In this document: piece after piece, positions 1 through 64,000 of the stretch
How positions within the stretch are numbered: the first letter of the stretch is position 1
Layout: each line of letters opens with the position of its first letter
NCBI GenBank assembly: GCA_963817955.1
Contig: CAWFQK010000004.1
Coordinates: 1,408,001 to 1,472,000 of the forward strand
Direction of reading: 5' to 3'
From: an uncultured Gemmatimonadaceae bacterium
GTDB lineage: Bacteria; Gemmatimonadota; Gemmatimonadetes; Gemmatimonadales; Gemmatimonadaceae
Length of the DNA: 64,000 nucleotides
Notes under the pieces: generated by a model
Told to the model about the DNA's origin: nothing
Databases searched by the model: none
The model's input: only the letters and a program-made list of their open reading frames with translations
Position numbers and translations under genes: made by a program

Positions 1-68
1 CCGCGAGGACTTCCCTATGAGCAGGCGGGGATTCCACCTGAACACGGGTGCATCCCCTCTGCACGCCG

Positions 69-180
69 ACCGATCCCTTCTCGGCGCGATCGTATTCCCT
101 CTGGGTAGCGATCGATTCCTTCTCGCCACGCTCGCATCCCTTGTGGGTAGCGATCGATCCCCTCTCGCCACGCTCGCGTC
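69..180. repeat. Degenerate 42-bp tandem repeat (~3 units)
   Basis: GGGTAGCGATCGAT at 103 and 145; CGAT.CC.TCTCG at 71, 113 and 155 (period 42). Confidence 0.75.
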
Positions 181-284
181 GTGCGATGAGCGTAGTCCTA
201 TATATTAGTTCCGAAAACGTGGGGTCAGCGCAAGGGCCAAGATGTCCGATTGACTAAAACCGACATGTTTTGATGATTTCGGCG

Positions 285-1253
285 TTAGTAGTTAGTAGAG
301 AGACACGTCAGTCGCGATGCCGCGGACTCGTGTCCCGTGTCCCGTGTCCCGTGTCCAGTGTCTTGTCCCGCCGCCGGCGCCTTTGGCGACGGCAGACTGA
401 CCAGGATTGCCGTGATCACCAGAACGATTCCAGCCACCGTCAACTCGACGGTGGACGACCGGTAGATCGACGTCGCTGCCGACTCGCTGCCGAGCGTCGG
501 CCGTTGGCGGCGCCAATTCCATGATCCGAGGCCAAACACGAGCGCGACCACGCACAACTTCGCGATCAGGGTATAGCCGTACGGCGTCGTCCAGAGGGCG
601 CTCAGCGTGTGCAGATGGCGCCAGCCCGTGATGACTCCGAACAGCACCACCACGCCACCCATCGTCAGCGCGAGCGGCGAGAAACCGTTCACCATGTCGG
701 CAGCAATCTCGCCACGGCGCGCACGCGTCGGTTCGTCGCGCTGCAGGGCACGGAGGCCCGCCACGACGAGCACGAACAATGTGCCAATCCAGAGACCGGC
801 GGCGAGGGAGTGGACGGGATTCACGAGCGACGACCACTTGCCGAGCAGCGCGGCGCGCAACCATCCCACGATCACCCCGATCGCCGCGATGGCCCAGCCC
901 GCGCGCACTCGAGCCGCCGCCAGGAGATACCCAATGAAAGCAAGCACAAGGAATCCCACCTGCATCATGGTCGCGGGATCGCTCGTGACCAATGCCACTG
1001 CCGTCGTCTGCCGGCGTGCCGCTAGGTCCGGCACCTGCCAGGCAGAAAGCGCCAGGCCAATGACCACGCCGATCACCCCCAATATTGCGGCGCGCCCGGC
1101 AGCGTCTTCGTAGAACTGCCGGTCTGTTTCGATTCGCCGGCCGCGCAACGCGAAGTACCGAAAGCCGATCGCGCCGGCCGCGAGGAACAGTCCGGCGAAT
1201 CCGATGAGCTCGCGCACCGGATCGGACCACTGTAGCAGGGGTTCCGCTTGCAT
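285..1253 (-). CDS. CopD-family copper resistance membrane protein
   Basis: Multi-TM protein with HSLAAGLWIG and W-T-T-P-Y-G..L..K motifs. The C-terminal tail runs through the heptamer repeats. Confidence 0.8.
   Translation of the reverse strand: MQAEPLLQWSDPVRELIGFAGLFLAAGAIGFRYFALRGRRIETDRQFYEDAAGRAAILGVIGVVIGLALSAWQVPDLAARRQTTAVALVTSDPATMMQVGFLVLAFIGYLLAAARVRAGWAIAAIGVIVGWLRAALLGKWSSLVNPVHSLAAGLWIGTLFVLVVAGLRALQRDEPTRARRGEIAADMVNGFSPLALTMGGVVVLFGVITGWRHLHTLSALWTTPYGYTLIAKLCVVALVFGLGSWNWRRQRPTLGSESAATSIYRSSTVELTVAGIVLVITAILVSLPSPKAPAAGQDTGHGTRDTGHESAASRLTCLSTNY
329..370. repeat. Heptamer tandem repeat (CGTGTCC)n
   Basis: cgtgtcc cgtgtcc cgtgtcc cgtgtcc agtgtc. Related arrays at ~5433, ~29488 and ~53220 (inverted). 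Confidence 0.8.
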
Positions 1254-1309
1254 GTCTGAGATCTCCAGATGAGTCAGTCATTCCTGACGGGGCTTCCAGA
1301 AATTCCCCG

Positions 1310-1735
1310 ATGAGCCAACTTCTCTTCATGAAAAAGACCATTACTTCCCTGCTGATGGTGACCCGCCTGCTCGGCGTCGTTCAAATCGTCGTTGGCCTCG
1401 CCATATGGTTCAGCCTCCGCAACGGACCCGCTGCAGTCCACTCGGGACCCGTTGCATTCCACTCGGCGGTTGGCTCGCTGTTTGTGCTCGTGATGGGGAT
1501 CATCAGCGTGATCTGTTTGTTTGTGCTGCCGCGGCGCGCTGTCGCGTTGTTCGCCCTGTTCTGGAGCGGTGTCGTGCTCTGGCTCGGCATGGCGCAGACG
1601 TCGCTGGCAGTGGGTAGCGCGCACTGGACCGTTCGCGTGGCACACCTGGTCGTTGGACTCGCGGCACTCGGATTGATCGAGGCGCTCGGCGGGGCAACCA
1701 AGCGCCATTGGGCGGCGCTGCACAGTGGTGCGTAA
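1310..1735 (+). CDS. Small 4-TM membrane protein, His-containing (start may be 1328)
   Basis: Hydrophobic segments; ORF precedes the methyltransferase on the same strand. Confidence 0.65.
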   Translation: MSQLLFMKKTITSLLMVTRLLGVVQIVVGLAIWFSLRNGPAAVHSGPVAFHSAVGSLFVLVMGIISVICLFVLPRRAVALFALFWSGVVLWLGMAQTSLAVGSAHWTVRVAHLVVGLAALGLIEALGGATKRHWAALHSGA

Positions 1736-1768
1736 CGCGCGGGCCGATTTCCGGCTCTCGCGAGCGCC

Positions 1769-2563
1769 ATGAACTCTGACGCAGCAGCCCCCCGCGAGTG
1801 GAATGCGCAGTCCTATCACGCGCTGTCCGAGCCACAGTTCGAGTGGGGCAAGCACGTGCTGGCCAGTCTCGCTCTCGATGGCAACGAAGTGGTGCTCGAC
1901 GCCGGTTGCGGCACTGGCCGCCTCACGGCCTTGCTCGACGATCGGCTGCCGCGCGGCCACACGGTTGCGCTCGACAGATCGGAGAACATGGTGCGGGTCG
2001 CGAAGGAAATGCTCGCACCACGTGCAGCTCGCTGCGACGTCGTCCTCGGCGACCTCTCCGCGCTGCCCTTCCGCGCGGCGTTCGACGTCGTCTTCAGCAC
2101 GGCCACCTTTCATTGGGTGCCGGATCACGACGTGCTGTTCGCGAATCTGTTCGCGGTCCTTCGCCAGGGTGGACGGGTCCATGCGCAGTGCGGCGGCGGC
2201 GCCAATCTGGAACGCATCCACGAGCGTGCCGATCTCCTCAGGCGCACGCCGGCGTTCGCCGGCTACTTCGCGAATTGGCGCGAGCCGTGGGAGTTCGCAA
2301 CCGCCGAGCTGACCGCGCAGCGGCTGGCGCGCGCCGGCTTCCGCGACGTACGCACAAGCGTCCAAGCCGCACCAACGACGTTTCGGGACGCCGCGGCTTA
2401 TCAGTCGTTCGTCTCAACTGTGGTCCTGCGCCCGTTCCTGTCGCGCCTGCCCACCGAGGAGCTTCGGACCACGTTTGCCGCGCGGATCACCGAGGCGGCC
2501 GCACATAACGATCCGCCATTTACGCTCGACTACTGGCGCCTGAATATCCAGGCAACAAAGTGA
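1769..2563 (+). CDS. Class I SAM methyltransferase (trans-aconitate methyltransferase-like)
   Basis: VLDAGCGTG motif, FDVVFSTATFHWV and C-terminal DYWRLNI. Confidence 0.85.
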   Translation: MNSDAAAPREWNAQSYHALSEPQFEWGKHVLASLALDGNEVVLDAGCGTGRLTALLDDRLPRGHTVALDRSENMVRVAKEMLAPRAARCDVVLGDLSALPFRAAFDVVFSTATFHWVPDHDVLFANLFAVLRQGGRVHAQCGGGANLERIHERADLLRRTPAFAGYFANWREPWEFATAELTAQRLARAGFRDVRTSVQAAPTTFRDAAAYQSFVSTVVLRPFLSRLPTEELRTTFAARITEAAAHNDPPFTLDYWRLNIQATK

Positions 2564-3326
2564 GCCGGTCGTTGAGCGCTTTGTAACGCTCCCGACTCAC
2601 CGGGACTCGCGCGCCATTGGCGAGCAGGGCGCTGTAGCTGTATTGGGATTCGGCGCGCAGTTCGCGAATGCGGTCGATACGCACGAGCGCCGAGCGGTGC
2701 GTTCGATGGAATTGCGAGGGGTCGAGGAATGCCTCGAGACGCGAGAGCCGTTCGCGTAACAGACGCACGCGGCCCTGTGCGTGCACTCGGACGTAATACG
2801 TGTCGCCCTCGATCCAGTCGACGTCGTCCACTGGTATCACCAGTTGTCGCCCGCGCTCGGGAATCACCAGTTGCCGGAGGTATTGCGCGGGCACCGCGTC
2901 CGCGGGCGGCTCGAGCGTTGCGCGCAAGGTTCGTCCCTGATTCACGCGGCGGACCGCGCGGTCGAGCGCGACGTGCAGCCGTTCGTCGCGCACCGGCTTC
3001 ACGAGGAAGTCGATCGCTTCTGCCTCGAATGCACGCACGGCGTGCTCGTCGTACGCCGTCACGAAGATCACCGCTGGGGGCGTCGCTTCAGGCTCCAGTC
3101 GCTCGAGCATGGCAAATCCGTCCAGCACCGGCATGGCGATGTCGAGCAACAGAATATCGGGAGCCTGCGCGTGAATCACCGTGAGCGCCTGCATCCCGTG
3201 CTCGCAGAGCGCAATGACTTCGACGCCGACGATGCCCAGCCGGGCGACGGCATCACGAAGCCCTTCACGCGCCAGTGGCTCGTCATCCACGATCACGACG
3301 CGGTATCCATCCGGAAGAACGGTCAT
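2520..3326 (-). CDS. LytTR-family response regulator
   Basis: Receiver domain (IVDDEPLAR, LLDIAMP, FVTAYDE, FLVKP) plus LytTR (FHRTHRS, VPVSR). Start placed at MTVLP (3326). Confidence 0.9.
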   Translation of the reverse strand: MTVLPDGYRVVIVDDEPLAREGLRDAVARLGIVGVEVIALCEHGMQALTVIHAQAPDILLLDIAMPVLDGFAMLERLEPEATPPAVIFVTAYDEHAVRAFEAEAIDFLVKPVRDERLHVALDRAVRRVNQGRTLRATLEPPADAVPAQYLRQLVIPERGRQLVIPVDDVDWIEGDTYYVRVHAQGRVRLLRERLSRLEAFLDPSQFHRTHRSALVRIDRIRELRAESQYSYSALLANGARVPVSRERYKALNDRLTLLPGYSGASSRA

Positions 3327-4773
3327 GACGGGGCAGCGGGGCCGAGGGGAAGCGATATCGTGACACGCGCACCACCGCCCCTTCCGGGGCCCGGAAGGCG
3401 AACCGCGCGCGACCATCATACAAACGATCGAGCCGCTCGCGCGTGTTCGCCAGTCCAATACCGGCGGATTCTTCGGTTTCGCCAACGGCGGGCCCATCGT
3501 TCTCTATGACCAGCTCCAACTCGTCGTCAAGGCGCTTGGCGGTGATCCGAACGACTCCGCCGTCAAGGGTCCGCGCAACCCCGTGCTCCACCGCGTTCTC
3601 CACGATCGGTTGCAGGAGCAACTGTGGCACGGGCGTGGTGCGCACGGTGGCGTCCGCGTCGATCGTGAAGCGCAGCTTCGCACCAAAGCGCACCTGCTGC
3701 ACCTGAAGATACTGTTCGGCGAATTGGAGCTCGTCATGCAACGGCACCTGGCCTGGGCGTTCGTCGAGCACGTACCGGAGGAGCGAGGAAACGCCATCGA
3801 GCATGTGCGTGGCATCCTCCGTCTTGCCGGCCCGCGTCAGCGTCTGCACACCGTTCAGGGCATTGAAGAGAAAATGTGGATTGAGACGCGCACGAAGGGC
3901 CCCGAGCCGGCTGGCGAGCGACTCGGTGCGCAACAGCGCTTCGCGGTCACTCGCTGCACGCCGACGTCGTTCCGCGTCGGAGGCAAAGCCCAGGGTGAGA
4001 ATGGCGAGATACGCCAGCATGTCGAGCGGCAGATACGTCACGAACGCGGTCTGATCGAGTACCCGCCACCCGGGCACGATCGGAATGAAGAGTGCGGCCG
4101 TCACGGCTTCGACGAGCACGGCATGCACGGAGGCCAACACCCAGACAATCGCCAGATGAGACAGCAGGTCTATGGCGCGGGGGCCGCCAGCAGCCGCACG
4201 CGCCGCATGCCAGAACGGTCGTTCCGCAAGAATGATCGGTGTCGCACCAATCCAGCCAAGCAGCGTCATGATCTGCCAGACGGTGGCCAGCCAGGACGAC
4301 AGGGGATGCCCTGCCCCGTGGAGCGCCATTGCCACCATTGGCCAGCCGGCGATCGCTATGGTGGTCAACGCGACGGCAAGCAGCGCGCGCGTCGAGAGTG
4401 CGCGCCGGTACCAGGGATTACCTTCGTCGCGTGGAAGCTCGACGAGCGTCGATGCCGCCGTATCGAGCAGTCGGCCGGCGAACCGGCCTCCTGCCGCGCC
4501 AATGAACGCCGGAATCAGCAACAGCGCGAACATCGGGCTGGCGTCGTGCCGCACCACGAGGTGCACGAGTGGCAGCCCGATGGACGAGCACACTGCAACG
4601 AGCGGGATGGGCGCGCGGCCCGGCAACGTGAGCGCAAAGGTGACGAGCAGGAGCACCGTCACGGGTCCTTGCACGTCGCTCGCCGACGCATCGATCCACG
4701 CGACCAGCAAGCCTCCGATGATCGACACACCGGCCCACGCAGCAATCTCTGAACGGCTTCGACGATTTCGCAT
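3283..4773 (-). CDS. LytS-type membrane sensor histidine kinase with a probable 1-nt frameshift near its 3' end
   Basis: LRARLNPHFLFNALN, LLQPIVENAVEHG and GIGLAN. The expected GGGARVTISLP tail lies in another frame and ends at TGA ~3323. Confidence 0.85.
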   Translation of the reverse strand: MRNRRSRSEIAAWAGVSIIGGLLVAWIDASASDVQGPVTVLLLVTFALTLPGRAPIPLVAVCSSIGLPLVHLVVRHDASPMFALLLIPAFIGAAGGRFAGRLLDTAASTLVELPRDEGNPWYRRALSTRALLAVALTTIAIAGWPMVAMALHGAGHPLSSWLATVWQIMTLLGWIGATPIILAERPFWHAARAAAGGPRAIDLLSHLAIVWVLASVHAVLVEAVTAALFIPIVPGWRVLDQTAFVTYLPLDMLAYLAILTLGFASDAERRRRAASDREALLRTESLASRLGALRARLNPHFLFNALNGVQTLTRAGKTEDATHMLDGVSSLLRYVLDERPGQVPLHDELQFAEQYLQVQQVRFGAKLRFTIDADATVRTTPVPQLLLQPIVENAVEHGVARTLDGGVVRITAKRLDDELELVIENDGPAVGETEESAGIGLANTRERLDRLYDGRARFAFRAPEGAVVRVSRYRFPSAPLPRHDRSSGWIPRRDRG

Positions 4774-4884
4774 GAGAGCACGGTGGCGCAGTGACGGCCG
4801 GGGCACCAGTCGTCGTGCCACGAACACCCGCCGGCGTGCAACGAACGATTGTGGGTCTTCGCCGAACTGAGTGGCGAATTGTCT

Positions 4885-5420
4885 GTCATCTGAGCGACGG
4901 CCTGGTCATCCTGAGCGCAAGCGAAGGATCTCTGTGGGCGTATAGACCAGCTGAGCGCAAGCGAAGGATCTCTGTGGGCGTATAGACCAGCTTTTAACGC
5001 AGAGGTCGCAGAGAACTGCAGGAGGTCGCAGAGAACTGCAAGAGAACTGCAGAGAACCGTGAAGGATTGTCTCGCCTGGAAGGCTTGGATGATGCCGTCG
5101 TGAGGCTCCGATGGTATCGCCCAGGTCGGGATCATCAACGATATGGGCGGCCTGATTGTGGACTCGGCATCCACAGTTCATTCCACCGATACGCGCTTCC
5201 TCTTCCGTACGCTTGCAGTTCTCTGTTGCAGTTCCCTTTTCCAGTTTCTCTTTTGCAGTTCTCTTGCAGTTCTCTTTTGCAGTCCTCTGCAGTTCTCCTG
5301 CAGTTCTCTGCGTCCTCTGCGTTAAAAAGCTGGTCTATACGCCCACAGAGATCCTTCGCTTGCGCTCAGGATGACAGGGCTTCGCTCAGGATGACAGGGC
5401 TTCGCTCAGGATGACCAGGC
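4885..5420. mobile_element. Non-autonomous nested-inverted-repeat element, copy 1
   Basis: Arms GTCATCCTGAGCGCAAGCGAAGGATCTCTGTGGGCGTATAGACCAGCT..AACGCAGAG and their reverse complement flank 12-bp AGAGAACTGC tandem repeats and a ~155-bp core shared with other copies. Confidence 0.8.
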
Positions 5421-5457
5421 ATCGCGTCTCCCCTGTCCCGTGTCATTAGTTTGCGCC

Positions 5458-6420
5458 ATGCTTTCTCGCGCCAGAGCACATCTCACCAATCGCAGCGCAT
5501 ACCTGTCGCTCGGCCTTGGCGTGTTCGCCATCGGCTGGTCGGCCATTCTGGTGCGTTGGACCGCCGTGCCGGGGTTGGTCTCGGCATTCTACCGGCTGGC
5601 GTTCGCCAGCATGGTGTTCATTCCGTGGCGCATGTACTCGCCTCGGTACCGGCTCGGCACGGTGCCGAGTGGTGACGGCGCGGTGGTGTTGGCGCGACGG
5701 GCGATCACCGCCCGCCATGCCGCCATCATCGCCGGCGTATTTTTCGGCGCCGATCTCGCCTTCTTCAACTCGGCCGTAATGGCCACGACCGCCACGAACG
5801 CGGCGCTCCTCGGGGTGAACGCCCCGATCTTCGTCGCCATCGGCGCGTGGTGGATGTATGGCGAGCGGCCGGCGCTGCGCTTCTGGCTCGGCTTCCTGCT
5901 CGCCCTGGCCGGCATGATCGCCATCGTCGGGACCGATGTCGTGCTCCATCCGCAGTTGGGCTTCGGCGATCTGCTGGCGATCCTTGGCGCGCTCTGCTAC
6001 GCCGTGTACCTGCTCTTCGTGCAACGCAGCCGGTTGACGATGGACACGTTGACGTTCAGCGTCTGGTCCGCCGCGGTCGGCGCGCTCTGCCTGCTGCCCG
6101 TGTGCCTGTTGTTTCGAGCGCCACTCGGCGGCTTTAGTGAACGCTCATGGGCGGCGCTCGTCGCGCTCGCCCTCACCACGCAGGTGGTTGGGCATGTCCT
6201 CGTGGCACACGCCATGGGTCGTGTGCCGGCGACGCTCTCGTCCATCGTACTCCTCGCCCAAGCGCCCCTCACGGCCATCCTCGCCTGGCCGCTGCTTGGT
6301 GAGCCCATCCGCGCGTCGCAGCTCGTGGGCGGCACACTGGTGCTCGCCGGCATCATGGTGGTGAACGTGAACCGTCTGTCAGCGACTACGGGTTTACCGT
6401 CATCGGCACCGGGCGATTGA
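5458..6420 (+). CDS. DMT/EamA-family transporter
   Basis: Two 5-TM repeats; AFYRLAFA, FGDLLA, LLGEPI..QLVGG. Confidence 0.85.
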   Translation: MLSRARAHLTNRSAYLSLGLGVFAIGWSAILVRWTAVPGLVSAFYRLAFASMVFIPWRMYSPRYRLGTVPSGDGAVVLARRAITARHAAIIAGVFFGADLAFFNSAVMATTATNAALLGVNAPIFVAIGAWWMYGERPALRFWLGFLLALAGMIAIVGTDVVLHPQLGFGDLLAILGALCYAVYLLFVQRSRLTMDTLTFSVWSAAVGALCLLPVCLLFRAPLGGFSERSWAALVALALTTQVVGHVLVAHAMGRVPATLSSIVLLAQAPLTAILAWPLLGEPIRASQLVGGTLVLAGIMVVNVNRLSATTGLPSSAPGD

Positions 6421-7003
6421 GGTAGACCGTCTTGGTCTCGCTGCGGAACTGCAGTATCCGCGAGAACCAGGATTCATCGCGCGGTTCCCCGCCATGATCC
6501 ATCAGGTAACGCGCCACATTGTATGCGTCATCGGGGTCCATGCGTAGGCATCCATGTGACGCAGCCTCGCCAAGGCTCTCTTCCTCGTTGGTGCCGTGGA
6601 TGTAGTAGTCAGGCTCCTTGAAGAAGATCTTCACGACCTGCATCGGATTGGTGGACGCGCCTGGCGGCTGCGGCCTCTCGCGTCTGGCCCAGGGTTGGTT
6701 GGGCGGCACCCAAGCCGGATTCCACTCGATGTGCCGGATCGAGTAGCTCCCGACCGGGGTCGGCATGCTGCCTCGACCCACCGCAACGGGATACGACGCG
6801 ACAACGGAATCCCCGCTCTTGATGTAGAGCTTCCGTGCGCCGAGGTACACCTCCACCCTGACGCCAACGGCGTTGGGAAGCGGGGCAGATGGACGGCGCG
6901 CAACCACGGCCAGTCCGCCAACTGAGAGCGCGGCGAACGCGGCCGTCGTGGCCACGCGCCGCGCTCGCATCACCTTCGACTTCGTTCCGACACCATGCTC
7001 CAT
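6386..7003 (-). CDS. L,D-transpeptidase (YkuD domain)
   Basis: YPVAVG..TPVG and YYIHGT..SHGCLRM catalytic motif. Confidence 0.9.
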   Translation of the reverse strand: MEHGVGTKSKVMRARRVATTAAFAALSVGGLAVVARRPSAPLPNAVGVRVEVYLGARKLYIKSGDSVVASYPVAVGRGSMPTPVGSYSIRHIEWNPAWVPPNQPWARRERPQPPGASTNPMQVVKIFFKEPDYYIHGTNEEESLGEAASHGCLRMDPDDAYNVARYLMDHGGEPRDESWFSRILQFRSETKTVYLNRPVPMTVNP

Positions 7004-7094
7004 CGACGCTGCGCCTGCTCAGGGTCATCGCACAATGTGACGTCTGGCGTCACGCGGTGAATCAAAAGCAAGCCACATTCCAACTCGGGCCTGA

Positions 7095-7985
7095 TCAGTG
7101 CGCGCTCGTGACCCAAGCGGTCCACCAGATGTCGCGCAACATGCGCGCGCCCGCGGCGAGCCGATCCGCGGTGAAGCTCTTGTTCTCGGGCGCGGTCGTC
7201 GTCGCGTCAAAGGGATGCGCCTTGTCGAGTTGATAGAGATGTTCCACCTGACCATTCGTCTGCGTGAGGTACGAGACGATTGCGGTGCGCAGATCGGGAA
7301 GCACGTGCGCGGACGTATCCATGCGCGACAGCAAATCGCCGAGCTTGATGTTCGCGCCCACGTAGGCCGTCTCGAAGCGCGAGTGCAGACGCTTGTCCGT
7401 GGCGTACCCGTTTGGATTCGGGCCGGTCCACCCGTTGAACTGAATGCTCGTGTGCGTCGGGTTCGATCCGTCCGCGACATAATGTCCGAGGATGCCAGCG
7501 TCGTTGATGATGCGGGCCTCGATCCATGGACGCGTGCTGTCAGGAGCGGCGCGCCACAGCCGGAACTCCTCACGCAACTGTTGTGAAAGCTCGAGCATGC
7601 GGAACGGCAGCAGGCCCATCGTCGCGCCCTTCACGCCGGCCGCGGTCAGTGTATCGACATAGGCAAAGCGGTTCGGCGCCTTGAGTGCGGCGGCAAGTAC
7701 CGCGGGCGGAACCAAGTCCATGTCGATGAAGTGCTCCGGCGCGGTGCCTCCATCGAGTGCAGGATCCAACGCCTGTTCCGCGCGATCCCGCCAGCGATCC
7801 GGCTCCGGATTGAGATACGCGAGTTGGCGCGTTGCGTTGCGCAGGAACGCGGGCGCGGACGCCGGCAACTCGAGTGCGGCGGCCTCGCCCGTGAGACGGT
7901 GCCCCGCCTCACCCCACGCAAATACGAGCGCCGGCGCCATGAGGACGCCGGCAACAGTCAGCAGAACGACAATGCCCTTTTTCAT
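7095..7985 (-). CDS. Secreted S1/P1 nuclease / phospholipase C-like Zn enzyme
   Basis: Signal peptide then WGEAGH; GHYVADGSNPTH; LHSRFE. Confidence 0.8.
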   Translation of the reverse strand: MKKGIVVLLTVAGVLMAPALVFAWGEAGHRLTGEAAALELPASAPAFLRNATRQLAYLNPEPDRWRDRAEQALDPALDGGTAPEHFIDMDLVPPAVLAAALKAPNRFAYVDTLTAAGVKGATMGLLPFRMLELSQQLREEFRLWRAAPDSTRPWIEARIINDAGILGHYVADGSNPTHTSIQFNGWTGPNPNGYATDKRLHSRFETAYVGANIKLGDLLSRMDTSAHVLPDLRTAIVSYLTQTNGQVEHLYQLDKAHPFDATTTAPENKSFTADRLAAGARMLRDIWWTAWVTSAH

Positions 7986-7988
7986 TTC

Positions 7989-8759
7989 TCAGGTGGCCTT
8001 GGGAGTGTGCAAGGCAAATGTAGCACCTTGTGCGTCGATGCACTGAGCGATCCAGTCGCCACCCGGGACTTCCGTTGGACCCATGACGACCTTCCCGCCC
8101 AGGCGGGTCACCTCATTGGCCGCGCGATGGACGTCCGGCACGCGGACATACGACAGCCAGTTTGGGGCCGGCATGTCGGGCGTTCTATTGAACATGCCAC
8201 CGTACGTCTGTCCGTTCTTCCCGAAAATGAAGTACATGCCCATGAGACCCATGTCGAATTCGCGGATCTTTTCCCACTGAAAGATTTCGCGATAGAACTC
8301 GAATGCCGCTTTGTAGTCGGCGGCCATGAGCTCGTGCCACGAGAACTCGCCGACGCCCGGCGTCTCGCCGCCCGCCGGCGCCGCGCCGTCGGGCTCGAAT
8401 AGTCCAATCAACGCGCCCTGTGGGTCCGCGACGACTGCCCAATCGCCAACGGTCGGAATCTCTGTCGGAGCAAGCCGCACCGTTCCGCCGATCGCGGACA
8501 CCTGGCGCGTACACGCGTCCACGTCATACACGCACACGTAGGGGAGCCAGTGTGGACCAATGTGCTCTGGTATGAGGGCATCAGATAGCTCCTCGACCCC
8601 GCCGACCGGGATGCCGTGGTTCGTCCACATATCGTACTTGGGCGACACCTCCGACTGCTGGATACCCCACGATGTGATCGCCGGATAGAACGACTGCGCG
8701 GCCTTACGACTCGAGGTTTTCAGGTCGTGCCAAACGAACTGACCGTGCGCGCTGGGCAT
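7989..8759 (-). CDS. Two-domain VOC/glyoxalase-family protein
   Basis: Duplicated FxWHxL ... WLxYV ... DPQGA modules. Confidence 0.85.
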   Translation of the reverse strand: MPSAHGQFVWHDLKTSSRKAAQSFYPAITSWGIQQSEVSPKYDMWTNHGIPVGGVEELSDALIPEHIGPHWLPYVCVYDVDACTRQVSAIGGTVRLAPTEIPTVGDWAVVADPQGALIGLFEPDGAAPAGGETPGVGEFSWHELMAADYKAAFEFYREIFQWEKIREFDMGLMGMYFIFGKNGQTYGGMFNRTPDMPAPNWLSYVRVPDVHRAANEVTRLGGKVVMGPTEVPGGDWIAQCIDAQGATFALHTPKAT

Positions 8760-8783
8760 ACGATGCGTTGGTGAATGGTGAGC

Positions 8784-9634
8784 TCAAGGAGTCACGGTAA
8801 CGTCGAACCAGGTCCGCGCTGCGGTGAACCGATCCCGTAGCTCGGCCGCATCCGCCCGCTGCAATGCACCGCGAAACGAGGCGATCTCCCGTTCCGTCAC
8901 CGCGAGCGCCGCATCGAGCGCCGCTGCATTGTCGCGCGCAATCGCCGTCCATACCTCGGGCGAGCTGCCTGCAAGCCGCGTGACGTCACGGCCGCCCGGA
9001 CCGAGGTCCTCGCGCATGACGCCGGACTGCGCGAGGGCAAGCGCCAGCGCGCTCGAGAGGACGTGTGGCAGATGGCTGGTCAAGGCCAGCTTTGCGTCGT
9101 GATCGCTGGCGCCCATGACCAACGGGCGCGCGCCGAGCATAGTCCAGAGTTGTTCGGCTCGTTCCACCGCCAGAGCCGTGGTCTCGTGGGCCGGACACAG
9201 GTAGACGCGTGCGCCGGCGAACAACCCGCACCGCGAGGCCGACCAGCCCGACCGGTGGTCGCCAGCCATGGGGTGCGAACCGACGAACTGTGCTCCGATG
9301 CCGATCGCGCTGGCATCCCGGACGATGCGCGCTTTGGTGCTGCCGACGTCGGTCACAAGGGATGTTCCGCTCAGGTGAGGCACCAGGCGGCGGAGCACCT
9401 CTGCTGCGGCATCAACAGGTACGGCTATTACGATGAGATCGGCCTGGCGTACGCCCCCCCCCCGAGCGCGGCGTCCATCCGCTCCGTCACCACCTTGTCA
9501 CGTACGGCGGCATCGAGGCGCTCCGGATTCTCGTCATAGGCCGAAACCTGCACGCCGTGCGCGGCAAGATCGCGGGCCAGCGATCCACCCACCAGTCCAA
9601 GCCCAACCACCGCGGCGCGACGCAATTCGCTCAC
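8784..9634 (-). pseudogene. tyrA: Prephenate/arogenate dehydrogenase, split by a frameshift in a G10 tract
   Basis: The 5' ORF has GLGLVGGS (Rossmann) and the 3' ORF has DVGSTK, GSHPMAG and TSHLPH. The frame changes at the C10 run (9454-9463). Confidence 0.85.
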
Positions 9635-9927
9635 TTCTGCTCCTGCGCGTGGCGCGACATCCCGACGATCTGCCAGAAAATCTCGCGCACCGGCTCGGGC
9701 GGCAATCCGGCGTCGCGTGCCACAGTAGCCACGCGACGAATGACCGCAGCTTCACGCGTCGGATCGAGAATCGGCAGTCCAGCCGCGCGCTTCAGTTCGC
9801 CCGTGCGCTTTCCCAAAGTGAACCGCTCGGCAAGCAGGCGAATGATGTCGACATCGATGCGTTCAATCTCGCCGCGACGGAGCGCAAGCTCGGCCAGCGC
9901 ACTCTCCTGCTCGGACCGTTCGCTCAT
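9631..9927 (-). CDS. Chorismate mutase (AroQ type)
   Basis: [23 protein letters not shown]; 4-nt overlaps with neighbours. Confidence 0.9.
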
Positions 9928-10982
9928 GCCACGGCTCGGTGTTCGAGGGTCTGGGCATCCATCGACCGGCCCGCCGCTTCGGCAAAGGCAGCAAGACGCT
10001 GCATGATGCTCGCGAACGCTGGCGGTGCGAGGGACTGGTCGCCGTCGGACAACGCGTGTTCCGGGTTCGGGTGCACTTCCACGATCAGCCCGTCAGCGCC
10101 CGCGGCGATCGCTGCGAATGCGAGTGGCGCGACCAGCAAGGCATCGCCACCGGCGTGACTCGGGTCGACGATGACGGGCAGGTGGGTCTCTCGTTTGAGC
10201 ACAGGAATCGCCGAGACATCCAGCGTGTTGCGCGTCGCGGTCTCAAAGGTACGGATGCCCCGTTCGCACAGGACGACATCGTGATTGCCATTGGCCATGA
10301 TGTATTCGGCAGCCATGAGCAACTCCTTGATCGTGGCCGACAACCCACGCTTGAGCAGAACCGGACGCTGGACGTGTCCGAGTTCGGCAAGCAGCGAGTA
10401 GTTCTGCATGTTTCGCGCACCAACCTGCAGCATGTCCGCATGCTCGGCAACGAGATCCACCTGCCGTGTATCCATCACTTCCGTAACGACCGGCATCCCA
10501 GTGGCCTTCCGCGCTTCGGCGAGCAGGTGCAGCGCTTCCTCGCCGAGCCCCTGGAACGCGTAGGGGGACGTGCGTGGCTTGAAGGCGCCCCCTCGCAGCA
10601 TGGTCGCGCCCGCGGCGCGCACAGCCGTGGCAGTTTCGAGCAGCATGTCGCGGCTCTCGACCGAGCAGGGGCCGGCGATGACGGTGATGGTCGAGCCGCC
10701 GAACGTCGCGTTCGCGTCACGGCCGCCGACGCGCACGATGGTGGGATCGACGGCGAATGCGCGCGACGCGAGCTTGTATGGTTTGAGCACCGGCGTCACG
10801 GACTCGACACCGGGAAGCGAACGGAGCGGGATCTCTTCGAGCAGCGATTCGTCACCGATACAGCCGATGATCGTTCGCTGTTCGCCGCGCGACAGGTGCG
10901 TGCGCATGCCGACGGACTCCACGCGCTCGCGGATGTGGTCGACTTCGGCGTCGGTGACATGGGGTTTGGTGATGATGATCAT
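9924..10982 (-). CDS. aroF: DAHP synthase (type I-beta, N-terminal ferredoxin-like regulatory domain)
   Basis: [36 protein letters not shown] and DPSHAGG. Confidence 0.95.
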
Positions 10983-11038
10983 TGATCGATGACAGGTTGA
11001 GGATTGGCGAACGACGAAGGTCGAACTGCATTGGGCAT

Positions 11039-11070
11039 AAAAAAAACGACCCGTGATTTCTCACGGGTCG
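11039..11070 (-). terminator. Attenuator terminator hairpin upstream of aroF
   Basis: Minus strand CGACCCGTGA-GAAA-TCACGGGTCG followed by T8. Confidence 0.9.
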
Positions 11071-11099
11071 CTGGGGTTGGTTTGCGGAGTGGGCTGACT

Positions 11100-11180
11100 C
11101 TACCGCGTACGACTCCAACCACGGCCCGTGGAGCGGGTCGCGAGGTAATAGTAATACCGATAGCTGGCGGGGCGAGTCAT
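11100..11180 (-). CDS. Tyr-rich leader (attenuator) peptide MTRPASYRYYYYLATRSTGRGWSRTR
   Basis: 26 aa with 5 Tyr in 6 codons, directly upstream of the terminator and the aroF-CM-tyrA operon. Confidence 0.85.
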   Translation of the reverse strand: MTRPASYRYYYYLATRSTGRGWSRTR

Positions 11181-11187
11181 GGATCGG

Positions 11188-11216
11188 AGGCTAGGGGAGG
11201 GGCGGCGCGGTGTCAA
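11188..11216 (-). promoter_or_regulatory. Sigma70-type promoter of the leader
   Basis: TTGACA, 17-bp spacer, TAGCCT, then 7 nt to the ATG. Confidence 0.75.
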
Positions 11217-11237
11217 GGCTTGCCCAGCCGCGTCCCT

Positions 11238-11891
11238 TAACAGACTGTTGAAAGAGGGCTGGACAGGAGTCAGAAGCTCGAGGGCATGCGCATCACTTCG
11301 AGGGCCGGAACAGCTTTCTACCGCAGAGCGGCCGAACAGCTTTCTACCGCAGAGCGGCCGAACAGCTTTAACGCAGAGGTCGCAGAGAACTGCAAGAGAA
11401 CTGCAGAGGACTGCAAAAGAGGACTGCAAAAGAGGACTGCAAAAGAGAACTGCAAAGAGAACTGCAAAAGAAGACTGCAAAAGAGAACTGGAAAGGGGAA
11501 CTGCAAGAGAACTGCAAGAGCGAACTGGAAGCGTACGGAAGAGGGAAGCGCGTATCGGCGGAATGAACCGTGGATGCCGAGTCCACAATCATTCCGCTCA
11601 TATCGTTGATGATCCCGACCTGGGCGATACCATCGGAGCGTCACGACGACATCAGCCAAGACACCCAGGCGAGACCATCCTTCACGGTCCTCTGCAGTTC
11701 TCCTGCAGTTCTCTGCGACCTCTGCGTTAAAAAGCTGGTCTATCGGTCACCGAGATCCTTCGCTTGCGCTCAGGATGACAGCCCGTCGCTCAGGATGACA
11801 GCCCGTCGCTCAGGATGACAGCCCGTCGCTCAGGATGACAGCCCGTCGCTCAGGATGACAGGCGATTCACTCGTAGTTCAACAGTCCGTTG
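11238..11891. mobile_element. Nested-inverted-repeat element, copy 2 (inverted relative to copies 1 and 3)
   Basis: Outer TIR AACAGACTGTTGAA / TTCAACAGTCCGTT; core at 11532-11688; 12-bp and 26-bp tandem repeats; five 20-bp CGCTCAGGATGACAG units at 11768-11861. Confidence 0.8.
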
Positions 11892-11907
11892 ACACCAAGA
11901 TACTCCC

Positions 11908-12354
11908 ATGCCTCCCCTTCTCCACGACCCTGCCGTTCGCGACGCGGTCCGCGGCCGCATCCTGACGCTCCGCTCGGATTCACCGCGCAAGTGGGGCAAG
12001 ATGAGCGTCGACCAGATGCTATGGCACTGCAGTCAGAGCATGGGCCAGGCGCTCGGCCAAGTGCCTTCGACGCTGGTCAGGGTGCCGGTTCCGCGCTCGA
12101 TGATGAAGTTCTTCGTGCTCAATATGCCCTGGCCAAAGGGCGCGCCGACCGCGCCCGAACTCACCGCCATCAAGCGCTATTCATTCGACACGGAGCATGC
12201 ACGCTGCCTGCAATTCCTCGACGCGTTCACGACCAAGGGAATCGACGCTCATGACTGGGGTAGCTCGCCGGCCTTTGGTCCACTGAACGGCACGGAATGG
12301 AGCCGGTTGCAAGCGAAGCACCTGGATCATCACCTGCGGCAGTTCGACACCTGA
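11908..12354 (+). CDS. DUF1569 / DinB-like protein
   Basis: WGKMSVDQMLWHC ... FGPL..EW..KHLDHHLRQF. Confidence 0.8.
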   Translation: MPPLLHDPAVRDAVRGRILTLRSDSPRKWGKMSVDQMLWHCSQSMGQALGQVPSTLVRVPVPRSMMKFFVLNMPWPKGAPTAPELTAIKRYSFDTEHARCLQFLDAFTTKGIDAHDWGSSPAFGPLNGTEWSRLQAKHLDHHLRQFDT

Positions 12355-12370
12355 CCATAAGAGGAGATGG

Positions 12371-12406
12371 AACGGGGCCGAGACGCGTAGCGTCTCGGCC
12401 CCGTTC
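12371..12406. terminator. Hairpin between convergent genes
   Basis: AACGGGGCCGAGACGC-GTA-GCGTCTCGGCCCCGTT. Confidence 0.7.
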
Positions 12407-12446
12407 AGTATTCAGTTACAGCGCGACGTGCGCCGTATTGCCGATC

Positions 12447-14129
12447 CTAGAACAATCCCACGATCTCGCCGCTTGGCAACCGGGCCATCCGCTCGGCCGC
12501 AGGCTCCTTCGGCAAACCAGGCATGGTCATGATGTCGCCGCACTGCGCAACGATGAAGCCGGCGCCGGCCGATGCACGAACCTCGTTGACTGAGACGCGG
12601 AAGCCGCGGGGACGTCCGAGTTTCGTGGCGTCGTCGGTGAGCGAGTACTGTGTCTTCGCCATACACACCGGCGTATTCCCGAGCCCGATCGACTCGAGAT
12701 ACTCGATCGCGCGATCGGCAGCCGGCGTGTAGTCGGCACCGTCGCCGCCGTAGATCTGCCGAACGATGATGTCGATCTTCTGCTTGATCGGCCAGTCGGT
12801 TGGGTACAACGGACGGAATTCGGCGCCCTTCTTGTCGAGGACTGAGAGCAACTCTGCGCCGAGTGCTTCACCGCCAGCGCCACCCTTCTCCCAGACCTCC
12901 GTGAGTGCAACGGGCACGCCGAGGCGAGCGGCATAATCGGCGACCATCTGCAGCTCGGCCTCCGTGTCGGACGTGCGCCGGTTGAGCGCCACGATGCCCG
13001 GCACGCCGAAATGCTTCACGTTCTCGATGTGCTTCTCGAGGTTGGGCAGCCCGCGCTCGAGCGCGGCCAGGTCTTCCACACCGAGATTCTTCTTGTCGCC
13101 GCCGCCATGCATCTTGAGCGAGCGCACCGTGGCGACGATGATTGCGGCTTCCGGCTGCAACCCGCCCGCGCGGCACTTGATGTTAAAGAACTTCTCCACG
13201 CCGAGATCGGAGCCGAAGCCTGCTTCCGTGACCACGATGTCGGCGAGCGCGAGCGCCGAGCGCGTGGCGAGAATGCTGTTACAGCCATGCGCAATGTTGC
13301 CGAACGGGCCCGCGTGGACGAACGCCGGGCCGCCCTCGAGCGTCTGCACGAGATTCGGCCTGATGGCGTCCTTGAGCAGCAGCGCCATGGCTCCGGTCGC
13401 GCGCAACTCGCCGGCAGTCACGGGACGGCGGTCCTTGCCGGCCGTCGAACCGACGATGATGCGCGCCAGCCGTTCTTCGAGATCCTGCGGACTCGATGCG
13501 AGCGCGACGATCGCCATGATCTCGCTCGCAGGAATGATGACGAAGCGTTCCTCGCGTGGAATACCGTCGCCGACTCCCCCCAGACCAATGATGCAATGAC
13601 GCAGCGCGCGGTCATTCATGTCGATGGTGCGCGGCCAGGTGATGCGGCGCGGATCGATATGGAGCTCGTTCCCTTGCTGCAGATGGTTGTCGAGCATGGC
13701 CGACAGCAGCGCGTGCGCCGTCGAAATCGCGTGGAAGTCGCCGGTGAAGTGGAGGTTGATGTCATCCATCGGGACCACCTGCGCATATCCACCGCCCGCG
13801 GCGCCGCCCTTCACGCCGAACACCGGGCCCAGGCTTGGCTCGCGAATACAGAGGGCAACACTCTGGCCCATGCGCCGGAGCGCCTGCGCCAGGCCGACGG
13901 ATACGGTGCTCTTCCCTTCTCCGGCCGGTGTCGGATTCGTCGCTGTTACGACGACGAGGCGGCCGCGGATGGGACGTTGCGACACCTCGAGCGGAATCTT
14001 CGCTTTGTATTTGCCATACAGATCGAGCTCGTCGCGCTGGAGTCCCAACTCCGCGGCAACGTCCTCGATCGGACGCATCTTGACGCGCTGTGCGATTTCA
14101 ATATCGGAAGGAACAGTGGATACGGCCAC
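12447..14129 (-). CDS. fhs: Formate--tetrahydrofolate ligase
   Basis: NPTPAGEGKST, GVKGGAAGGGYAQV, GPFGNIAHGCNS and IMTMPGLP. Confidence 0.97.
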   Translation of the reverse strand: MAVSTVPSDIEIAQRVKMRPIEDVAAELGLQRDELDLYGKYKAKIPLEVSQRPIRGRLVVVTATNPTPAGEGKSTVSVGLAQALRRMGQSVALCIREPSLGPVFGVKGGAAGGGYAQVVPMDDINLHFTGDFHAISTAHALLSAMLDNHLQQGNELHIDPRRITWPRTIDMNDRALRHCIIGLGGVGDGIPREERFVIIPASEIMAIVALASSPQDLEERLARIIVGSTAGKDRRPVTAGELRATGAMALLLKDAIRPNLVQTLEGGPAFVHAGPFGNIAHGCNSILATRSALALADIVVTEAGFGSDLGVEKFFNIKCRAGGLQPEAAIIVATVRSLKMHGGGDKKNLGVEDLAALERGLPNLEKHIENVKHFGVPGIVALNRRTSDTEAELQMVADYAARLGVPVALTEVWEKGGAGGEALGAELLSVLDKKGAEFRPLYPTDWPIKQKIDIIVRQIYGGDGADYTPAADRAIEYLESIGLGNTPVCMAKTQYSLTDDATKLGRPRGFRVSVNEVRASAGAGFIVAQCGDIMTMPGLPKEPAAERMARLPSGEIVGLF

Positions 14130-14144
14130 GACAAGGTCCTCAGG

Positions 14145-14984
14145 TTAGGGCAGTCCGGAAATGCGATGCATTCCGGTGTACACGTTCGCGCTTCTTCCCC
14201 TCAGCAATCCCACCAACGTCATGCCCGCCAACTCGGCATATTGAATGGCCAAGCCAGTGGGCCGTGAGACCGCGGCGATCAGCTCGACGCCGATGGCGGC
14301 GGCCTTCTGCACCATCTCATAACTCGCACGGCTCGTGACGACCACCAACCCGTCGCACGTCTGTGTGCCGGCCCGTGCGAGCGCACCGAGCACTTTGTCG
14401 AGCGCGTTGTGCCGCCCGATGTCTTCGCGTACGACGTGCAACACGCCGTCGGAGGTACCCCATCCGGCGGCGTGCACGGTGCTCGTCACGTGATTCAACG
14501 ACTGGCGGCGCGTCAGTTCGCCGCCAGCTCGCCACAGAGCCTCCGCGCTCACGTGAAGCGCTGACTGAACGCGGCCCGGTACGCGGAGCGCGTCGCCGAT
14601 CGTTTCGACGCCGCACAATCCACATCCGGTGCGCGCGGCAAGCATGCGCGCCCGATCCTGCAAGCGGTCGGCGTCGGCCGCGGCAATCTCGATCTGCACC
14701 TCAACCCCGTGACTGGCGCGGACCACGTCCACACGACCGACCGCCGACGCGTTCGCGACAACACCTTCGGTGATGCTGAACCCGATGGCCAGATCCTCGA
14801 GGTCCGCCGGCGTGCTCATCACCACCACGTGCGGCCGTCCGTTGTACACGAGCGCGACGGGGACTTCTTCCGCGACGACTACCGATGCCGGCTCGACGCC
14901 GGCGTCGCTCAAGCGAACGATCGAACGCTCCGATGACGGCTCGGTGTAGCCAAGCCCGAACAGCAAATGCTCAGCGGCGTCCAT
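14145..14984 (-). CDS. fdhD: Formate dehydrogenase accessory sulfurtransferase
   Basis: EEVPV, TGCGLCG, REDIGRHNALDK and TSRASYEMVQK. Confidence 0.93.
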   Translation of the reverse strand: MDAAEHLLFGLGYTEPSSERSIVRLSDAGVEPASVVVAEEVPVALVYNGRPHVVVMSTPADLEDLAIGFSITEGVVANASAVGRVDVVRASHGVEVQIEIAAADADRLQDRARMLAARTGCGLCGVETIGDALRVPGRVQSALHVSAEALWRAGGELTRRQSLNHVTSTVHAAGWGTSDGVLHVVREDIGRHNALDKVLGALARAGTQTCDGLVVVTSRASYEMVQKAAAIGVELIAAVSRPTGLAIQYAELAGMTLVGLLRGRSANVYTGMHRISGLP

Positions 14985-15987
14985 TCCCGCCATTATCGCC
15001 ATTTGTGTCGAGGTTCTGCACGAAGCGCCAACCGAAACGGCCTTTGATGCACAGGTTGCCCTGCGTGATGGTGTTCTCGAGCGGCGAGGTCGCTTTCACG
15101 ATCTCACCGTCGTCGACATGCAGGCGCAGCGTGCAGCCAACGCCGCAGTAGGGGCAGATCGTGTCTGTCGTCGTCACGCGGGACTCATCCCACGTTCCCG
15201 CGCCGCGCTTGTCGAACTCCGTCTTTGCCATGAGCGCGCCCGTGGGGCAGACGGCAATGCAATTGCCGCAATAGACGCACGCCGACTCCGGCAGCGGCAC
15301 GGCAAACTCGGTCGAGATGTGCGCGTCGAAACCACGGCCGGCTACGGCAATCGCGAAGCTGTTCTGATGATCAGGTCCACACGCTTCTGTGCACTTGTAG
15401 CAGAGGATGCACTTGGCGTAATCGCGCACGTACAGATCATTGTCGATCGTCGCCGGCTCGGCGACGGTCGCCGCGACCTCGGGACTGGGAGGCGCATGAT
15501 GTCCGGGCACGGATGCGTCGCGCGTCCCGGCAGGCGCCGGCGGTGCGGGCGGCCCGAACCGTTCCGGCTTGGCGCCATATTCGTCTAGCCACTCGGCGAT
15601 CTTCGGCGTGGTGGAGAGATCGACCGAGGACGCCAGCAGCTCGAGGACGAGCTTGCGGCTATGCTTGACGCGCTCCGATTTGGTGTGCACCACCATGCCC
15701 TCCTCGGCCGCGCGGGCGCAGGACGGCACGAGTACCCGCGCGCCCTCGAGCTCCACGACACAGATCCGGCAGGCATTCACGGGGTGCAACGTCTCCAGGA
15801 AGCACAGCGTCGGGATCTCGATTCCGATCTCCCGGCATGCGGCAAGGATGGACGTCCCCTCGATCACGCTGACGCGTTGTCCGTCGATCGTGAGCGCAAT
15901 GGTGCGCGTCGACTGACGACGCGACTGGTCGGTCGCGTAGGTCGGACGCTGCAATTGCACGAGCGGGCCAGTGTGGACGGCGGTCAT
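14971..15987 (-). CDS. FDH Fe-S subunit: [2Fe-2S], 2x[4Fe-4S] and the molybdopterin-Fe4S4 domain
   Basis: IPTLC..NACRICVVE..C; CILCYKC; CVYCGNCIAVCP; C-terminal TICPYCGVGC..LCIKGRFG. Confidence 0.88.
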   Translation of the reverse strand: MTAVHTGPLVQLQRPTYATDQSRRQSTRTIALTIDGQRVSVIEGTSILAACREIGIEIPTLCFLETLHPVNACRICVVELEGARVLVPSCARAAEEGMVVHTKSERVKHSRKLVLELLASSVDLSTTPKIAEWLDEYGAKPERFGPPAPPAPAGTRDASVPGHHAPPSPEVAATVAEPATIDNDLYVRDYAKCILCYKCTEACGPDHQNSFAIAVAGRGFDAHISTEFAVPLPESACVYCGNCIAVCPTGALMAKTEFDKRGAGTWDESRVTTTDTICPYCGVGCTLRLHVDDGEIVKATSPLENTITQGNLCIKGRFGWRFVQNLDTNGDNGGNGRR

Positions 15988-15991
15988 GGCA

Positions 15992-17899
15992 TCACGATCC
16001 GGTGAGCAAATCAACTCTATGAATTGCCGACTCGATCGCCGCGTATGCAGCCTGGCCAAGTCCGCAGATTGACGAATCCTTCATTGCCGCGCCCACGTCG
16101 TCGAGCAGCGCAATCTCCGCCGCCACGCCGCCGCGCGTCTTACCGCACGCAATGCGGTGCAGCGCCTCCTCCTGCCGTACGGTTCCCACGCGGCACGGAA
16201 CGCATTGGCCGCACGACTCGTCCCGGAAGAACGCCGCAATGCGCAGGAGAATCTGCGTCATGTCCACGCGATCGTCGAACGCGACGATGACACCGGAGCC
16301 GAGCGTCGCCTTGGCGGCTCGCACGCCCTCGAAGGTGAGCGGGATATCGAGGTCCTGCGGGCCGACGAACACGCCGGCGGCCCCGCCGAGCAGAATTGCC
16401 TGAAGCGACCGCCCGTTCGCCACCCCGCCCGCCATGGCGAGCAGGTCGCGCAGCGACTTGCCGAACGGTACCTCGTAGACACCGGGGCGCGAAACGTTGC
16501 CGCTGAGACAGAACAATTTCGTTCCCGTGGACTGCTCCGTGCCAATGCGCGAGAACGCCTCGCCGCCACGCAGAACGATATCCGGGATGTTGGCCAGCGT
16601 CTCGACGTTGTTGATCACCGTCGGCAGACCAAAGAGTCCAGCCTGCACGGGGAATGGCGGCTTGTTGCGCGGCTCTCCGCGATAGCCTTCGATGGAGTTG
16701 AAGATCGCGGTCTCTTCGCCGCAGATATACGCGCCGGCGCCGCGACGAATTTCCATGTCGAACGCGAACCCATGGCCGAGAATATTCTCGCCCAGGAATC
16801 CGTGCGCGCGTGCTTCACAGATGGCATGCTGCATTCGTGCTGCGCCAAGCGGATATTCACCGCGAATGTAGACGAAGCCGCGCTCGCAGCCGGTGGCGTA
16901 CGCCGCGATGATCATGGCCTCGACGACGGCGAACGGGTCTCCATCGAGTAGCACGCGGTCCTTGAATGTCCCGGGCTCCGACTCGTCCGCGTTGCAGACG
17001 AGATAGTGCGGGTGCGCAGCCTGTTTGGCGACGGCCTCCCACTTGCGGCCGGTGGGGAACGCAGCACCGCCGCGGCCCATCAGCTTGGAGTCGACCACTT
17101 CCCTGATCACCGCATCGGGTCCGATCTCGAGCGCGCGACGTAGCGCAGCGAAACCGCCCGCGGCCCGGTACGCGGAGATGTCGGAGGGATCGACGGTCCC
17201 GACGCGTTTGAGCAGCGACAGGGATGGGTCACCGCGTTGCGGGAGGTCTTCCTGTGAGAAGCCCTGCGTCTGACTGGCCGGCGCGGACGCGAGATCGGTC
17301 GCGACGGTCGGGATGACGGTCCTGGCCTTTTCCAGCGTCAACTCGCCAATCAGATACTCGCGTGGCGTCACGCCGGCCTGCTGAACGAATGCCGCCGGCG
17401 CATGATCACATAACCCTAAACAGGGCGAGCGCATCCACGTGGCGCTATTCGGATGCACCGTGACGTGATCGCCCGTCGGTCCGTGCGCATGAGCGGGGCC
17501 AACGGTGCGCTCGATCTCTGCGATCAGCTCTGCCGCGCCCTTGCACCGACACGCGACGTCATCGCACACGTGCAGGACCCGGGGGGCGCGCGGCGTTGTG
17601 GAGAGCAGCGCGTAGAATGTTGCCACGCCCCATGCATCGGCGGGTGGCACCCCGAGACGCGTGCACACGTACTCGAGGCCCGTCTCACTGATCCAGCCAA
17701 CGCGCGCCTGCAATGCCCGGAGTGCCGGCAGAAGCAGGTGTCGCTTCTCCCGCATGTCGCGTCCGCCAAACGCCACGCGAGCATCGCTGGGATCGCCACG
17801 CGCGCCGCCGTCCCATTGTGAGTCCGGAGCGCCAAGCAGCGCATCCACCGCGGCGCGCTCGTCTTCAGTTGGCGTAGCGTTCCGCAGATGCAGATCCAT
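15992..17899 (-). CDS. NuoE-NuoF-like fused FMN/NADH-binding (diaphorase) subunit
   Basis: GVATFY..VCDDVAC..CLGLC; GRGGAAFPTGRKW; NADESEPGTFKD; YICGEET; ESCGQCVPCR..ICGLG. Confidence 0.9.
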   Translation of the reverse strand: MDLHLRNATPTEDERAAVDALLGAPDSQWDGGARGDPSDARVAFGGRDMREKRHLLLPALRALQARVGWISETGLEYVCTRLGVPPADAWGVATFYALLSTTPRAPRVLHVCDDVACRCKGAAELIAEIERTVGPAHAHGPTGDHVTVHPNSATWMRSPCLGLCDHAPAAFVQQAGVTPREYLIGELTLEKARTVIPTVATDLASAPASQTQGFSQEDLPQRGDPSLSLLKRVGTVDPSDISAYRAAGGFAALRRALEIGPDAVIREVVDSKLMGRGGAAFPTGRKWEAVAKQAAHPHYLVCNADESEPGTFKDRVLLDGDPFAVVEAMIIAAYATGCERGFVYIRGEYPLGAARMQHAICEARAHGFLGENILGHGFAFDMEIRRGAGAYICGEETAIFNSIEGYRGEPRNKPPFPVQAGLFGLPTVINNVETLANIPDIVLRGGEAFSRIGTEQSTGTKLFCLSGNVSRPGVYEVPFGKSLRDLLAMAGGVANGRSLQAILLGGAAGVFVGPQDLDIPLTFEGVRAAKATLGSGVIVAFDDRVDMTQILLRIAAFFRDESCGQCVPCRVGTVRQEEALHRIACGKTRGGVAAEIALLDDVGAAMKDSSICGLGQAAYAAIESAIHRVDLLTGS

Positions 17900-19887
17900 C
17901 AATCGTCTCCAGCAGCAGCAAGGGATTCGGTCCGGTGCGCCATGTGGGATGGAACAGTTTCCGCCCGCTCGACGCGCACCGCACAGGCCTTGTATTCGGC
18001 GGTGCCCGATTTGGGATCGGAGGCATCGATCGTCAACAGGTTCGTCGCGACAGCGTCCTGAAAATGAAACGTCATGAACACGACGCCTACCGGCAGCGCG
18101 CGATCGATGCGTACCGGCGCCCGGACGCTTCCTCTTCGCGACGTCACGCGAACGGTATCGCCGTCTGCCACGCGAAGCCGTTGGGCATCTTCCGGCGAAA
18201 TGTCCAGAAATTCCCCACGATGCAGTGGCGACAGATAGCCGCCCGTCTGCACGCCCGTATTATACGACTCGAGCGAGCGTCCCGTTGTCAGAACGAGGGG
18301 GAATTCATCGCAAGGTGGCTCGGCCAGCCCCTCATGGTGCACGATCGAGAAGGGCGCGAGCCGGCCGCGCTTTGCTAGATCAGTGTCCCAGAGCCGGGCG
18401 TGCAGGAACTTGGTGCCCGGGTGCGACTCGTCGGGACAGGGCCACTGTAGCCCACCAAGCGCCTCGAGGCGGGCATAGCTCATTCCCGCCAGATCAGGCG
18501 CGAGCGACCGCAACTCGTTCCAGATCTGCTCCGCACTCTGGTGTTCCCACACATAGCCCATACGACGGGCGAGCTCGCCGATGATCCACAGCTCGTCGCG
18601 CGCGTCACTGGGAGCATTCACTGCCTTGCGCACGCGCTGTACCCGGCGCTCGCTGTTCGTGACCGTTCCCTCTCCCTCTGCCCACGTCGCGGCGGCGGGG
18701 AACACGACGTCCGCGAGTTGCGCGGTCTTGGTGAGGAAGATGTCCTGCACCACGAGATGGTCGAGCTGCGACAGCAACGCGGTAACGTGGCCGGCGTCGG
18801 CGTCCGACTGCACGGGGTTCTCCCCGATGATGTAGAGGGCCGTGAGGTCCCGGCGCTCCATTGCCTCCATCATCAGCGTGAGCGTCCAGCCATTCTCAGG
18901 GAGAATGTCGCGTCCCCAGGCGCGCTCGAACTTTGCGCGATGCTCAGGATTGGTCACGTCCTGAAAGCCGGGCAGCTTGTTCGGCAACGCGCCCATGTCG
19001 CCGCCGCCCTGCACGTTGTTCTGGCCGCGCAATGGGTTACATCCGCAGCCGTACCGACCCACATGGCCGGTGAGCAACGAGAGGTTGATCAACGCGAAAA
19101 CGTTGTCCGCCGCGTTGTGGTGTTCGGTAATGCCGAGCGTCCAGCAGATGGTGGCGCGATCGGCAGTCGCGTATGCGTGCGCCGCATCGCGAATCACGTC
19201 GGCCGGCACACCGGTGATGCGGGCGACGTAGTCGAGCGTGTACGGCTCGACAGCGTCGCGGTATGCGGCGAAGTCAGTCGTTGCACGCGCGATGAACGTC
19301 TCGTCGGCCAGGCCGGCGTGAATGATCTCGCGTGCCATGCCATTGGCCAGCGCGATGTCAGTGCCCACGTTGAGACCGAGCCACACATCGGCCCATTCCG
19401 CGGAGCTGGTCCGCCGCGGATCGACGACATAGAGCGTCGCGCCGTTCTGGATTCCCTTCAGGAGATGATGGAACCAGATCGGATGCGCCTCACGGGCGTT
19501 CGATCCCCAGAGGAACACGAAATCCGTGTGCTCCATTTCCTCGTATGAACTGGTCGAGCCGCCCGCTCCAAAGATTGCCGTCAGACCGACGACGCTGGGA
19601 GCGTGTCAGGTTCGATTGCAGCTATCGATGTTGTTGTTACCGAACACCTGCCGAGCGAATTTCGAGGCAGCAAAATTCACCTCGTTGGTCGATTTCGAGC
19701 AGCTGAAGATTCCAGTCGCCTTCCGTCCACTCTGGGACAGATTGCGCATGAATCCTTCAGCGGCGCGGTCGAGCGCTTCGTCCCAGGAAGCGGGCCGGAG
19801 AACTCCGTTATCGCGAACGAGGGGCTGCGTGAGGCGGGGGTACGCGCCCGGCGGGCTGGAGCGAGACTTCTTCACGTGCATCTCCAT
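17899..19887 (-). CDS. fdhF: Selenocysteine-containing formate dehydrogenase catalytic subunit (in-frame UGA at 19606-19608; start 19887, 19881 or 19875)
   Basis: ORFs 19606-20052 and 17899-19536 are in frame: NNIDSCNRT-U-HAPSVVGL. Also LRGQNNVQG and GTVTNSERRVQ. Confidence 0.92.
19562..19605 (-). promoter_or_regulatory. Bacterial SECIS hairpin
   Basis: After UGA: CGCUCC..GUCGUC-GGUCU-GACGGC..GGAGCG. The apical GGUCU resembles the E. coli fdhF SECIS. Confidence 0.8.
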
Positions 19888-20057
19888 AAGATAATTGCCG
19901 TTACATGGAGATTGGCTGCACGGCCACGAGGAGGCAAGCCCTTGTGTATGGGGAATTCCTGAGCACGGCGTTACAGCGCCATTATTCGTCGATTTTCTCG
20001 GATTCTTGGACCTACTGTTTGCTGTCGCCAATAACCGTTGGTGGCCCATCACAGCCT

Positions 20058-20534
20058 AACAGACTGTTGAACGACGAGTGAATCGCCAGTCATCCTGAGC
20101 GAAGCGAAGGATCTCTGTCAACGATAGACCAGCCTTTGAACGCAGAGGTCGCAGAGAACTGCAGGAGAACGCAGAGAACTGCAAGAGGACCGTGAAGGAT
20201 TGTCTCGCCTGGAACTCCTGGCTGATGCCGTCGTGATGCTCCGATGGTATCGCCCAGGTCGGGATCATCAACGATATACGCGGAATGATTGTGGACTCGG
20301 CATCCACGGGTCATTCCACTGATACGCGCTTCCTCTTCCATACGATTGCAGTTCTCTGTTGCAGTTCCCTTTTCCAGTTCTCTTGCAGTCCTTTTGCAGT
20401 TCTCTTTTGCAGTTCTCTGCAGTTCTCTTGCAGTTCTCTGCGTCCTCTGCGTTCAAAGCTGTTCCGGCCCTCGAAGTGATGCGCATGCCCTCGAGATTCT
20501 GACTCCTGTCCAGCACCGTTTCAACAGGCTGCTA
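20058..20534. mobile_element. Nested-inverted-repeat element, copy 3
   Basis: TIR TAACAGACTGTTGAA / TTCAACAGGCTGCTA; core at 20190-20344; both outer arms match copy 2 in reverse. Confidence 0.8.
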
Positions 20535-21944
20535 CCGCAACAACGTATTTCGGAGCATTACCAGCGCGACGCCGAAGTAGATCGTCAGTCCGGTCACATC
20601 GACGAGTGTCGCGACGAACGGAGCGGATGCGCTGGCAGGATCGAAGCCCATGCGTTTCAGCAGGAACGGGAGCATCGATCCGGCAAGCGATCCAAAGCCG
20701 ACGATGCCGACGAGCGCCAGCCCGACGGTGATCGCGACAAGTAGATGTGCCGGCCCGTAGTCGAACAAGTGCAGATGCTGCCACAGCTCGATGCGTACGA
20801 AACCGATCACGCCGAGAATGGCACCAAGGGTGAGGCCAGTGGGCAGCTCGCGCAGCGCGATGCGCCACCAGTCGCCCAACTTGAGCTCGCGCAACGCGAG
20901 CGCGCGAATGATGAGCGACGTCGCCTGGGATCCCGAGTTGCCGCCAGAGCTCATGACGAGCGGAATGAACATGGACAGCACGACGGCCTTCGAGATCTCG
21001 CCCTCGAAGTGCTGCATTGCCGTCGCGGTGAGCATCTCCGACACGAACAGCGCGCAGAGCCAGCCGGCGCGTTTGCGGATCATCGGCAGGAAACCGATGT
21101 CGCTGTACGGTTCGTCGAGAGCCTCCAAACCGCCGAACTTCTGGACGTCTTCCGTCTGTTCGTGCACGATGGCGTCGATCACGTCATCCACCGTCACGAT
21201 GCCGAGGACGTGATTGTCACCGTCCACCACCGGTAACGCGAGCACGTTGTACTTGGAGATCATGCGCGCCACTTCTTCGCGATCCATGGTCGTGGGGACG
21301 GCGAGCGGCTTGCGCTGGCTACCGACATCGCTGACTCGCGTGCCGCGGTCCGCAACCATCAGATCGCGGAGGGACACGACGTGGACCAGCCGACGAGTCT
21401 CCGGATCGAGGCAATAGATGGTATAGATCGTCTCCTTGGTTCGGCCTACCTCGCTGACGTGCACCAGGGTTTGATCGACCGTCCACGTCGCCGGAACCGA
21501 GACGAATTCAGTCGTCATGATGCCACCGGCGGTGTCCGGCGCATAAGCCAGGAGCAACGACAGCGTCTGCCGAGTGGGGGGGGCGAGCAGTGCCAGCAGT
21601 CGGACGCGATTCTTCGCGGGCAATTCGCGGAACAGGTCGGCCTGCTGGTCGGACGACATGGCGTCGATCAGCCGGCCGGCGACCTCCGTAGGCATGTGCG
21701 TCACGATATCGCACCGCTGCGGGGCTATCTCCGGTTCGTCGAGCACCTGCACGCCGAGGTCGAACGGCAGCACGGCGACGACCTCGGCGGCGGCAGCCGG
21801 GGCGAGCTGGCGAATGAGGTCGGCGAGATCGGCGGGACGGACACCAGAGATCGCCGCCGCCAATTCCGCTGGGTCGCCATGCAGCAGGTACAGCAGCTCC
21901 GGAGTGAGTTTGTCCGTGGAACGGTCAAGCGTGATCGGGGCCAT
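20532..21944 (-). CDS. mgtE: Magnesium transporter MgtE
   Basis: N domain, CBS pair (TAGGIMT, GIVTVDDVID), SSGGNSGSQ and DPASASAPFVATLVD. Confidence 0.95.
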   Translation of the reverse strand: MAPITLDRSTDKLTPELLYLLHGDPAELAAAISGVRPADLADLIRQLAPAAAAEVVAVLPFDLGVQVLDEPEIAPQRCDIVTHMPTEVAGRLIDAMSSDQQADLFRELPAKNRVRLLALLAPPTRQTLSLLLAYAPDTAGGIMTTEFVSVPATWTVDQTLVHVSEVGRTKETIYTIYCLDPETRRLVHVVSLRDLMVADRGTRVSDVGSQRKPLAVPTTMDREEVARMISKYNVLALPVVDGDNHVLGIVTVDDVIDAIVHEQTEDVQKFGGLEALDEPYSDIGFLPMIRKRAGWLCALFVSEMLTATAMQHFEGEISKAVVLSMFIPLVMSSGGNSGSQATSLIIRALALRELKLGDWWRIALRELPTGLTLGAILGVIGFVRIELWQHLHLFDYGPAHLLVAITVGLALVGIVGFGSLAGSMLPFLLKRMGFDPASASAPFVATLVDVTGLTIYFGVALVMLRNTLLR

Positions 21945-22065
21945 AGCGCACCAGGTTATGAGACAAGAACAGCCGACTGCTCGGTGATGTATGCGTTTGC
22001 TTGACCGCTCGCGCCCTGTTCGCTACGGTGATCGCATACGCATCATCACCTGATCGGCCACTTCC

Positions 22066-23009
22066 GTGCTGCTCGACGAAACCATTCGCGTGGCGCTCGC
22101 TTCGTTGCGGGCGAATACGTTGCGATCGCGCCTCACGATGCTCGGCATCGTGATTGGCGTGGCCGCGGTCATCGCGATGGTGGCGCTCGGCAATGGCGCC
22201 GAAGCGGCCGTCAAGGACCGGATCGCAAAGCTCGGCACGACGGTGTTGCAGATCAACGCGCAACGCATCCAACAGGGCGGCATCGGCACCACGTCGACGG
22301 CCAAGCTGACGATGGCGGATGTGCAATTGATTCTCGAACGCGCGCCGAATGTGCTCGGCGTGAACCCGCAGCAGGATCGTTCGCTCCAAGTGGTCTGGCG
22401 CAACCGGAACACCAACGTTCAGGTGACCGGCACCATGCCGAACTTCCTCGCTGTGCGCGGCTTCCGTGTCGCCACTGGCGAGATGTTCACCACGGCGGAC
22501 GACATTGGCCGACGGCGCGTGGCGGTGGTCGGTGCTGACGTGCTGCCGCTGTTGAACGCGGAGAGTCCGGAATCGCTGATCGGTGAGCAGCTGAGAATCG
22601 CGAACCGGCAATTTACCGTCATCGGCGTGCTGGCGCGCAAGGGCACGACGGGTTTCGGCGATGCCGACGAGCAAATACTCATTCCGTTCAACACCGGCCG
22701 CTTTCAAGTATTTGGAACGGACCGGGTGAACGACATCTGGACCTTGGTCTCTTCGGAAGACTCGATTCCACCAGCGATCGGTGAGATCTCGCTGGCGCTC
22801 CGGCGATCGCACCGGCTGCGCCAGGACCAGCCGAACGACTTCTCGATTCGCAATCAGGCGGACATGCTGAACGTGCTGAGCGAAACGACGGCAACCTTCA
22901 CCGCGCTGCTGGCCGGCATCGCCGCGGTCTCGCTGCTCGTGGGCGGCATCGGCATCCGGCACGGCGCGCGGCCCGGCTCGATCCCATCACGGCGCTCCGG
23001 CACGAATAG
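22066..23009 (+). pseudogene. MacB/FtsX-type ABC permease with an internal deletion
   Basis: LTMLGIVIGVAAVI..SLLVGGIGI is joined directly, out of frame, to the terminal PARRAARLDPITALRHE* (TAG 23007-23009). Confidence 0.8.
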
Positions 23010-23013
23010 GCAA

Positions 23014-23577
23014 TCAACCGGGTGGACGTCCAAATCCCCCACCCGATCGGCCGCGGGATGCATTCTGCTTCTCCTCATCGATGGCCTGCTGCGCTTTGGA
23101 CTCGAGGTCCTGCGCACGGGTCAACTGGGTCACCGATAGCAGGGCGAACGCCTTGTCGCGCGCGGTGCCGACGTTCTCGCGCACATCGGCCATCGTCATG
23201 TCCGCCAGCGATCGTGCGCTGGCGAGGGAGTCGCGCCGGGCCGCGCTCGGTGCGCTGAAGATCGGCTCGGCCTTGAACAGGCGCTGTAGCGAATCAAGCC
23301 GGCGGAGCGACAGCGCATTGGTCGAATCGAGCACGCGTTTGATGGCGATGACGCGTGTGAACTGCGAGTCCGTCAGGGCGAGATCCTGCCGGTGCTCGAT
23401 CATGAGATTCACCGCATTGACGTATTTCGGGACCGTGAGTCCCGGCTCACGAGCGATGGTGCCGAGCTTCCCGCGCCCCATCCCACCCATCATACCACGT
23501 TGCGCGTACGCCGGCAGCGCGAATGCGGCAAGCACCAGGCCCAGGGCCCCCGATCGGATCATCATACGTATACGCAT
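23014..23577 (-). CDS. Secreted helical protein (Spy/CpxP-like)
   Basis: Signal peptide ending AYA; DLALTDSQ and LLSVTQ (LTxxQ-like) motifs. Confidence 0.6.
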   Translation of the reverse strand: MRIRMMIRSGALGLVLAAFALPAYAQRGMMGGMGRGKLGTIAREPGLTVPKYVNAVNLMIEHRQDLALTDSQFTRVIAIKRVLDSTNALSLRRLDSLQRLFKAEPIFSAPSAARRDSLASARSLADMTMADVRENVGTARDKAFALLSVTQLTRAQDLESKAQQAIDEEKQNASRGRSGGGFGRPPG

Positions 23578-23597
23578 ATAAGCAGACTCTCGTAAAC

Positions 23598-23632
23598 AAT
23601 GCGCCCGTGCCGGTGACGGCACGGGCGCCATT
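23598..23632. terminator. Intergenic hairpin
   Basis: GCGCCCGTGCC-GGTGAC-GGCACGGGCGC. Confidence 0.55.
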
Positions 23633-23642
23633 CCTCCGTCAA

Positions 23643-24152
23643 TCACTTGCTGGTAATGAGAATCGCGCCGCCGGCGTTGTTCGTTCCGAACTTCACAGCC
23701 GCGTCGGTGCCGTTCAGGTAACGCACTTCGCGAACGGTCGACACCTGGATCTGGCGCAGGTCGTCGACACCACTCAGCCGTACGTTGTCCTTGTACACCA
23801 TCACCGCGGGGGGATCCTGCAGCTGTGCCGACGCCGACGTGCCGCTGGCCGGCACGCCGCCACCGCCACCAGGCGGATTCTCAGCCATGAACCCGAGTCG
23901 ATCCGAGCGCCCGCGCAGAAATTCCGGCCGGAGCCGTTTGATGGCGTCGTACAGGTTACCGTCCTGGTTTCGGGCTAGATCGCTTTCCGTGATGAAATAG
24001 CGGGAGGAGGGCGCGGCGGTGGACCCGGCGGATCCGGCGGATGATGAGGCCGGTCCAGCCGCACACGATATGGCTGGAATGACGGCTGCGGCTAGGGACA
24101 GAAACCCGAGCACCGACAGAACACGCGTCGGACGTTGCGTTAGATGGGACAT
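23643..24152 (-). CDS. Putative lipoprotein resembling a stand-alone TonB-receptor plug domain
   Basis: Lipobox-like AISC; NLYDAIKRLRP; EVRYL..AAVKFG..GGAILITSK. Confidence 0.6.
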   Translation of the reverse strand: MSHLTQRPTRVLSVLGFLSLAAAVIPAISCAAGPASSSAGSAGSTAAPSSRYFITESDLARNQDGNLYDAIKRLRPEFLRGRSDRLGFMAENPPGGGGGVPASGTSASAQLQDPPAVMVYKDNVRLSGVDDLRQIQVSTVREVRYLNGTDAAVKFGTNNAGGAILITSK

Positions 24153-24200
24153 CTAAAGCTCCCAAGAAAAAGGGGTGAGACTGATAAGCTGGTCGCCAGG

Positions 24201-24932
24201 TCAGCGAGACGCCAGATGGAACTCGAACGATTGCTCGGTTCGTACTCGTACGCGTTTCCCGGAGAAATGTGCCGGCGAGAATCGCAAGCGGTCGAGCGCG
24301 CGCTCAACGGCCGCGGCAAACAGCGGGTGCGACGCGTGGACGATGCGCACGGTAGCCAATTCGGCTCGTCCCAGCGTATCGATCACGAAACGCACGATCA
24401 CGATACCGTCGAGCGCGCTGAATCGAAGGGAATCGGGATAGCTGGGGCCCATCTGTCCCGGAAGCATGTACGGCGGCTGGTCGGCAGCCTCTAAATCGAT
24501 TGGGTCGCCAAGATGCAGTCCGCCATCGGCAATCGTTGCTGGGGCGATGCCCGCCGACAGGCCGCCGAGCACGCCGCGCCCGCTGTAGTCTTCGGGTCTC
24601 GTCACCGGCGCGACGAGGTTGATGCGCGGGAGTTCGGCAGGCAGCTCGACCGGCGCCTGCAGCACTTGAAAGCCTTTCGGTGTCGGTGCGGCACGCCTCG
24701 CCGCCGCAGGCACGGGTTGGGCAGATGCTGGCGGCACATACACCGCCAGCTCCACGAAACGGAGCGCCTCGTCATCGTGGTCCCTTGCCGCACGGCGGGG
24801 ATCGAGCGTCGTCCACACGGCCAAGCCGATCAATATGCCGTGTGCAACGACGCTCATGAGGAGTGGGCGCCCGGACCGTGAGGACCGCGGCGCCGATTCG
24901 ATGAGGTGCCGGCCGATGACTTGAGAGTCCAT
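24201..24932 (-). CDS. Energy transducer TonB-family protein
   Basis: N-terminal TM with SVVAH; C-terminal YP..G.V.VRFVIDTLG..RFSPA. Confidence 0.85.
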   Translation of the reverse strand: MDSQVIGRHLIESAPRSSRSGRPLLMSVVAHGILIGLAVWTTLDPRRAARDHDDEALRFVELAVYVPPASAQPVPAAARRAAPTPKGFQVLQAPVELPAELPRINLVAPVTRPEDYSGRGVLGGLSAGIAPATIADGGLHLGDPIDLEAADQPPYMLPGQMGPSYPDSLRFSALDGIVIVRFVIDTLGRAELATVRIVHASHPLFAAAVERALDRLRFSPAHFSGKRVRVRTEQSFEFHLASR

Positions 24933-25005
24933 GCCCTGGAGAAGCTAACGTGGCGGCCGGATCTGGTCATCTGCGGTAGGGCTCGTCGCCGCCAAGCAAA
25001 CTCTC

Positions 25006-25281
25006 CTACGGCTTTCGGCCGCGCTTCTTTCCCTTACCGCGCCCGTTCCGGCCAGTGACCCGTCCTACGTCGTCGCGGTTCTCTTCGATCAGCTCGCCGA
25101 TGTGCTGTGCGTTCAGGCCCGCCTGCGGTCCGGTATCGGCGATTGCGCCACCCAAGCGTACGTCGTCGCGCACGAAATCGATGCCTCGGGGGTCTTCCAT
25201 CAGGTCGTCCACGTCCACCTTCTTGACCTGAAAATGCCCGTCGAGGTCGCGCCCGTTGTGGGTCTTGCGATGATCTGCCAT
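25006..25281 (-). CDS. Hypothetical protein (91 aa)
   Basis: ORF with GGAG-like RBS and plausible composition; no motif recognised. Confidence 0.55.
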   Translation of the reverse strand: MADHRKTHNGRDLDGHFQVKKVDVDDLMEDPRGIDFVRDDVRLGGAIADTGPQAGLNAQHIGELIEENRDDVGRVTGRNGRGKGKKRGRKP

Positions 25282-25371
25282 CTGCTCAGCTCCACTCAGG
25301 AGGAAGATTACGTCGCGCTCGCGCGACGCAGGCTAATCATGTCGCAAGGCGTGGGCCTATGAGTGCCTCGC

Positions 25372-25640
25372 TTACCGTGACCAGAGCAGCAGCACGCCGC
25401 ACTCACTTGCCCGAAACTGCGGCGGCCTGGCTGCATTCCCGGGGTAGTACTCGACGCCGCCCAACTGCGCGCCCGCGAAATCGCTCAGGTTTGGCGGCGG
25501 CGTGCGCGAGTCTGTCGTATTCAGATCAAATAACATCAGGCCATCCAAGTAGACGGTTGCGTAGCATCCATCGGGCAGTCCACCGCGGGATTTTTGGCCG
25601 CCGCCCGGAAGGAGCGACGATGTGTCGCGGGGTCGCCATC
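25372..25640 (-). pseudogene. Orphan 3' end of a plug-like domain (CYATVYLDG..VEYY..CGVLLLWSR*)
   Basis: Recognisable C-terminal module out of frame with the upstream ORF and lacking its own start. Confidence 0.5.
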
Positions 25641-27367
25641 CACTCAACGGTTTGCAAGACACTGTCGCGCACGACAATCGTCGTGTCGGCAAAGCCCTCG
25701 CTGGTTACGACGTGAAGGTGAACCGGACGCTCGCGCGCAACACCGCACAGGATGAAACGACCACGATCGTCGAGGTCCACGGCTTGTTGAGCACCATTCA
25801 CGACGGCCGTCGGCGCGTTGCCGCTGCCGTTCAGCTCGACCATCGACCCGTTGTTGTACGTCGCCTGCCAATCAGTGTGGAGTGCGGCATGCCGCAGCAG
25901 TTCGCGGTCGGCAAAGACGACGCGGCCAGCGACCGCCGTCGTGCGCGACAGACTCGCCTGTCCCTTGCACAGTCGACCTGTCAGTTCGCGCTGCGGAATA
26001 AGCGACGGCGTATACGCGGACATGCCACCACGCCGGACGTCGATCTCACGCTGTTCCACGCGCTCAGCCAGGAATAGCGCGAGGGACGTATCTGCCACGG
26101 CGATCGCGTAGCGTCCTGGAATGAGCGGCGTCATGCTGAACGCCCCGGTCACATCCGTCGTAACGGAATCGGCAGTGCCGCGCAGCGTGACGATGGCATT
26201 CGCGATGGGCGCACCGCTGCCGCGTTGTGTCGCCACGCCGGCGATTCCCGTTGCCGGCTCGTGCCAACTCGTGCCGTCGCTCCATTTCGCCTCGAGCAGC
26301 ACGCCGCCGTTTTCGTGGATGCGGTCAACGCGCAGGTCGAGTCGATCCTGCCGGCGATTGGTCCCCGGCACCGACTGACGCCGGGAGGAGCTGGCGGGTA
26401 TTGGCGACATCACGGGCAACCGAAGCGCCCAGCGTTCAATGAACGATACGCCGTTCTCTACGGTGTGGAACTCGAGATGTCCTCCGGCGCCGGCGATCAT
26501 TGCCGCCGGTTCGAGTTCAGTGAAGCGGAAATCGAGAGCACGCAGCTCGGGTCTCGCCGCATCCATCCACAGGACGCCGGATACGTTGACCAGCGTGTCA
26601 CGCGCGAGCGGTGCAAACGCGAGTCCGACCTCGCCTACGTGCTCGTCATCGATTCGCAAATGAAAGCAGTGCGTCGCGGCGAACGATTCGTCGAACAGCA
26701 CGTCGGCATCCGGACCATTGAATGTTCGACCTGTCGCATCCTCCTCCATGTAGCCGCGCGCTGCAAACACCGACGGTGCCCGCGCCGCAATGAAGGGACG
26801 TGTTGTCCGGCCGGAGCGCGGAGTCATCGTTTGGTTGAGCACCAAGCCAGTCGCCGGCGCGGTGCTACGCTCGTACAACAACGTCGTAGCGATCGCCGGA
26901 TTCGCATCGCGCGCGACGATCGCGGCCAGCAATCCGGCACGCGCCTGTTCCCATAGCAGGAATGCGCCAGTGCGATCCGTTGAGCCGGGGCACAGCTCCT
27001 GATCGGACACGCGCACGGCATCCAGCATTGGCGGGATCGCCAACAACGAGAGCACGACGGATGCGTCGCCCGGCCCGGCGGGAAACGTGACGTCATGCGG
27101 CTGGTACCCGATGCGAATCACACGCAGGCGTGCGGCGCGCGGTGGCCGGCCGAGTGTGAACCGACCGGCACCGTCGGCAATTGTCCGCTGGAGCGTCTGC
27201 CCGGCCGAATCGACTACCGATACTACGGCGCCCGGCAAAGGGGCGGCCGCTGTACTGTCGCGCACGACTCCGCGCACCTGTTGGGCGCGGAGCACGCCGG
27301 CGCCCAACAACAACGCGAGCACGGGGAGCAATCGCTCAGTGAACCACATATCTATCTGTAATGACAC
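25526..27367 (-). CDS. Secreted carboxypeptidase-regulatory-like domain protein
   Basis: Signal peptide; VRGVVRDS..PLPGAVV..GRFTL..RIGYQP; a second similar domain follows. Confidence 0.75.
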   Translation of the reverse strand: MSLQIDMWFTERLLPVLALLLGAGVLRAQQVRGVVRDSTAAAPLPGAVVSVVDSAGQTLQRTIADGAGRFTLGRPPRAARLRVIRIGYQPHDVTFPAGPGDASVVLSLLAIPPMLDAVRVSDQELCPGSTDRTGAFLLWEQARAGLLAAIVARDANPAIATTLLYERSTAPATGLVLNQTMTPRSGRTTRPFIAARAPSVFAARGYMEEDATGRTFNGPDADVLFDESFAATHCFHLRIDDEHVGEVGLAFAPLARDTLVNVSGVLWMDAARPELRALDFRFTELEPAAMIAGAGGHLEFHTVENGVSFIERWALRLPVMSPIPASSSRRQSVPGTNRRQDRLDLRVDRIHENGGVLLEAKWSDGTSWHEPATGIAGVATQRGSGAPIANAIVTLRGTADSVTTDVTGAFSMTPLIPGRYAIAVADTSLALFLAERVEQREIDVRRGGMSAYTPSLIPQRELTGRLCKGQASLSRTTAVAGRVVFADRELLRHAALHTDWQATYNNGSMVELNGSGNAPTAVVNGAQQAVDLDDRGRFILCGVARERPVHLHVVTSEGFADTTIVVRDSVLQTVEWMATPRHIVAPSGRRPKIPRWTARWMLRNRLLGWPDVI

Positions 27368-27442
27368 GGGACCTCTTCCCGCCCCTGCTCTCGGACCGCA
27401 AATGGATCCCAGTGAGTACCTGCGCCGTTCATGACGTGTTCA

Positions 27443-27488
27443 CAAACGAAAACCCCCGCCGAGGATGCTCGGCGGGGGTTTTCGTTTG
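27443..27488. terminator. Intrinsic terminator downstream of the porin gene
   Basis: CAAACGAAAACCCCCGCCGAG..CTCGGCGGGGGTTTTCGTTTG. Confidence 0.85.
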
Positions 27489-27502
27489 GACTGCGAGGTC
27501 GA

Positions 27503-28891
27503 CTAGAAGCCGATCGCACCCGAGACCATGAAGCCACTGAACTTGCCGCCACTGCGGATGTCGGTGAGCGGGAAATTGTCATACGTCTGATTGACCCACT
27601 CGGCCTTGGCGAGGACGTTCGGCGTCACGAACCAGCCGCCGCCAATCTGATACCGGCTCGTGCTCTCGTCCGCTGAACTCTTCGAGATCAGTTGGCCCTT
27701 GAGCGTGTTGTAGCGGCCACCGACGTAGAACTTGTCGCGCGCGAAGCGGTACAGACCCTCGTATACGTTCTGGTGCAAGGTGCGGAGCTTCGGTTCGGTG
27801 AAGGCGCCGCCAGTCGCGGTCTCGAAGTTCCCGAAGAACTCTGCGCCGCCGATCTTGACGAACGGATTGATGACTTCGGCGTTCACCTTGTTCGAGAAGC
27901 CCGGATGAATCTCGCCCGACCAGGCGTTCGCCGTTTCGGTGGAGGCGGTGTTCTCGAGGACGTCGTAGTATGGCGAGCCGCCACGGTCGCCGCTGAACAG
28001 CGTGTTGCTGGCGGCCTTGTTATTCGCATAGAACGATCCGGTCAGACGGACGCGGACATTATCGGCAACTTTGGAATCGAACCCGAACTTGCCGAGCGTC
28101 GACAGCGTGCGCGCAGCCGGCGCGGTCACCTGACCATGCACTTCGCCACCCGTCGCTCCGAGCATCGCGAGCCACGGGCCCTTGCGGAAATACGCCTCGG
28201 AACCGATTTCGGTCGTGAAGTCATCCAGGATGTAATTGCCGACGAACGGGTTGAACATGGAGTTGCCGTTGTCGCTGCGACGGAAGTGCGAGTCGCCGTA
28301 GTTGATCTCGAAGTGGCCAACGCGAAGCGTGGTGTACTTGAAGAGGGTGTTCAGAAGTTCGTTGTCGATCGGCGACGCATCAACGAGCAGGTAGCCGTCC
28401 TTGACCCACGTTTCCTGATGGTGGCGCGCCGAGAGGTACGACGTCATGGCAACGCGAATCCCTGGGGCGATCTGCGCGTTGATGTACAGGTTTGCGACCG
28501 CGTTGTTGAAGCCGTGTCCGATCGTAATGAGCTGATTCTGATTGACGCCACTCACGAGCACCGGACTGGCCGCGTTCTGGTGCGCCAAGCCCTGAAATTC
28601 CTGCGTGAAGGCGCCGCCGAACGACAGGTTGAAACCCGTAAACGGCACCGTGCTCTCTTTCAGCGGTTCGAACATGTTGAGACCACGCTCGTCGTTCGGA
28701 CGGATGTGATCAATATCGATCGCGCGGAACAAGCTGACCTTCTGCGCATCTTCCTTGGCGTTCGCGCTGTCTGTGCGCGTAGCTGCTGCGGTCGACTTGC
28801 CGGTGCTGTTGACAGGCTGCTGCGCGGTCAATACGCCTGCAGCGGATGTCGCCACAAGGGCGGCGAATCCGAGTCTCGTTAGATGTAACAT
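27503..28891 (-). CDS. Outer-membrane beta-barrel (porin-like) protein
   Basis: Signal peptide, amphipathic beta strands and C-terminal Phe (SGAIGF). Confidence 0.75.
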   Translation of the reverse strand: MLHLTRLGFAALVATSAAGVLTAQQPVNSTGKSTAAATRTDSANAKEDAQKVSLFRAIDIDHIRPNDERGLNMFEPLKESTVPFTGFNLSFGGAFTQEFQGLAHQNAASPVLVSGVNQNQLITIGHGFNNAVANLYINAQIAPGIRVAMTSYLSARHHQETWVKDGYLLVDASPIDNELLNTLFKYTTLRVGHFEINYGDSHFRRSDNGNSMFNPFVGNYILDDFTTEIGSEAYFRKGPWLAMLGATGGEVHGQVTAPAARTLSTLGKFGFDSKVADNVRVRLTGSFYANNKAASNTLFSGDRGGSPYYDVLENTASTETANAWSGEIHPGFSNKVNAEVINPFVKIGGAEFFGNFETATGGAFTEPKLRTLHQNVYEGLYRFARDKFYVGGRYNTLKGQLISKSSADESTSRYQIGGGWFVTPNVLAKAEWVNQTYDNFPLTDIRSGGKFSGFMVSGAIGF

Positions 28892-29280
28892 GGGGGAGGA
28901 CCTCTGGTCGGGGGGATCGTACGGTTCGAGCGTGAACTGGTCTGAACCAGTCTTTGGACAACGCTCGAACTGGCGATGAAGCTATTCCCGATCAAACCAC
29001 CATTCCGTCCGGTAAGGTGCCCGCTCCTAGTGCGGAGTTGCTTGTTATTTGGTGAGGAGAGTCCCTACGCTCCGGGAGTCCAGAACGGATGATTGCCTTA
29101 CTGCACAATGACGTGACCTTTCATGCCAAGCGCTGCGTGCGGGACGACCAGTCGAGTCCAAGCAGTGCTGGGTCGTCAGTGTGAATGTGACTTGCACCCT
29201 AGAGGTGATTCACCATTCGGATGATCCCAGCTCTTGACCCCATCACGCAGATGATCCCAGCTCTCAGCTGCGCGACTCCA

Positions 29281-29510
29281 AGCGTCACGACGGCATCATC
29301 CAACACATCCAGGCGAGACAATCCTTCACGGTCCTCTGCAGTTCTCTTGCAGTTCTCTGCAGTTCTCTGCGTTCAAAAAGTTGTTCTACCGGCCACCGAG
29401 ATCCTTCGCTGCGCTCAGGATGACAGGGAGCGAAAGAGATCCTTCGCTTCGCTCAGGATGACAGCATCGCTCAGGATGACAGGCTTCCCGTGTCCCGTGT
29501 CCCGTGTCTT
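29281..29510. mobile_element. Half copy (copy 4) of the nested element plus heptamer repeats
   Basis: Partial core CCAGGCGAGACAATCCTTCACGG, TTGCAGTTCTC repeats, 3x CTCAGGATGAC, then (CCCGTGT)n. Confidence 0.75.
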
Positions 29511-29578
29511 CCAGCCGGTCAACGACCCGGAGTCCATTCCACGTTGCACCACCCGGCGATATACCTGAAGGTCAATAC

Positions 29579-31498
29579 CTAGACTCGAAGCGGTGATGAG
29601 TCTTTCCCGTTGCTCGCGGCGTCGCCTCTGGGATGCGCTGCATGCTCCACGCTGTGCGGCTCGCGGCGGAAGGAATCGGGCTCGCGGGCGCTCCGCAATG
29701 CGTTCACGATCACGGCGACGTCGATCAATTCCTGCAACGCCGCGCCGACTGTCGGCGAAAGGCCGCCAAATCCTGCGACGAGCATGGCGACACCACTCAA
29801 GCTGAGACCAGCGATGATGCTCTGTCTGGCAATGCGCAGGGTACGCGCGCCGATTTCGATCGCGTCGATGACCCGCTCCAGCGAGTCGACGAGAACGATG
29901 ACGTCGGCCGCTTCGGCAGTGATACCGCCGCCATGCCCGGCGAGCGCCACGCCCACGTCGGCGGTGGTGAGAGCGGGGGCGTCATTGATGCCGTCGCCCA
30001 CCATCATCACGCCCTTGCCCTCCGCCTGGAGACGCTCGATGAACAGCGATTTGTCGGCGGGGAGTAGATCGCCGTACGCCTCCGGAATGCCCGCACGCTC
30101 GGCCACGGCGCGGGCGATTGGCGCGTGGTCGCCGGAGAGCAGTACGATCCGATGGATGTTCAGCCGATGCAGTCCTTTGAGCAGCGCAGGCAGTTCGGGG
30201 CGCACGAGATCAGCGTACTCGATGATCCCGGCGAGATGGCCGTCAATGCTGACATACGCACGCAGCGTCGCCCCGGAATGCTCGAGCCCGGCGGCCGTGA
30301 GCACCCCGTCGTCGCAATACGGCAGCACGAACGAGCGCGCACCAACGCGTACGGCGTGTCCGTCCGCAACTCCGGAGATCCCCTGACCCGGCGCTTCGAC
30401 ATGTTCCGCGCCGCGCGGGAAGGCAATGCCACGTTCTTCGGCGTGACGCACGATCACGCGTGCCAGCAGATGACTCGACCCCTGCTCCATAGCCGCCGTC
30501 AGACGCAGCACTTGATCGCGATCGTAGCCGCGGGCAACATGTATGTCGGTGAGTTGTGGCATGCCGACGGTGATCGTGCCCGTTTTGTCGAACACCGCCG
30601 TGTCGACGCCGCCAAGTTTTTCCAGCGCGCCGCCATGCCGCACGATGATGTGGCGGCGCGCCGCGCGATTGATCCCGCCGATAATGGCCACTGGTGTGGC
30701 AAGAATGAGCGGACAAGGCGTCGCGACGACGAGCACCGCAAGGGCCCGCAGCCAATCGTGCGTCAGCGCGAACACGATGCCACAGATCGTGATCGTGAGC
30801 GGCGTGAACCACAGGGCGTATCGTTCAGCCAGGCGCTGGAGTGGCGCCTTGCTCGCCTGGGCGGACCGCACGAGAGCGACGACACGCGCATACTGACTCT
30901 GCTCGGCAAGCGCAGTCACGCGTACGCGAAGCACACCAAACCCATTCGACGTTCCGCTCATCACCGCGCTACCAATGATGGCACGGACGGGCGTCGCCTC
31001 GCCGGTGAGTGAGGACGTGTCGAGCTCCGACTCGCCCTCGATGACGATGCCATCGCACGGGATCAGATCGCCGGGACGGATGAGCAACACGTCACCGACG
31101 GCCACGTCGGAGGCACGGACCTCCTCGACGCGATCGCCAGCCACGCGGTGCGCGATCCGCGGTGCGGCTTCTTCCAGCGCGCGGACGGCAGCCGACGCCT
31201 TCCCCTCGGCGTACCGTTCGAGCGCTTCCCCGCCCGTCTGCATCAGGACAATGACAAGGCCAGCGAGCGGTTGGCCGAGCAGGGCCGCGCCGATAATGGA
31301 CAGGGTGGCAATGACGTCGGTGGCGAAACGCCCGCGCGTCGCCTCTCGCAGTGTTCCGAAAACGACGGGCACACCGGTGACGAGCAATCCCGCCATCCAG
31401 ACCGTGTGCGCCGCGGAAACCCCGACGGAAACGCGCAAGAGCGCGCCAGCAAGGATCAGCAGTGCGGCCAGTGCTGGCGGCAAGAACCGGAGTTTCAT
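29579..31498 (-). CDS. Heavy-metal P1B-type ATPase (P1B-5 signature)
   Basis: LTGE, TPCP, DKTGT, GDGINDAP and QELID. Confidence 0.92.
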   Translation of the reverse strand: MKLRFLPPALAALLILAGALLRVSVGVSAAHTVWMAGLLVTGVPVVFGTLREATRGRFATDVIATLSIIGAALLGQPLAGLVIVLMQTGGEALERYAEGKASAAVRALEEAAPRIAHRVAGDRVEEVRASDVAVGDVLLIRPGDLIPCDGIVIEGESELDTSSLTGEATPVRAIIGSAVMSGTSNGFGVLRVRVTALAEQSQYARVVALVRSAQASKAPLQRLAERYALWFTPLTITICGIVFALTHDWLRALAVLVVATPCPLILATPVAIIGGINRAARRHIIVRHGGALEKLGGVDTAVFDKTGTITVGMPQLTDIHVARGYDRDQVLRLTAAMEQGSSHLLARVIVRHAEERGIAFPRGAEHVEAPGQGISGVADGHAVRVGARSFVLPYCDDGVLTAAGLEHSGATLRAYVSIDGHLAGIIEYADLVRPELPALLKGLHRLNIHRIVLLSGDHAPIARAVAERAGIPEAYGDLLPADKSLFIERLQAEGKGVMMVGDGINDAPALTTADVGVALAGHGGGITAEAADVIVLVDSLERVIDAIEIGARTLRIARQSIIAGLSLSGVAMLVAGFGGLSPTVGAALQELIDVAVIVNALRSAREPDSFRREPHSVEHAAHPRGDAASNGKDSSPLRV

Positions 31499-31592
31499 TG
31501 CTTGGCTAGACTGAGAGGCTCCGAGAACATGCGAACGGCCGCGCCGACCGTCACGACCGCCCGCATGCCTCGTTTACGGAGCTTGCAAACAG

Positions 31593-32864
31593 CTAGGCGA
31601 GCGTCAGTAACGTCTGACCATCGCCATGCGCAATCCGTAGCGCCTTGTCGCGTCCGCGCTCGTCCGACAGCAGATCGATCGCGGTGACTCCACCGATACT
31701 GCGCGTCAAGTGACGATCGAGGTCGCCGAGCTCGCCGAACATGAGCTCTACCCGATGGTCGTGCGGATCGTACGCTGCACCGAGAAGCGGGTAATCGTGC
31801 TCCTGCGCCTGCGCGCCGATCTCGGGATCATCAACTTCGAGCAAACCCCTACGCCCAACGTTTCGGCGCGTGAACTCATCCAGCTTCTGAGCCCAGTCAA
31901 GCCGCCCCAGCGACTGCACGACCGACGACTCTGCGCTCATGCGGACGCGGGCGATCGCCGCGTGGTGCGGCACTGTCAGCACGCTGCACGTTGCGCAGCG
32001 CAGGATGCGTGTCGTGACACTGCCAATGAGCATCCGTGCGACGAATCCGTGACCATGACTGCCTGTTGCGACGAGATCCGCGTTGACACTCGTGGCGAAC
32101 GCGAGCAGTTCCGTTGCGGGGTCGCCCTGGAGCAGGATGCGTTGCACGACGACGTCGGAAGGAATACGAAGCTGCTCACGTATCTTCTCGAGCGCCTCGC
32201 CGGCGTCCTGGCGATACGAAGAACCATGACCGTGCCAATCGTACAACGTGCTGTCACGCGGGGCCACGTGTGCCAGATAGATAGTCGCTTGCGGCGCCGC
32301 CAGCTCAATGGCCAGTCGCGCGGCGCGCAGACTGGTTTCGCTGAAGTCAATCGCAACGACAATACGGTGCAAGGCGCTCGTCAGGCCATTCGTGACAGCG
32401 AGGACGGGCACAGCAGAAACACGAATGAGCCGCAGCGCCGTCTCATCGCCGAACAGGCGGTCGATGACGCGGTGGCGACCGAGGCCGGCGACGACCATGG
32501 CGGCGTTGCCGTCGTGTGCAACGCGTGCGATCGTCGAGGCCGGATCGCCATGATAGACCTCGACGTCCAGATTGGCGTCGGACCAAAGACGGTGCATCTG
32601 CTCGCTGACGAGGCGTTTCTGGTCCGCGCGTCGCGCGGCCTCGACATCCGGCGAAACCGGGATGGCCGCGTCCGCAGTCACAATCGGCATCGGCCGAACG
32701 ACGGATACCACCCGAAGGGCATCGTCACCGCCGGCAAACAGGCGGGCAGCGATCAATGCTGGATCTGACTGTTCGCGACCGTCCGTCGCGACAATCACCG
32801 GGGCCGCCTTGTCAGCTCGGATGCCAAGTTCCGGACCAACCGATGTGGAGAGCGTCGTTGCCAT
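31593..32864 (-). CDS. Tandem universal stress protein with an extra C-terminal (DUF5335-like) domain
   Basis: Two USP domains (VATDG..GDP..; VAIDFS..GSHG..IGSVT); GGAGG RBS. Confidence 0.88.
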   Translation of the reverse strand: MATTLSTSVGPELGIRADKAAPVIVATDGREQSDPALIAARLFAGGDDALRVVSVVRPMPIVTADAAIPVSPDVEAARRADQKRLVSEQMHRLWSDANLDVEVYHGDPASTIARVAHDGNAAMVVAGLGRHRVIDRLFGDETALRLIRVSAVPVLAVTNGLTSALHRIVVAIDFSETSLRAARLAIELAAPQATIYLAHVAPRDSTLYDWHGHGSSYRQDAGEALEKIREQLRIPSDVVVQRILLQGDPATELLAFATSVNADLVATGSHGHGFVARMLIGSVTTRILRCATCSVLTVPHHAAIARVRMSAESSVVQSLGRLDWAQKLDEFTRRNVGRRGLLEVDDPEIGAQAQEHDYPLLGAAYDPHDHRVELMFGELGDLDRHLTRSIGGVTAIDLLSDERGRDKALRIAHGDGQTLLTLA

Positions 32865-32993
32865 CGCGTCCAACCTCCTCGAGTCCTGCGATCTCACTCG
32901 CTGCGCCGAAGTTGCTTTGTGTTGGACCTCGAGACCGTCAGCGAAGTTCCGCCTTCGTGTCCGAAGAGTCCAAGGAAGTGTCGGTGACCGTAC

Positions 32994-33542
32994 CTACGCC
33001 CTGACCTTGCGAATTCGTTCGCTGTATGCACGGGTGATGTCCATGGTCGTGACAATGCCGCACAAGCGACCGCAATCGATCACCAGGACGCCATGGGAGC
33101 CGGTATGGCGCATGAGAACGGCGGCTTCCTGCGCACTCGCCAGTGGCGAGAGGATGGGCGGACTCGAGCTCATCGCCTCTTCCACCGTATGCTCGGAGAG
33201 CATGTCCCACTCCGGCGTTTCGCTTGCGCGGAATCGCTCGACGACATCGCCACCCGCATCGTCCCACAGCTCAGTGAAGTACTCCACCGGAGGAAGCTCA
33301 TCCTCCATCGCATCTGGCTCATCCCAGACATCCGCGACGTCGCGCTCCGTTGGCACGCCGGGAGTTGCCGACGCAAACGCGATGAGCGACTGCGCCGAGA
33401 GCAATCCGACGACGCGATCCCCGTTCACGACGGGAAGCGCACTGACGCCGATGCTCGTGAGCAAATCCACGGCATCACGCAAAGACGCACCCGGGCCAAT
33501 CGTGACCGGAGCAGGGGTCATGAGATCGCCAAGCATCAGCAT
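32994..33542 (-). CDS. CBS-domain protein (start uncertain)
   Basis: DLMT..SALPVV..VGLLS; EAMS..GIVTTMDI. Confidence 0.85.
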   Translation of the reverse strand: MLMLGDLMTPAPVTIGPGASLRDAVDLLTSIGVSALPVVNGDRVVGLLSAQSLIAFASATPGVPTERDVADVWDEPDAMEDELPPVEYFTELWDDAGGDVVERFRASETPEWDMLSEHTVEEAMSSSPPILSPLASAQEAAVLMRHTGSHGVLVIDCGRLCGIVTTMDITRAYSERIRKVRA

Positions 33543-33638
33543 ATTGCGAAGTTCAGAACTCACTGTCAGTTTAGGAGTCGGTGATCCCACGTCGGTATGT
33601 CAGGTATTCGCGGTCGGGAACAAGGAGGACGCCCGACG

Positions 33639-34643
33639 TCAGAAGAGTCGAACGCTGATGTATTTTTTCGGGTTTGTCTGGATATCGGCGATCAGTCCGC
33701 GCAATTGGACCAACAGCGAATCGGTCTGCCGGTACATCGACGGATTGTTGATGAACAGGCCCGCTGATCCCTGACCGCCATTGATCTTGGTGAGCACCGA
33801 GTCTCCGGTCGCCAGGAAGCTGTCGAGCCGGCCCTGCGATCGCGCGAACCGATCCGAGAGATCCCGCACCTGACTCGTCGTTCGCCGCAGCTCGCTTGCG
33901 GCAACCGAGAGATCCGCGACGATGCTGCGCATCTCTGGCGACGTCGTGGCAGAGTCGACCCGGTTCGCCGTGATTTCAACGGTGGCGGCAGCGCGGTTGA
34001 GCGACGCCACCGTCTTGCGAAGCTGACCCGAGAGCGTATCGAGATCCGACGCATGCACGCGCACGACGTTTGACATGTTGGATGACAACTCCGCCACATT
34101 GCGAATCGAGCTACGTAACTCGCGTGCCGCGGCTTCGTCGAACGCGACCTCGACCCGTCCAGCGACGCTCGCCATGTCGCCAGCGATCTGGCCGGCCACG
34201 GCCGTCAGTTTGCCAATGCCAGGCAGCGTAGCTCCAGGGAGCACGCGCTGGTCGCGACCTGGATCAGCGATGTCGCGCTGGACAGCAGCGTCACGAGGCA
34301 GTGCACCGCGCTCGATGACGGTCGCCTGCCAATCGCCGAACAGACTGGACTCGTTGATCAGCACCACGGGATCACCGGGAAGTTGTACTCTCGGATCGAG
34401 CTTCATACGGACGTTCACCCAGCCGTCCGGCGCGAGCTCGATCGCTTGGATGCGCCCGCCGATGACGCCGCGGATGACGACTGAGTTTCCCACGCGCGCA
34501 TTGCCGACGTCACGGAACTGCGCCACCACTTCACGCTGCCGCTGTCCGACATCCGCCTGTTTGATCCAGGCAAGGCTGCCGGCGAGCGCGAGCGCGACGA
34601 CGAGGACCACGATGCCGACCAACACGTCATGATTGCGCCTCAT
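33639..34643 (-). CDS. MlaD/MCE-family protein
   Basis: N-terminal TM, MCE domain (GNSVVIRGV..G.I), helical region and GSAGLFINNPSMY. Confidence 0.85.
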   Translation of the reverse strand: MRRNHDVLVGIVVLVVALALAGSLAWIKQADVGQRQREVVAQFRDVGNARVGNSVVIRGVIGGRIQAIELAPDGWVNVRMKLDPRVQLPGDPVVLINESSLFGDWQATVIERGALPRDAAVQRDIADPGRDQRVLPGATLPGIGKLTAVAGQIAGDMASVAGRVEVAFDEAAARELRSSIRNVAELSSNMSNVVRVHASDLDTLSGQLRKTVASLNRAAATVEITANRVDSATTSPEMRSIVADLSVAASELRRTTSQVRDLSDRFARSQGRLDSFLATGDSVLTKINGGQGSAGLFINNPSMYRQTDSLLVQLRGLIADIQTNPKKYISVRLF

Positions 34644-35488
34644 CGCGGCCCCTCACGTCCGAGCAGCCACGTCACTGCCCAGAACGCATCGAGCACGAGG
34701 ATGAGCACGGCTGAGATCACGACGGCAGACGTGGCCGCGCGTCCCACACCAACGGCACCGCCACGCGTGTCGAGCCCGCGCACGCACCCCACGAGCGTGA
34801 CAGCGAGACCGAAGCTCGCCGCCTTCACGAGTCCATACTGCACGTCGAACGTGAGGAAGAAGAGCCGCACGCCTTTCACGAACTCCGGCGTTGACAGATG
34901 CAGCAACAACACCGAGGCGACCCAGCCGGCGCCGATCCCTGCGATCATCGCCGCGGCGACGATGACCGGGAACATGACGACGCCGGCGACTACACGAGGC
35001 AATACGAGGTACGGCAGCGGATCGTAACCGAGCGTCTCGAGCGCGTCGATCTGCTCCGTGACCTTCATCGTTCCCAGCTCCGCGGCGATATTGGCGCCGA
35101 CACGGCCGGCGAGCGCGAGCCCGGTGAGCACCGGCGCCAGCTCCAGCGTGATCGTCTTCTCCACGAGCGTGCCAACGAAGTAGAGCGGCACCGCGCCCGT
35201 GAAGGAGTAGCTCGCAAGCAGCGCGAGCACGATACCGGTGAACAGCGCGATGTAGAGGGCGATGGGCATCGACGCGACCCCGAGCTTCCACGCTTGATCG
35301 AGCGATTGCGGCAGCCACGTCCGAATGTCACGTGCGGACGCAAAGGTCTCGGCGACGAATCTGGCGCGCCCGCCCAACGATGCGAGCAACTGCTGGGTCA
35401 CCGCACCGATACTGCCGACCGCGCGCACCAGAATGCGACCGGTGGAACGGGACGGACGTGAGTCGACGACCTGAGTGGAAATGGCCAT
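34640..35488 (-). CDS. mlaE: MlaE-family ABC permease
   Basis: ELAPVLTGLALAGRVGA..AELGTMKVTEQIDALE; GGAVGVGRAAT. Confidence 0.9.
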   Translation of the reverse strand: MAISTQVVDSRPSRSTGRILVRAVGSIGAVTQQLLASLGGRARFVAETFASARDIRTWLPQSLDQAWKLGVASMPIALYIALFTGIVLALLASYSFTGAVPLYFVGTLVEKTITLELAPVLTGLALAGRVGANIAAELGTMKVTEQIDALETLGYDPLPYLVLPRVVAGVVMFPVIVAAAMIAGIGAGWVASVLLLHLSTPEFVKGVRLFFLTFDVQYGLVKAASFGLAVTLVGCVRGLDTRGGAVGVGRAATSAVVISAVLILVLDAFWAVTWLLGREGPR

Positions 35489-35739
35489 GCTGAGTCCCGG
35501 TGAACAGCTCGTGAATTTCAACGTAGATCGCGCACGAATGAATTCCGTCGGGGAAGCAAGCGCCGAACGCCAGTGATCGCCCGACGTCCTCTTCCCGTGA
35601 TCCGCGATCGCCACGGTGCTGGACGTTGGCAGTCCGGCCTGCGCGCGTGCGACAAAGGCGGACGACGCTCGGCAGAACGCCCGACGCCCCAGGGGCTCGC
35701 GGGCGGCCATGGTTCACTCGAGGCCACACAGGAGCGCGT

Positions 35740-36072
35740 ATGAGCGGCATCAATACGGGGTCGCGCGGCGACGCCAAGAGCCATTCGAGTATGGCCAACG
35801 AGCGCGCCGCTGACGCACTCGACGCATTGGCCAAGCGCTTTCCACCGGGGCACGGCAACCGCAAGCGAGTTGCCGCCTACCGCAATGCAGCAGAGTCGTT
35901 GCGAACGACCGAACATGACATCGTCGACCTCTGGAAGCGCGGCGACGGCCGGGCGCTGACGACGATCAGCGGCGTCACGCCGGCGATCGCGCAGATGCTC
36001 GCGGAGTTGATCGCATCGAAGCGATTGCTGTTGACCGACCCGGTCAGGGAGGACGAAGAGGACGACGTGTGA
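35740..36072 (+). CDS. Stand-alone helix-hairpin-helix protein resembling the PolX N-terminal domain
   Basis: RVAAYRNAAESL..LTTISGV.PAIA; AGGAG RBS. Confidence 0.7.
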   Translation: MSGINTGSRGDAKSHSSMANERAADALDALAKRFPPGHGNRKRVAAYRNAAESLRTTEHDIVDLWKRGDGRALTTISGVTPAIAQMLAELIASKRLLLTDPVREDEEDDV

Positions 36073-36174
36073 ACGCGCGCGCGGAGCGGCTGCACCGGCG
36101 GCGCGTTGCGCACGGCACGACGTAACGCATGCAATCTTCGAACGCACTACGCACCGACGTACCCACAGAGGAGA

Positions 36175-36200
36175 ACGCCGGCGCGTTGCGCCGGCGTTTT
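36175..36200. terminator. Hairpin between convergent genes
   Basis: AACGCCGGCGC-GTT-GCGCCGGCGTTTT. Confidence 0.7.
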
Positions 36201-36222
36201 CCGCTGTCGTACCGGCTCGCCA

Positions 36223-36702
36223 TCATTTCACAGCGATCTCGATCTTCCGGCCTTTCGTTTTCGCCTCGGCCGTCTTGGGAAGATGCACCTTCAGCACTCC
36301 CTTCTCGAACTCAGCCGTGATCTTCGCGGCATCGACCGTCTTCGGCAGCGTGAATGACCGCTGGAACGATCCATAGGTCCGCTCGAAGAGATGGTACTTC
36401 TTTTCCTCCTCCTCCTTCTTCTCTTCGAACTTCTCACCGCGGAGCGTCAGAACGCCTTCCTCGACCGAGATATCGATGTCCTTGCGCTCCAGACCCGGCA
36501 ACTCCGCCGTGAGCGTCAGTTCGAGATCGGATTCGATGATGTCCGTCGGCGGCATCCAACCGATCGGCTGGGCGAAGAACTCGGTGTCGAATGGCGCACG
36601 GACATTTCCTTCGAACATCTTCCGCATCCGATTCTCGAGATCGTCGAGCATCGGGATGGGGCCGAGCACAGGAAATGTGCGGCGTGATTTGATGATTGCC
36701 AT
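36223..36702 (-). CDS. Hsp20/alpha-crystallin small heat-shock protein
   Basis: AELPGL, ERTYGSFQRSFTLP, GVLKVHLPK and IEI tail. Confidence 0.95.
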   Translation of the reverse strand: MAIIKSRRTFPVLGPIPMLDDLENRMRKMFEGNVRAPFDTEFFAQPIGWMPPTDIIESDLELTLTAELPGLERKDIDISVEEGVLTLRGEKFEEKKEEEEKKYHLFERTYGSFQRSFTLPKTVDAAKITAEFEKGVLKVHLPKTAEAKTKGRKIEIAVK

Positions 36703-37075
36703 ACGTACCTCCTCGTGAGAAACGTGCGTCCGCTATCCGGTCAGCTGAGAGCAATTCGAAGCTACGCCGCGCCAAATGAGTGACAGTCAGCCCCACACCC
36801 CACGGTCGCGTGCAGAAGCCCGACTTCGGCCACCCGCTTTTCCTGACTGTGGCGCGGCGTCGATCCCAGACGTCAGGCGACATGGGACATGTCCGTCCGA
36901 TCCGCTCATTCAACATGTCGTGTGTCAATCATGAGAACATCGGTGGTCTGACTCGCGGCCCGTCGGGTATGTCCCGTGGTTTGTTCAGCGCGTTCCCGAC
37001 GAGTCCGTCGTCACTGCCCTGACTGCCCACGTCGCCCCTGATGCGTACCATTTGGCACGGTACCGTTACCACAGG

Positions 37076-38194
37076 ATGCCCATGCTGCTGAACCGCGTGC
37101 AACTCGGCGAACTCGCGGATCACCTCCGCCAGACGCCGACTCTCAGCGCCTACATCGACACGTCGAGCGACGACCCCGCTGCCCGAGCTGCATGGCTTAC
37201 CGAGGCCCGCAATGCCATCGACGGCCTGCGGGAGAAACTCGTCAGCCGCCCGCACGCCGAGCAACTGGCGTTCGACCGCGCGGCGAGCCGGCTGGAAATG
37301 CGCTTGCGCGGTCTGCGCAACGCGCACCGAGCACCGAGCTGGATGCTCATTGTTGCCGATGGCGACGTGCATCATTTCGGCGCACTCCCGACGCGACTGA
37401 AGACCGAGCTGCACTGGCAACTCGGGCCACGGCTGGGGCCATACGCGCAGCTGCTCAAACAGGAGCGGCCCGTGATCGTCACCCTCATCGACGCGAAGTC
37501 GGTGACCTTGTATCGATACTCCGACGGCACCGTCCGTACGCTGACGACCAAGCATGCGCTCCGGCGCGGCGGACATGCTGATCATATGGGCGATACACCG
37601 CGCCAACATTTCCACGGCGGTACGCGCGGCACGACCGCACACGATGAAGCGGAACGCGCCCACCGCGTCGCAGCACAACGGCTCCTCTCGCGTGCCTCGG
37701 AGGCGATCGTGGCTGCGGCAATCGACGACGCATGGATTGTCATTGGCGGCGCACGCGAACTACCGGCGCAACTCCGCGAGTTGCTCCCATACGCCGCGCG
37801 CGAACGATCAATCGCCCTTCCCGATGCATTGCGCAAGCTGCCTCGCCAGGCCATCGCGCAGGTTGCTCTGCGTGGGGCCGAGTTGCTACGCGCCGAACGG
37901 GACCGTGTCGCGGTGGAGCAGCTACTCGAGCAAACAGGTGCTCACGCGAACGGCGTCGTTGGTGCGGTCGCGACGCTCGACGCGCTCGAGCACGGCGCGG
38001 CGTCCGAGTTGCTGCTCACACCGGGGTTCATCGACGCCCATGGCATGGAAGCTGACCGCGCCATTGATCACGCCCTTGACGATGGGACAGCAATTGAGGT
38101 CGTCACCGGAGCGGCGGCGGCCGATCTCGACGCACGCGGCGGCGGCGTCGGAGCGGTGCTGCGGTTTGCCATGCACGCACCGGCTACGAGCTAG
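37076..38194 (+). CDS. Bacterial archaeo-eukaryotic release-factor-like (baeRF/eRF1-fold) protein
   Basis: LSAYID N-terminus; Gly-rich loop FHGGTRG; C-terminal eRF1_3-like ATLDALEHG..GGVGAVLRF. Confidence 0.75.
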   Translation: MPMLLNRVQLGELADHLRQTPTLSAYIDTSSDDPAARAAWLTEARNAIDGLREKLVSRPHAEQLAFDRAASRLEMRLRGLRNAHRAPSWMLIVADGDVHHFGALPTRLKTELHWQLGPRLGPYAQLLKQERPVIVTLIDAKSVTLYRYSDGTVRTLTTKHALRRGGHADHMGDTPRQHFHGGTRGTTAHDEAERAHRVAAQRLLSRASEAIVAAAIDDAWIVIGGARELPAQLRELLPYAARERSIALPDALRKLPRQAIAQVALRGAELLRAERDRVAVEQLLEQTGAHANGVVGAVATLDALEHGAASELLLTPGFIDAHGMEADRAIDHALDDGTAIEVVTGAAAADLDARGGGVGAVLRFAMHAPATS

Positions 38195-38816
38195 TCGCAC
38201 GCCGCTGCAAGTGCTTCAGGCGTACATGCTCTTCGCGTTCTCGCTCCTCGAGCGTATGCGTCACGCCGGCGATCTGCCCGATCAGCCGCGGTTCAACGCG
38301 TTCACGCAGCAGACGTAGCTGCTGCGACGTGGCCGCCACGGCGTCGGCGAGCCGCGCCACACGGAGCTCGTTCGGCGCCGCAGCAATCAACAATTCGGCC
38401 AACGTCTCGTAGGCATCGGCGGCACGAACTAGTTCCCGCTCGGTACTGCCAGGTGGCGTTCCGCGCGCATCGAGTGTACGTCGCACGCGCGACGTCGGGC
38501 TCACGTCCGCCACGGGGACACCCCAGATCTGCGCCGGTGTCACGTCCACTTCGATGTTGCTTGCTGGGCGACCGACCGCGCGCAATGCGTCGACGCCGCA
38601 CACCGACACCGCATCCAACAGCGCTCGCGCCGCCTCGTTCACGTGCTGGCCAATCTCGGCCCGCGTATTGATCGCGGGACGGGCAAGACGAAACAGATGG
38701 CCAACCAGCGCTTGCCGCTTCCGGCTCACGGCGTCCGCGCCCTTGCGCACACGTTCGAGCTGCGCCCGCGCCCGCAGCAGATTGCTGCGCGTCGGTGTGA
38801 GCCGGGTCAGGCTCAT
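38184..38816 (-). CDS. V/A-type ATPase subunit D
   Basis: PTRSNL..KG..KR; LEEREREE..LK. Confidence 0.85.
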   Translation of the reverse strand: MSLTRLTPTRSNLLRARAQLERVRKGADAVSRKRQALVGHLFRLARPAINTRAEIGQHVNEAARALLDAVSVCGVDALRAVGRPASNIEVDVTPAQIWGVPVADVSPTSRVRRTLDARGTPPGSTERELVRAADAYETLAELLIAAAPNELRVARLADAVAATSQQLRLLRERVEPRLIGQIAGVTHTLEEREREEHVRLKHLQRRATSS

Positions 38817-40192
38817 TGTGCGCCACGCGTGTTGTGCGCTACCCAGGTTGTTGGCTTGATCCGGCTCATCTCCTCGCGCGGCATGGATTCCAGCATCCGC
38901 CACCCTGCTTGAAGCGTATCATCGACCGTGCGGCGCTCGTGTTGCGTGATGAACTCTCGCTCGAACCGTTCCGAAAAGTCGGCAGCGCGGCGATCGGCCT
39001 CTGTGAGACCAGCCATGCCAACGACGGCCGCCATCGTCACGGCCTCGCGTCCGCGCGCGTACAGAGCATAGAGCTGATCCGAAACCTCGCGATGCTCCGG
39101 TCGCGTGTGCCCCGCGCCAATGCCGGCGCCCATGAGGCGCGACAGCGACGGCAGGACGTCAATCGGGGGGTCGATGTTACGTCGGAACAGATCGCGGCTG
39201 AGCACGATTTGTCCTTCTGTGATATAGCCGGTGAGATCGGGAATCGGGTGCGTGATGTCGTCGTCCGGCAGTGTCACGACCGGGATTTGGGTGATCGAGC
39301 CGGGACAACCCTGGATGAGCCCCGCACGCTCGAACAGGCTGGCGAGGTCGGTATACATGTAGCCCGGATAGCCGCGGCGACCGGGCACCTCGTCGCGTGC
39401 CGCACCCATCTCACGCAATGCTTCGCAATAGTGCGTGATGTCAGCCATCACGACGAGCACGTGCATGCCACATTCGAATGCGAGATATTCGGCCTCGGTC
39501 AACGCCACGCGCGGCGCGAGCAGCCGCTCCACGGGAGGATCGCTGGCCTGATTGAGGTAGAGAATCATCCGCTCGGAGTGCACCGCGTCGCCAAGTCGCG
39601 TGAGGAAGCTCGCCGTCTCGCGCGCCGTGATGCCCATGCCGACGAAGATCACGGCATACTCTTGTTCGCCAGGCGCACGCGCCCAACCAACGATCCGCGC
39701 GGCGAGGTCGAGCGCCGGCAAGCCAGGTCCGGCGAAAATCGGCAGCTTCTGGCCGCGCACCAGCGTGGTGAGACCGTCAATCGCCGACATACCCGTTTCG
39801 ATGAAGTCGCTGGGACGTGCCCGGCGAGCGGGATTGATCGCCGCGCCGGTGATGGGCCGCACCGCCTCGCCGATTGGCGGCGGCATATCGTCCGCCGGTG
39901 CACCGCTGCCGCTCAGCACGCGACCGAGCAGATCGCGTCCCACCACGGTTTGCGACACTTGCCCGGTGAGCATGATGTCTGTTGCCGCCGGCACCATGCC
40001 GATCATCTCCTGTTGCACATGCACAACCGTCTCGCGCTCGGACGTGTCGATGACCTGTCCGCGCCGCTCGGGCTGTCCCGGCGCGACAATGCGCACCCAC
40101 TCACCCGCCGCGACGCGGCGGGTGTGCTCGATGACGAGCAGTTGGCCGACCGCCGAGGCCGCGCCACGATAGGTGCGCGCGATCGTTGTCAT
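38813..40192 (-). CDS. V/A-type ATPase subunit B
   Basis: LVRGQKLPIF, PGRRGYPGYMYTDLA and THPIPDLTGYITEGQ. Confidence 0.95.
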   Translation of the reverse strand: MTTIARTYRGAASAVGQLLVIEHTRRVAAGEWVRIVAPGQPERRGQVIDTSERETVVHVQQEMIGMVPAATDIMLTGQVSQTVVGRDLLGRVLSGSGAPADDMPPPIGEAVRPITGAAINPARRARPSDFIETGMSAIDGLTTLVRGQKLPIFAGPGLPALDLAARIVGWARAPGEQEYAVIFVGMGITARETASFLTRLGDAVHSERMILYLNQASDPPVERLLAPRVALTEAEYLAFECGMHVLVVMADITHYCEALREMGAARDEVPGRRGYPGYMYTDLASLFERAGLIQGCPGSITQIPVVTLPDDDITHPIPDLTGYITEGQIVLSRDLFRRNIDPPIDVLPSLSRLMGAGIGAGHTRPEHREVSDQLYALYARGREAVTMAAVVGMAGLTEADRRAADFSERFEREFITQHERRTVDDTLQAGWRMLESMPREEMSRIKPTTWVAHNTRGAQ

Positions 40193-41934
40193 GCGGCGAT
40201 CACCGGCACCATGCGATCGAGGACCGCATCCGCGTCCGCGGCACGCGCGTCCAGCTCGGATGCCGGTCCATCCCGCATGGCCGTGAGCGCGACGCGAAGG
40301 TCGAGCAACGGAACCGCCGCGAGCGGCTGTCCCTGCGCAATGACCGCCGACGCGAGTGTGAACGCGCGCGCGCAACGCACCACGAGCGCATATGTCTTGT
40401 GCGGCGAGGAGGCGACATCATTCGGATCATAGGCGCTCTGCCTGAGTACGACGTCGCGCACGATCTCCGCGACCTCGATCGTCAGCCGATCGAGGTCGGC
40501 GAGCGCGCTCAACCCGACGAGCCCCGCGATTTCGCGCAGTTCCTGGTCCCGCTGCAGGAGCACCGATAGCTCCGCGCGCGACGCCGTCCAGTCAGAGCCG
40601 CCTTCGCGCGTAAACCACGACGCCGTTGCCTCGACGTAGAGGCTATAGCTCGTGCCCCAGTCCACCGCCGGAAAGTGCCGCTGGTGTGCAAGGCCTGCGT
40701 CGAGCGCCCAGAGCGCGCCCGTCACGCGCAGCGCTGCCTGAGTGACGGGCTCCGAGAAATCACCTCCGGGCGGCGAGATGGCGCTCACGATCGTCACCGC
40801 TCCCGGGCGACGATCAGCGCCGCACGGGGTGACACGACCGGCACGTTCGAGGAATGTGCCGAAGCGCGCCGACAACGAGGTGGGATACCCTTCTTCGCCG
40901 GGCATCTCCTGAAGCCGAGAACTGATCTCGCGAAGCGCCTCCGCCCAGCGCGAGATGCTGTCGATCATCAACGCCACTCGATATCCCATATCGCGGTAGT
41001 ACTCCGCGATCGTGACGCCGAGGTAGATCGATGCTTCGCGAGCCGCGACGGGCATGTTCGATGTGTTGGCGATGAGCACCGCCCGACTCATGACGGAGCG
41101 GCCCGTCGCCGGGTGGAGAAGTTTTGGAAACTCCTGCACGACCTCCGCCATCTCGTTTCCACGCTCGCCGCAACCGACGTACACGACGAGATCCGCATCA
41201 CCATACTTGGCGAGTGAATGTTCGACGACCGTCTTTCCAGTGCCAAACCCACCAGGCACCGCCGCACTGCCTCCTTCCGCAACGGGAAAGAGGAAGTCGA
41301 AGACGCGCTGGCCGGTGATGAACGGCCGGTCCGGTTGCAGTCGACGGGCGAACGGCCGCGCAATGCGCAACGGCCATTGGTGCGCCAGCCGTAACGGCGT
41401 GCCGCTCATCAACGCGCCGATCTGATCATCGACAGTGAAGGCGCCGCTCTCCAGGGCAGCGATGGTTCCATCCACGCCGGGCGGGACGAGCACGTGATGG
41501 CTGAAATCCTCCTGTTCCAGGACTACTCCGAGTTCGTCTCCCGGACGAACGACGTCGCCTGGTTGGGCAGTAGCGGTGAACGACCAGCGCGCGGTTGCAT
41601 CGAGCGTCGGCGCGGCGACACCGGCGGGAATGAAATCGCCAACGGAAGCGGCAAGCCGGTCGAGCGGTCTGCCGACGCCGTCAAGCAGGGATCCGAGCAG
41701 CCCCGGTCCGAGCTGCGCACTGAGCGGAGATCCCGTGCTGACGACAGGCTCGCCGAGCTGCAGGCCCGTGGTGTCTTCGAAAACCTGGAGCATTGCGATA
41801 TCGCCGCGAAGACGAATGACCTCGCCAAGCAACCGCCGCTCGCCGACGTACACGAGCTCGTACAACGCCGCGTTGCGCATTGGCTGCGCCTCGACGATCG
41901 CGCCCGCGACGCGCACGACGGAGGGCGAGGTCAC
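40189..41934 (-). CDS. V/A-type ATPase subunit A (GTG start)
   Basis: PGGFGTGKT, GCGERGNEM, NTSNMPVAAREAS and EMPGEEGYP. Confidence 0.95.
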   Translation of the reverse strand: MTSPSVVRVAGAIVEAQPMRNAALYELVYVGERRLLGEVIRLRGDIAMLQVFEDTTGLQLGEPVVSTGSPLSAQLGPGLLGSLLDGVGRPLDRLAASVGDFIPAGVAAPTLDATARWSFTATAQPGDVVRPGDELGVVLEQEDFSHHVLVPPGVDGTIAALESGAFTVDDQIGALMSGTPLRLAHQWPLRIARPFARRLQPDRPFITGQRVFDFLFPVAEGGSAAVPGGFGTGKTVVEHSLAKYGDADLVVYVGCGERGNEMAEVVQEFPKLLHPATGRSVMSRAVLIANTSNMPVAAREASIYLGVTIAEYYRDMGYRVALMIDSISRWAEALREISSRLQEMPGEEGYPTSLSARFGTFLERAGRVTPCGADRRPGAVTIVSAISPPGGDFSEPVTQAALRVTGALWALDAGLAHQRHFPAVDWGTSYSLYVEATASWFTREGGSDWTASRAELSVLLQRDQELREIAGLVGLSALADLDRLTIEVAEIVRDVVLRQSAYDPNDVASSPHKTYALVVRCARAFTLASAVIAQGQPLAAVPLLDLRVALTAMRDGPASELDARAADADAVLDRMVPVIAA

Positions 41935-42263
41935 TGCAACCTCACACGGTAACCGATGGCGCGCTGCAGCAGATCGAGGATTTCGCTTGATCTGCCTTCG
42001 GGCTCCGCCGACCAATCGGGCGTGTTCAACGACAGGAGAATGGGCGTGGACTGCCGCGCAAGCTTGCGGCGGATGAACTCCGGTAGTGCCTGCACGACGG
42101 CCGGCTCTGCCACAACGATGCCGAGGTCCTCGTGCTGCAGGACCTCGGCGAGGCGAGCCACAGCCTCCTCGCGCGACTCGGTCTCGATAACCGGAATACC
42201 GGCGAGTGCAAAACCGGTAATGAGCGGGAATTCGCCAACCGCCAGCACCCGCATGCGGCTCAT
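41931..42263 (-). CDS. V/A-type ATPase subunit F
   Basis: ITGFALAGI ... QRAIGY; operon position. Confidence 0.85.
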   Translation of the reverse strand: MSRMRVLAVGEFPLITGFALAGIPVIETESREEAVARLAEVLQHEDLGIVVAEPAVVQALPEFIRRKLARQSTPILLSLNTPDWSAEPEGRSSEILDLLQRAIGYRVRLQ

Positions 42264-43276
42264 GGGGTGACGAGGCGACTGATGATCCGCTTTCGCGGTA
42301 CCTGAAGCGTGATGCCCCAAATGATGCGCGCCAGATCCTGCAGCTCGGCGCGCAGCCGCAGCACGTATTCGAGCACCACCGATAACGAAAGTGGGTTGAG
42401 GCGTACGGTGCGTCGCAATTCGCGCAGCATCGCCGTAAGCATGGCACTCTCGTGCTCCTCGCCCCCCGATTCGGGAACAATTGGCGCCAGCACGGTGCCG
42501 CCGAAAATGCGCGCCAGACGAGCGCGAGCCTCGCTGGGCGTGCGTGCTGCCAGATCGTGAAACACTTCGAGTGTGATCAACTCTCCGCCTGGAATGAACA
42601 GCGCGTCGCGATCGTGCTCGAGCGCGCCGCCTGACGCCGCAATCGCGATACGCGCATTCTCGCCGTCGATCTGTAGCCTCACATAGCCCTCGAGCGGCTC
42701 GCCCAGATGTGCGGCAGCATCCAACGTGCGCTCCGCGTACTCGCGATCGATCGCGAGTTGCACCAGGAAGAGATCGGGGTGCGCGCGCATCGCTTCGCCC
42801 ATCATGGCACGACCGTACGGGTTGCCCCAGGCACTCAGCGTCGCGGCGACATCCTGCAGCCGCGGCTGCTGCGCCAACTCCTCCAGCGCAGCCAGGGGTA
42901 GCGCGGGCGTCGGAAGGAGACCGAGCACTCGTTGATCCGCCGGTGCATGGGATGCCACACCCCGGTTGATCGCGCGCAGGTTGCGTCGGTCCTCGTCTTC
43001 GAACAGCGGCGCGAGCGCCTCGACCCGGTCGCCGCACCATGCCGTAATGATCGTCAGGCGATCGCCGGCCACGCGCCGCGTGTCACGCTCGAGCTGCGCC
43101 GACGTCGGCACACCGCGATCGGCCGCGTGAGCGTATGCCGTCCCATCGAGGGCTCGCACGAGCGCCGGTATGTCGTGCGACGCAGCGAGCCGTTCGAGCT
43201 CGACACGCCCCATCAGGCGCGACGAGAGGCCACGCACCCGTGCGATCACATCGTCCCAGCTCGCTGTCGATATCAT
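42260..43276 (-). CDS. V/A-type ATPase subunit C (d)
   Basis: ARVRGLSSRL, DRRNL and IDGEN; operon position. Confidence 0.8.
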   Translation of the reverse strand: MISTASWDDVIARVRGLSSRLMGRVELERLAASHDIPALVRALDGTAYAHAADRGVPTSAQLERDTRRVAGDRLTIITAWCGDRVEALAPLFEDEDRRNLRAINRGVASHAPADQRVLGLLPTPALPLAALEELAQQPRLQDVAATLSAWGNPYGRAMMGEAMRAHPDLFLVQLAIDREYAERTLDAAAHLGEPLEGYVRLQIDGENARIAIAASGGALEHDRDALFIPGGELITLEVFHDLAARTPSEARARLARIFGGTVLAPIVPESGGEEHESAMLTAMLRELRRTVRLNPLSLSVVLEYVLRLRAELQDLARIIWGITLQVPRKRIISRLVTP

Positions 43277-43848
43277 CCGGCCTCCACCGCGCGACATACG
43301 TCGATCGCGATCTGCGGGCGATTGGCGTTCAGCCACGCGTCCACGGTGTCTTCGATGATCACGTGTCCGCCGTCTCCGATCAACGTGAAGCCGGGCGGCG
43401 CGTTCGGCGATTCAGTCTTCCGCCACTGCGGCGTACTATCGATCGCGGTTCCGGACGGTACACGGGCTTCGACGTCCGTCGTGGCGGCGAATGTCACAAG
43501 CTCGGCGAGCCGGCGATGCATCGTGTCGCCATTCGCGGCATCGGCAAACCGCGGTGCGAGGCGCCGCCGTGCGCGCGCGCATACGCGATCGACCAAGGCG
43601 TGCTGCGCCTGTAGGAGCGCACCGCGGGCTGCACGCCGGGCGTCGGCGATGGCGTTGGCTTGGCGACGCATGGTTTCCGCTTCGCACTCGGCCAACGCGG
43701 TCGCGGTGCGGATCTGCGCGCGCGCCTCGGCCGCGTGTGACATAGCCTGCGCCTGTGCGTCCGCGTCGCGACGCACCTGCTCGAGCTCCGCCTGTGCACG
43801 ATCGCCAAGTTCGGCCAGCAGGCGATCGAGGTGTGTATCGTCCGTCAC
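43273..43848 (-). CDS. V/A-type ATPase subunit E (divergent)
   Basis: N-terminal coiled coil; position between K and C. Confidence 0.7.
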   Translation of the reverse strand: MTDDTHLDRLLAELGDRAQAELEQVRRDADAQAQAMSHAAEARAQIRTATALAECEAETMRRQANAIADARRAARGALLQAQHALVDRVCARARRRLAPRFADAANGDTMHRRLAELVTFAATTDVEARVPSGTAIDSTPQWRKTESPNAPPGFTLIGDGGHVIIEDTVDAWLNANRPQIAIDVCRAVEAG

Positions 43849-44073
43849 TCAGGCCCCTCCGCCCCGCAGCACGATCATGACGGCGACCACGAATCCAAGG
43901 ATGGCGACCGTCTCTGGAATGGCGATCATGATCACCACGGTGGTACTGATCTCCGGCTTCTCGGCGAGGGCGGCGGCGCTTGCCGCGCCGATGCGTGACT
44001 GCGCCCACGCAGTCGCCAACGCCGCCACACTCATGACGAGCGCGGCGCTGATCGGAACCCACAACACGGTCAT
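43849..44073 (-). CDS. V/A-type ATPase proteolipid K/c (single hairpin)
   Basis: ATAWAQSRIGAA..AEKPE..IPETVAILG. Confidence 0.9.
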   Translation of the reverse strand: MTVLWVPISAALVMSVAALATAWAQSRIGAASAAALAEKPEISTTVVIMIAIPETVAILGFVVAVMIVLRGGGA

Positions 44074-45968
44074 GATGGTCCTTTCGCCGTCACGGCGTGC
44101 CGCGGCTGACGATGCTGAAAGGGCTGATACGCCCTGCCGCCGGGGCTGTAGAATTGTTTGAAGAACTCCACGTAATGCAGGCGCAGCGCGTGGATGGTCG
44201 GGCTGAACAGGCCCATCGCGAAATTCACGAGGTGAAAGAGCAACCCGAAGAGCACGCCGACGAGCGCACTCCCGAACATGCCGACCATGTCGTTGGCGAC
44301 ACTGGCCAGTAACACCGATGCGGTACCAAGTGCCATGATGCGGACGTAGGACAACACGCTGGACAACGTCGAGAAGAACTCGATGGGCGCAACGATCCCC
44401 TCCAGGAATAACAACACGGGGAATCCGATCAGGACCGTAATGCCCAGTGGACCAAAGAGCCGCGCCGGCAGTACGTCGACGGCGGAGAGCAGCGCGAGAA
44501 CGATCAACACCATCATGGCGAGCTGCACGGCGCGGCTCGTTGCGACGCGCGGCTTGCTGCGGGCTTGGAGCATGCTCAACACCAGTCCGAGCACGGTGTG
44601 CGCGACTCCGACCCCTACGGCCACGAGCACCGCGGCGACGATTGCGTTCTCGCGGTCGAACAACACTGGCCGCAGGCCGAGCCACCGGCGACCGAGATTC
44701 CCGAACAGCTCGCCGAACAGGACGCCGAAGATGATGGCGAAGACCGCCGCCGACAGCGCAATCCGCGCCACGGTATTCCACAACGATGGTGGCTTGGCGC
44801 GCCAGAGAAGAACCGACGCGATGGCCGCCAGCACGACGCCATAGCCGATGTCGCCCAGGATCAAGCCGAACAGCATCGGAAAGCCGACGGCGACGAAGGG
44901 CGTCGGGTCGATCGATCCGTACCGTGGGAGGGGCAGGAACGCTGTGAGTGTCTCGAACGGTCGAAAGAGCCTTGGATTTGAAAGCACGACGGGGGCATCG
45001 TCGCTACGCCATTCTCCCCGCGCCAGCTCCTCGAGCACGATGTCGCCGCCGAGCCGTTGCTCGAAGACGGCGCGCAAGCGAGGCATGTCGCGCTGCGGAA
45101 TCCATCCCTCGATCGCGAAGGCATGTCGTGTCGCCGCTGAGCATTCCGCCGCTGCTGCGCCCGTCAGCCGATCCTGCGTCGTCGCCGCGATCCGCTGCAA
45201 CTCCGCGCCTGCGTCGGCGGCGAGGCTCGCGCGTGCCTTCAGAACCTCGTCGGTGGCGTGTGGAATCTCGCCGAGGCGCTCGAGAATTCGCGGCGCTGCC
45301 TGCGTGAGTGACTGATCGGCATAGCCAGTCGGCAGCGGCACTTCGGCAATCTTCACGACGCCGAACGCATGATCCATCTTCTCCCGCGCCGCCGCAGGCA
45401 CGGCAATGAGCGCAGCCGTGTCGCCGTTGGGAAGCGTGCGCGCGGTGACGCTCACCTCCACATTGAGCTCGGCACGTAACGCATCGCTGAGTTTCTGCAC
45501 GCGGTCGCGATCGGCACCCGGGAGCGTCACGCCGTACACACGCAGATGCTGCGCGTCCGCGAGCTGGGCGATCAACGCGCGAAACGCTTCGAGGAAGTCC
45601 TGATAGCGGCTGAGCAGCGTACGTTCATCCTCCAGCGTCTGCCGCTGAACACGGAGACGCTCCGCCGAGAGGCGTACGCGACGGGCCCGCCGGGCCCAGC
45701 GGGCGAGTTGCGGGCGCTCAGTCGCCGTGAGCTCACCGGGTTGCTGCGCGATGCCAAGCAACTCCATGGCCGCCGTTGCGTCGGCAAGGATGCGCCGGAG
45801 TGCTCGTTGCTCTCGCTCGGCGCGGCGATCCCGGACGGCAGCTTCCAGACCGTCTTCCGAAGGGAGCTTATCGAGTTGGACGCGGCCGAAGTCCTGCAAT
45901 ACGTCCAGCGTTCCGGGCAAACGATCGCGTGGCCCAATGATCCGAATCCGCGACATGGGGAGAATCAT
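44070..45968 (-). CDS. V/A-type ATPase subunit I (a)
   Basis: IEGWIP, PRYGSIDPT, GDIGYG, LSYVRIMAL and HALRLHYVEFF. Confidence 0.95.
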   Translation of the reverse strand: MILPMSRIRIIGPRDRLPGTLDVLQDFGRVQLDKLPSEDGLEAAVRDRRAEREQRALRRILADATAAMELLGIAQQPGELTATERPQLARWARRARRVRLSAERLRVQRQTLEDERTLLSRYQDFLEAFRALIAQLADAQHLRVYGVTLPGADRDRVQKLSDALRAELNVEVSVTARTLPNGDTAALIAVPAAAREKMDHAFGVVKIAEVPLPTGYADQSLTQAAPRILERLGEIPHATDEVLKARASLAADAGAELQRIAATTQDRLTGAAAAECSAATRHAFAIEGWIPQRDMPRLRAVFEQRLGGDIVLEELARGEWRSDDAPVVLSNPRLFRPFETLTAFLPLPRYGSIDPTPFVAVGFPMLFGLILGDIGYGVVLAAIASVLLWRAKPPSLWNTVARIALSAAVFAIIFGVLFGELFGNLGRRWLGLRPVLFDRENAIVAAVLVAVGVGVAHTVLGLVLSMLQARSKPRVATSRAVQLAMMVLIVLALLSAVDVLPARLFGPLGITVLIGFPVLLFLEGIVAPIEFFSTLSSVLSYVRIMALGTASVLLASVANDMVGMFGSALVGVLFGLLFHLVNFAMGLFSPTIHALRLHYVEFFKQFYSPGGRAYQPFQHRQPRHAVTAKGPS

Positions 45969-46324
45969 GGGATCCTCGCCGCGGCGGCAAACCAAGGCGT
46001 GCGATCGCCAATATCATCAGCGAGGCGGTCGATGAGCGCGTCGGGGGCGTGGACGTAGCGCTCTGTTTGCGCCTCGAATGACGCCTGGACCTCGGCGACG
46101 GCCGCGGCGAGGCGCGCATCGAGCTCGCGCTGTCGCTCAGCGACGCAGTGCCGGATATCTTCGTCGGCCCGCAGTTCGCGTTCTGCAGCATCGGCTTGGG
46201 CGCGCACGACGACGGCGCGCATATCGGCGCGAGCCGCGTCGAGCGACTGCTGCCATCCGCGTTCGGCTTCGACGAGCCGAGCGACGCCGCCGTGGATCGT
46301 TCGTGGGCCTTTGTCGGTGTGCAT
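45965..46324 (-). CDS. V/A-type ATPase subunit G/H-like coiled-coil
   Basis: Helical ORF first in the operon; its stop overlaps the start of subunit I. Confidence 0.65.
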   Translation of the reverse strand: MHTDKGPRTIHGGVARLVEAERGWQQSLDAARADMRAVVVRAQADAAERELRADEDIRHCVAERQRELDARLAAAVAEVQASFEAQTERYVHAPDALIDRLADDIGDRTPWFAAAARIP

Positions 46325-46464
46325 GAACGGCAGTTTCGAGCACGCGTCGCGCACCCGGCGACGCTTACGTCTGATGCGCTCGTGAACGGTACGTTCGTGA
46401 GTATTGCGAGCCACCGGGAAACCGCCTGATTGCCGTCGGCGACTCCCTGACCGCTAATTGTGTC

Positions 46465-46538
46465 AGCGATTCCCCTATCTGGCTTGACCACGAAAACCGC
46501 AAGAGGAGAAACCACACCAAACAGGAGCGATTCCCCTA
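46465..46538. promoter_or_regulatory. 13-bp direct repeat AGCGATTCCCCTA, candidate operator sites
   Basis: Exact copies at 46465 and 46526; related sites at 46814 and 47166. Confidence 0.5.
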
Positions 46539-46618
46539 CTGGCCGCCAAGATTGGATAACCGACATTAGGTGGCAGGTTGACGAAGGGTCGACCGTCTAT
46601 TTCGTGTCAGGAGGATCT

Positions 46619-46828
46619 ATGGGTGGGGCACCAGTAGTAATTGCCCTTGTAGGACTCGTCATTCCGATCACACTCCTGCTTGCGGCGCTCGTCTTTGATG
46701 TCGTCGTTATGGTGTGGGCGTTGTTCCGGTGGTGGAATGATTCGCTGAGTCCCCGTGTCGTTGGGGTGCTCCGCGTAGTGGCCGGGCGGTATCGTCGCGC
46801 CCAACCCCTAGCGAGCGTCCCCTACTAA
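46619..46828 (+). CDS. Small membrane protein (69 aa)
   Basis: GGAGGA RBS; hydrophobic N-terminus. Confidence 0.55.
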   Translation: MGGAPVVIALVGLVIPITLLLAALVFDVVVMVWALFRWWNDSLSPRVVGVLRVVAGRYRRAQPLASVPY

Positions 46829-46944
46829 CTAAGGGACTTGTTGTTTGGGTCGCGGCAAACGCCCGACGGCCGCCCCAGGGTGCACCTGATGCCGAGAGCG
46901 CTGTAGCACCGATACCATCCGGCGCAACGCCCTCGGCTCTAGGC

Positions 46945-47113
46945 ATGCCCAACCTCGAGCTGGCCTTGATGACCAGCCTTCTACTCGGAATTCGTCACGC
47001 CACCGTCCCGGACCACATCGGGCGTCGTCAGCATGCCCTTCGGGATCTATCTCACCTGGAAGATTGACTCCGGCAATGGCCTATTCACCGGCCGGCGGCC
47101 GTGTTCGCCGTGA
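46945..47113 (+). pseudogene. Remnant of a NiCoT/UreH-like nickel/cobalt transporter
   Basis: MPNLELALMTSLLLGIRHATVPDH (cf. RHAxDxDH) joined to a C-terminal-like GVVSMPFGIYLTWKIDSGNGLFT. Confidence 0.55.
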
Positions 47114-47277
47114 GCCGGCGGCTTGCTACTACTATAGGAAAGAGTGGCGGTCAAATACCCCCGGTATTTCCCCTACAGGCCGGCCCCGCGCACCTGACAG
47201 ATTCTCACCCCCCTCGGACATAGGTTCGGCCGCATAACGCAGTTGCAGCCGTTCTTCCGTGGCTTGCGGAGTACAGG

Positions 47278-48009
47278 ATGCCAGCCCTTCCCAGTTCCGT
47301 CGCAGGATCCGCCGACGCGGGATGCGCGATCGATCTGCACGAAATCGCGCAACGTCTCGGGCACTCCTGGGCATTGCGCGGAGTAACGCTCGAAATACCC
47401 CCCGGTGAACTCGTAGCGATCGTTGGGCACAACGGCAGCGGCAAGACGACGCTGCTACGTGTCATCGCGACGGCCTTGCGCGCCACACGCGGACGGGGGA
47501 CGGTCTTTGGTCACGACCTGCGGCGCGACGCGAACGCCGTGCGCGGGATCAGCTCCATGTTGACGTACGGCGCCGGTCTATACGGCGACCTGAGTGCCGT
47601 GGAAAATCTCACGTTCGCGCAGCGCATGGCCGGCGAGCCACTCGACATGACCGTGCTGCGCCAAGTCCTCGACCACGTGGGTCTTGCCAAGGCGGCGGAT
47701 GCACGCGTGAGAACGTTCTCGTCCGGCATGCAACGCCGCGCCTCTCTCGCGCGGCTATTTCTGCGGCCAACGCCGCTCGTGCTGCTCGACGAACCTTACA
47801 ATAGCCTTGATCCGGGCGGCGGACGCCTTGTCGACGAGCTGTTGCTCGGGGTGCGGGCTCGCCAGGGTGTCGGCCTGGTGGTCCTCCACGATCTCGACCG
47901 AAGCGGCGTCGCCTTTGATCGCATAGTGGAATTGCGACAGGGACGCGTGGTGCTGGTGGAACAGCGTACCGCGGAGCCTCTTGTCCAGCGCGTCCTGGCG
48001 CGGGCATGA
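47278..48009 (+). CDS. ccmA: Heme ABC exporter ATPase
   Basis: GHNGSGKTT, FSSGMQRR and LLDEP; ccm operon context. Confidence 0.9.
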   Translation: MPALPSSVAGSADAGCAIDLHEIAQRLGHSWALRGVTLEIPPGELVAIVGHNGSGKTTLLRVIATALRATRGRGTVFGHDLRRDANAVRGISSMLTYGAGLYGDLSAVENLTFAQRMAGEPLDMTVLRQVLDHVGLAKAADARVRTFSSGMQRRASLARLFLRPTPLVLLDEPYNSLDPGGGRLVDELLLGVRARQGVGLVVLHDLDRSGVAFDRIVELRQGRVVLVEQRTAEPLVQRVLARA

Positions 48010-48698
48010 GTATGTCGCTTATGCGAGAGTTGGGGCGGGCCCGCGCCATGGCTTGGAAGGATCTTCGGACCGAGCGGCGCTCTGCCGCCAACTTCAGCGG
48101 CGTGTTGTTCCTTGCGCTTCTCATGTTGCTGCTGTTCGGTTTTGCCCTCGGACCCGACGCGCAGGCCCTGCGCGACACGGCGGGCGGTATCATCTGGCTA
48201 TCGATCCTGTTCAGCGGGGTGCTGGCGTTCAACCGCTCCTACCAGATCGAACTGGACGACGGTGCGTTCGAGACGCTCCTGCTGTATCCCGGCGCACGAT
48301 GGCCGATTTTCATCGGCAAGCTCACGGCGAACCTGGCGTTCGTGCTCGCGGTTGAACTCGTGGTCGTGCCGCTTGCGGCGGTGCTCTTTCACGTCAACAT
48401 GACGAACGCCGTCCCGCAGCTCGCCGCGGTCCTGCTGCTCGGCACCTTCGGATTTGTGACGCTCGGCACCTTCTACGCCGCGGTCGCCAGTCGCACGCGT
48501 GCCCGCGAAGTGCTACTGCCTCTGCTACTCCTGCCCATGCTCGTCCCGGTGCTCATCGCCGCCGCGAAGGCGACGTCAGCGCTGACGAGCGGCGACATCA
48601 TGGGCGATATGCGTTCTTGGGTCAGTCTATTACTGGCCTTCGACCTGATCTTCTTCACCGCGTCGCTCGCGGTATACGACGTCGTCATCGCTGGATGA
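48006..48698 (+). CDS. ccmB: Heme exporter protein B
   Basis: WKDLRTE..; REVLLPLLLLPMLVPVLI. Confidence 0.9.
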   Translation: MSMSLMRELGRARAMAWKDLRTERRSAANFSGVLFLALLMLLLFGFALGPDAQALRDTAGGIIWLSILFSGVLAFNRSYQIELDDGAFETLLLYPGARWPIFIGKLTANLAFVLAVELVVVPLAAVLFHVNMTNAVPQLAAVLLLGTFGFVTLGTFYAAVASRTRAREVLLPLLLLPMLVPVLIAAAKATSALTSGDIMGDMRSWVSLLLAFDLIFFTASLAVYDVVIAG

Positions 48699-48723
48699 CC
48701 CAACGGGAACAGAGGGGAGATTC

Positions 48724-49479
48724 ATGACACGGGATTTCGCAGTCCAACTCGAGGGCGATCCGGTCGCCGTCGCGGAGCCGCGATGGCTCATGCCGTTAGG
48801 CATTTTTGCGCTCCTCGCGATGGCGGCGGCACAGGCCTACGGCGTCATCACGTCGCCGCCCGATCGTGACATGGGCAACCTGCAGAAGATCATGTACGTC
48901 CACGTGCCCGCGGCGGAGACGGCGTTCCTCTGCTTCTTCATCGTGCTGGTGGAAAGCGTCCGCTACCTCTGGACCTCCGCCGAGCGCCACGACCTGATCG
49001 CCGCTGCCGCCGCCGAGACGGGCGCCGTGCTCACCGCGCTCACATTGATGCTCGGCTCCATTTGGGGTCGCCCAACATGGGGCGTGTGGTGGACCTGGGA
49101 CGCACGCCTGACGTCGACGGCGGTGCTGCTTGTCGTGTTCGTTGGCTATCTCGTGCTGCGCGCCGTCACCGATGATCCCGAGCGCCGGGCCAAGTGGAGT
49201 GCCGCCATCGGCATCCTCGGCGCACTGAACGTACCGATCGTCTACATGTCCGTAAAATGGTGGCGCACGCTGCACCAGATGTCGTCCACGCCAAGCACGC
49301 TGTCGCCGGCGTACGTCATGAGTCTTCGTCTCACCCGCGTCGCGGCAATGCTCGTTGCCATCTACTTTGTCGCACGCCGTTACTACACCGCTCGTCTCGA
49401 ACGCGACAACGAGCAGGCCGCCGATTCCGCGGCGCTTGCCGGCGTCGAAGCCGAGGTTCTGGAGGAGAGTCATGTCTGA
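48724..49479 (+). CDS. ccmC: Heme exporter protein C
   Basis: YVHVP, WGRPTWGVWWTWDARLT and WWRTLHQ. Confidence 0.95.
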   Translation: MTRDFAVQLEGDPVAVAEPRWLMPLGIFALLAMAAAQAYGVITSPPDRDMGNLQKIMYVHVPAAETAFLCFFIVLVESVRYLWTSAERHDLIAAAAAETGAVLTALTLMLGSIWGRPTWGVWWTWDARLTSTAVLLVVFVGYLVLRAVTDDPERRAKWSAAIGILGALNVPIVYMSVKWWRTLHQMSSTPSTLSPAYVMSLRLTRVAAMLVAIYFVARRYYTARLERDNEQAADSAALAGVEAEVLEESHV

Positions 49480-49603
49480 GATGCCCTACGTCGTCGCCGC
49501 CTACGCGGTCACCTGGGTGGTGATCCTCGGATACGCTGGATACCTGGCGGCGCGCACGCGCCAGGCGAAGCGGCTGGCCGGCCATCATTCCAACGGGGGC
49601 TGA
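49472..49603 (+). CDS. ccmD: CcmD-like small protein
   Basis: YVVAAYAVTW TM plus basic tail, between ccmC and ccmE. Confidence 0.75.
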   Translation: MSEMPYVVAAYAVTWVVILGYAGYLAARTRQAKRLAGHHSNGG

Positions 49604-49606
49604 GCC

Positions 49607-50062
49607 ATGGCGACGAAGACGCGCAAGCGTATCGCGCAGGTCGGCGCCCTGGTAGTAGTTCTCGGGACGTTCGGCTGGCTGCTCTACGGCGGCATCGGCA
49701 ATAACCTGGTGTACTTCCTCACGCCGGGTGAGCTGCTTGCCAAAGGCACCGCGGCAATGGACGTGCCGGTGCGCCTCGGCGGACAGATCGTACCGGGATC
49801 GGTCACATGGAACGCGCAGACACTCGATCTTCGCTTCCGCGTCACCGACGGCACGAAGGAAGTGTCGGTACGCTCAACGGGCGCTCCGCCGCAGATGTTC
49901 CGTCCCGGAATCGGCGTCATCGTGGAAGGACGGTACGATCGCAGCGGATTGTTCCAGGCGACCACGCTCATGGTGCGCCACTCGAACGAGTACCATCCAC
50001 CCGCCGCCGGCCATTCGCCGAAGGAAGTGTACAAGACGCTGATCAAGGGGAACGCCTCATGA
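49607..50062 (+). CDS. ccmE: Heme chaperone CcmE
   Basis: NLVYFLTP, VRLGG and HSNEY (HxxxY). Confidence 0.93.
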   Translation: MATKTRKRIAQVGALVVVLGTFGWLLYGGIGNNLVYFLTPGELLAKGTAAMDVPVRLGGQIVPGSVTWNAQTLDLRFRVTDGTKEVSVRSTGAPPQMFRPGIGVIVEGRYDRSGLFQATTLMVRHSNEYHPPAAGHSPKEVYKTLIKGNAS

Positions 50063-52095
50063 TCAGTCTCATTGGGCAGAGCGCGCTGCAGGTGGCGCTC
50101 GCGATCTCCGTGCTCGGCATCATCGCGCTGCTCGCCGGCGGCAAGAAGGGGTCGCCGTCGATGCTCAGCGCCGGGTATGCTGCGGTCTACAGCAGCTTCG
50201 CGCTCGTCTGCGTGTCCACGATGGGAATGCTCGTCGCACTCGTCACGCATGACTTCAGCGTATCGTACGTGGCGCAAGTCGGAAGCCGCTCGACGCCGTT
50301 GTTCTTCACGATCATTTCCCTCTGGAGCGCACTCGAAGGCTCAATCCTCTTCTGGGGATTCTTGCTGTTCGGCTGCGCCGCACTCGCCGTACGTCTGCAC
50401 CGTAACGAACCCGGCCAGACCCTGCGCTATGCCGCCGCAACGTTGCTCGCGATCGGCGTGTTCTTTCTCATCCTGCTCATCGGCCCGGCGAATCCGTTCC
50501 ATCTCATCAGCCCGACGCCGGCTGACGGACCGGGTCCCAACCCCCTGTTGCAGAATCACCCGCTGATGGCGGTGCACCCACCGCTCCTCTATCTGGGGTA
50601 CGTCCTGTTTTCGGTGCCCTTCGCCTTGGCGGTCGGCGCCATGGTCTCCGGTGAAGTCGCGACGGATGGCTGGGTGCGCAGCGCGAAAGTGTGGACCGTG
50701 GCGGCGTGGATGTTTCTCTCTGCCGCGATCATTGCAGGCATGTGGTGGTCCTACGAAGTCCTCGGCTGGGGCGGCTATTGGGCGTGGGATCCCGTCGAGA
50801 ACGCGTCGTTCATGCCTTGGCTCACCGCGACCGCTTTTCTGCACTCCATTCTCGTGCAGGAACGACGCAAGATGCTGCGCGTCTGGAACCTCAACCTCAT
50901 CGTGGTGACGTTCGTGCTCACCGTGCTGGGCACGTTCCTTACCCGCAGCGGCATCCTGTCATCGGTGCACGCGTTCACGCAGGGAACCATCGGATACTAC
51001 TTCCTGGCGTTCATCGCGGTCGTGTTGGTGGGTTCGCTGGCACTCGTCGCCGGTTACGCGCCCGAGCTGCGCCAGCGCGGCTCGCTCGAGGACGTAGTCT
51101 CGCGAGAGACAGCATTCCTCTTTGCCAACCTCCTACTCAGCGTCATCACCTTCACGGTGTTGCTCGGCACGTTGTTCCCACTGGTCGCCGAGGCCATGCG
51201 CGGCATCAAGGTGTCCGTTGGAGCACCGTTCTTCAATCGCATGACCCTGCCGGTGATCATGGCCGTCATCTTCCTGCTCGGTGTCGGCCCGGGGCTACCA
51301 TGGCGGCGCACCGATCGGACGAAGCTCCGGGCTCAGATGCGCGGACCCGCCGTCGCAGGCGTGATTGTGGCGGTCATCGCACTCGTGGTGGGAGCGCGCG
51401 ACGTGTACGCAGTCCTCGCGTTCTCGCTCGGCGCGTTCGCTATGGTGACCAATCTTCAGGAATTCTGGATTGGCACGCGAGCGCGCATGCGTGCGCACGG
51501 TGAGCACGCGTTCACCGCGCTCGTTCGACTCACGGCCGCCAACCGACAGCGCTACGGCGGCTACATCGCCCACATCGGCGTGCTGGCCGCGGTCATTGGC
51601 ATCGCTGCGTCTTCCTCGTTCAAGACGGAGCGCGAGATCACGCTGACACCCGGTCAGACAGTGACGGTCGGTGGGCACGTGCTGCGTCTCGATAAGGTGT
51701 GGGGTCGCCAGGACGCCGGTCGCACGTCGATCGGCGCCGACATCTCGCTGTTGAACGATGGTCGTGTGATTGGCCATCTCGAGCCGCAACAACACTTTTT
51801 CGAATCCTCAGAACAACCGATTCCCACGCCGGCAGTCCGCAGCAATGCGCTGCACGACGTGTACGTCAATCTGATGGCCTTCAAGGAAGACGGATCGTCG
51901 GCGACGATTCGTGTGCTCATTGAGCCACTGGTGGCGTGGATCTGGGCGGGCGGTGGAATCGTGTGTCTGGGTGCGCTCGTTGGCTTGTGGCCCCGCAAGA
52001 AGCGGGTAGCACCCGAAGCGGTCGTGGCCCAAGCCCCAGCTCGCGCGGGCAGTCGGGCCAGTGCGGCAAATGTGCCGGCCGAGGTGGCGCCATGA
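50059..52095 (+). CDS. ccmF: Heme lyase CcmF
   Basis: GPNPLLQNH..HPP, WGGYWAWDPVEN and TRSG..SVHAF. Confidence 0.95.
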   Translation: MISLIGQSALQVALAISVLGIIALLAGGKKGSPSMLSAGYAAVYSSFALVCVSTMGMLVALVTHDFSVSYVAQVGSRSTPLFFTIISLWSALEGSILFWGFLLFGCAALAVRLHRNEPGQTLRYAAATLLAIGVFFLILLIGPANPFHLISPTPADGPGPNPLLQNHPLMAVHPPLLYLGYVLFSVPFALAVGAMVSGEVATDGWVRSAKVWTVAAWMFLSAAIIAGMWWSYEVLGWGGYWAWDPVENASFMPWLTATAFLHSILVQERRKMLRVWNLNLIVVTFVLTVLGTFLTRSGILSSVHAFTQGTIGYYFLAFIAVVLVGSLALVAGYAPELRQRGSLEDVVSRETAFLFANLLLSVITFTVLLGTLFPLVAEAMRGIKVSVGAPFFNRMTLPVIMAVIFLLGVGPGLPWRRTDRTKLRAQMRGPAVAGVIVAVIALVVGARDVYAVLAFSLGAFAMVTNLQEFWIGTRARMRAHGEHAFTALVRLTAANRQRYGGYIAHIGVLAAVIGIAASSSFKTEREITLTPGQTVTVGGHVLRLDKVWGRQDAGRTSIGADISLLNDGRVIGHLEPQQHFFESSEQPIPTPAVRSNALHDVYVNLMAFKEDGSSATIRVLIEPLVAWIWAGGGIVCLGALVGLWPRKKRVAPEAVVAQAPARAGSRASAANVPAEVAP

Positions 52096-52688
52096 GATGG
52101 AAACCTGCGGTCGCCGCGGCAGCGTTGGCAATTCCGGCCATCGCGTTGTTCGGTTTCGGTCTGACACGCGACCCTGGGGCGATTCCATCGCCACTTCCCG
52201 GGCGTGCCGCACCAACGTTCGTGCTTCCCGCATTCACGAGCGGCGAGCCGACGGAAACGCATCCCGGAAACATCCCGCAGGTGGACACGGTGCGGCTCGC
52301 CGCGCTGCGTGGGGATGTCGTCGTGCTGAACTTCTATGCATCGTGGTGCCTCGCCTGCCGCGACGAGCACTCGGTGCTCTCTCGAGTGGCGTCGCGGTAT
52401 GTCGGTAGCGACGTGCACTTCAATGGCGTGATCTACAACGACCAACCCGGCGCCGCGTTGCAGTGGCTGAAGGAAATGGGGCCGCTGCCGTATCCATCAC
52501 TTGTCGATCCGGGCTCGCATACGGCAATCGATTACGGTCTGTACGGCGTGCCTGAGACGTTCTTCATCGATCGCAACGGCCAAGTCGCGGATAAGCACGT
52601 TGGTCCGGTAACGGACAGCGTGCTCGTTGCCGAGATCGAGCGCCTGCGTGCGCAGCCGAAAACGGCCGCGAAGGCAGGCGCCCAATGA
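52092..52688 (+). CDS. ccmG: Thiol-disulfide oxidoreductase CcmG/DsbE
   Basis: LNFYASWCLAC and YGVPETFFID. Confidence 0.9.
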   Translation: MRWKPAVAAAALAIPAIALFGFGLTRDPGAIPSPLPGRAAPTFVLPAFTSGEPTETHPGNIPQVDTVRLAALRGDVVVLNFYASWCLACRDEHSVLSRVASRYVGSDVHFNGVIYNDQPGAALQWLKEMGPLPYPSLVDPGSHTAIDYGLYGVPETFFIDRNGQVADKHVGPVTDSVLVAEIERLRAQPKTAAKAGAQ

Positions 52689-53143
52689 TCAGCGCTCGCC
52701 TGCCTCGCCTGTTCGGCATCCTGGTGACAGTCGCGTTTTCCACGGCCTCCCTCGGCGCGCTGCATGCGCTGCCCGCCCAGCAGCCGCCGCTCGCTCCGGC
52801 CGCCGCCGCGGAATCAACCCTTGATGCGCGCACGCGCGCCGTCGCTTCGGATCTGCGGTGTCCGGTATGCCAAGGACTTTCCATCCAGGACTCGCCATCG
52901 GAACTCGCGCAGCAGATGCGCGATCTGGTGAAGCAGCAACTCGACTCCGGCCGCTCGCCCGCTCAGATCAAGGACTACTTCGTCGGCCGATATGGTGAGT
53001 GGATTCTCATGGCACCGGAAGCGCACGGCTTCAACTGGCTGGTGTATCTCCTTCCATTTCTTGTGCTCGGATTCGGCGGATGGATCTTGTTGGTGGCACT
53101 CCGGCGATGGACGGTGAGCAAGGACGTCGATGCCAATCCGTAG
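52685..53143 (+). CDS. ccmH: Cytochrome c biogenesis protein CcmH
   Basis: LRCPVCQ..DS..RYGEWIL. Confidence 0.92.
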   Translation: MISARLPRLFGILVTVAFSTASLGALHALPAQQPPLAPAAAAESTLDARTRAVASDLRCPVCQGLSIQDSPSELAQQMRDLVKQQLDSGRSPAQIKDYFVGRYGEWILMAPEAHGFNWLVYLLPFLVLGFGGWILLVALRRWTVSKDVDANP

Positions 53144-53174
53144 ACGTTAGCATTGTGGATCGAAGCTGATGTGG

Positions 53175-53206
53175 GAACGGCACACCATCTCGGTGTGCCG
53201 TTCTTT
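53175..53206 (+). terminator. Terminator after the ccm operon
   Basis: GAACGGCACACC-ATCTC-GGTGTGCCGTTC-TTT. Confidence 0.75.
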
Positions 53207-53217
53207 GCATGCACAGG

Positions 53218-53300
53218 AAACGAGACATGGGATACGAGACACGGGGCACGGGACACGAGATGCCTGTCGTCCTGAGCGAAGCGAAGGATCTCTGTGACCG
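53218..53300. repeat. Heptamer repeats plus one arm of the GTC.TCCTGAGCGAAGCGAAGGATCTC repeat
   Basis: ACGAGAC/ACGGGAC units followed by the same arm as in the element copies. Confidence 0.7.
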
Positions 53301-53507
53301 GCTGGCTTGACGAGGACCTTCGGCAGAATACGCGCGCCCCTGTCATGAAACACCTGACTGTGTTCGGGCACCGAGCCGACTGGAGACGCGCGAGGGGGGC
53401 GCGATACTGATTCCACACACAGGCGTGTGGGGCAGTTGATGAACCGGCTTGGAACGGTCTGCGCGAGATCCGTGAGACCGATTCCCTGAATCTTGGGAGA
53501 GAGATAT

Positions 53508-54962
53508 ATGTCACGCCGTATTACTCGAGTCGCGCAATTCGGCGCACTCCTCGCTGCGTCGGTCGCGATCGCCGCATGCGTGAATGACAATGTGGTATAT
53601 CGCGACCGGGCGCTGACCGTATCGGCACCACCCGCGGGGGCTGGCTTCGTCGGCTACACCGACACGGCGACCAAGCAGACCGCCTGTGGCAATTGTCACG
53701 TCGAGCAGCAAGCGAAGTGGGCGACCACGAAGCACGCCAGCGCGTGGGCAGACCTGCAGGCCAGCGGCCATTCGAGCAGTGCCTGCGAATCTTGCCATGC
53801 AGTGAGTAACCTGGGCAATGGAGTCGCCGACTCGAACGTCGCGTACGCCGCCACGAAGGACACTCGGTATACCGACGTTCAGTGCGAGAACTGCCACGGT
53901 CCTGGCCAGCAACACGTATCGACTCCGGCTATCACAAACCGGCCGCTCGCGTCGATCCAGGTGGACACGGGGACGAAGGACATCAACGGCTGCGGCCAGT
54001 GCCACACTGGTACGCACGAGCCGTTCGTGGACGAATGGAAGCAGACGTTCGCGCAGGGACACGCGCACCTCGAAGCGCACGCGCTCACGAGCACCGATCC
54101 CACGTGCGTGACCTGTCACACCGGTCAGGGCGCGCTCCTCAAGTTCAACGTCAACACTGCGTATAAGGAGAAGGATCAGATCACGACGAACCCGGTGGCG
54201 ATCACCTGCGCCGTGTGTCACGATCCGCACGCAGCGACAGTCGGCAAACAGCTGCGCTTCGCCATTGACACTCCCGATCCGACGCGGAATCTGTGCATGC
54301 AGTGCCACAATCGCGATTCGGGCCCGAATCCAACCTCATCGCGTGGACCGATGACTCCGGAGACGGCGACGTTGCTCGGTACCGCCGGCTGGTGGCCGCC
54401 GAACCTCACGCTTGTCGACACGTCCGCCATTCTCGCGACGCACGGCTCGAGCTCGAACACCAGATTGTGCGCTACGTGCCACGTGGTCAGAACTGCGGTC
54501 AACGATCCGAAGACTGGCAGCTTCGTATTCCAGGCGACCGGACACAACTTTGCCGCAATTCCCTGCTTGGACGCGAACGGCAAGCCGACGACTGGTGACT
54601 GTGCCATCTCCCAGCGAACCTTCACGGCGTGTGCCGGCAGCGGTTGCCATGCATCGGACGTCGTCGGCCGGTCGCTGTATATCACCGACAGCCTACGCAT
54701 CGCGGCGCTCGAGACGACGCTGAGCGGCCAACTGGGCAAGGCTCCGGCGAGTTCGCTTAACTACACGAGCACCACGCTCACAACGGCTAAGGGTGCGACA
54801 TGGAATCTGCAGGTCGCACAGAAACCAGGCGCATGGATCCACAATCCATTCCTGATTGAGGCGCTCCTCACGGCCTCGATCAAGCAGATGACGCTGGACT
54901 ACGGGATCGCACCGAGCACCAGCATCTCACTCGACAACATTCTGCGTCGGCGGATTCGGTAA
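53508..54962 (+). CDS. Multiheme c-type cytochrome lipoprotein (8 CxxCH + 1 CX4CH)
   Basis: Lipobox IAAC; motifs counted by eye. Confidence 0.88.
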   Translation: MSRRITRVAQFGALLAASVAIAACVNDNVVYRDRALTVSAPPAGAGFVGYTDTATKQTACGNCHVEQQAKWATTKHASAWADLQASGHSSSACESCHAVSNLGNGVADSNVAYAATKDTRYTDVQCENCHGPGQQHVSTPAITNRPLASIQVDTGTKDINGCGQCHTGTHEPFVDEWKQTFAQGHAHLEAHALTSTDPTCVTCHTGQGALLKFNVNTAYKEKDQITTNPVAITCAVCHDPHAATVGKQLRFAIDTPDPTRNLCMQCHNRDSGPNPTSSRGPMTPETATLLGTAGWWPPNLTLVDTSAILATHGSSSNTRLCATCHVVRTAVNDPKTGSFVFQATGHNFAAIPCLDANGKPTTGDCAISQRTFTACAGSGCHASDVVGRSLYITDSLRIAALETTLSGQLGKAPASSLNYTSTTLTTAKGATWNLQVAQKPGAWIHNPFLIEALLTASIKQMTLDYGIAPSTSISLDNILRRRIR

Positions 54963-54992
54963 CCGACGGGCGGTAGGTTGGATCAGCACGGG

Positions 54993-55037
54993 ACGTACGC
55001 GGGCCGGAGGTTACCAAACCTTCGGCCCGTGGTACGT
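54993..55037 (+). terminator. Long hairpin downstream of the 8-heme gene
   Basis: ACGTAC.CGGGCCGGAGGTT / AACCTTCGGCCCG..GTACGT; no U-tract. Confidence 0.55.
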
Positions 55038-55284
55038 AGAGGACCGTTGGATGGCATACGCCGTTCGCGACAACCCCAGCCCGTGTGTGTCCGTCCGATG
55101 CCGATGGCCACCGTCCGTGATCCCGCACACGCCGCACAGAGTTCTCCGATGACGTCGCGCACCCACACGGTGTTATGTACATCTGCGAATATGGCGGGCG
55201 CTACTCTGGCGCCCACGCGCGACGGTCCCGCAGCCATTACAAGGCGACCGCCATCAGCGCGTTCCCTTTGCACCTGGCGGTCAG

Positions 55285-56718
55285 GTGATCGTGACACGAT
55301 ATATTGCGCGGGCACGCTCGATAGGCGCTGATCTTTGGGCCGCCTCGGCGATGCTGGCATTCATCTTCGCGCTGCTCGCGGCGGCCGCGCCATTGTGGGC
55401 GCAGGGGCCGCGGCTGGTAGCATCACGCGGCGGCGTGCAGTGCCAGAAGTGCCACGCCAACCATGAGTTTCTGGTGGGCAAAGCAAGAACGGAGCGAGGC
55501 GACTCGGCGCTGTATGTGCCAGACACGCTCCTGCGCGACTCGCGCCATGCAAAACTCAGTTGCGCCGACTGCCACCCTGGCTATGACAAAGGGTATCCGC
55601 ACAACGCGACTGTCGTGGCCGTGCCCTGTCAAAGCTGCCACGAGAAGGAAGGCCTGGCATGGGCACGCTCGATCCATGCGCCGAACGCCAAGACTGTCGG
55701 CGACGCTCCGACGTGCGTGAGTTGCCACACGCAGCACCACGTGCTCGGCGTCGAGGACCCTCGCTCGCCCACGTACGCGCTGAACGTGGCCAAGACGTGC
55801 GGAAAGTGCCACAGTGACCGCCGAATCATCGGCACGTACTTCACGAAGGCGAAGGATGCGCAGGCGCGAACGGCAGTGGCGGAGTACTACAAGACGGTTC
55901 ATGGCATAGCGAGCACCAAGTCCGGCCTGGTGGTATCTGCGACGTGCAACGACTGTCATGACGCACATCTCATCCTTCCGCCCGATTCGTCCGAGTCCAC
56001 CATCAATCGCGCGCACGTGGCGGCAACGTGCGGCGCGTGCCACGCCGGTGTGCTCGCAACCTTCGACTCGTCTTCGCATGGGCGGGCGTTCGCCTCGGGC
56101 AAGAAGACCAACACCGGTCACGCGGCGCCGGTGTGCATCGACTGCCACGCTGGACACAAGATCGTGGCCGCTCGCGACTCGGTGTGGTTTCGGGGCGTAG
56201 TGGCCGAGTGCGGCTCATGTCACGAACGACTGACCAAGACTTACTTCGAGACATACCACGGCCAGGTGACTGAGCTTGGCTTTGGGCTCACGGCCAAGTG
56301 CAGTGATTGCCATACCGCGCACTCAATGCTCCCACCCACCGATCCACGGTCGTCGGTGAACGCGGCCAACCTCGTAGCGACGTGCAGCAAGTGCCACGCG
56401 GGCGCGAATGCCAAGTTCGTGCAGTACATGCCGCACGGCGATCCACAGAATCGCGCGAAGAACCCCGGGCTGTTCTGGGTCTGGTTGTTCATGACGTCGC
56501 TCCTGGTGGGAGTATTCTCGTTCTTCGGCCTCCACACATTCCTGTGGCTGATGCGCCTGACATTGGATCGGCTGCACGGGGGCGGTGCGGCCAAGCCTCC
56601 GGTAGCAGAGCCCGTGACGGAGAGTGGTGAGGAGCATGCCGGTGTTCGCGCACCAGAAACAACAATCGCCGGCACGAGGCGCGAGCCTATCGGGCCCGGA
56701 ACTCGGGAGAAGCAATGA
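55285..56718 (+). CDS. 11-heme periplasmic cytochrome c with C-terminal TM anchor, CbcL-like (start may be 55351)
   Basis: 11 CxxCH; TM ending FFGLHTFLW. Confidence 0.88.
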   Translation: MIVTRYIARARSIGADLWAASAMLAFIFALLAAAAPLWAQGPRLVASRGGVQCQKCHANHEFLVGKARTERGDSALYVPDTLLRDSRHAKLSCADCHPGYDKGYPHNATVVAVPCQSCHEKEGLAWARSIHAPNAKTVGDAPTCVSCHTQHHVLGVEDPRSPTYALNVAKTCGKCHSDRRIIGTYFTKAKDAQARTAVAEYYKTVHGIASTKSGLVVSATCNDCHDAHLILPPDSSESTINRAHVAATCGACHAGVLATFDSSSHGRAFASGKKTNTGHAAPVCIDCHAGHKIVAARDSVWFRGVVAECGSCHERLTKTYFETYHGQVTELGFGLTAKCSDCHTAHSMLPPTDPRSSVNAANLVATCSKCHAGANAKFVQYMPHGDPQNRAKNPGLFWVWLFMTSLLVGVFSFFGLHTFLWLMRLTLDRLHGGGAAKPPVAEPVTESGEEHAGVRAPETTIAGTRREPIGPGTREKQ

Positions 56719-57626
56719 GCAACGAGCCGTTCGTTACGGCGGCGACGGCGATTCCCGTCTCCGTGAGAGGTACCGAGGCCAAACCACTGGCTGTATCCGA
56801 CCAGGGCGCTGGGCCGTACATCCGCCGCTTCGGAGCGGTGGAGCGTACGACGCATGCGCTCGTGATGGTCTCGTTCTTCGGCCTCGTAATCACGGGCGTG
56901 CCCCTGCGCTTCGCATCTGCGCCCTGGGCCGTACCGCTCATGCAGTTCCTGGGGGGCGCAGCCGCAGCAGCGGTTCTGCACCGGTTTTGCGCCGTGATCA
57001 CGTTCGGTTACTTCGGGCTGCATCTGGGCATGGTCGTCAAGAATTTCATGCGCGCCGAGAGCAAGTTGTCGATCTTCTGGGGCCCTCGCTCAATGGTGCC
57101 GCAGCCGAAGGACATTCGAGACGTCATCGGCATGTTCCGCTGGTTCATCCGCGGCGGAGTCCGTCCGAAGTTCGACCGCTACAGTTACATGGAAAAGTTC
57201 GACTATTGGGCCGTGTTCTGGGGTGTCGGAATCATCGGCGGTTCAGGCCTGCTGCTCTGGTTCCCGACATTCTTCTCGCATGTTCTGCCCGGGTGGGCGT
57301 TCAACGTTGCGACGATCGTTCACGGCGACGAAGCACTGCTCGCGCTTGGCTTCATCTTCACGATCCATTTCTTCAACGTTCACTTCCGACCCGAGAAATT
57401 CCCGATCGACCTGGTGATCTTTACCGGCCGCGCACGGGCGGAGTACTTCGAGGAAGAGCATCCGCTGGAATACGAGCGAGAACTGCACTCCGGCCGGTTG
57501 GCCGCATTGCAGACATCGGCCCCATCGCGATCGACGTACCTCTGGTCGATGGCGTTCGGATTCGCGGCCCTTGCGCTGGGCGTGTTCCTGGTTGGCCTGG
57601 TCATCTACGCAGTGTTGAGAGGATGA
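56715..57626 (+). CDS. Membrane b-type cytochrome (FdnI/CbcL-type)
   Basis: ERTTH, LHRF, FDRYSYMEKFDYWAVFWG, VHGDEA..IHFFNVH and EEEHPLE. Confidence 0.9.
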   Translation: MSNEPFVTAATAIPVSVRGTEAKPLAVSDQGAGPYIRRFGAVERTTHALVMVSFFGLVITGVPLRFASAPWAVPLMQFLGGAAAAAVLHRFCAVITFGYFGLHLGMVVKNFMRAESKLSIFWGPRSMVPQPKDIRDVIGMFRWFIRGGVRPKFDRYSYMEKFDYWAVFWGVGIIGGSGLLLWFPTFFSHVLPGWAFNVATIVHGDEALLALGFIFTIHFFNVHFRPEKFPIDLVIFTGRARAEYFEEEHPLEYERELHSGRLAALQTSAPSRSTYLWSMAFGFAALALGVFLVGLVIYAVLRG

Positions 57627-59095
57627 ACGCGTTTCGGCGCGGCGTAGCCGGCGGCCTGTTCGTCAGGCTCGCCCGCGCCGTTGCCGTCGGCTTGCTCGTT
57701 GGCATCAGCGGAAGCGCACTCACGAGCTGTTCTTCCAGCGCGCCGCCGCCTCGAGCGACGCGCGACACCACGGCGCATGTCGCAGTGTTGCAGGGCAGCG
57801 ACCGGGACGCGCCCACGCGTGTGCTGAGCACCGAATGTACGGATTGCCATCCGCATACGCATGACGCCGTGCTCGGCCGCGGCCCGTCAGCATCAGCACG
57901 GTGTGGCGCGTGCCACGCGTCCGTCCACGACACGATCCAGGCGCTGTACGCTGGCCTGACGCGCCGCGCCGCAGTGCGGCCCGATCCCATGTTCGTGGCG
58001 CGCGTTCAGTGCGCCGAGTGCCATTCTGATACGACGCTGGCCATGCGTGCCGGCGCCGCGCGACTGGCAGCCGTCGATCGCGCGTGTACGAGCTGTCACG
58101 GCCCCAAGTTCGTGGGCATGCTCCCGCGATGGAGCACGGGAATGCAGTGGCGTACCCGCGCCGTATCGGAATACGTGAATCGTGCTGCGGCCGACCCGCG
58201 GCTCACCACGGCCCCATCTGCCCGCGCACGCATCCAGGCTGCGAAACAGACAGTGATCCTGGTGACGACCGCCGGCGCTCTGCACAACGTGCGCGGTGCC
58301 GATGCCCTGCTCCGTAGCGCACTCGATAGCGCAGCGGCCGCGTACACCGGCCCCGGCCTGGCCGTGCCGGAGCGTCCGACGCTCGGTCCCGATCCCGCAC
58401 GCGTCTCGTGTGTCGGGTGCCACTATGGCATAGAGGGCGCTCGCGATTCTGTGTTCGGTCAGCCCTTCGATCACAGTGCGCATGTGTTGCGTGGCAACGT
58501 GGCATGCAATGCATGCCATAGCGCTGTCGACTATATCGTGCCCGGCAAGCACGAGGTGGACAAACGACACGGCAGGACGATGGTCACGCCTGCGTCGTGC
58601 AACGCATGCCACCACAATGCGACGTCCGCCGTGGCGTGCAGCACGTGTCACGCGGGCGATGCGCGGCTCGCACGCGCAATCCGCGTGGCAATGCCGCTGC
58701 GCCTCCGCCCGCCGAACGCGCCGACGTCTCGCGACGTGGCGTTCGAGCATCGTGACCATGCGAAGGTAGAGTGCGCGAGCTGCCATACCGCGCGCACGGC
58801 GGTGCGCACCACCGCGGCGTGCGCGACCTGTCATCAGACCCATCATGTCGCGGTAGCGCAGTGCATGAAGTGCCATGGGTCGGACATGCACGCGGCGCAC
58901 AAGGCTGCGGACCACCTGGCGTGCACCAATTGCCACGCCCGCGAGACCCTGGCACTGCTCACCCCCGACCGCAGCTTCTGCGTGAGCTGCCACGCGGATC
59001 GCGCCGCACACAAGGGCGGCCGCGAGTGCTCGGCGTGTCACATGCAAAGCACGCCGTCAGAGCTGCGCAAGAGAATTCTCAGCGGAACGCGCTGA
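57623..59095 (+). CDS. 14-heme c-type cytochrome, probable lipoprotein
   Basis: ATGA overlap with the cytochrome b stop; LTSC lipobox; 14 CxxCH. Confidence 0.88.
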   Translation: MNAFRRGVAGGLFVRLARAVAVGLLVGISGSALTSCSSSAPPPRATRDTTAHVAVLQGSDRDAPTRVLSTECTDCHPHTHDAVLGRGPSASARCGACHASVHDTIQALYAGLTRRAAVRPDPMFVARVQCAECHSDTTLAMRAGAARLAAVDRACTSCHGPKFVGMLPRWSTGMQWRTRAVSEYVNRAAADPRLTTAPSARARIQAAKQTVILVTTAGALHNVRGADALLRSALDSAAAAYTGPGLAVPERPTLGPDPARVSCVGCHYGIEGARDSVFGQPFDHSAHVLRGNVACNACHSAVDYIVPGKHEVDKRHGRTMVTPASCNACHHNATSAVACSTCHAGDARLARAIRVAMPLRLRPPNAPTSRDVAFEHRDHAKVECASCHTARTAVRTTAACATCHQTHHVAVAQCMKCHGSDMHAAHKAADHLACTNCHARETLALLTPDRSFCVSCHADRAAHKGGRECSACHMQSTPSELRKRILSGTR

Positions 59096-59105
59096 TCGCG
59101 GGCAC

Positions 59106-60899
59106 ATGGGACTATTCTCCAAGGATCTCGTTCTCCTGCATCCGCCGTCAGTCTACGACTTCCGGCGGAACGGCACGTTGTTCGGCCCAATCAGCGACGT
59201 CATTCCATCCACGCCGGTGTTCGAGATGTATCCGATGGGTTTCACCACCATCGCCGCGCATCTCGAGAACGCGGGCTTCAACGTGGAGATCGTCAACATC
59301 GCGTACCGGATGTTGTCGGACGCCACATACGACGCCGAAGCTGCGATTGCCGCCTTGCATCCGCGCATCTTCGGCATTGATCTCCACTGGCTGCCGCACG
59401 CGCATGGCGCGCTGGAACTGGCGCGCATCGTCAAGAAGCACCACCCTGGGACGCCCGTCGTCATGGGCGGCCTGTCCGCGTCGTACTTCCACGAGGAGCT
59501 CGTCCGGTATCCCTGGGTCGATTACGTACTGCGCGGCGACTCGACTGAGGAGCCGATCCTCCAGCTGATGCAGGCGCTGCAAAGCGGCGACCCACCGACG
59601 GCGGTGCCGAACCTCACGTGGATCGACGCGCGCGGAGAGGTGGTGGTGAACCCGCTCACCCACGTGCCGGACGACATCGACGACATCGCCATCCCGAATT
59701 ACCGGTACGCGATTCGGTCGGTCTTCAAGTACGCGAGTCTGGCGAACGTCATTCCCTTCGTCGATTGGATGAGCTATCCGATAACCGGGCTCCTGACGTC
59801 GCGAGGGTGTTCGTTGGACTGCTCCATCTGTGGCGGGTCGCGGAGCGCGTACCGCACCATGTGCAACCGCCGGCGGCCGGCATTCCGCTCGCCGGAAGCC
59901 CTGATCCGCGACATCCGGCAGATCCGGGAATTCAGCGACGCGCCGATCATCCTGCTGAACGATATCCGCCATGGCGGCCGGGCCTATAGCGAACGTTTCC
60001 TCGATTTGCTGGAGCGCGAGCGCGCGCCGAACGAGATCATCTTCGAGTTGTTCTGGCCGGCGGACGACGCGTTCTTCGAGCGTGTCGCCCGAGCGTCGCC
60101 GCGGTTCAGCCTCGAGATGACGCCGGAGAGTCCAGACGAGGGGCTGCGACGCATCAACGGCAAGTTTGCGTGCACGAACGCGGAGATCGAGGACACCGTG
60201 GCGGCTGCGCTTCGCCATGGCGTGAATCGGATTGACATCTTCTTCATGGTCGGTATCCCCCGCCAGACCTATCTGCAGGCGGTCGGCGCCGTCGACTACT
60301 GCCGCGAGCTACTCGAGAAGTTCGCCGGTGACCACCGCCTGGCATTCTTCGTAGCTCCTCTCGGCCCGTTCCTCGATCCGGCGAGCCGGGCATTCGAGCA
60401 TCCAGAACAGTTCGGCTATCGACTCATTCACCGCACGCTCGAAGAGCATAGACGCGCGCTCACATCGCCGAGCTGGAAATACCTGCTGAACTATGAGATG
60501 GAGACGATGAGCCGTGACGACATCGTGGATGCGACGTACGAGTCGGCGCTACGGCTTGCTCGGCTCAAGCGCGACTACGGCTATATGGACGACGCCACGT
60601 GCGCCGAGCTCTCGGCGCGCATCGAGGCATCGCGCCACGCAATCGCCGAGGTGGACTGCATTCTCGCTCTGCCAGAAGGCGAGAACCGCGAGGATCGCCT
60701 CGCAGCCGTGCGCGCACGTTTCGCGGACTTGCCCGCGCAGACGGTGGCCGTGAAGCAGGAGCTCTTGCGCTGGCCAACCCCCGGGGGGTTCGCCAGCTCG
60801 GTGCGGCTGGCGCAGCTGGGCGCGCGGCTCATGCGCACAGAAGTCTATCTGTTCTCGAAGCGTGTGCGGCGGCTGTGGGCCGCACACGCCGATCCGTGA
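59106..60899 (+). CDS. B12-binding domain / radical SAM protein (resembles the TIGR04190 family)
   Basis: LLHPPSVYDFR..FEMYP.G, GIDLHWLPH, VMGGLSAS and RGCSLDCSIC. Confidence 0.88.
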   Translation: MGLFSKDLVLLHPPSVYDFRRNGTLFGPISDVIPSTPVFEMYPMGFTTIAAHLENAGFNVEIVNIAYRMLSDATYDAEAAIAALHPRIFGIDLHWLPHAHGALELARIVKKHHPGTPVVMGGLSASYFHEELVRYPWVDYVLRGDSTEEPILQLMQALQSGDPPTAVPNLTWIDARGEVVVNPLTHVPDDIDDIAIPNYRYAIRSVFKYASLANVIPFVDWMSYPITGLLTSRGCSLDCSICGGSRSAYRTMCNRRRPAFRSPEALIRDIRQIREFSDAPIILLNDIRHGGRAYSERFLDLLERERAPNEIIFELFWPADDAFFERVARASPRFSLEMTPESPDEGLRRINGKFACTNAEIEDTVAAALRHGVNRIDIFFMVGIPRQTYLQAVGAVDYCRELLEKFAGDHRLAFFVAPLGPFLDPASRAFEHPEQFGYRLIHRTLEEHRRALTSPSWKYLLNYEMETMSRDDIVDATYESALRLARLKRDYGYMDDATCAELSARIEASRHAIAEVDCILALPEGENREDRLAAVRARFADLPAQTVAVKQELLRWPTPGGFASSVRLAQLGARLMRTEVYLFSKRVRRLWAAHADP

Positions 60900-60903
60900 A
60901 CCT

Positions 60904-62916
60904 CTAACCTCCTACATGCGCCACCACTGCCGCCTTTGCGTTCCCCATCGGCGGCACTTTGTGGCACGACTCGCACGCACGACCAGGCTTGTGGTTCGTC
61001 TGCGCTACGTGGCACGTCGTGCACACCTGCCGCGACCAGTGATCCACGGCTGGCACTGACTTGTGACACTGAACGCACGCGACGTGATCGGTCGCCTTGT
61101 GCTTTGCCAGTGAGCCGCCACGATGACAGCTGAGGCATGCCGCCTGGGGCTGGTGGTGCTGCGCATGGCAGTTGTCGCAGTTCAGCGCACGCGCGCTCAT
61201 GGCCGGCGCCGTGTGGCACGCGCTGCATGCGACCTTGGCGGCGAGATGGGAGGCGTGCGTGAAGTCACCAGCGGGCGCGTGCAGCGTGTCGACCGGAACG
61301 CCCCCTGGGCCGGCATGGCACTGCGCACAGTTGCGCGCCTGCGCCTGCACGGACGGATGGTGGCACGCGTCGCAACTCGCCGCTGACTTGATCGTCGTGC
61401 CGCCGTGATCGGCGAATGACGTGTGACAGCCACTGCACTGGAGCCCGGCACGCAACACATGCTGCGAGTGATCGAACGACCGGCCGTCCAAGATGCCGCG
61501 CTGCTGCTCCACGCCCATGTGGCACTGCAGACATTCGTTATCGCTCACCGGCGGCCCCAGATTCACCACCGGCATGCGATACGACAGGTGCGTGTCGTCC
61601 GCCGCTTGGCGCACGAGCTCGAGCGAGCTCCGCAGCAACCCGTCGGCGTAGCTGATATTGTGCACGCCTTTGCCCGCGCGCACGAGCGCAATGTTCTCCG
61701 CCGCCATTCCGAGCAGGCTGTCGGCGACGGCGCGCTGGTTCAACGGCAACGCCACCGCCGCAGCGCGCGCTTGCTGCATGACAGGCTCCACCAGATTCAG
61801 CTTCCGATCCATCGCGCGCTGCCAGCTCGGAAGCATGTTTGCGTAGCGGACGCCGTGGCAAGACAGACAGGCGGACTCGTTCGCGACCTGCACCGTGCCG
61901 TGACCGGGCTTTCGAGACGCGTCGTTGTGGCATCCCACGCAGGAGACGCGGGCCTTGTACATCGAGCTCGGCCCCTTCTGCGTGAGATGTCCGCCGGTCC
62001 CGGCGTAGAGCTTCTGCTGCGCGACATGCGTGTTCTGATGGCAGCTCTTGCAGTCCAGCTCCACCGTGGTCGAGACGGAAATGATCCGGTGATCGATCCC
62101 GGTGTGGCATTGGACACACGCGATGTTCTCCTGCCCCACGTGCACTTTGTGCAGCATGGGCGAGTCCGTGATGCGCGCCAGTCGAGCGGGTTCGTTGTGG
62201 CAGGTGACACACCGGGCCGCATCCACGTTACCGGTGCCCTGGGTGACTTCGTTGTGGCATGACAGGCAGTCGATCCGATCCTTGACGTACTGCGGATGAT
62301 CGACGACGAAGCCCTCTTTGGAGTTGACCCGCGGCGGCGCGGGATGGCAGCCGGTGCAGGTGGCAAGCGGCTGGCCGTTGGGACGCCCCTTGAAGTGGCA
62401 GAGGACACAGGTGTTCTCGGTGACGGCAATGTGCGAGCCCTGCACGATCTGCGAGTGACAACTGGTGCAGTGCAGCTCAATGCCGCGACGCACCTGCCCG
62501 AGGTGACGTGTATGGTCAAAGCGTACTCCTTTGTAATCCACCTGCCCCTCGATGAGCCGCGTCGAGTGGCAGCCCGAACGGAGGCACGCCGCGTCATCCA
62601 TCTTCGCCCAGGGGCGAGTGTTGGCAGTACCAGTGAAGTACTTCACCACCATGTTCGCGGCCTGCACCTTGGTCATCGCCTCGGCTTTGATGCCCGGGGC
62701 GATGTGGCACTTGATACAGGCCACATCGCGATGCGTCGACTTCGTCCACGAGTCATGGTACGGCTTCATGATGTGGCAGCTACCGCAGAACCACGGTTGG
62801 CTGGACACCTGAACGAACGCGGTTGTGCTGACAGCAAGCAGGATGATGCCGAGGATGACTACAGGAACCGCGATGCGCGCAGCTCGCGACACCCGCCTAC
62901 GGGCTGTGGGCGACAT
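60904..62916 (-). CDS. Membrane-anchored multiheme cytochrome with NapC/NirT-like N-terminus (21 CxxCH + 1 CX4CH)
   Basis: N-terminal TM; SQPWFCGSCHIM..W..STH..CIKCH. Confidence 0.9.
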   Translation of the reverse strand: MSPTARRRVSRAARIAVPVVILGIILLAVSTTAFVQVSSQPWFCGSCHIMKPYHDSWTKSTHRDVACIKCHIAPGIKAEAMTKVQAANMVVKYFTGTANTRPWAKMDDAACLRSGCHSTRLIEGQVDYKGVRFDHTRHLGQVRRGIELHCTSCHSQIVQGSHIAVTENTCVLCHFKGRPNGQPLATCTGCHPAPPRVNSKEGFVVDHPQYVKDRIDCLSCHNEVTQGTGNVDAARCVTCHNEPARLARITDSPMLHKVHVGQENIACVQCHTGIDHRIISVSTTVELDCKSCHQNTHVAQQKLYAGTGGHLTQKGPSSMYKARVSCVGCHNDASRKPGHGTVQVANESACLSCHGVRYANMLPSWQRAMDRKLNLVEPVMQQARAAAVALPLNQRAVADSLLGMAAENIALVRAGKGVHNISYADGLLRSSLELVRQAADDTHLSYRMPVVNLGPPVSDNECLQCHMGVEQQRGILDGRSFDHSQHVLRAGLQCSGCHTSFADHGGTTIKSAASCDACHHPSVQAQARNCAQCHAGPGGVPVDTLHAPAGDFTHASHLAAKVACSACHTAPAMSARALNCDNCHAQHHQPQAACLSCHRGGSLAKHKATDHVACVQCHKSVPAVDHWSRQVCTTCHVAQTNHKPGRACESCHKVPPMGNAKAAVVAHVGG

Positions 62917-62919
62917 CGG

Positions 62920-64000
62920 TTATGGCTCCTCGTTCCCGGCGCCGCGGCGAAGCGCTCGCAGCGTGAGCCACGCCAGCGCGACCGCCGCCAACGAGAGGAA
63001 CCATACGGGGAGCAGCAGCAGCTTGTGCTCCAACAGCACCTCCTCGCTTGCGGCCGACATGCGATCGAGCTCGATCGATGCCGCGCTCACGCGACTCTCC
63101 TGGTTCTCAACGCGCTCGAGATCGAGCCCGTGCTGCACCTGTGCGATCTGTAGGTAGTCAGTGAGTGCCGACTGGTAACGGAAGCGCGCGTCGCTCGTGC
63201 GCTGCCCCGAAACCGCAAGACGGTCCACGGCGCGCTCGGCCGACCGCAGGTCCGAGGTCGCCTGCATCATGCGACGCTGCAGGTCTACACCGACCTGGTG
63301 TAGCTTCGTGTCGCGAGCGTGGCACCGGTCGCACATCGCGGAGATGCTGTCGTCAGCAATACGCTGCGTGCCGTGGTTCCCGTGGCACGCCAGGCACCCT
63401 TGGATCCGCCCCGCGCGCGTGGCGGGCCCGTGCGGCCCAGCATTGAATGCCTGTGCCACGAGCTGGTGGCAACTGCCGCAGACGCTCGACACCTCGGTGC
63501 GCGTGGGCGGCAGCGCCGAATGCGCACCGTGGCAAGCTACGCACGTTGGGGCGGCAAAGTCCCGCTTCTCGAACAATGTCTTGCCGTGCGCGCTGTTGCG
63601 GAACTGGTCGAGCTGGTCGGTACGCAAGTTGTACTTCTGCATCAGCCGCGTGTTGGCATGGCAGTGCCCGCACGTGGTTGGGATGTTGGTCGGATACACG
63701 CGACTGCGCGCATCGTACGGCGGATAGATGATGTGCGTGCCATGACAATCGGTGCACGTTGGTGCATCGACGTTGTTCCCCGCGAACAGAAGCTGCCCGT
63801 GGCGGCTGGTGCGGAACTCCGCGAGCTGGCCGGTGGGCAACCCATACTCGCGCATCCTATTTGGATCAGAGTGGCATGAGCCGCACAGCCGTGCAACAGC
63901 TACCTTGTTCAGCGCGCCGGTGAAGCCGTTGCCGTGCGCCGCGGGAAGGAGGCGTGCAGAAGGATCGCCGCCGTGGCAGTCGACACAGCGCACGCCGTGC
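62920..64000 (-). CDS. Multiheme cytochrome c (at least 8 CxxCH) with C-terminal coiled coil and TM; 5' end outside the window
   Basis: Open frame to the window edge; APTC..CH repeats. Confidence 0.85.
   Translation of the reverse strand, partial: HGVRCVDCHGGDPSARLLPAAHGNGFTGALNKVAVARLCGSCHSDPNRMREYGLPTGQLAEFRTSRHGQLLFAGNNVDAPTCTDCHGTHIIYPPYDARSRVYPTNIPTTCGHCHANTRLMQKYNLRTDQLDQFRNSAHGKTLFEKRDFAAPTCVACHGAHSALPPTRTEVSSVCGSCHQLVAQAFNAGPHGPATRAGRIQGCLACHGNHGTQRIADDSISAMCDRCHARDTKLHQVGVDLQRRMMQATSDLRSAERAVDRLAVSGQRTSDARFRYQSALTDYLQIAQVQHGLDLERVENQESRVSAASIELDRMSAASEEVLLEHKLLLLPVWFLSLAAVALAWLTLRALRRGAGNEEP

Follow-up and report, generated by a model that had tools for sequence, protein, structure and literature searches.

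Repeat Elements in the Window

The window, as we call the entire 64-kb stretch of DNA analyzed here, harbors three full copies of a repeat element of 477-653 bp, one truncated copy, and one solo arm (Table 1), whose boundaries were taken from a BLAST comparison of the window with itself. A preceding sequence-only reading had already proposed three full copies, a half copy, and a lone arm, all of which are present at the stated coordinates or within a few bases of them. As also proposed there, all copies are intergenic, being flanked by ORFs with ordinary Pfam domains. Copies 1 and 2 are located between divergently oriented genes, and copy 3 spans the gap between the MgtE stop codon and the longest formate dehydrogenase ORF; the genes next to the copies have no functional theme in common. 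The 3.5 copies are dispersed over unrelated intergenic contexts, occurring in both orientations and with sequence identities of 92-94 %. The GC content of the elements is 0.53-0.56, compared to 0.644 in the remainder of the window, and the full copies fold strongly as single-stranded DNA (z values in Table 1), with 0 shuffles folding equally well. Apart from the element sites, the self-comparison returned one 35-nt pair (2120-2154 and 26679-26713).

Table 1. Positions of the repeat elements and their modules in the window.
Feature	Position	Strand	Remarks
Stand-alone CGTGTCC heptad run	327-366	+	4.9 units; self-BLAST interval
Copy 1, symmetric form, whole element	4883-5444	+	562 bp; GC 0.555; fold z -21.8; self-BLAST boundary
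Copy 1 left outer arm	4885-4995	+	one degenerate 20-bp GTCATC unit, then GTCATCCTGAGCGCAAGCGAAGGATCTC..ATAGACCAG
Exact 40-bp tandem duplication inside copy 1 left outer arm	4911-4990
Copy 1 short array	4996-5056	+	AACGCAGAGGTCGCAGAG end, then ~5 GCAGAGAACT-type units
Copy 1 core	5057-5211	+	~155 nt, unique sequence, non-coding
Copy 1 long array	5212-5323	+	8-10 units of the TTGCAGTTCTC type, each 10-13 bp long, with CTCTGCGTCCTCTGCGTT at the end
Copy 1 right outer arm	5324-5415	-	left arm exactly inverted, plus two 20-bp GTCATCCTGAGCGAAGCCCT units (TRF: period 20, 2.8 copies, 97 %)
Degenerate CGTGTCC heptad module adjoining copy 1	5416-5446	+
Copy 2, asymmetric form, opposite in orientation to copy 1	11238-11890	-	653 bp; fold z -6.85; self-BLAST interval
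Copy 2 outer inverted repeats	11239-11252, 11877-11890
Copy 2 alternative arm	11253-11302
Copy 2 26-bp x2.5 tandem	11303-11369
Copy 2 long array	11370-11527
Copy 2 core	11533-11687		inverted
Copy 2 short array	11688-11731
Copy 2 GTCATCC arm	11732-11779
Copy 2 20-bp x4.8 exact tandem	11767-11861
Copy 2 spacer	11862-11876
Copy 3, asymmetric form	20058-20534	+	477 bp; fold z -8.96; right end touches MgtE stop codon (20532-20534); self-BLAST interval
Copy 3 outer inverted repeats	20058-20071, 20520-20533
Copy 3 spacer	20072-20088
Copy 3 GTCATCC arm	20089-20138
Copy 3 short array	20139-20189
Copy 3 core	20190-20344
Copy 3 long array	20345-20456
Copy 3 alternative arm	20457-20519
Truncated (half) copy	29281-29510	-	self-BLAST interval
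Truncated copy, remaining 51 nt of core	29281-29331
Truncated copy short array	29332-29371
Truncated copy GTCATCC arm with partial repeat units	29372-29480
Truncated copy heptad run	29486-29510
Solo GTCGTCCTGAGCGAAGCGAAGGATCTC arm with preceding heptad run	53220-53301	+	arm 53262-53300, heptads 53220-53257; self-BLAST interval

Modules and Their Local Variation

The numbers of module occurrences expected by chance were derived from dinucleotide shuffles of the window. Allowing for up to two mismatches, GTCATCCTGAGCG is found 19 times versus 3.27 expected, a count reached by 0 of 100 shuffles; 13 exact occurrences and one with a single mismatch are located within the elements, and the five two-mismatch matches outside look like chance. 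GCGAAGGATCTC occurs 8 times (0.60 expected), and AACGCAGAGGWCGCAGAG 6 times (0.17 expected), two inverted occurrences being present in each full copy. The outer terminal inverted repeat claimed for copies 2 and 3 is borne out by the 4 occurrences of the 14-mer AACAGACTGTTGAA (0.13 expected), which are confined to the ends of these two copies, its partner deviating by one mismatch in copy 2 and by two in copy 3. A further outer module that was not part of the earlier description consists of a run of CGTGTCC heptads (11 versus 1.41 expected). In copy 1, in the half copy, and at the solo arm, this run lies directly next to the GTCATCC arm, whereas at 329-363 it stands by itself. The array repeats, previously described as 12-bp units of variable number, are indeed variable in number, but have a period of 10-13 bp rather than a fixed length; the two sides of the core differ in unit number (3-5 versus 8-12), and unit count as well as unit length vary freely among the copies.

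The symmetry recognized before in copy 1 corresponds to arms that are 100 % complementary over 45 nt and 96 % complementary over 53 nt, and the different arm common to copies 2 and 3 on one side extends over 80 nt at 93 % identity. The notion of exchangeable modules is correct only in part, as copy 1 did not receive an arm from another element: its two outer arms agree in 46 of 46 positions and carry the same private variant, while they match the arms of other copies only in 37/41 to 48/51 positions. Copy 1 is thus symmetric because its own arm was copied and none was acquired. The hairpin is likewise preserved at the base preceding AACGCAGAG, which is the same on either arm of a given copy, namely T in copies 1 and 2 but G in copy 3. 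Homogenization of the arms is incomplete, however, as copies 1 and 3 retain a T/A difference between the left and right inner arms. Module ends also carry tandem duplications (20, 26, and 40 bp) that were not mentioned in the first reading and whose units are 97-100 % identical inside one copy, whereas the copies themselves differ from each other by about 8 %. As judged from these patterns, each layer has demonstrably been remodeled locally after its placement. Slippage alters how many units of 7, 10-13, 20, 26, or 40 bp are present, the arms of one element are matched to each other by copying from one side of the hairpin to the other, which gave rise to the symmetric copy 1, and half copies and solo arms are left by truncation.

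The Conserved Core

The conserved core of about 155 bp seen in the first reading is 92 % identical for every pair among copies 1-3, and its central 40 nt are invariant across the three. The repeat alignments spanning the core comprise 196 nt (D3), 179 nt (I1), and 150 nt (I2), and that of the half copy (I3) covers 80 nt at 94 % identity. A decayed core to the left of the truncated copy was considered and rejected, its score of 21 comparing with a mean of 19.3 and a maximum of 29 in shuffles.

One reading frame is uninterrupted across the core of all three full copies, and the 20 gap-free variable columns are distributed 7/3/10 over codon positions 1/2/3 of this frame, with half of the substitutions on the third position. 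Together with the invariant center, this might be taken to indicate a multi-copy small gene, coding for a peptide of about 55 residues or a small RNA, which is merely flanked by the repeats. We regard this as highly improbable, as the reading is largely refuted by the related copies P0004 and P0009, in which the frame shifts inside the core. Moreover, the codon-position split is not significant (chi-square ~3.7 with 2 degrees of freedom, computed by hand), and long open frames are common in GC-rich DNA such as this window of 64 % GC. No Pfam family was found in the ORFs crossing the elements. An RNA is likewise disfavored by fold z values of -0.54 and -0.94 for the core RNA and by the lack of Rfam matches: a scan of the entire window against Rfam 15 gave 0 matches at gathering score, copy 1 only noise (E 4.7 and 8.4), and copy 2 0 matches at E<=1. 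On these observations taken together, the core should be regarded as non-coding; it is cargo or spacer, neither a gene nor a stable RNA. The element family is apparently new to description, as had been suspected, with no match in Rfam as the catalogue consulted and no description returned by a literature search.

Related Elements and a Possible Role of the Arms

Among 5.8 billion protein clusters, core-bearing ORFs are represented by 3 entries, a number that is a weak proxy for copy number; one is the window's own, and the others are located on a contig matching the window's own in length (1,711,990 nt) and on one of 92 kb. A high copy number is therefore not demonstrated, and the copy number may be low. 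In one Gemmatimonadaceae MAG, inverted arms with an identical 21-mer enclose a different core, and the short-repeat arms look like the conserved recognition part of the elements. Judging from these common repeat arms and from its GC content, the window itself most likely derives from a Gemmatimonadaceae genome. As a long shot, these arms (CAGCT..CGCAGAG..GCAGAGAACTGCAGGAGAAC) might be the cis sites of a putative Gemmatimonadaceae-wide DNA-handling enzyme, which mobilizes hairpin elements without target duplication. If this were true, genomes would carry differing cores between like arms, the unequal arrays of 3-5 and 8-12 units would function as do the ends of Tn7 or Mu with their multiple sites, and a new element-enzyme system would be at hand in a poorly studied phylum.

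The identical 21-mer next to a different core would also be compatible with a cis element selected by the host, its arrays being bound by a protein with affinity for DNA or RNA and its hairpin serving as a regulatory, nucleoid-organizing, or mRNA-processing structure instead of representing selfish DNA. The periodicities of 10-13 bp and 20 bp, corresponding to about one and two helical turns, fit such a role, as do the divergent genes around copies 1 and 2 and the way in which copy 3 fills the gap between MgtE and formate dehydrogenase, and effects on expression are reported for BOX, BIME, ERIC, and Correia elements (PMC3049150, in excerpt). However, promoter-like and terminator-like sites within the elements occur at chance level only, unit number and length vary freely, a truncated copy and a solo arm are present, the adjacent genes lack a shared theme, and the core family is nearly missing from public protein predictions, all of which makes host selection quite unlikely.

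Proposed Propagation of the Composite Element

Copies 2 and 3 and the ORF P0009 on the 92-kb contig have the same asymmetric order of modules up to and including the outer inverted repeat, beyond which the flanks differ. Because of this common layout, the composite would have been copied as one unit, and it is apparently in the asymmetric form that the element is propagated.

A separate small mobile element may alternatively be seen in each layer, namely in the heptad run, the GTCATCC palindrome, the GCAGAG-array-plus-core element, and the AACAGACTGTTGAA-bounded element, which would have inserted independently into the hairpin tips of one another, as is the case for pneumococcal repeats. The occurrence of some layers by themselves agrees with this, since the GTCATCC arm and heptads are found without array or core at the solo-arm site, heptads alone in the stand-alone run, and array-type arms without the GTCATCC arm in the related MAG loci (GTCATCCTGAGCG in 0 of 7). 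In addition, TTAA bounds the array element on both sides in copies 1 and 2, at what would be the center of a perfect palindrome. As a self-complementary sequence, however, TTAA does not allow a duplication to be distinguished from an inverted repeat, and the corresponding junctions of copy 3 are TGAA and TTCA, which are inverted rather than direct and therefore not a duplication. Moreover, the array-plus-core element never occurs alone within the window, and the full asymmetric arrangement is common to three copies at different loci, indicating that the latest spread was that of the composite and not of single layers. Nested independent insertions thus appear unlikely.

We therefore favor a lineage-specific, non-autonomous palindromic mosaic repeat without coding function, which probably spreads by a function supplied in trans and is modified in place through slippage and fold-back copying. 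The copied unit would be a composite of about 0.5-0.65 kb, consisting of a 14-bp outer inverted repeat, a spacer, the GTCATCC arm, the short array, and the unique 155-nt core, followed by the long inverted array, the unrelated alternative arm, and the second outer inverted repeat, with both arrays built of 10-13-bp GCA(A)nGAGAACT repeats. An enzyme encoded elsewhere would spread this composite, recognizing the inverted short-repeat arms or their hairpin, probably in single-stranded DNA. In keeping with the earlier statement that the window lacks a transposase, its 63 ORF translations contain 0 transposases or nucleases. Two observations speak against the favored reading. Transposase, RAYT, GIY-YIG, or HNH genes are found neither among these translations nor among 34 ORFs of the related MAG loci, and target-site duplications are present at the outer inverted repeats of 0 of the 2 copies having them, the flanks of copy 2 (..gtccct / gacacc..) and copy 3 (..cagcct / ccgcaa..) being without direct repeat, and none was seen at copy 1. 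None of the loci returned by a contig scan of the genome collection is orthologous to the window; that the family is mobile is what we infer from its sequences.

Comparison With Known Systems

The element is fairly likely to fall into the wide class that also includes MITEs, REPINs/BIMEs, and BOX elements. Its initial classification as REPIN/MITE-like is supported only in part: it is a dispersed, non-coding, modular, hairpin-forming repeat, but the strict definitions do not apply, that of MITEs because of the missing duplication and that of REPINs because of the arm layout. Like the MITEs Correia, ERIC, RUP, and Nezha, which are described as small, tightly structured, and non-coding, with terminal inverted repeats and low GC (PMC3049150, in excerpt), copies 1-3 combine corresponding size, GC content, and base-paired structure with the absence of a coding gene, and they carry terminal inverted repeats in the form of the outer 14-mer in copies 2 and 3 and the 46-nt identical inverted arms in copy 1. 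By comparison with these MITEs, the element is larger and more layered and lacks a target-site duplication, and the 63 window and 34 related-locus ORFs include none from an insertion sequence with matching ends.

The ends of Tn7, Mu, and the plant CACTA and Ac/Ds elements contain several subterminal binding sites, which are unequal between the two sides. The inverted short-repeat arrays flanking the interior in unequal counts (3-5 versus 8-12) resemble such ends, but differ from them in that unit number and length vary among the copies, as in slippage-prone minisatellites.

Features in common with REPINs are the inverted short conserved arms, the hairpin in single-stranded DNA or mRNA, and mirrored changes, the lack of a coding gene, and singlets that are read as decay products (PMC3116915, in excerpt); mirrored, i.e., compensatory, changes are represented here by the private variant of copy 1 and the AACGCAGAG junction base. 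According to the same excerpt, REPINs would be mobilized by a single-copy RAYT (Y1/HUH) transposase encoded elsewhere, and their arms are 71 or 110 bp apart in SBW25 (PMC3116915). The GTCATCC arms, in contrast, are separated by about 430 bp in copy 1 and reduced to a single arm in copies 2 and 3, and the window encodes no RAYT or Y1 transposase.

The BOX elements of Streptococcus pneumoniae and S. suis are composed of boxA, a variable number of boxB units, and boxC, with boxE/boxF ends in S. suis; they range from 67 to 637 bp, are strongly folded, and occur in clusters with nested insertions (PMC3049150, in excerpt). Our element likewise is a composite modular intergenic repeat with variable tandem internal units, strong folding, alternative end modules for one and the same internal module, and an occurrence in clusters with nested insertions. 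It differs in that a unique 155-nt core is framed by two inverted arrays, where BOX elements contain one direct array between two ends, in the presumed lack of any sequence relation and its occurrence in another phylum, and in showing none of the target-site duplications reported for BOX (PMC3049150, in excerpt). BIMEs, in turn, are described as mosaics of REPs and other motifs (PMC2817692, PMC3333891, both in excerpt). Modular BOX elements and REP/BIME mosaics are the closest analogues of the element family.

Repeat content of the window

As judged from a sensitive self-BLAST, repeated DNA is confined to six places in the 64-kb window, and the sole further repeat match is one pair of 35 nt (see the table of features). 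Direct reading of the four regions in which the sequence-only reading had placed a repeat family, exact-seed repeat finding, Tandem Repeats Finder and the self-BLAST gave concordant results, which establishes the family as real. The three full copies have a core of about 155 nt in common, with 92% identity, as represented by the direct repeat pair D3 (196 nt) and the inverted pairs I1 (179 nt) and I2 (150 nt). The half copy retains 51 nt of this core and one arm side (I3; 80 nt, 94%); its extension to the left as decayed core was rejected, with a score of 21 against a shuffle mean of 19.3 and a maximum of 29. The GC content of the elements is 53-56%, compared to 64.4% in the rest of the window.

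Each of the motifs named in the earlier reading occurs far above chance, with expectations taken from dinucleotide-preserving shuffles of the window: GTCATCCTGAGCG was found 19 times (3.27 expected), GCGAAGGATCTC 8 times (0.60), AACGCAGAGGWCGCAGAG 6 times (0.17), and AACAGACTGTTGAA 4 times (0.13). Fourteen of the 19 GTCATCCTGAGCG matches lie inside elements, and the five outside, carrying two mismatches each, are probably due to chance. Runs of the heptad CGTGTCC (11 matches versus 1.41 expected) represent an extra module that had barely been touched on, adjoining the outer arm in copy 1, the half copy and the solo arm; one further run (matches at 329-363) is isolated. The intergenic region containing this isolated run also harbors a tandem repeat of 42 bp (2.6-3 units, 69-84% identity), which is unrelated to the element family.

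Positions of the repeat elements and of further features mentioned in the text
Feature	Sequence	Position (nt)	Strand or orientation	Repeated DNA in self-BLAST
42-bp tandem repeat	window	52-177		
Isolated heptad run	window	about 327-366		yes
35-nt repeat pair	window	2120-2154 / 26679-26713		further match
Copy 1 (symmetric)	window	4883-5444		yes
Start codon of DAHP synthase	window	10982		
Terminator-like hairpin	window	11045-11072	-	
Copy 2 (asymmetric)	window	11238-11890	inverted	yes
Gene group with molybdopterin oxidoreductase	window	12447-20052		
Molybdopterin oxidoreductase	window	17899-20052	-	
Copy 3 (asymmetric)	window	20058-20534		yes
Half copy (truncated)	window	29281-29510		yes
Cytochrome c maturation cluster	window	47278-63993		
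Hairpin left of solo arm	window	53175-53205		
Solo arm (heptad run and GTCATCC arm)	window	53220-53301		yes
Element of four-contig MAG	L001	9800-10400		
Element of four-contig MAG	L003	4826-5130		
Element of four-contig MAG	L004	9940-10245		
Element of four-contig MAG	L007	1-215		
Run of GCAAGAGAACT units	L005	29-95		

Anatomy of the element

The order of the modules was read from the alignment of the copies (A1) and that of the junctions (A5). Oriented as copy 1 and listed from the outermost layer inwards, it consists of (a) an outer flank, which is either a heptad run (right side of copy 1, half copy, solo arm) or, in copies 2 and 3, a 14-bp inverted repeat AACAGACTGTTGAA with a CGAGTGAATCGCC spacer; (b) one to five 20-bp tandem units, in each of which the initial 13 nt of the arm recur; (c) the GTCATCC arm, GTCATCCTGAGCG(C)AAGCGAAGGATCTC…ATAGACCAGC; (d) a T/A-rich junction; (e) AACGCAGAGG(T/A)CGCAGAG leading into arrays of GCA(A)0-3GAG(A/G)ACT units of 10-13 bp, the array on one side of the core comprising 3-5 units and the inverted one on the opposite side 8-12; and (f) the core, which is unique sequence. 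On the long-array side, copies 2 and 3 carry a common alternative arm of 80 nt with 93% identity (I4). That it might be the inverted counterpart of the GTCATCC arm in diverged form was rejected, as 122 of 500 shuffles score equally well (z 0.74). The ends of modules contain tandem duplications, recorded by Tandem Repeats Finder: in copy 2, units of 20 bp (x4.8, 100%) and 26 bp (x2.5, 97%), and in copy 1, units of 40 bp (x2, 100%). Such units differ far less among themselves than do the copies, which are 92% identical, and thus arose in place after the copies had separated. As single-stranded DNA, the three full copies fold much better than shuffled sequences (z -21.8, -6.85, and -8.96).

An origin of the layers by nested, independent insertions of separate elements appears unlikely to us. 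Modules are indeed also found apart, and TTAA flanks the array element at either end in copies 1 and 2, but these junctions are uninformative because TTAA is self-complementary, the junction of copy 3 (TGAA / TTCA) is inverted rather than direct, and the whole layout is common to three copies (copies 2 and 3 and the locus of P0009, described below). The composite with its fixed module order is present at at least three unrelated loci and has thus been copied as one unit.

The core as a potential gene or RNA

A search of Rfam with the window yielded no match at the gathering score, copy 1 gave only noise (E 4.7 and 8.4), and copy 2 gave no match at E<=1. Folded as RNA, neither strand of the core surpasses its shuffles (z -0.54 and -0.94), which together with the missing Rfam matches argues against a structured RNA. 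One reading frame remains open through the core in all three full copies, as would be expected for a gene, but the 20 gap-free variable columns of the core are distributed 7/3/10 over codon positions 1/2/3, which is unconvincing as a coding signal, and no Pfam family was detected in the ORFs crossing the elements. Moreover, P0004 and P0009, two proteins from public sets matched by core-derived peptides, initially agree with the core peptide but further on switch to a different reading frame of this DNA; the copies must therefore differ by frame-shifting indels. The view that the core encodes a gene or an RNA is thereby largely refuted, and the core is non-coding.

Genomic setting

The flanking ORFs bear out the earlier statement that all copies are intergenic. 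Copy 1 is located between divergently oriented genes for a histidine kinase and an EamA transporter, copy 2 between those for DAHP synthase and a DinB/DUF1569 protein, likewise divergent, and the half copy upstream of a P-type ATPase stop. Copy 3 has the stop codon of MgtE at one end and, at the other, the longest ORF for a formate dehydrogenase subunit; the true start of this gene is probably located further downstream, because the first ~55 residues of the ORF do not look protein-like. A Pfam scan of the 63 window ORF translations identified no transposase, RAYT, GIY-YIG or HNH protein, in agreement with the transposase-free window noted before.

Scans of the three full copies for promoters and terminators gave no signal above chance; a single promoter-like site in the alternative arm of copy 3 matches at 9 of 12 positions, with 0.3 such sites expected per region. 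These chance-level signals also bear on the proposal that the element is a binding or regulatory element selected by the host, which we consider improbable. The spacing of the repeats by helical turns and the conservation of the arm across genomes would fit such a role, but unit numbers vary freely, truncated copies exist, and the neighboring genes are unrelated.

The molybdopterin oxidoreductase gene beside copy 3 is apparently split into two ORFs by one in-frame TGA. Reading through this codon gives ...CNRTUHAPSVVGL..., which we take to be the selenocysteine context of formate dehydrogenases, and an intact selenoprotein is more likely here than a pseudogene. The gene is grouped with those for FdhD, a NuoF-like subunit, an Fe-S subunit and formate-tetrahydrofolate ligase. 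Outside copy 2, ~60 nt upstream of the start codon of DAHP synthase, lies a strong hairpin of the terminator type, with a stem of 12 bp and T8 after it, which may serve this gene of aromatic amino acid synthesis as leader or attenuator. Another hairpin, GGAACGGCACACC..GGTGTGCCGTTC followed by TTTG, lies directly left of the heptad run of the solo arm and looks like the terminator of an upstream gene. The surrounding cluster is densely packed with cytochrome c maturation genes (CcmA/B/C/F-like) and includes at least five multihaem cytochromes and a B12-binding radical SAM protein, suggesting an extracellular or periplasmic electron-transfer module.

Relatives in other genomes and protein sets

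A scan with a 20-mer from the array, run against a genome collection that excludes the genome of the window, returned seven loci. Five of them belong to Gemmatimonadaceae MAGs, with four contigs from one MAG and a single contig from a second; three of these five matches are located at a contig end or within ~70 bases of one. Neither the core of the window family nor its GTCATCC arm was present at any of the seven loci. The two others were discounted as relatives: L002, an Oceanispirochaeta (spirochaete) contig, shows a lone match in unrelated DNA, and L005, from a Gorillibacterium (Firmicutes) MAG, opens with six exact units of GCAAGAGAACT, an 11-mer of the window arrays; this may be either a microsatellite that arose by chance or a fragment assigned to the wrong bin. 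The four-contig MAG contains an element family of its own, with inverted arms TCAACAGCTCACGCAGAGAACTGCAGGAGAACCGCAGAG… that include a 21-mer identical to the window arm and enclose a different core of ~100 nt. These elements show inverted arms of the CAGCTCACGCAGAG type and three ATCCGYG motifs in the core. In L003 and L004 a block of ~45 nt (GTGTCGGTGCAG.AGCCGG.TCGTCAAC) flanks the element on either side as a direct repeat, and L001 contains several repeat units of mixed orientation. No transposase was found among the 34 ORFs neighboring the MAG elements.

A profile of core-derived peptides, searched against 1.84 billion protein representatives (E<=0.001), matched six proteins, namely the window's own ORF, P0004, P0009, the distant P0012, and two very long proteins, P0010 (4489 residues, E 3e-5) and P0011 (2507 residues, E 1e-4), which we assume to be low-complexity matches. 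A word-indexed search covering 5.8 billion clusters retrieved nothing beyond P0004, P0009 and the ORF of the window itself. P0004 very probably represents a further copy of the element, located outside the window but in its genome. The ORF of P0009, from a 92-kb contig, agrees with copy 3 in every module (alternative arm, array, core, array, GTCATCC arm, spacer, outer inverted repeat), with unrelated sequence beyond the outer inverted repeat. Copy 1 had no match in a plasmid collection, and copy 2 none in a phage collection. By the genome and protein searches, this core family is narrowly distributed, and the arm type is more widespread within the Gemmatimonadaceae. Together with its GC content, the shared arm type would place the window itself in this bacterial family. 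We presumed the GTCATCC arm to be a repeat of many phyla, often located beside GIY-YIG genes; its assignment as a pan-phylum hairpin was dropped, as an arm-derived peptide was recovered in none of 10 candidates of a protein-space search (one frame, proteins of 63-202 residues).

Probable mode of spread and change of the element

The arms inside one element track each other. The outer arms of copy 1 are identical at 46 of 46 positions and share a variant (…CTGTGGGCGTATAGACC…) absent from all other copies, with whose arms they agree at 37/41 to 48/51 positions. Similarly, copies 1 and 2 have a T before AACGCAGAG on either arm, and copy 3 has a G there on either arm. The identical arms with their private variant indicate that the symmetry of copy 1 stems from copying across its own hairpin, for which fold-back or template-switch copying, or selection for pairing, would be plausible routes. 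This corrects the earlier view of exchangeable modules, as copy 1 took no module from another element. Expansion of the slippage type is seen in every layer, and half copies and solo arms result from truncation. No target-site duplication is present; together with the mirrored evolution of the arms, this favors movement through a hairpin or a single strand over the classical cut-and-paste mechanism of DDE transposases. The mobilizing enzyme would be encoded elsewhere and may recognize the inverted short-repeat arms or the hairpin.

Significance and comparison with known repeat families

We regard the family as a real, unusually layered mosaic repeat that is uncatalogued in Rfam and constitutes a candidate mobile element. 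The suggestion that it is possibly undescribed agrees with the lack of an Rfam match and with a literature search by phylum and motif, which gave nothing relevant; searches by phylum plus repeat type or by motif sequence found no account of interspersed repeat families in Gemmatimonadota. With its core, mirrored arms and in-place tandem expansion, the family is a compact record of how palindromic repeats spread, become symmetric and decay. Such elements disrupt short-read assemblies, as the contig-end position of three of the five MAG matches illustrates, and yield spurious ORF calls, as exemplified by the window's own 183-residue ORF, P0004 and P0009 in public protein sets. If the arms are indeed recognition sites of a conserved enzyme, a new mobilization system would be indicated; otherwise, the family is one more bacterial mosaic repeat. 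The find is of use to students of bacterial repeats or Gemmatimonadota genomes but in kind unsurprising.

The arrays presumably resemble the multi-site ends of Tn7 or Mu. The previous classification as REPIN/MITE-like is appropriate with respect to the hairpin-forming, mirrored arms, but the family belongs to neither class in the strict sense. The definition of MITEs demands a target-site duplication (PMC3049150), which the window family lacks, and the spacing of its arms and the one-sided arms do not fit the definition of REPINs. The latter are described as having inverted arms that fold into a hairpin in single-stranded DNA and undergo compensatory changes; their singlets are interpreted as products of decay, and a single-copy RAYT mobilizes them (PMC3116915). 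In inferred behavior, they are the nearest to the window family. BIMEs are likewise characterized as mosaic repeats (PMC2817692, PMC3333891). The nearest in design are the BOX elements, which are modular, with a variable tandem internal module, a size of 67-637 bp and repeats inserted into each other, and which in S. suis show alternative end modules around one internal unit (PMC3049150).

Follow-up and report, generated by a model that had tools for sequence, protein, structure and literature searches.

The distal part of a 64,000-nucleotide stretch of Gemmatimonadota DNA (hereafter the window), positions 53508-64000, on balance probably encodes a conserved conduit of this phylum leading from the quinone pool to periplasmic haem wires and probably further to the cell surface. 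Three parts would constitute it: a lipoprotein cytochrome (P0001) and two multihaem modules (P0002-P0005 and P0006-P0007). Family content and the Gemmatimonadota homologues speak for the initial annotation of this DNA, which had proposed a multihaem system between the quinone pool and the periplasm or outer membrane in a lineage not well known for such systems. Cultured Gemmatimonadota are aerobic heterotrophs; the region suggests anaerobic or extracellular respiration. We read the cluster as a variant of known extracellular-electron-transfer clusters which is itself new.

Haem content of the region and the adjoining maturation operon

In-frame counting over five open reading frames reproduced the 62 CxxCH motifs reported earlier (8, 11, 14, 21 and at least 8 per protein) and added two Cx4CH sites, CAGSGCH in P0001 and CLRSGCH in P0006; about 65 haem sites are encoded by the stretch. 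Over six frames the CxxCH motif occurs 64 times in positions 53508-64000 versus three times in positions 1-53507, and 200 mononucleotide shuffles of the region gave by chance a mean of 0.46 and a maximum of 3. The operons are tight, with 4-bp overlaps and gaps of 3-10 bp. The cluster follows a System I cytochrome c maturation operon (ccmA, B, C, (D), E, F, G, H; 47278..53143, plus strand), as had been stated, identified by Pfam matches to ABC_tran, CcmB, Cytochrom_C_asm, CcmE, CcmF_C, Redoxin/AhpC-TSA and CcmH. Judged by these matches the operon appears complete, ccmD being represented by a candidate only (a 43-aa single-TM reading frame at 49472-49603). It lies directly upstream of the P0001 gene with a gap of 365 bp, and ccmF, G and H likewise directly precede the P0001 orthologue in one related locus (L001).

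Most of the inventory given by the initial annotation stood, including the b-type cytochrome among the cytochrome genes (56715-57626, PF01292) and the extension of the cluster off the window, since the 5′ end of P0007 lies beyond it. The NapC/NirT-like anchor exists as a domain (PF03264) but forms the N-terminus of the 21-haem P0006 rather than a separate gene, and the lipoboxes of the two lipoproteins (IAAC and LTSC) are real but belong to the 8-haem P0001 and the 14-haem P0004; all three features thus reside within the five cytochromes and add no genes. What had been overlooked is a B12/radical-SAM gene (59106-60899) of the first module's operon.

The lipoprotein P0001 and the question of an outer-membrane partner

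P0001 (53508..54962, plus strand) is a lipoprotein cytochrome of 484 aa carrying 8 CxxCH and one Cx4CH. Across 44 of 44 aligned sequences Cys24 of the lipobox and the nine haem motifs, CAGSGCH included, are conserved without exception, hence nine haems are likely. A lipobox denotes membrane anchoring, irrespective of membrane or face. By sequence profile, its closest solved relatives are OmhA from Carboxydothermus ferrireducens (6qvm_A, E 7.5e-26) and OcwA from Thermincola potens (6i5b_A, E 1.5e-20), aligned over positions 91-467; further PDB matches are c554 (E 4e-10), HAO (2e-8), octahaem nitrite reductase (1e-6) and NrfA (2e-4). The haem-free AF2 model (pLDDT 87.8, pTM 0.84) contains long C-terminal helices at 384-409, 426-438 and 447-465, and its fold search against PDB returned only two matches at E<=1e-3, both OcwA chains (best E 7.5e-7, TM 0.45-0.46), followed by NrfA structures. 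By profile and fold alike, homology extends from the haem core into the C-terminal bundle of helices, and the nine haems of OcwA correspond in number to the nine likely sites of P0001. OcwA and OmhA, surface reductases with two penta-coordinated haems and distal His-His motifs, belong to the S-layer or cell wall of Gram-positive bacteria. P0001, by contrast, is a diderm lipoprotein; one of its haem sites is Cx4CH, and the TM-score reaches only 0.45. P0001 is proposed as a likely candidate for a terminal, outward-facing oxidoreductase of the NrfA superfamily, OmhA/OcwA type.

The same relationship admits another reading, in which P0001 is an NrfA/ONR/MccA-like reductase fed by both quinol-dehydrogenase modules, so that a soluble acceptor is respired in the periplasm and nothing is exported. 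The OcwA/OmhA clade is placed within the NrfA/HAO/MccA superfamily of soluble-substrate reductases (PMC9250108, PMC6703420) and OcwA is described as reducing nitrite and hydroxylamine in vitro (PMC9250108), due to which P0001 could be a periplasmic enzyme; its matches to c554, HAO, octahaem nitrite reductase and NrfA, the latter standing next after OcwA also by fold, point the same way. Nitrite, hydroxylamine, NO, sulfite and tetrathionate are the soluble acceptors named for such a scheme. Nevertheless, we consider it unlikely. The surface metal reductases OmhA and OcwA are the best profile matches of P0001 by at least 10 orders of magnitude, motif counting found no CxxCK of NrfA in the window's cytochromes, the lipobox is invariant throughout the alignment, and a soluble-substrate reductase would have use for far fewer wire haems than the more than 50 present.

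Two further observations bear on this choice in opposite directions, and both concern a porin. The window contains none, in agreement with the initial annotation (tblastn of the barrel protein P0140, introduced below, gave a best E of 6.2), and in the suggested comparison of synteny across relatives a barrel gene together with a P0001 orthologue was found beside the cluster in only one of four loci (L001), neither of them occurring within 10 kb of the cluster in L002 and L003. In L001, however, a large beta-barrel (3803-5305) and a 16-haem gene flank the P0001 orthologue, the barrel lying between the two. Its homologue P0140, located on a contig of 1,711,990 bp, equal in length to the window's own, but with no adjacency to the cluster seen, was modelled by AF2 with pLDDT 83.2, pTM 0.76 and 27 strand elements; at least 361 PDB entries match this fold at E<=1e-3, and every match listed is an outer-membrane barrel, although the likeness is generic (TM 0.3-0.46) and the Mtr complex 6r2q is not among the matches listed. 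Members of the barrel family are named "hypothetical proteins", those of known phylum being commonest in Gemmatimonadota, and the L001 barrel has no Pfam family. Thus, where the initial annotation allowed that no surface-directed component might exist, P0001, with the barrel beside its orthologue in L001, now offers a candidate.

The row of lipoprotein cytochrome, barrel and 16-haem cytochrome beside quinone-reactive b-type membrane proteins in L001 resembles MtrCAB, Geobacter Pcc and PCC3/PCC4. In the latter, as described for iron oxidisers, a porin goes together with multihaem cytochromes of very large size and a b-type membrane protein of some 300 aa and five helices (PMC5566968); L001 follows the same overall logic. 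Unlike in these porin-cytochrome conduits, the barrel here is off-window and has merely generic fold matches. None of the window proteins reached the cutoff of the MtrA, MtrB or MtrC family models; decahem_SO scored at most 53.9 versus a cutoff of 192.2 and OmcA/MtrC at most 29.9 versus 209.3. In the conduit we favour, P0001 would be the likely terminal oxidoreductase, joined in at least one relative by a large barrel of the outer membrane and by a cytochrome with 16 haems.

Module 1 and the direction of electron flow

The first module begins with P0002 (55285..56718, plus strand), a c-type subunit of 477 aa with a signal peptide, 11 CxxCH and a C-terminal TM helix (396-414) followed by H417, invariant in 4/4 aligned sequences. 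Its stop codon overlaps by 4 bp the start of P0003 (56715..57626, plus strand), a 303-aa membrane cytochrome b of FdnI/HydC type recognized by PF01292 (31.9 bits, cutoff 30.1) and, below the cutoff of that model, by TIGR01583 for FDH gamma (E 5e-9). Histidines 47, 89, 103, 203, 218 and 223 are invariant in 4/4, and there are apparently five helices, three defined by hydropathy threshold and two His-bearing ones by eye. On these features P0003 is predicted to be the quinone-reactive, dihaem subunit of the module. P0004 (57623..59095, plus strand), a 490-aa lipoprotein (LTSC) with 14 CxxCH and orthologues in all four loci L001-L004, is the putative haem wire. The mechanical list of reading frames gives at this place an 823-aa frame (56624-59095). 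It was rejected: the frame stays open upstream, across part of the cytochrome b gene, and the P0004 lipoprotein signal starts at 57623. The last gene of the operon, P0005 (59106..60899, plus strand), starts 10 bp past P0004 and encodes a 597-aa B12-binding radical SAM protein (TIGR04190, 682.9 bits, cutoff 500, residues 7-516 of 597; PF02310 and PF04055). In both L001 (79%) and L002 (73%) its orthologue adjoins the 14-haem gene, a 42% relative occurs in L004 and none in L003, and atlas clusters of the TIGR04190 family come most often from Bacillota, Chloroflexota and Actinomycetota.

Modelling of the P0002 C-terminus with P0003 gave ipSAE values of 0.84, 0.84 and 0.83, the best of three controls being 0.00. 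Among solved complexes 116 of 157 attain the pass mark, among mismatched pairs 2 of 215; these counts hold only roughly here because our own four-row alignments were used. At least 98% of contacts were common to the runs and partner pLDDT was at least 83. In the model, built without haems, the P0002 helix 393-428 carrying H417 packs on P0003 residues 181-226. Familiarity of the predictor with solved FDH-N or hydrogenase b-subunit complexes may underlie the pass. The putative complex is supported by the agreement of the H417 interface with a published account in which CbcA supplies the b haem of CbcB with a His from its C-terminus (preprint 10.1101/2021.04.15.440034).

In layout, P0002/P0003 correspond to CbcBA/CbcL of Geobacter sulfurreducens, described as a dihaem FdnI/HydC-type b subunit with a multihaem c partner bearing a His-containing C-terminal TM helix; translational coupling, the invariant H417 and the passing complex model are the points of likeness. 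CbcL is described as a fusion of the b and c parts that carries 9 haems and has 6 TM helices, whereas P0002 and P0003 are separate and P0002 carries 11 haems versus 7 in CbcA and 9 in CbcL. Among the NCBIfam matches none bears the name of CbcB, CbcA or CbcL. The operon of module 1 differs also in holding the 14-haem lipoprotein and the radical SAM gene, and no sigma54/BccR-type regulator was seen beside it. P0003 would thus exchange electrons with (mena)quinol and pass them to P0002, docked by its C-terminal helix as in CbcBA/CbcL or in the b subunits of hydrogenase and formate dehydrogenase; P0002 would deliver them to P0004 as the onward carrier, and P0005 would be co-transcribed.

The same hardware could in principle run inward, with Fe(II), Mn(II), humics or a partner as electron source and quinone reduced at the cytochrome b subunits, as has been proposed for the MtoAB and PCC3/PCC4 systems of iron oxidisers. 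Proteins of the CbcL/MtoC/MtrH type are described in Fe(III) reducers and Fe(II) oxidisers alike (PMC6295460), the PCC3/PCC4 sets of iron oxidisers possess the components listed above (PMC5566968), and a survey of marine Gemmatimonadota states that iron reduction and oxidation are indistinguishable by annotation (PMC11316326); moreover, the module 2 cytochrome b of relatives, having no Qo site (see below), might reduce quinone at Qi. We regard inward flow as rather improbable, although the sequence itself does not fix which way electrons run. Quinol oxidation is the role known for domains of NrfH/NapC type and, so far, for ImcH (PMC6295460); P0003 presents HX13H (89/103) and HX14H (203/218), by eye, as opposed to the paired WX3HX13H and SGXXG described for PCC3/4 (PMC5566968); and Pfam search of the window revealed no marker of carbon fixation or lithotrophy.

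Module 2 and its distribution in Gemmatimonadota

In the second module the distal gene encodes P0006 (60904..62916, minus strand), 670 aa with an N-terminal TM anchor, 21 CxxCH and one Cx4CH, in which an NrfH/NapC-like haem domain (PF03264, 37.7 bits, cutoff 24.1) is followed by a 14-haem wire like P0004. Residues 15-83, the only part aligning with NrfH (2j7a_C), match it in the helix, the CxxCHxM motif (FCxSCHIM) and a second CxxCH, an arrangement reminiscent of the quinol dehydrogenases NrfH, NapC, CymA and ImcH; TIGR03153 for NrfH gave 50.2 bits versus a cutoff of 134.2, and the napC_nirT model did not match P0006. What sets P0006 apart is the fusion of this domain to about 17 further haems and, compared with the three TM helices described for ImcH (PMC6295460), the single one. 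P0007 (62920..64000, minus strand; at least 359 aa within the window, 8 CxxCH, C-terminal TM helix) occupies the position of cytochrome c1/f, and its full-length orthologues in L001, L002 and L003 have about 440 aa and 9 CxxCH. P0004 and residues 267-652 of P0006 share 33% identity (E 1e-57), P0002 and P0007 28% (E 2e-23), so that the two cytochrome sets are paralogous modules rather than a single linear chain.

Further partners of module 2 are off-window and were seen adjacent only in relatives' loci. A PF00033 cytochrome b gene is located directly upstream of the P0007 orthologue in all four loci with upstream DNA (L001-L004; E 1e-44 to 1e-47), the L001 product matching cytochrome b6 (7r0w_I, E 3e-49), and a Rieske-fold gene precedes it in 3/3 loci reaching further. 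Both His pairs of the cytochrome b (helices B and D) are kept in the alignment. The PEWY motif of the Qo site is found in none of the four, the aligned position reading STW[L/I/V] in 4/4. Similarly, the CxH...CxxH ligand pair of the 2Fe-2S cluster occurs in 0/97 members of the Rieske-like family, in which two Cys are invariant (97/97) and 95 of 97 members have exactly two; Rieske Pfam models cover the whole domain length, sub-threshold (E 1e-3 to 5e-2). Since the iron-sulfur ligands and PEWY are lost, module 2 is not a canonical bc complex and would be unable to run a bifurcating Q cycle. A Rieske-like homologue (P0407) lies on a contig of 1,711,990 bp, again equal in length to the window's own, a hint that both are the same contig; by the order in relatives, Rieske-like and cytochrome b genes would follow just beyond the window.

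The initial annotation had raised the case of a known complex encoded downstream and fully explaining the subunits; cytochrome b and Rieske-fold genes are indeed present there in relatives, but because the ligands are absent in 97/97, PEWY is lost in 4/4 and 30 haems are attached, a Rieske/cytochrome b complex does not provide that explanation. In the classical pet/fbc order, Rieske and cytochrome b genes are followed by one for a c-type protein with a C-terminal anchor. That P0007 and P0006 should be the cytochrome c subunits of an ordinary complex III serving aerobic or denitrifying respiration, as the same order in relatives, the NCBI name of one family member (P0452, "ubiquinol-cytochrome c reductase iron-sulfur subunit") and the retained His pairs would suggest, is highly improbable given the missing four ligands and PEWY and the sub-threshold Rieske matches, and it leaves the thirty haems on two subunits, all of module 1 and P0001 unaccounted for.

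As part of the conduit proposed here, module 2 would be the tail (P0007, P0006) of an operon whose first two genes, just off the window, encode the Rieske-fold protein and the b6-like cytochrome b, together forming a linear quinol:multihaem oxidoreductase or catalysing the reverse reaction, with P0006 contributing its own NrfH-like quinol site. More than one quinone entry point, as originally supposed, is therefore indicated: P0003 with its 11-haem partner, the N-terminus of P0006 and, in relatives, the b6-like cytochrome b. The nearest parallel is Geobacter GSU2930-2937, described as encoding a Rieske protein, cytochrome b and 2-, 10-, 12- and 5-haem cytochromes (PMC2825233), which shares with module 2 of L001-L004 the association of Rieske-family and cytochrome b genes with large multihaem cytochromes in place of a single c1. 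It differs in that the Gemmatimonadota Rieske-like protein lacks cluster ligands, the cytochrome b lacks PEWY, the cytochromes carry 9 and 21 haems, and the 21-haem subunit has its own NrfH-like membrane domain.

The family of the 21-haem P0006 comprises 815 matches at E<=1e-3; Gemmatimonadota make up five of the six organism-named rows among 120 listed homologues and five of seven related loci, in keeping with the placement of the organism in this phylum. The cluster family is widespread in Gemmatimonadota. Tentatively, one may go further and imagine a lineage-wide, undescribed machine of extracellular respiration in Gemmatimonadota, in which a Rieske/cytochrome b complex deprived of the iron-sulfur cluster and of the Qo site was turned into a quinol:haem-wire oxidoreductase that does not bifurcate and spreads 30 c-type haems over two subunits, and a paralogous FdnI-type module duplicates it, perhaps for another range of redox potential, both feeding the OcwA-like lipoprotein via a new barrel family. 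If true, a Rieske subunit that lacks its cluster and persists in a structural role within a cytochrome b complex would represent a new kind of bc-complex derivative. The paired loss of Rieske ligands and PEWY offers a natural experiment on a cytochrome b complex without Q cycle. A conserved conduit with about 65 haems, two or three entries for quinone electrons and an OcwA-like terminal protein would open to these bacteria a route of electron exchange with minerals, humics or partner cells, changing the taxon assignment of soil iron and manganese cycling.

Gemmatimonadota are among the commonest phyla of soil and sediment. Surveys so far flag merely generic matches in this phylum: one CbcL and two ImcH homologues are reported for Gemmatimonadetes (PMC6295460), and the survey of marine Gemmatimonadota reports "DFE_461-465", Cyc2 and a few MtrABC (PMC11316326).

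Organization of the cluster and its genomic neighborhood

Seven genes occupy positions 53508–64000 (G+C content about 64%) and form two tightly packed convergent operons with only 4 bp between them. On the forward strand, P0001 (53508–54962, +, 484 aa) carries lipobox IAAC and eight CxxCH motifs supplemented by CAGSGCH; P0002 (55285–56718, +, 477 aa) has a signal peptide, 11 CxxCH and a C-terminal TM helix; P0003 (56715–57626, +, 303 aa) is a cytochrome b of PF01292; P0004 (57623–59095, +, 490 aa) combines lipobox LTSC with 14 CxxCH; and P0005 (59106–60899, +, 597 aa) belongs to the B12/radical SAM family TIGR04190 (682.9 bits versus a cutoff of 500). The opposite strand encodes P0007 (62920–63999, −, at least 359 aa), with its 5′ end off the window, eight CxxCH and a C-terminal TM helix, and P0006 (60904–62916, −, 670 aa), with an N-terminal TM helix and 21 CxxCH plus CLRSGCH. 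P0002 and P0003, as well as P0003 and P0004, overlap by 4 bp, while 10 bp separate P0004 from P0005 and 3 bp separate P0007 from P0006. The total of 62 CxxCH motifs counted in the initial annotation is exact, although its gene list omitted the radical SAM gene and treated anchor and lipoproteins as items of their own. In six-frame translation, 64 motifs fall into the cluster region versus three in the remaining 53.5 kb of the window, and shuffled versions of this region gave 0.46 on average with a maximum of three.

Genes ccmA, B, C, E, F, G, and H are located upstream (47278–53143), and a 43-aa single-TM ORF overlapping the end of ccmC (49472–49603, +) is likely ccmD, which would make the ccmA–H set complete. 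Two other reading frames were discarded: an Arg/Pro-rich ORF of 117 aa between P0001 and P0002 (54978–55331), judged by eye as non-coding, and an 823-aa ORF (56624–59095), dropped as a gene model since it extends the open frame upstream over the cytochrome b gene, the actual start being at the lipoprotein signal of position 57623. Scanning of 52600–64000 was uninformative both for promoters (no promoter-like sites versus a shuffle mean of 2.0) and for terminators (six terminator-like sites versus 5.5 in shuffles).

Homologues of the 21-haem protein P0006 number 815 at E ≤ 1e-3 among 6256 candidates, and five of the six organism-named ones among 120 listed belong to Gemmatimonadota, the sixth being a partial “Dormibacteraeota” record. 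The scan of genome contigs with P0006 returned seven loci, five of which (L001–L005) originate from Gemmatimonadota MAGs and share 60–69% identity, while two are distant (23–26%). The latter represent different systems and were for this reason left out of the synteny comparison: L006 (Ignavibacteriaceae) has an NrfC/NrfD-like pair and a 13-haem protein, and L007 (Saprospiraceae MAG) encodes at 7128–14404 a 23-CxxCH protein followed by a 1820-aa ORF with 73 CxxCH, these large cytochrome genes adjoining a ResB/CcsA-type maturation gene. Loci were oriented with P0006 on the plus strand, the left flank corresponding to the expected continuation past position 64000.

Two paralogous membrane modules

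P0004 shares 33% identity with residues 267–652 of P0006 (E 1e-57); for P0002 and P0007, both of which terminate in a TM helix, the figure is 28% (E 2e-23). Owing to this paralogy, each operon can be described as an anchored 9–11-haem protein combined with a 14-haem wire. P0006 differs in that an additional N-terminal domain, made up of the TM helix and about seven haems, precedes its wire in the same polypeptide; the beginning of this domain aligns with quinol dehydrogenase NrfH, including FCxSCHIM. The first module (P0002–P0004) was found in L001, L002, and L003 with cytochrome b identity of 72–77%; since in L002 it lies ~6 kb apart from the second one (P0007 and P0006), with sugar-metabolism genes in between, the modules are separable units.

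P0003 is a cytochrome b of the FdnI/HydC type, scoring above the cutoff for PF01292 and below it for the FDH-gamma model, with invariant His residues 47, 89, 103, 203, 218, and 223. Its assignment to PCC3/PCC4-type membrane proteins was rejected, as two WX3HX13H motifs and SGXXG were unmatched in comparison by eye. The C-terminal helix of P0002 contains invariant His417, and when residues 300–440 of this protein were modelled together with P0003, ipSAE was 0.84, 0.84, and 0.83, the best of three controls being 0.00. The pass mark applied admits 116 of 157 solved complexes and 2 of 215 mismatched pairs, the counts being only a rough calibration here because the model was built on 4-row alignments. 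The runs shared at least 98% of contacts at partner pLDDT of at least 83, and the modelled interface places the P0002 helix on P0003 residues 181–226. Since FDH-N and NiFe hydrogenase are solved relatives of this arrangement, the pass indicates resemblance and does not prove binding. The same arrangement matches Geobacter CbcBA, described as a dihaem b subunit and a 7-haem c subunit with a C-terminal anchor helix lending His to a b haem (10.1101/2021.04.15.440034), and fused CbcL (PMC6295460). The radical SAM family of P0005 is broad in the Atlas, with members in Bacillota, Chloroflexota, and Actinomycetota, so that no function is readable from this look-up. In L001, genes for the small and large subunits of NiFe hydrogenase (19211–22195) adjoin module 1, the b subunit of which is itself a member of the hydrogenase/FDH cytochrome b family.

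Continuation of module 2 beyond the window can be judged from its relatives. P0007 orthologues there have about 440 aa and nine CxxCH, and the gene directly preceding them codes for a cytochrome b in each of the four loci for which upstream DNA is available (L001–L004; PF00033, E 1e-44 to 1e-47). The L001 protein is nearest to cytochrome b6 (7r0w_I, E 3e-49), its C-terminal part resembling subunit IV or the cytochrome b C-terminus. Further upstream, each of the three loci reaching that far encodes a TM-anchored protein of 156–187 aa with full-length, below-cutoff matches to Rieske Pfam models (Rieske_2 E 1e-3 to 3e-3 in all three). The family of this Rieske-like protein (97 matches, among them the 154-aa P0407, 71% identical to the L001 protein) has two invariant Cys and exactly two Cys in 95 members, and the CxH...CxxH pair was found in none of the 97. 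P0407 is recorded on a contig of 1,711,990 bp, equal in length to the contig that carries the window. In the register that we set against canonical Rieske motifs by the conserved “YD..G.V..G” stretch, the two Cys kept would correspond to the disulfide-forming ones, and all four cluster ligands would be replaced. The cytochrome b of the relatives retains the His pairs of helices B and D, and at residues aligned with mitochondrial PEWY it has STW[L/I/V] in four cases out of four. The order of genes, Rieske-like, cytochrome b, and c-type protein with C-terminal anchor, is that of the classical bc operon, in which P0007 would occupy the position of cytochrome c1/f. Because both hallmarks of Qo bifurcation are missing, we read module 2 as a putative linear quinone:haem-wire oxidoreductase and not as a Q-cycle complex. 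Among published systems, the closest precedent is Geobacter GSU2930–2937, comprising a Rieske component (described as Fe-S protein), cytochrome b, and 2-, 10-, 12-, and 5-haem cytochromes (PMC2825233).

Candidate terminal lipoprotein, barrel, and possible directions of electron flow

Relatives of P0001 among cluster representatives number 2456 at E ≤ 1e-3 and 111 at E ≤ 1e-30. In the alignment of P0001, its L001 orthologue, and 42 of 150 listed representatives spanning most of the query, the lipobox Cys, the eight CxxCH, and Cx4CH are all invariant. The best solved relatives of the resulting profile are OmhA (6qvm_A, E 7.5e-26) and OcwA (6i5b_A, E 1.5e-20), far weaker ones being 6r2q chain A from the Mtr complex entry (3e-12), c554, HAO, octahaem nitrite reductases, and NrfA. 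The AF2 model (pLDDT 87.8, pTM 0.84) retrieved in the fold search OcwA alone at E ≤ 1e-3 (TM 0.45–0.46), followed by NrfA structures. OcwA and OmhA are described as Gram-positive surface metal reductases of the NrfA superfamily, and OcwA as also reducing soluble N-oxides in vitro (PMC6703420; PMC9250108).

In L001, ccmFGH are followed by the P0001 orthologue (59% identical), a 500-aa protein with a signal peptide and no Pfam family, a 16-CxxCH cytochrome, and the Rieske-like operon. The 500-aa family has 386 matches, with all eight organism-named rows among 120 listed being Gemmatimonad*; among Atlas clusters, the closest to it are annotated as “hypothetical protein”, and where a phylum is known, it is most often Gemmatimonadota. 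For its member P0140 (58% identical; this barrel is not encoded in the window), AF2 with 50 of 120 listed sequences predicted 27 strand elements after the signal helix (pLDDT 83.2, pTM 0.76), and every listed fold match was an outer-membrane barrel with low TM of 0.3–0.46. Since these matches are generic, they do not justify an MtrB-like label for the barrel. The contig on which P0140 is recorded also measures 1,711,990 bp, as does that of the window. In L002 and L003, no P0001 and no barrel gene lie within 10 kb of the cluster, and this part is thus either accessory or encoded at another site there. According to our reading, L001 and the window differ by one inversion of the block between P0001 and the 11-haem gene. 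On this basis, the barrel gene and that of the 16-haem protein would be expected just beyond the window end, on the far side of the genes for cytochrome b and the Rieske-like protein.

The most economical reading is a two-module conduit with an OcwA-like terminal lipoprotein. Two quinone-coupled membrane modules, one CbcBA-like and one degenerate-bc-like with an extra NrfH-like site, would feed periplasmic wires that hold 14 to 21 haems, and the lipoprotein would act as terminal oxidoreductase, aided in some lineages by the barrel and the 16-haem protein. By analogy, different b-type subunits in the two modules may recall the potential-specific ImcH, CbcL, and CbcBA of Geobacter (10.1101/2021.04.15.440034). 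Inward, metal-oxidizing electron flow is equally compatible with this hardware; for marine Gemmatimonadota, where “DFE_461-465” and Cyc2 FeGenie matches are widespread, the direction of iron cycling is left undecided (PMC11316326). The main rival is a periplasmic reductase of a soluble N- or S-oxyanion. Canonical complex III appears excluded by the sequences of the relatives, in which the Rieske ligands and PEWY are missing.

In the main texts searched, we found neither the two-module architecture nor the barrel family described, nor a Rieske partner devoid of its cluster. For Gemmatimonadetes, published reports mention one homologue of the CbcL type and two of the ImcH type (PMC6295460, Table 1) and MtrCAB in single genomes (PMC8805035; PMC11316326), and a 2026 cave metagenome paper notes porin-cytochrome clusters including petB and petC, given in its section 18 without Gemmatimonadota attribution (PMC13264449).

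Other genes in the window

The V/A-type ATPase operon (38184–46000, −) adjoins the ccm genes, and this neighborhood recurs, since in L002 (4224–6128) the gene for V-ATPase subunit I is directly beside the Rieske-like gene. Upstream of the ATPase, stress-type genes (31593–32897, −; 36223–36702, −; 37052–38194, +) code for a tandem universal stress protein, HSP20, and a sub-threshold match to baeRF_family10 (bacterial eRF1-like). The ORF for the molybdopterin formate dehydrogenase alpha subunit (17899–19890, −) contains an in-frame TGA at 19606–19608, flanked as in the classic FdhA context for selenocysteine (SCNRT-TGA-HAPSVVG). The N-terminal Fe-S domains of this enzyme seem to lie in a separate ORF (14971–16059, −) located after a NuoE/F-like gene and followed by fdhD and formate-tetrahydrofolate ligase.
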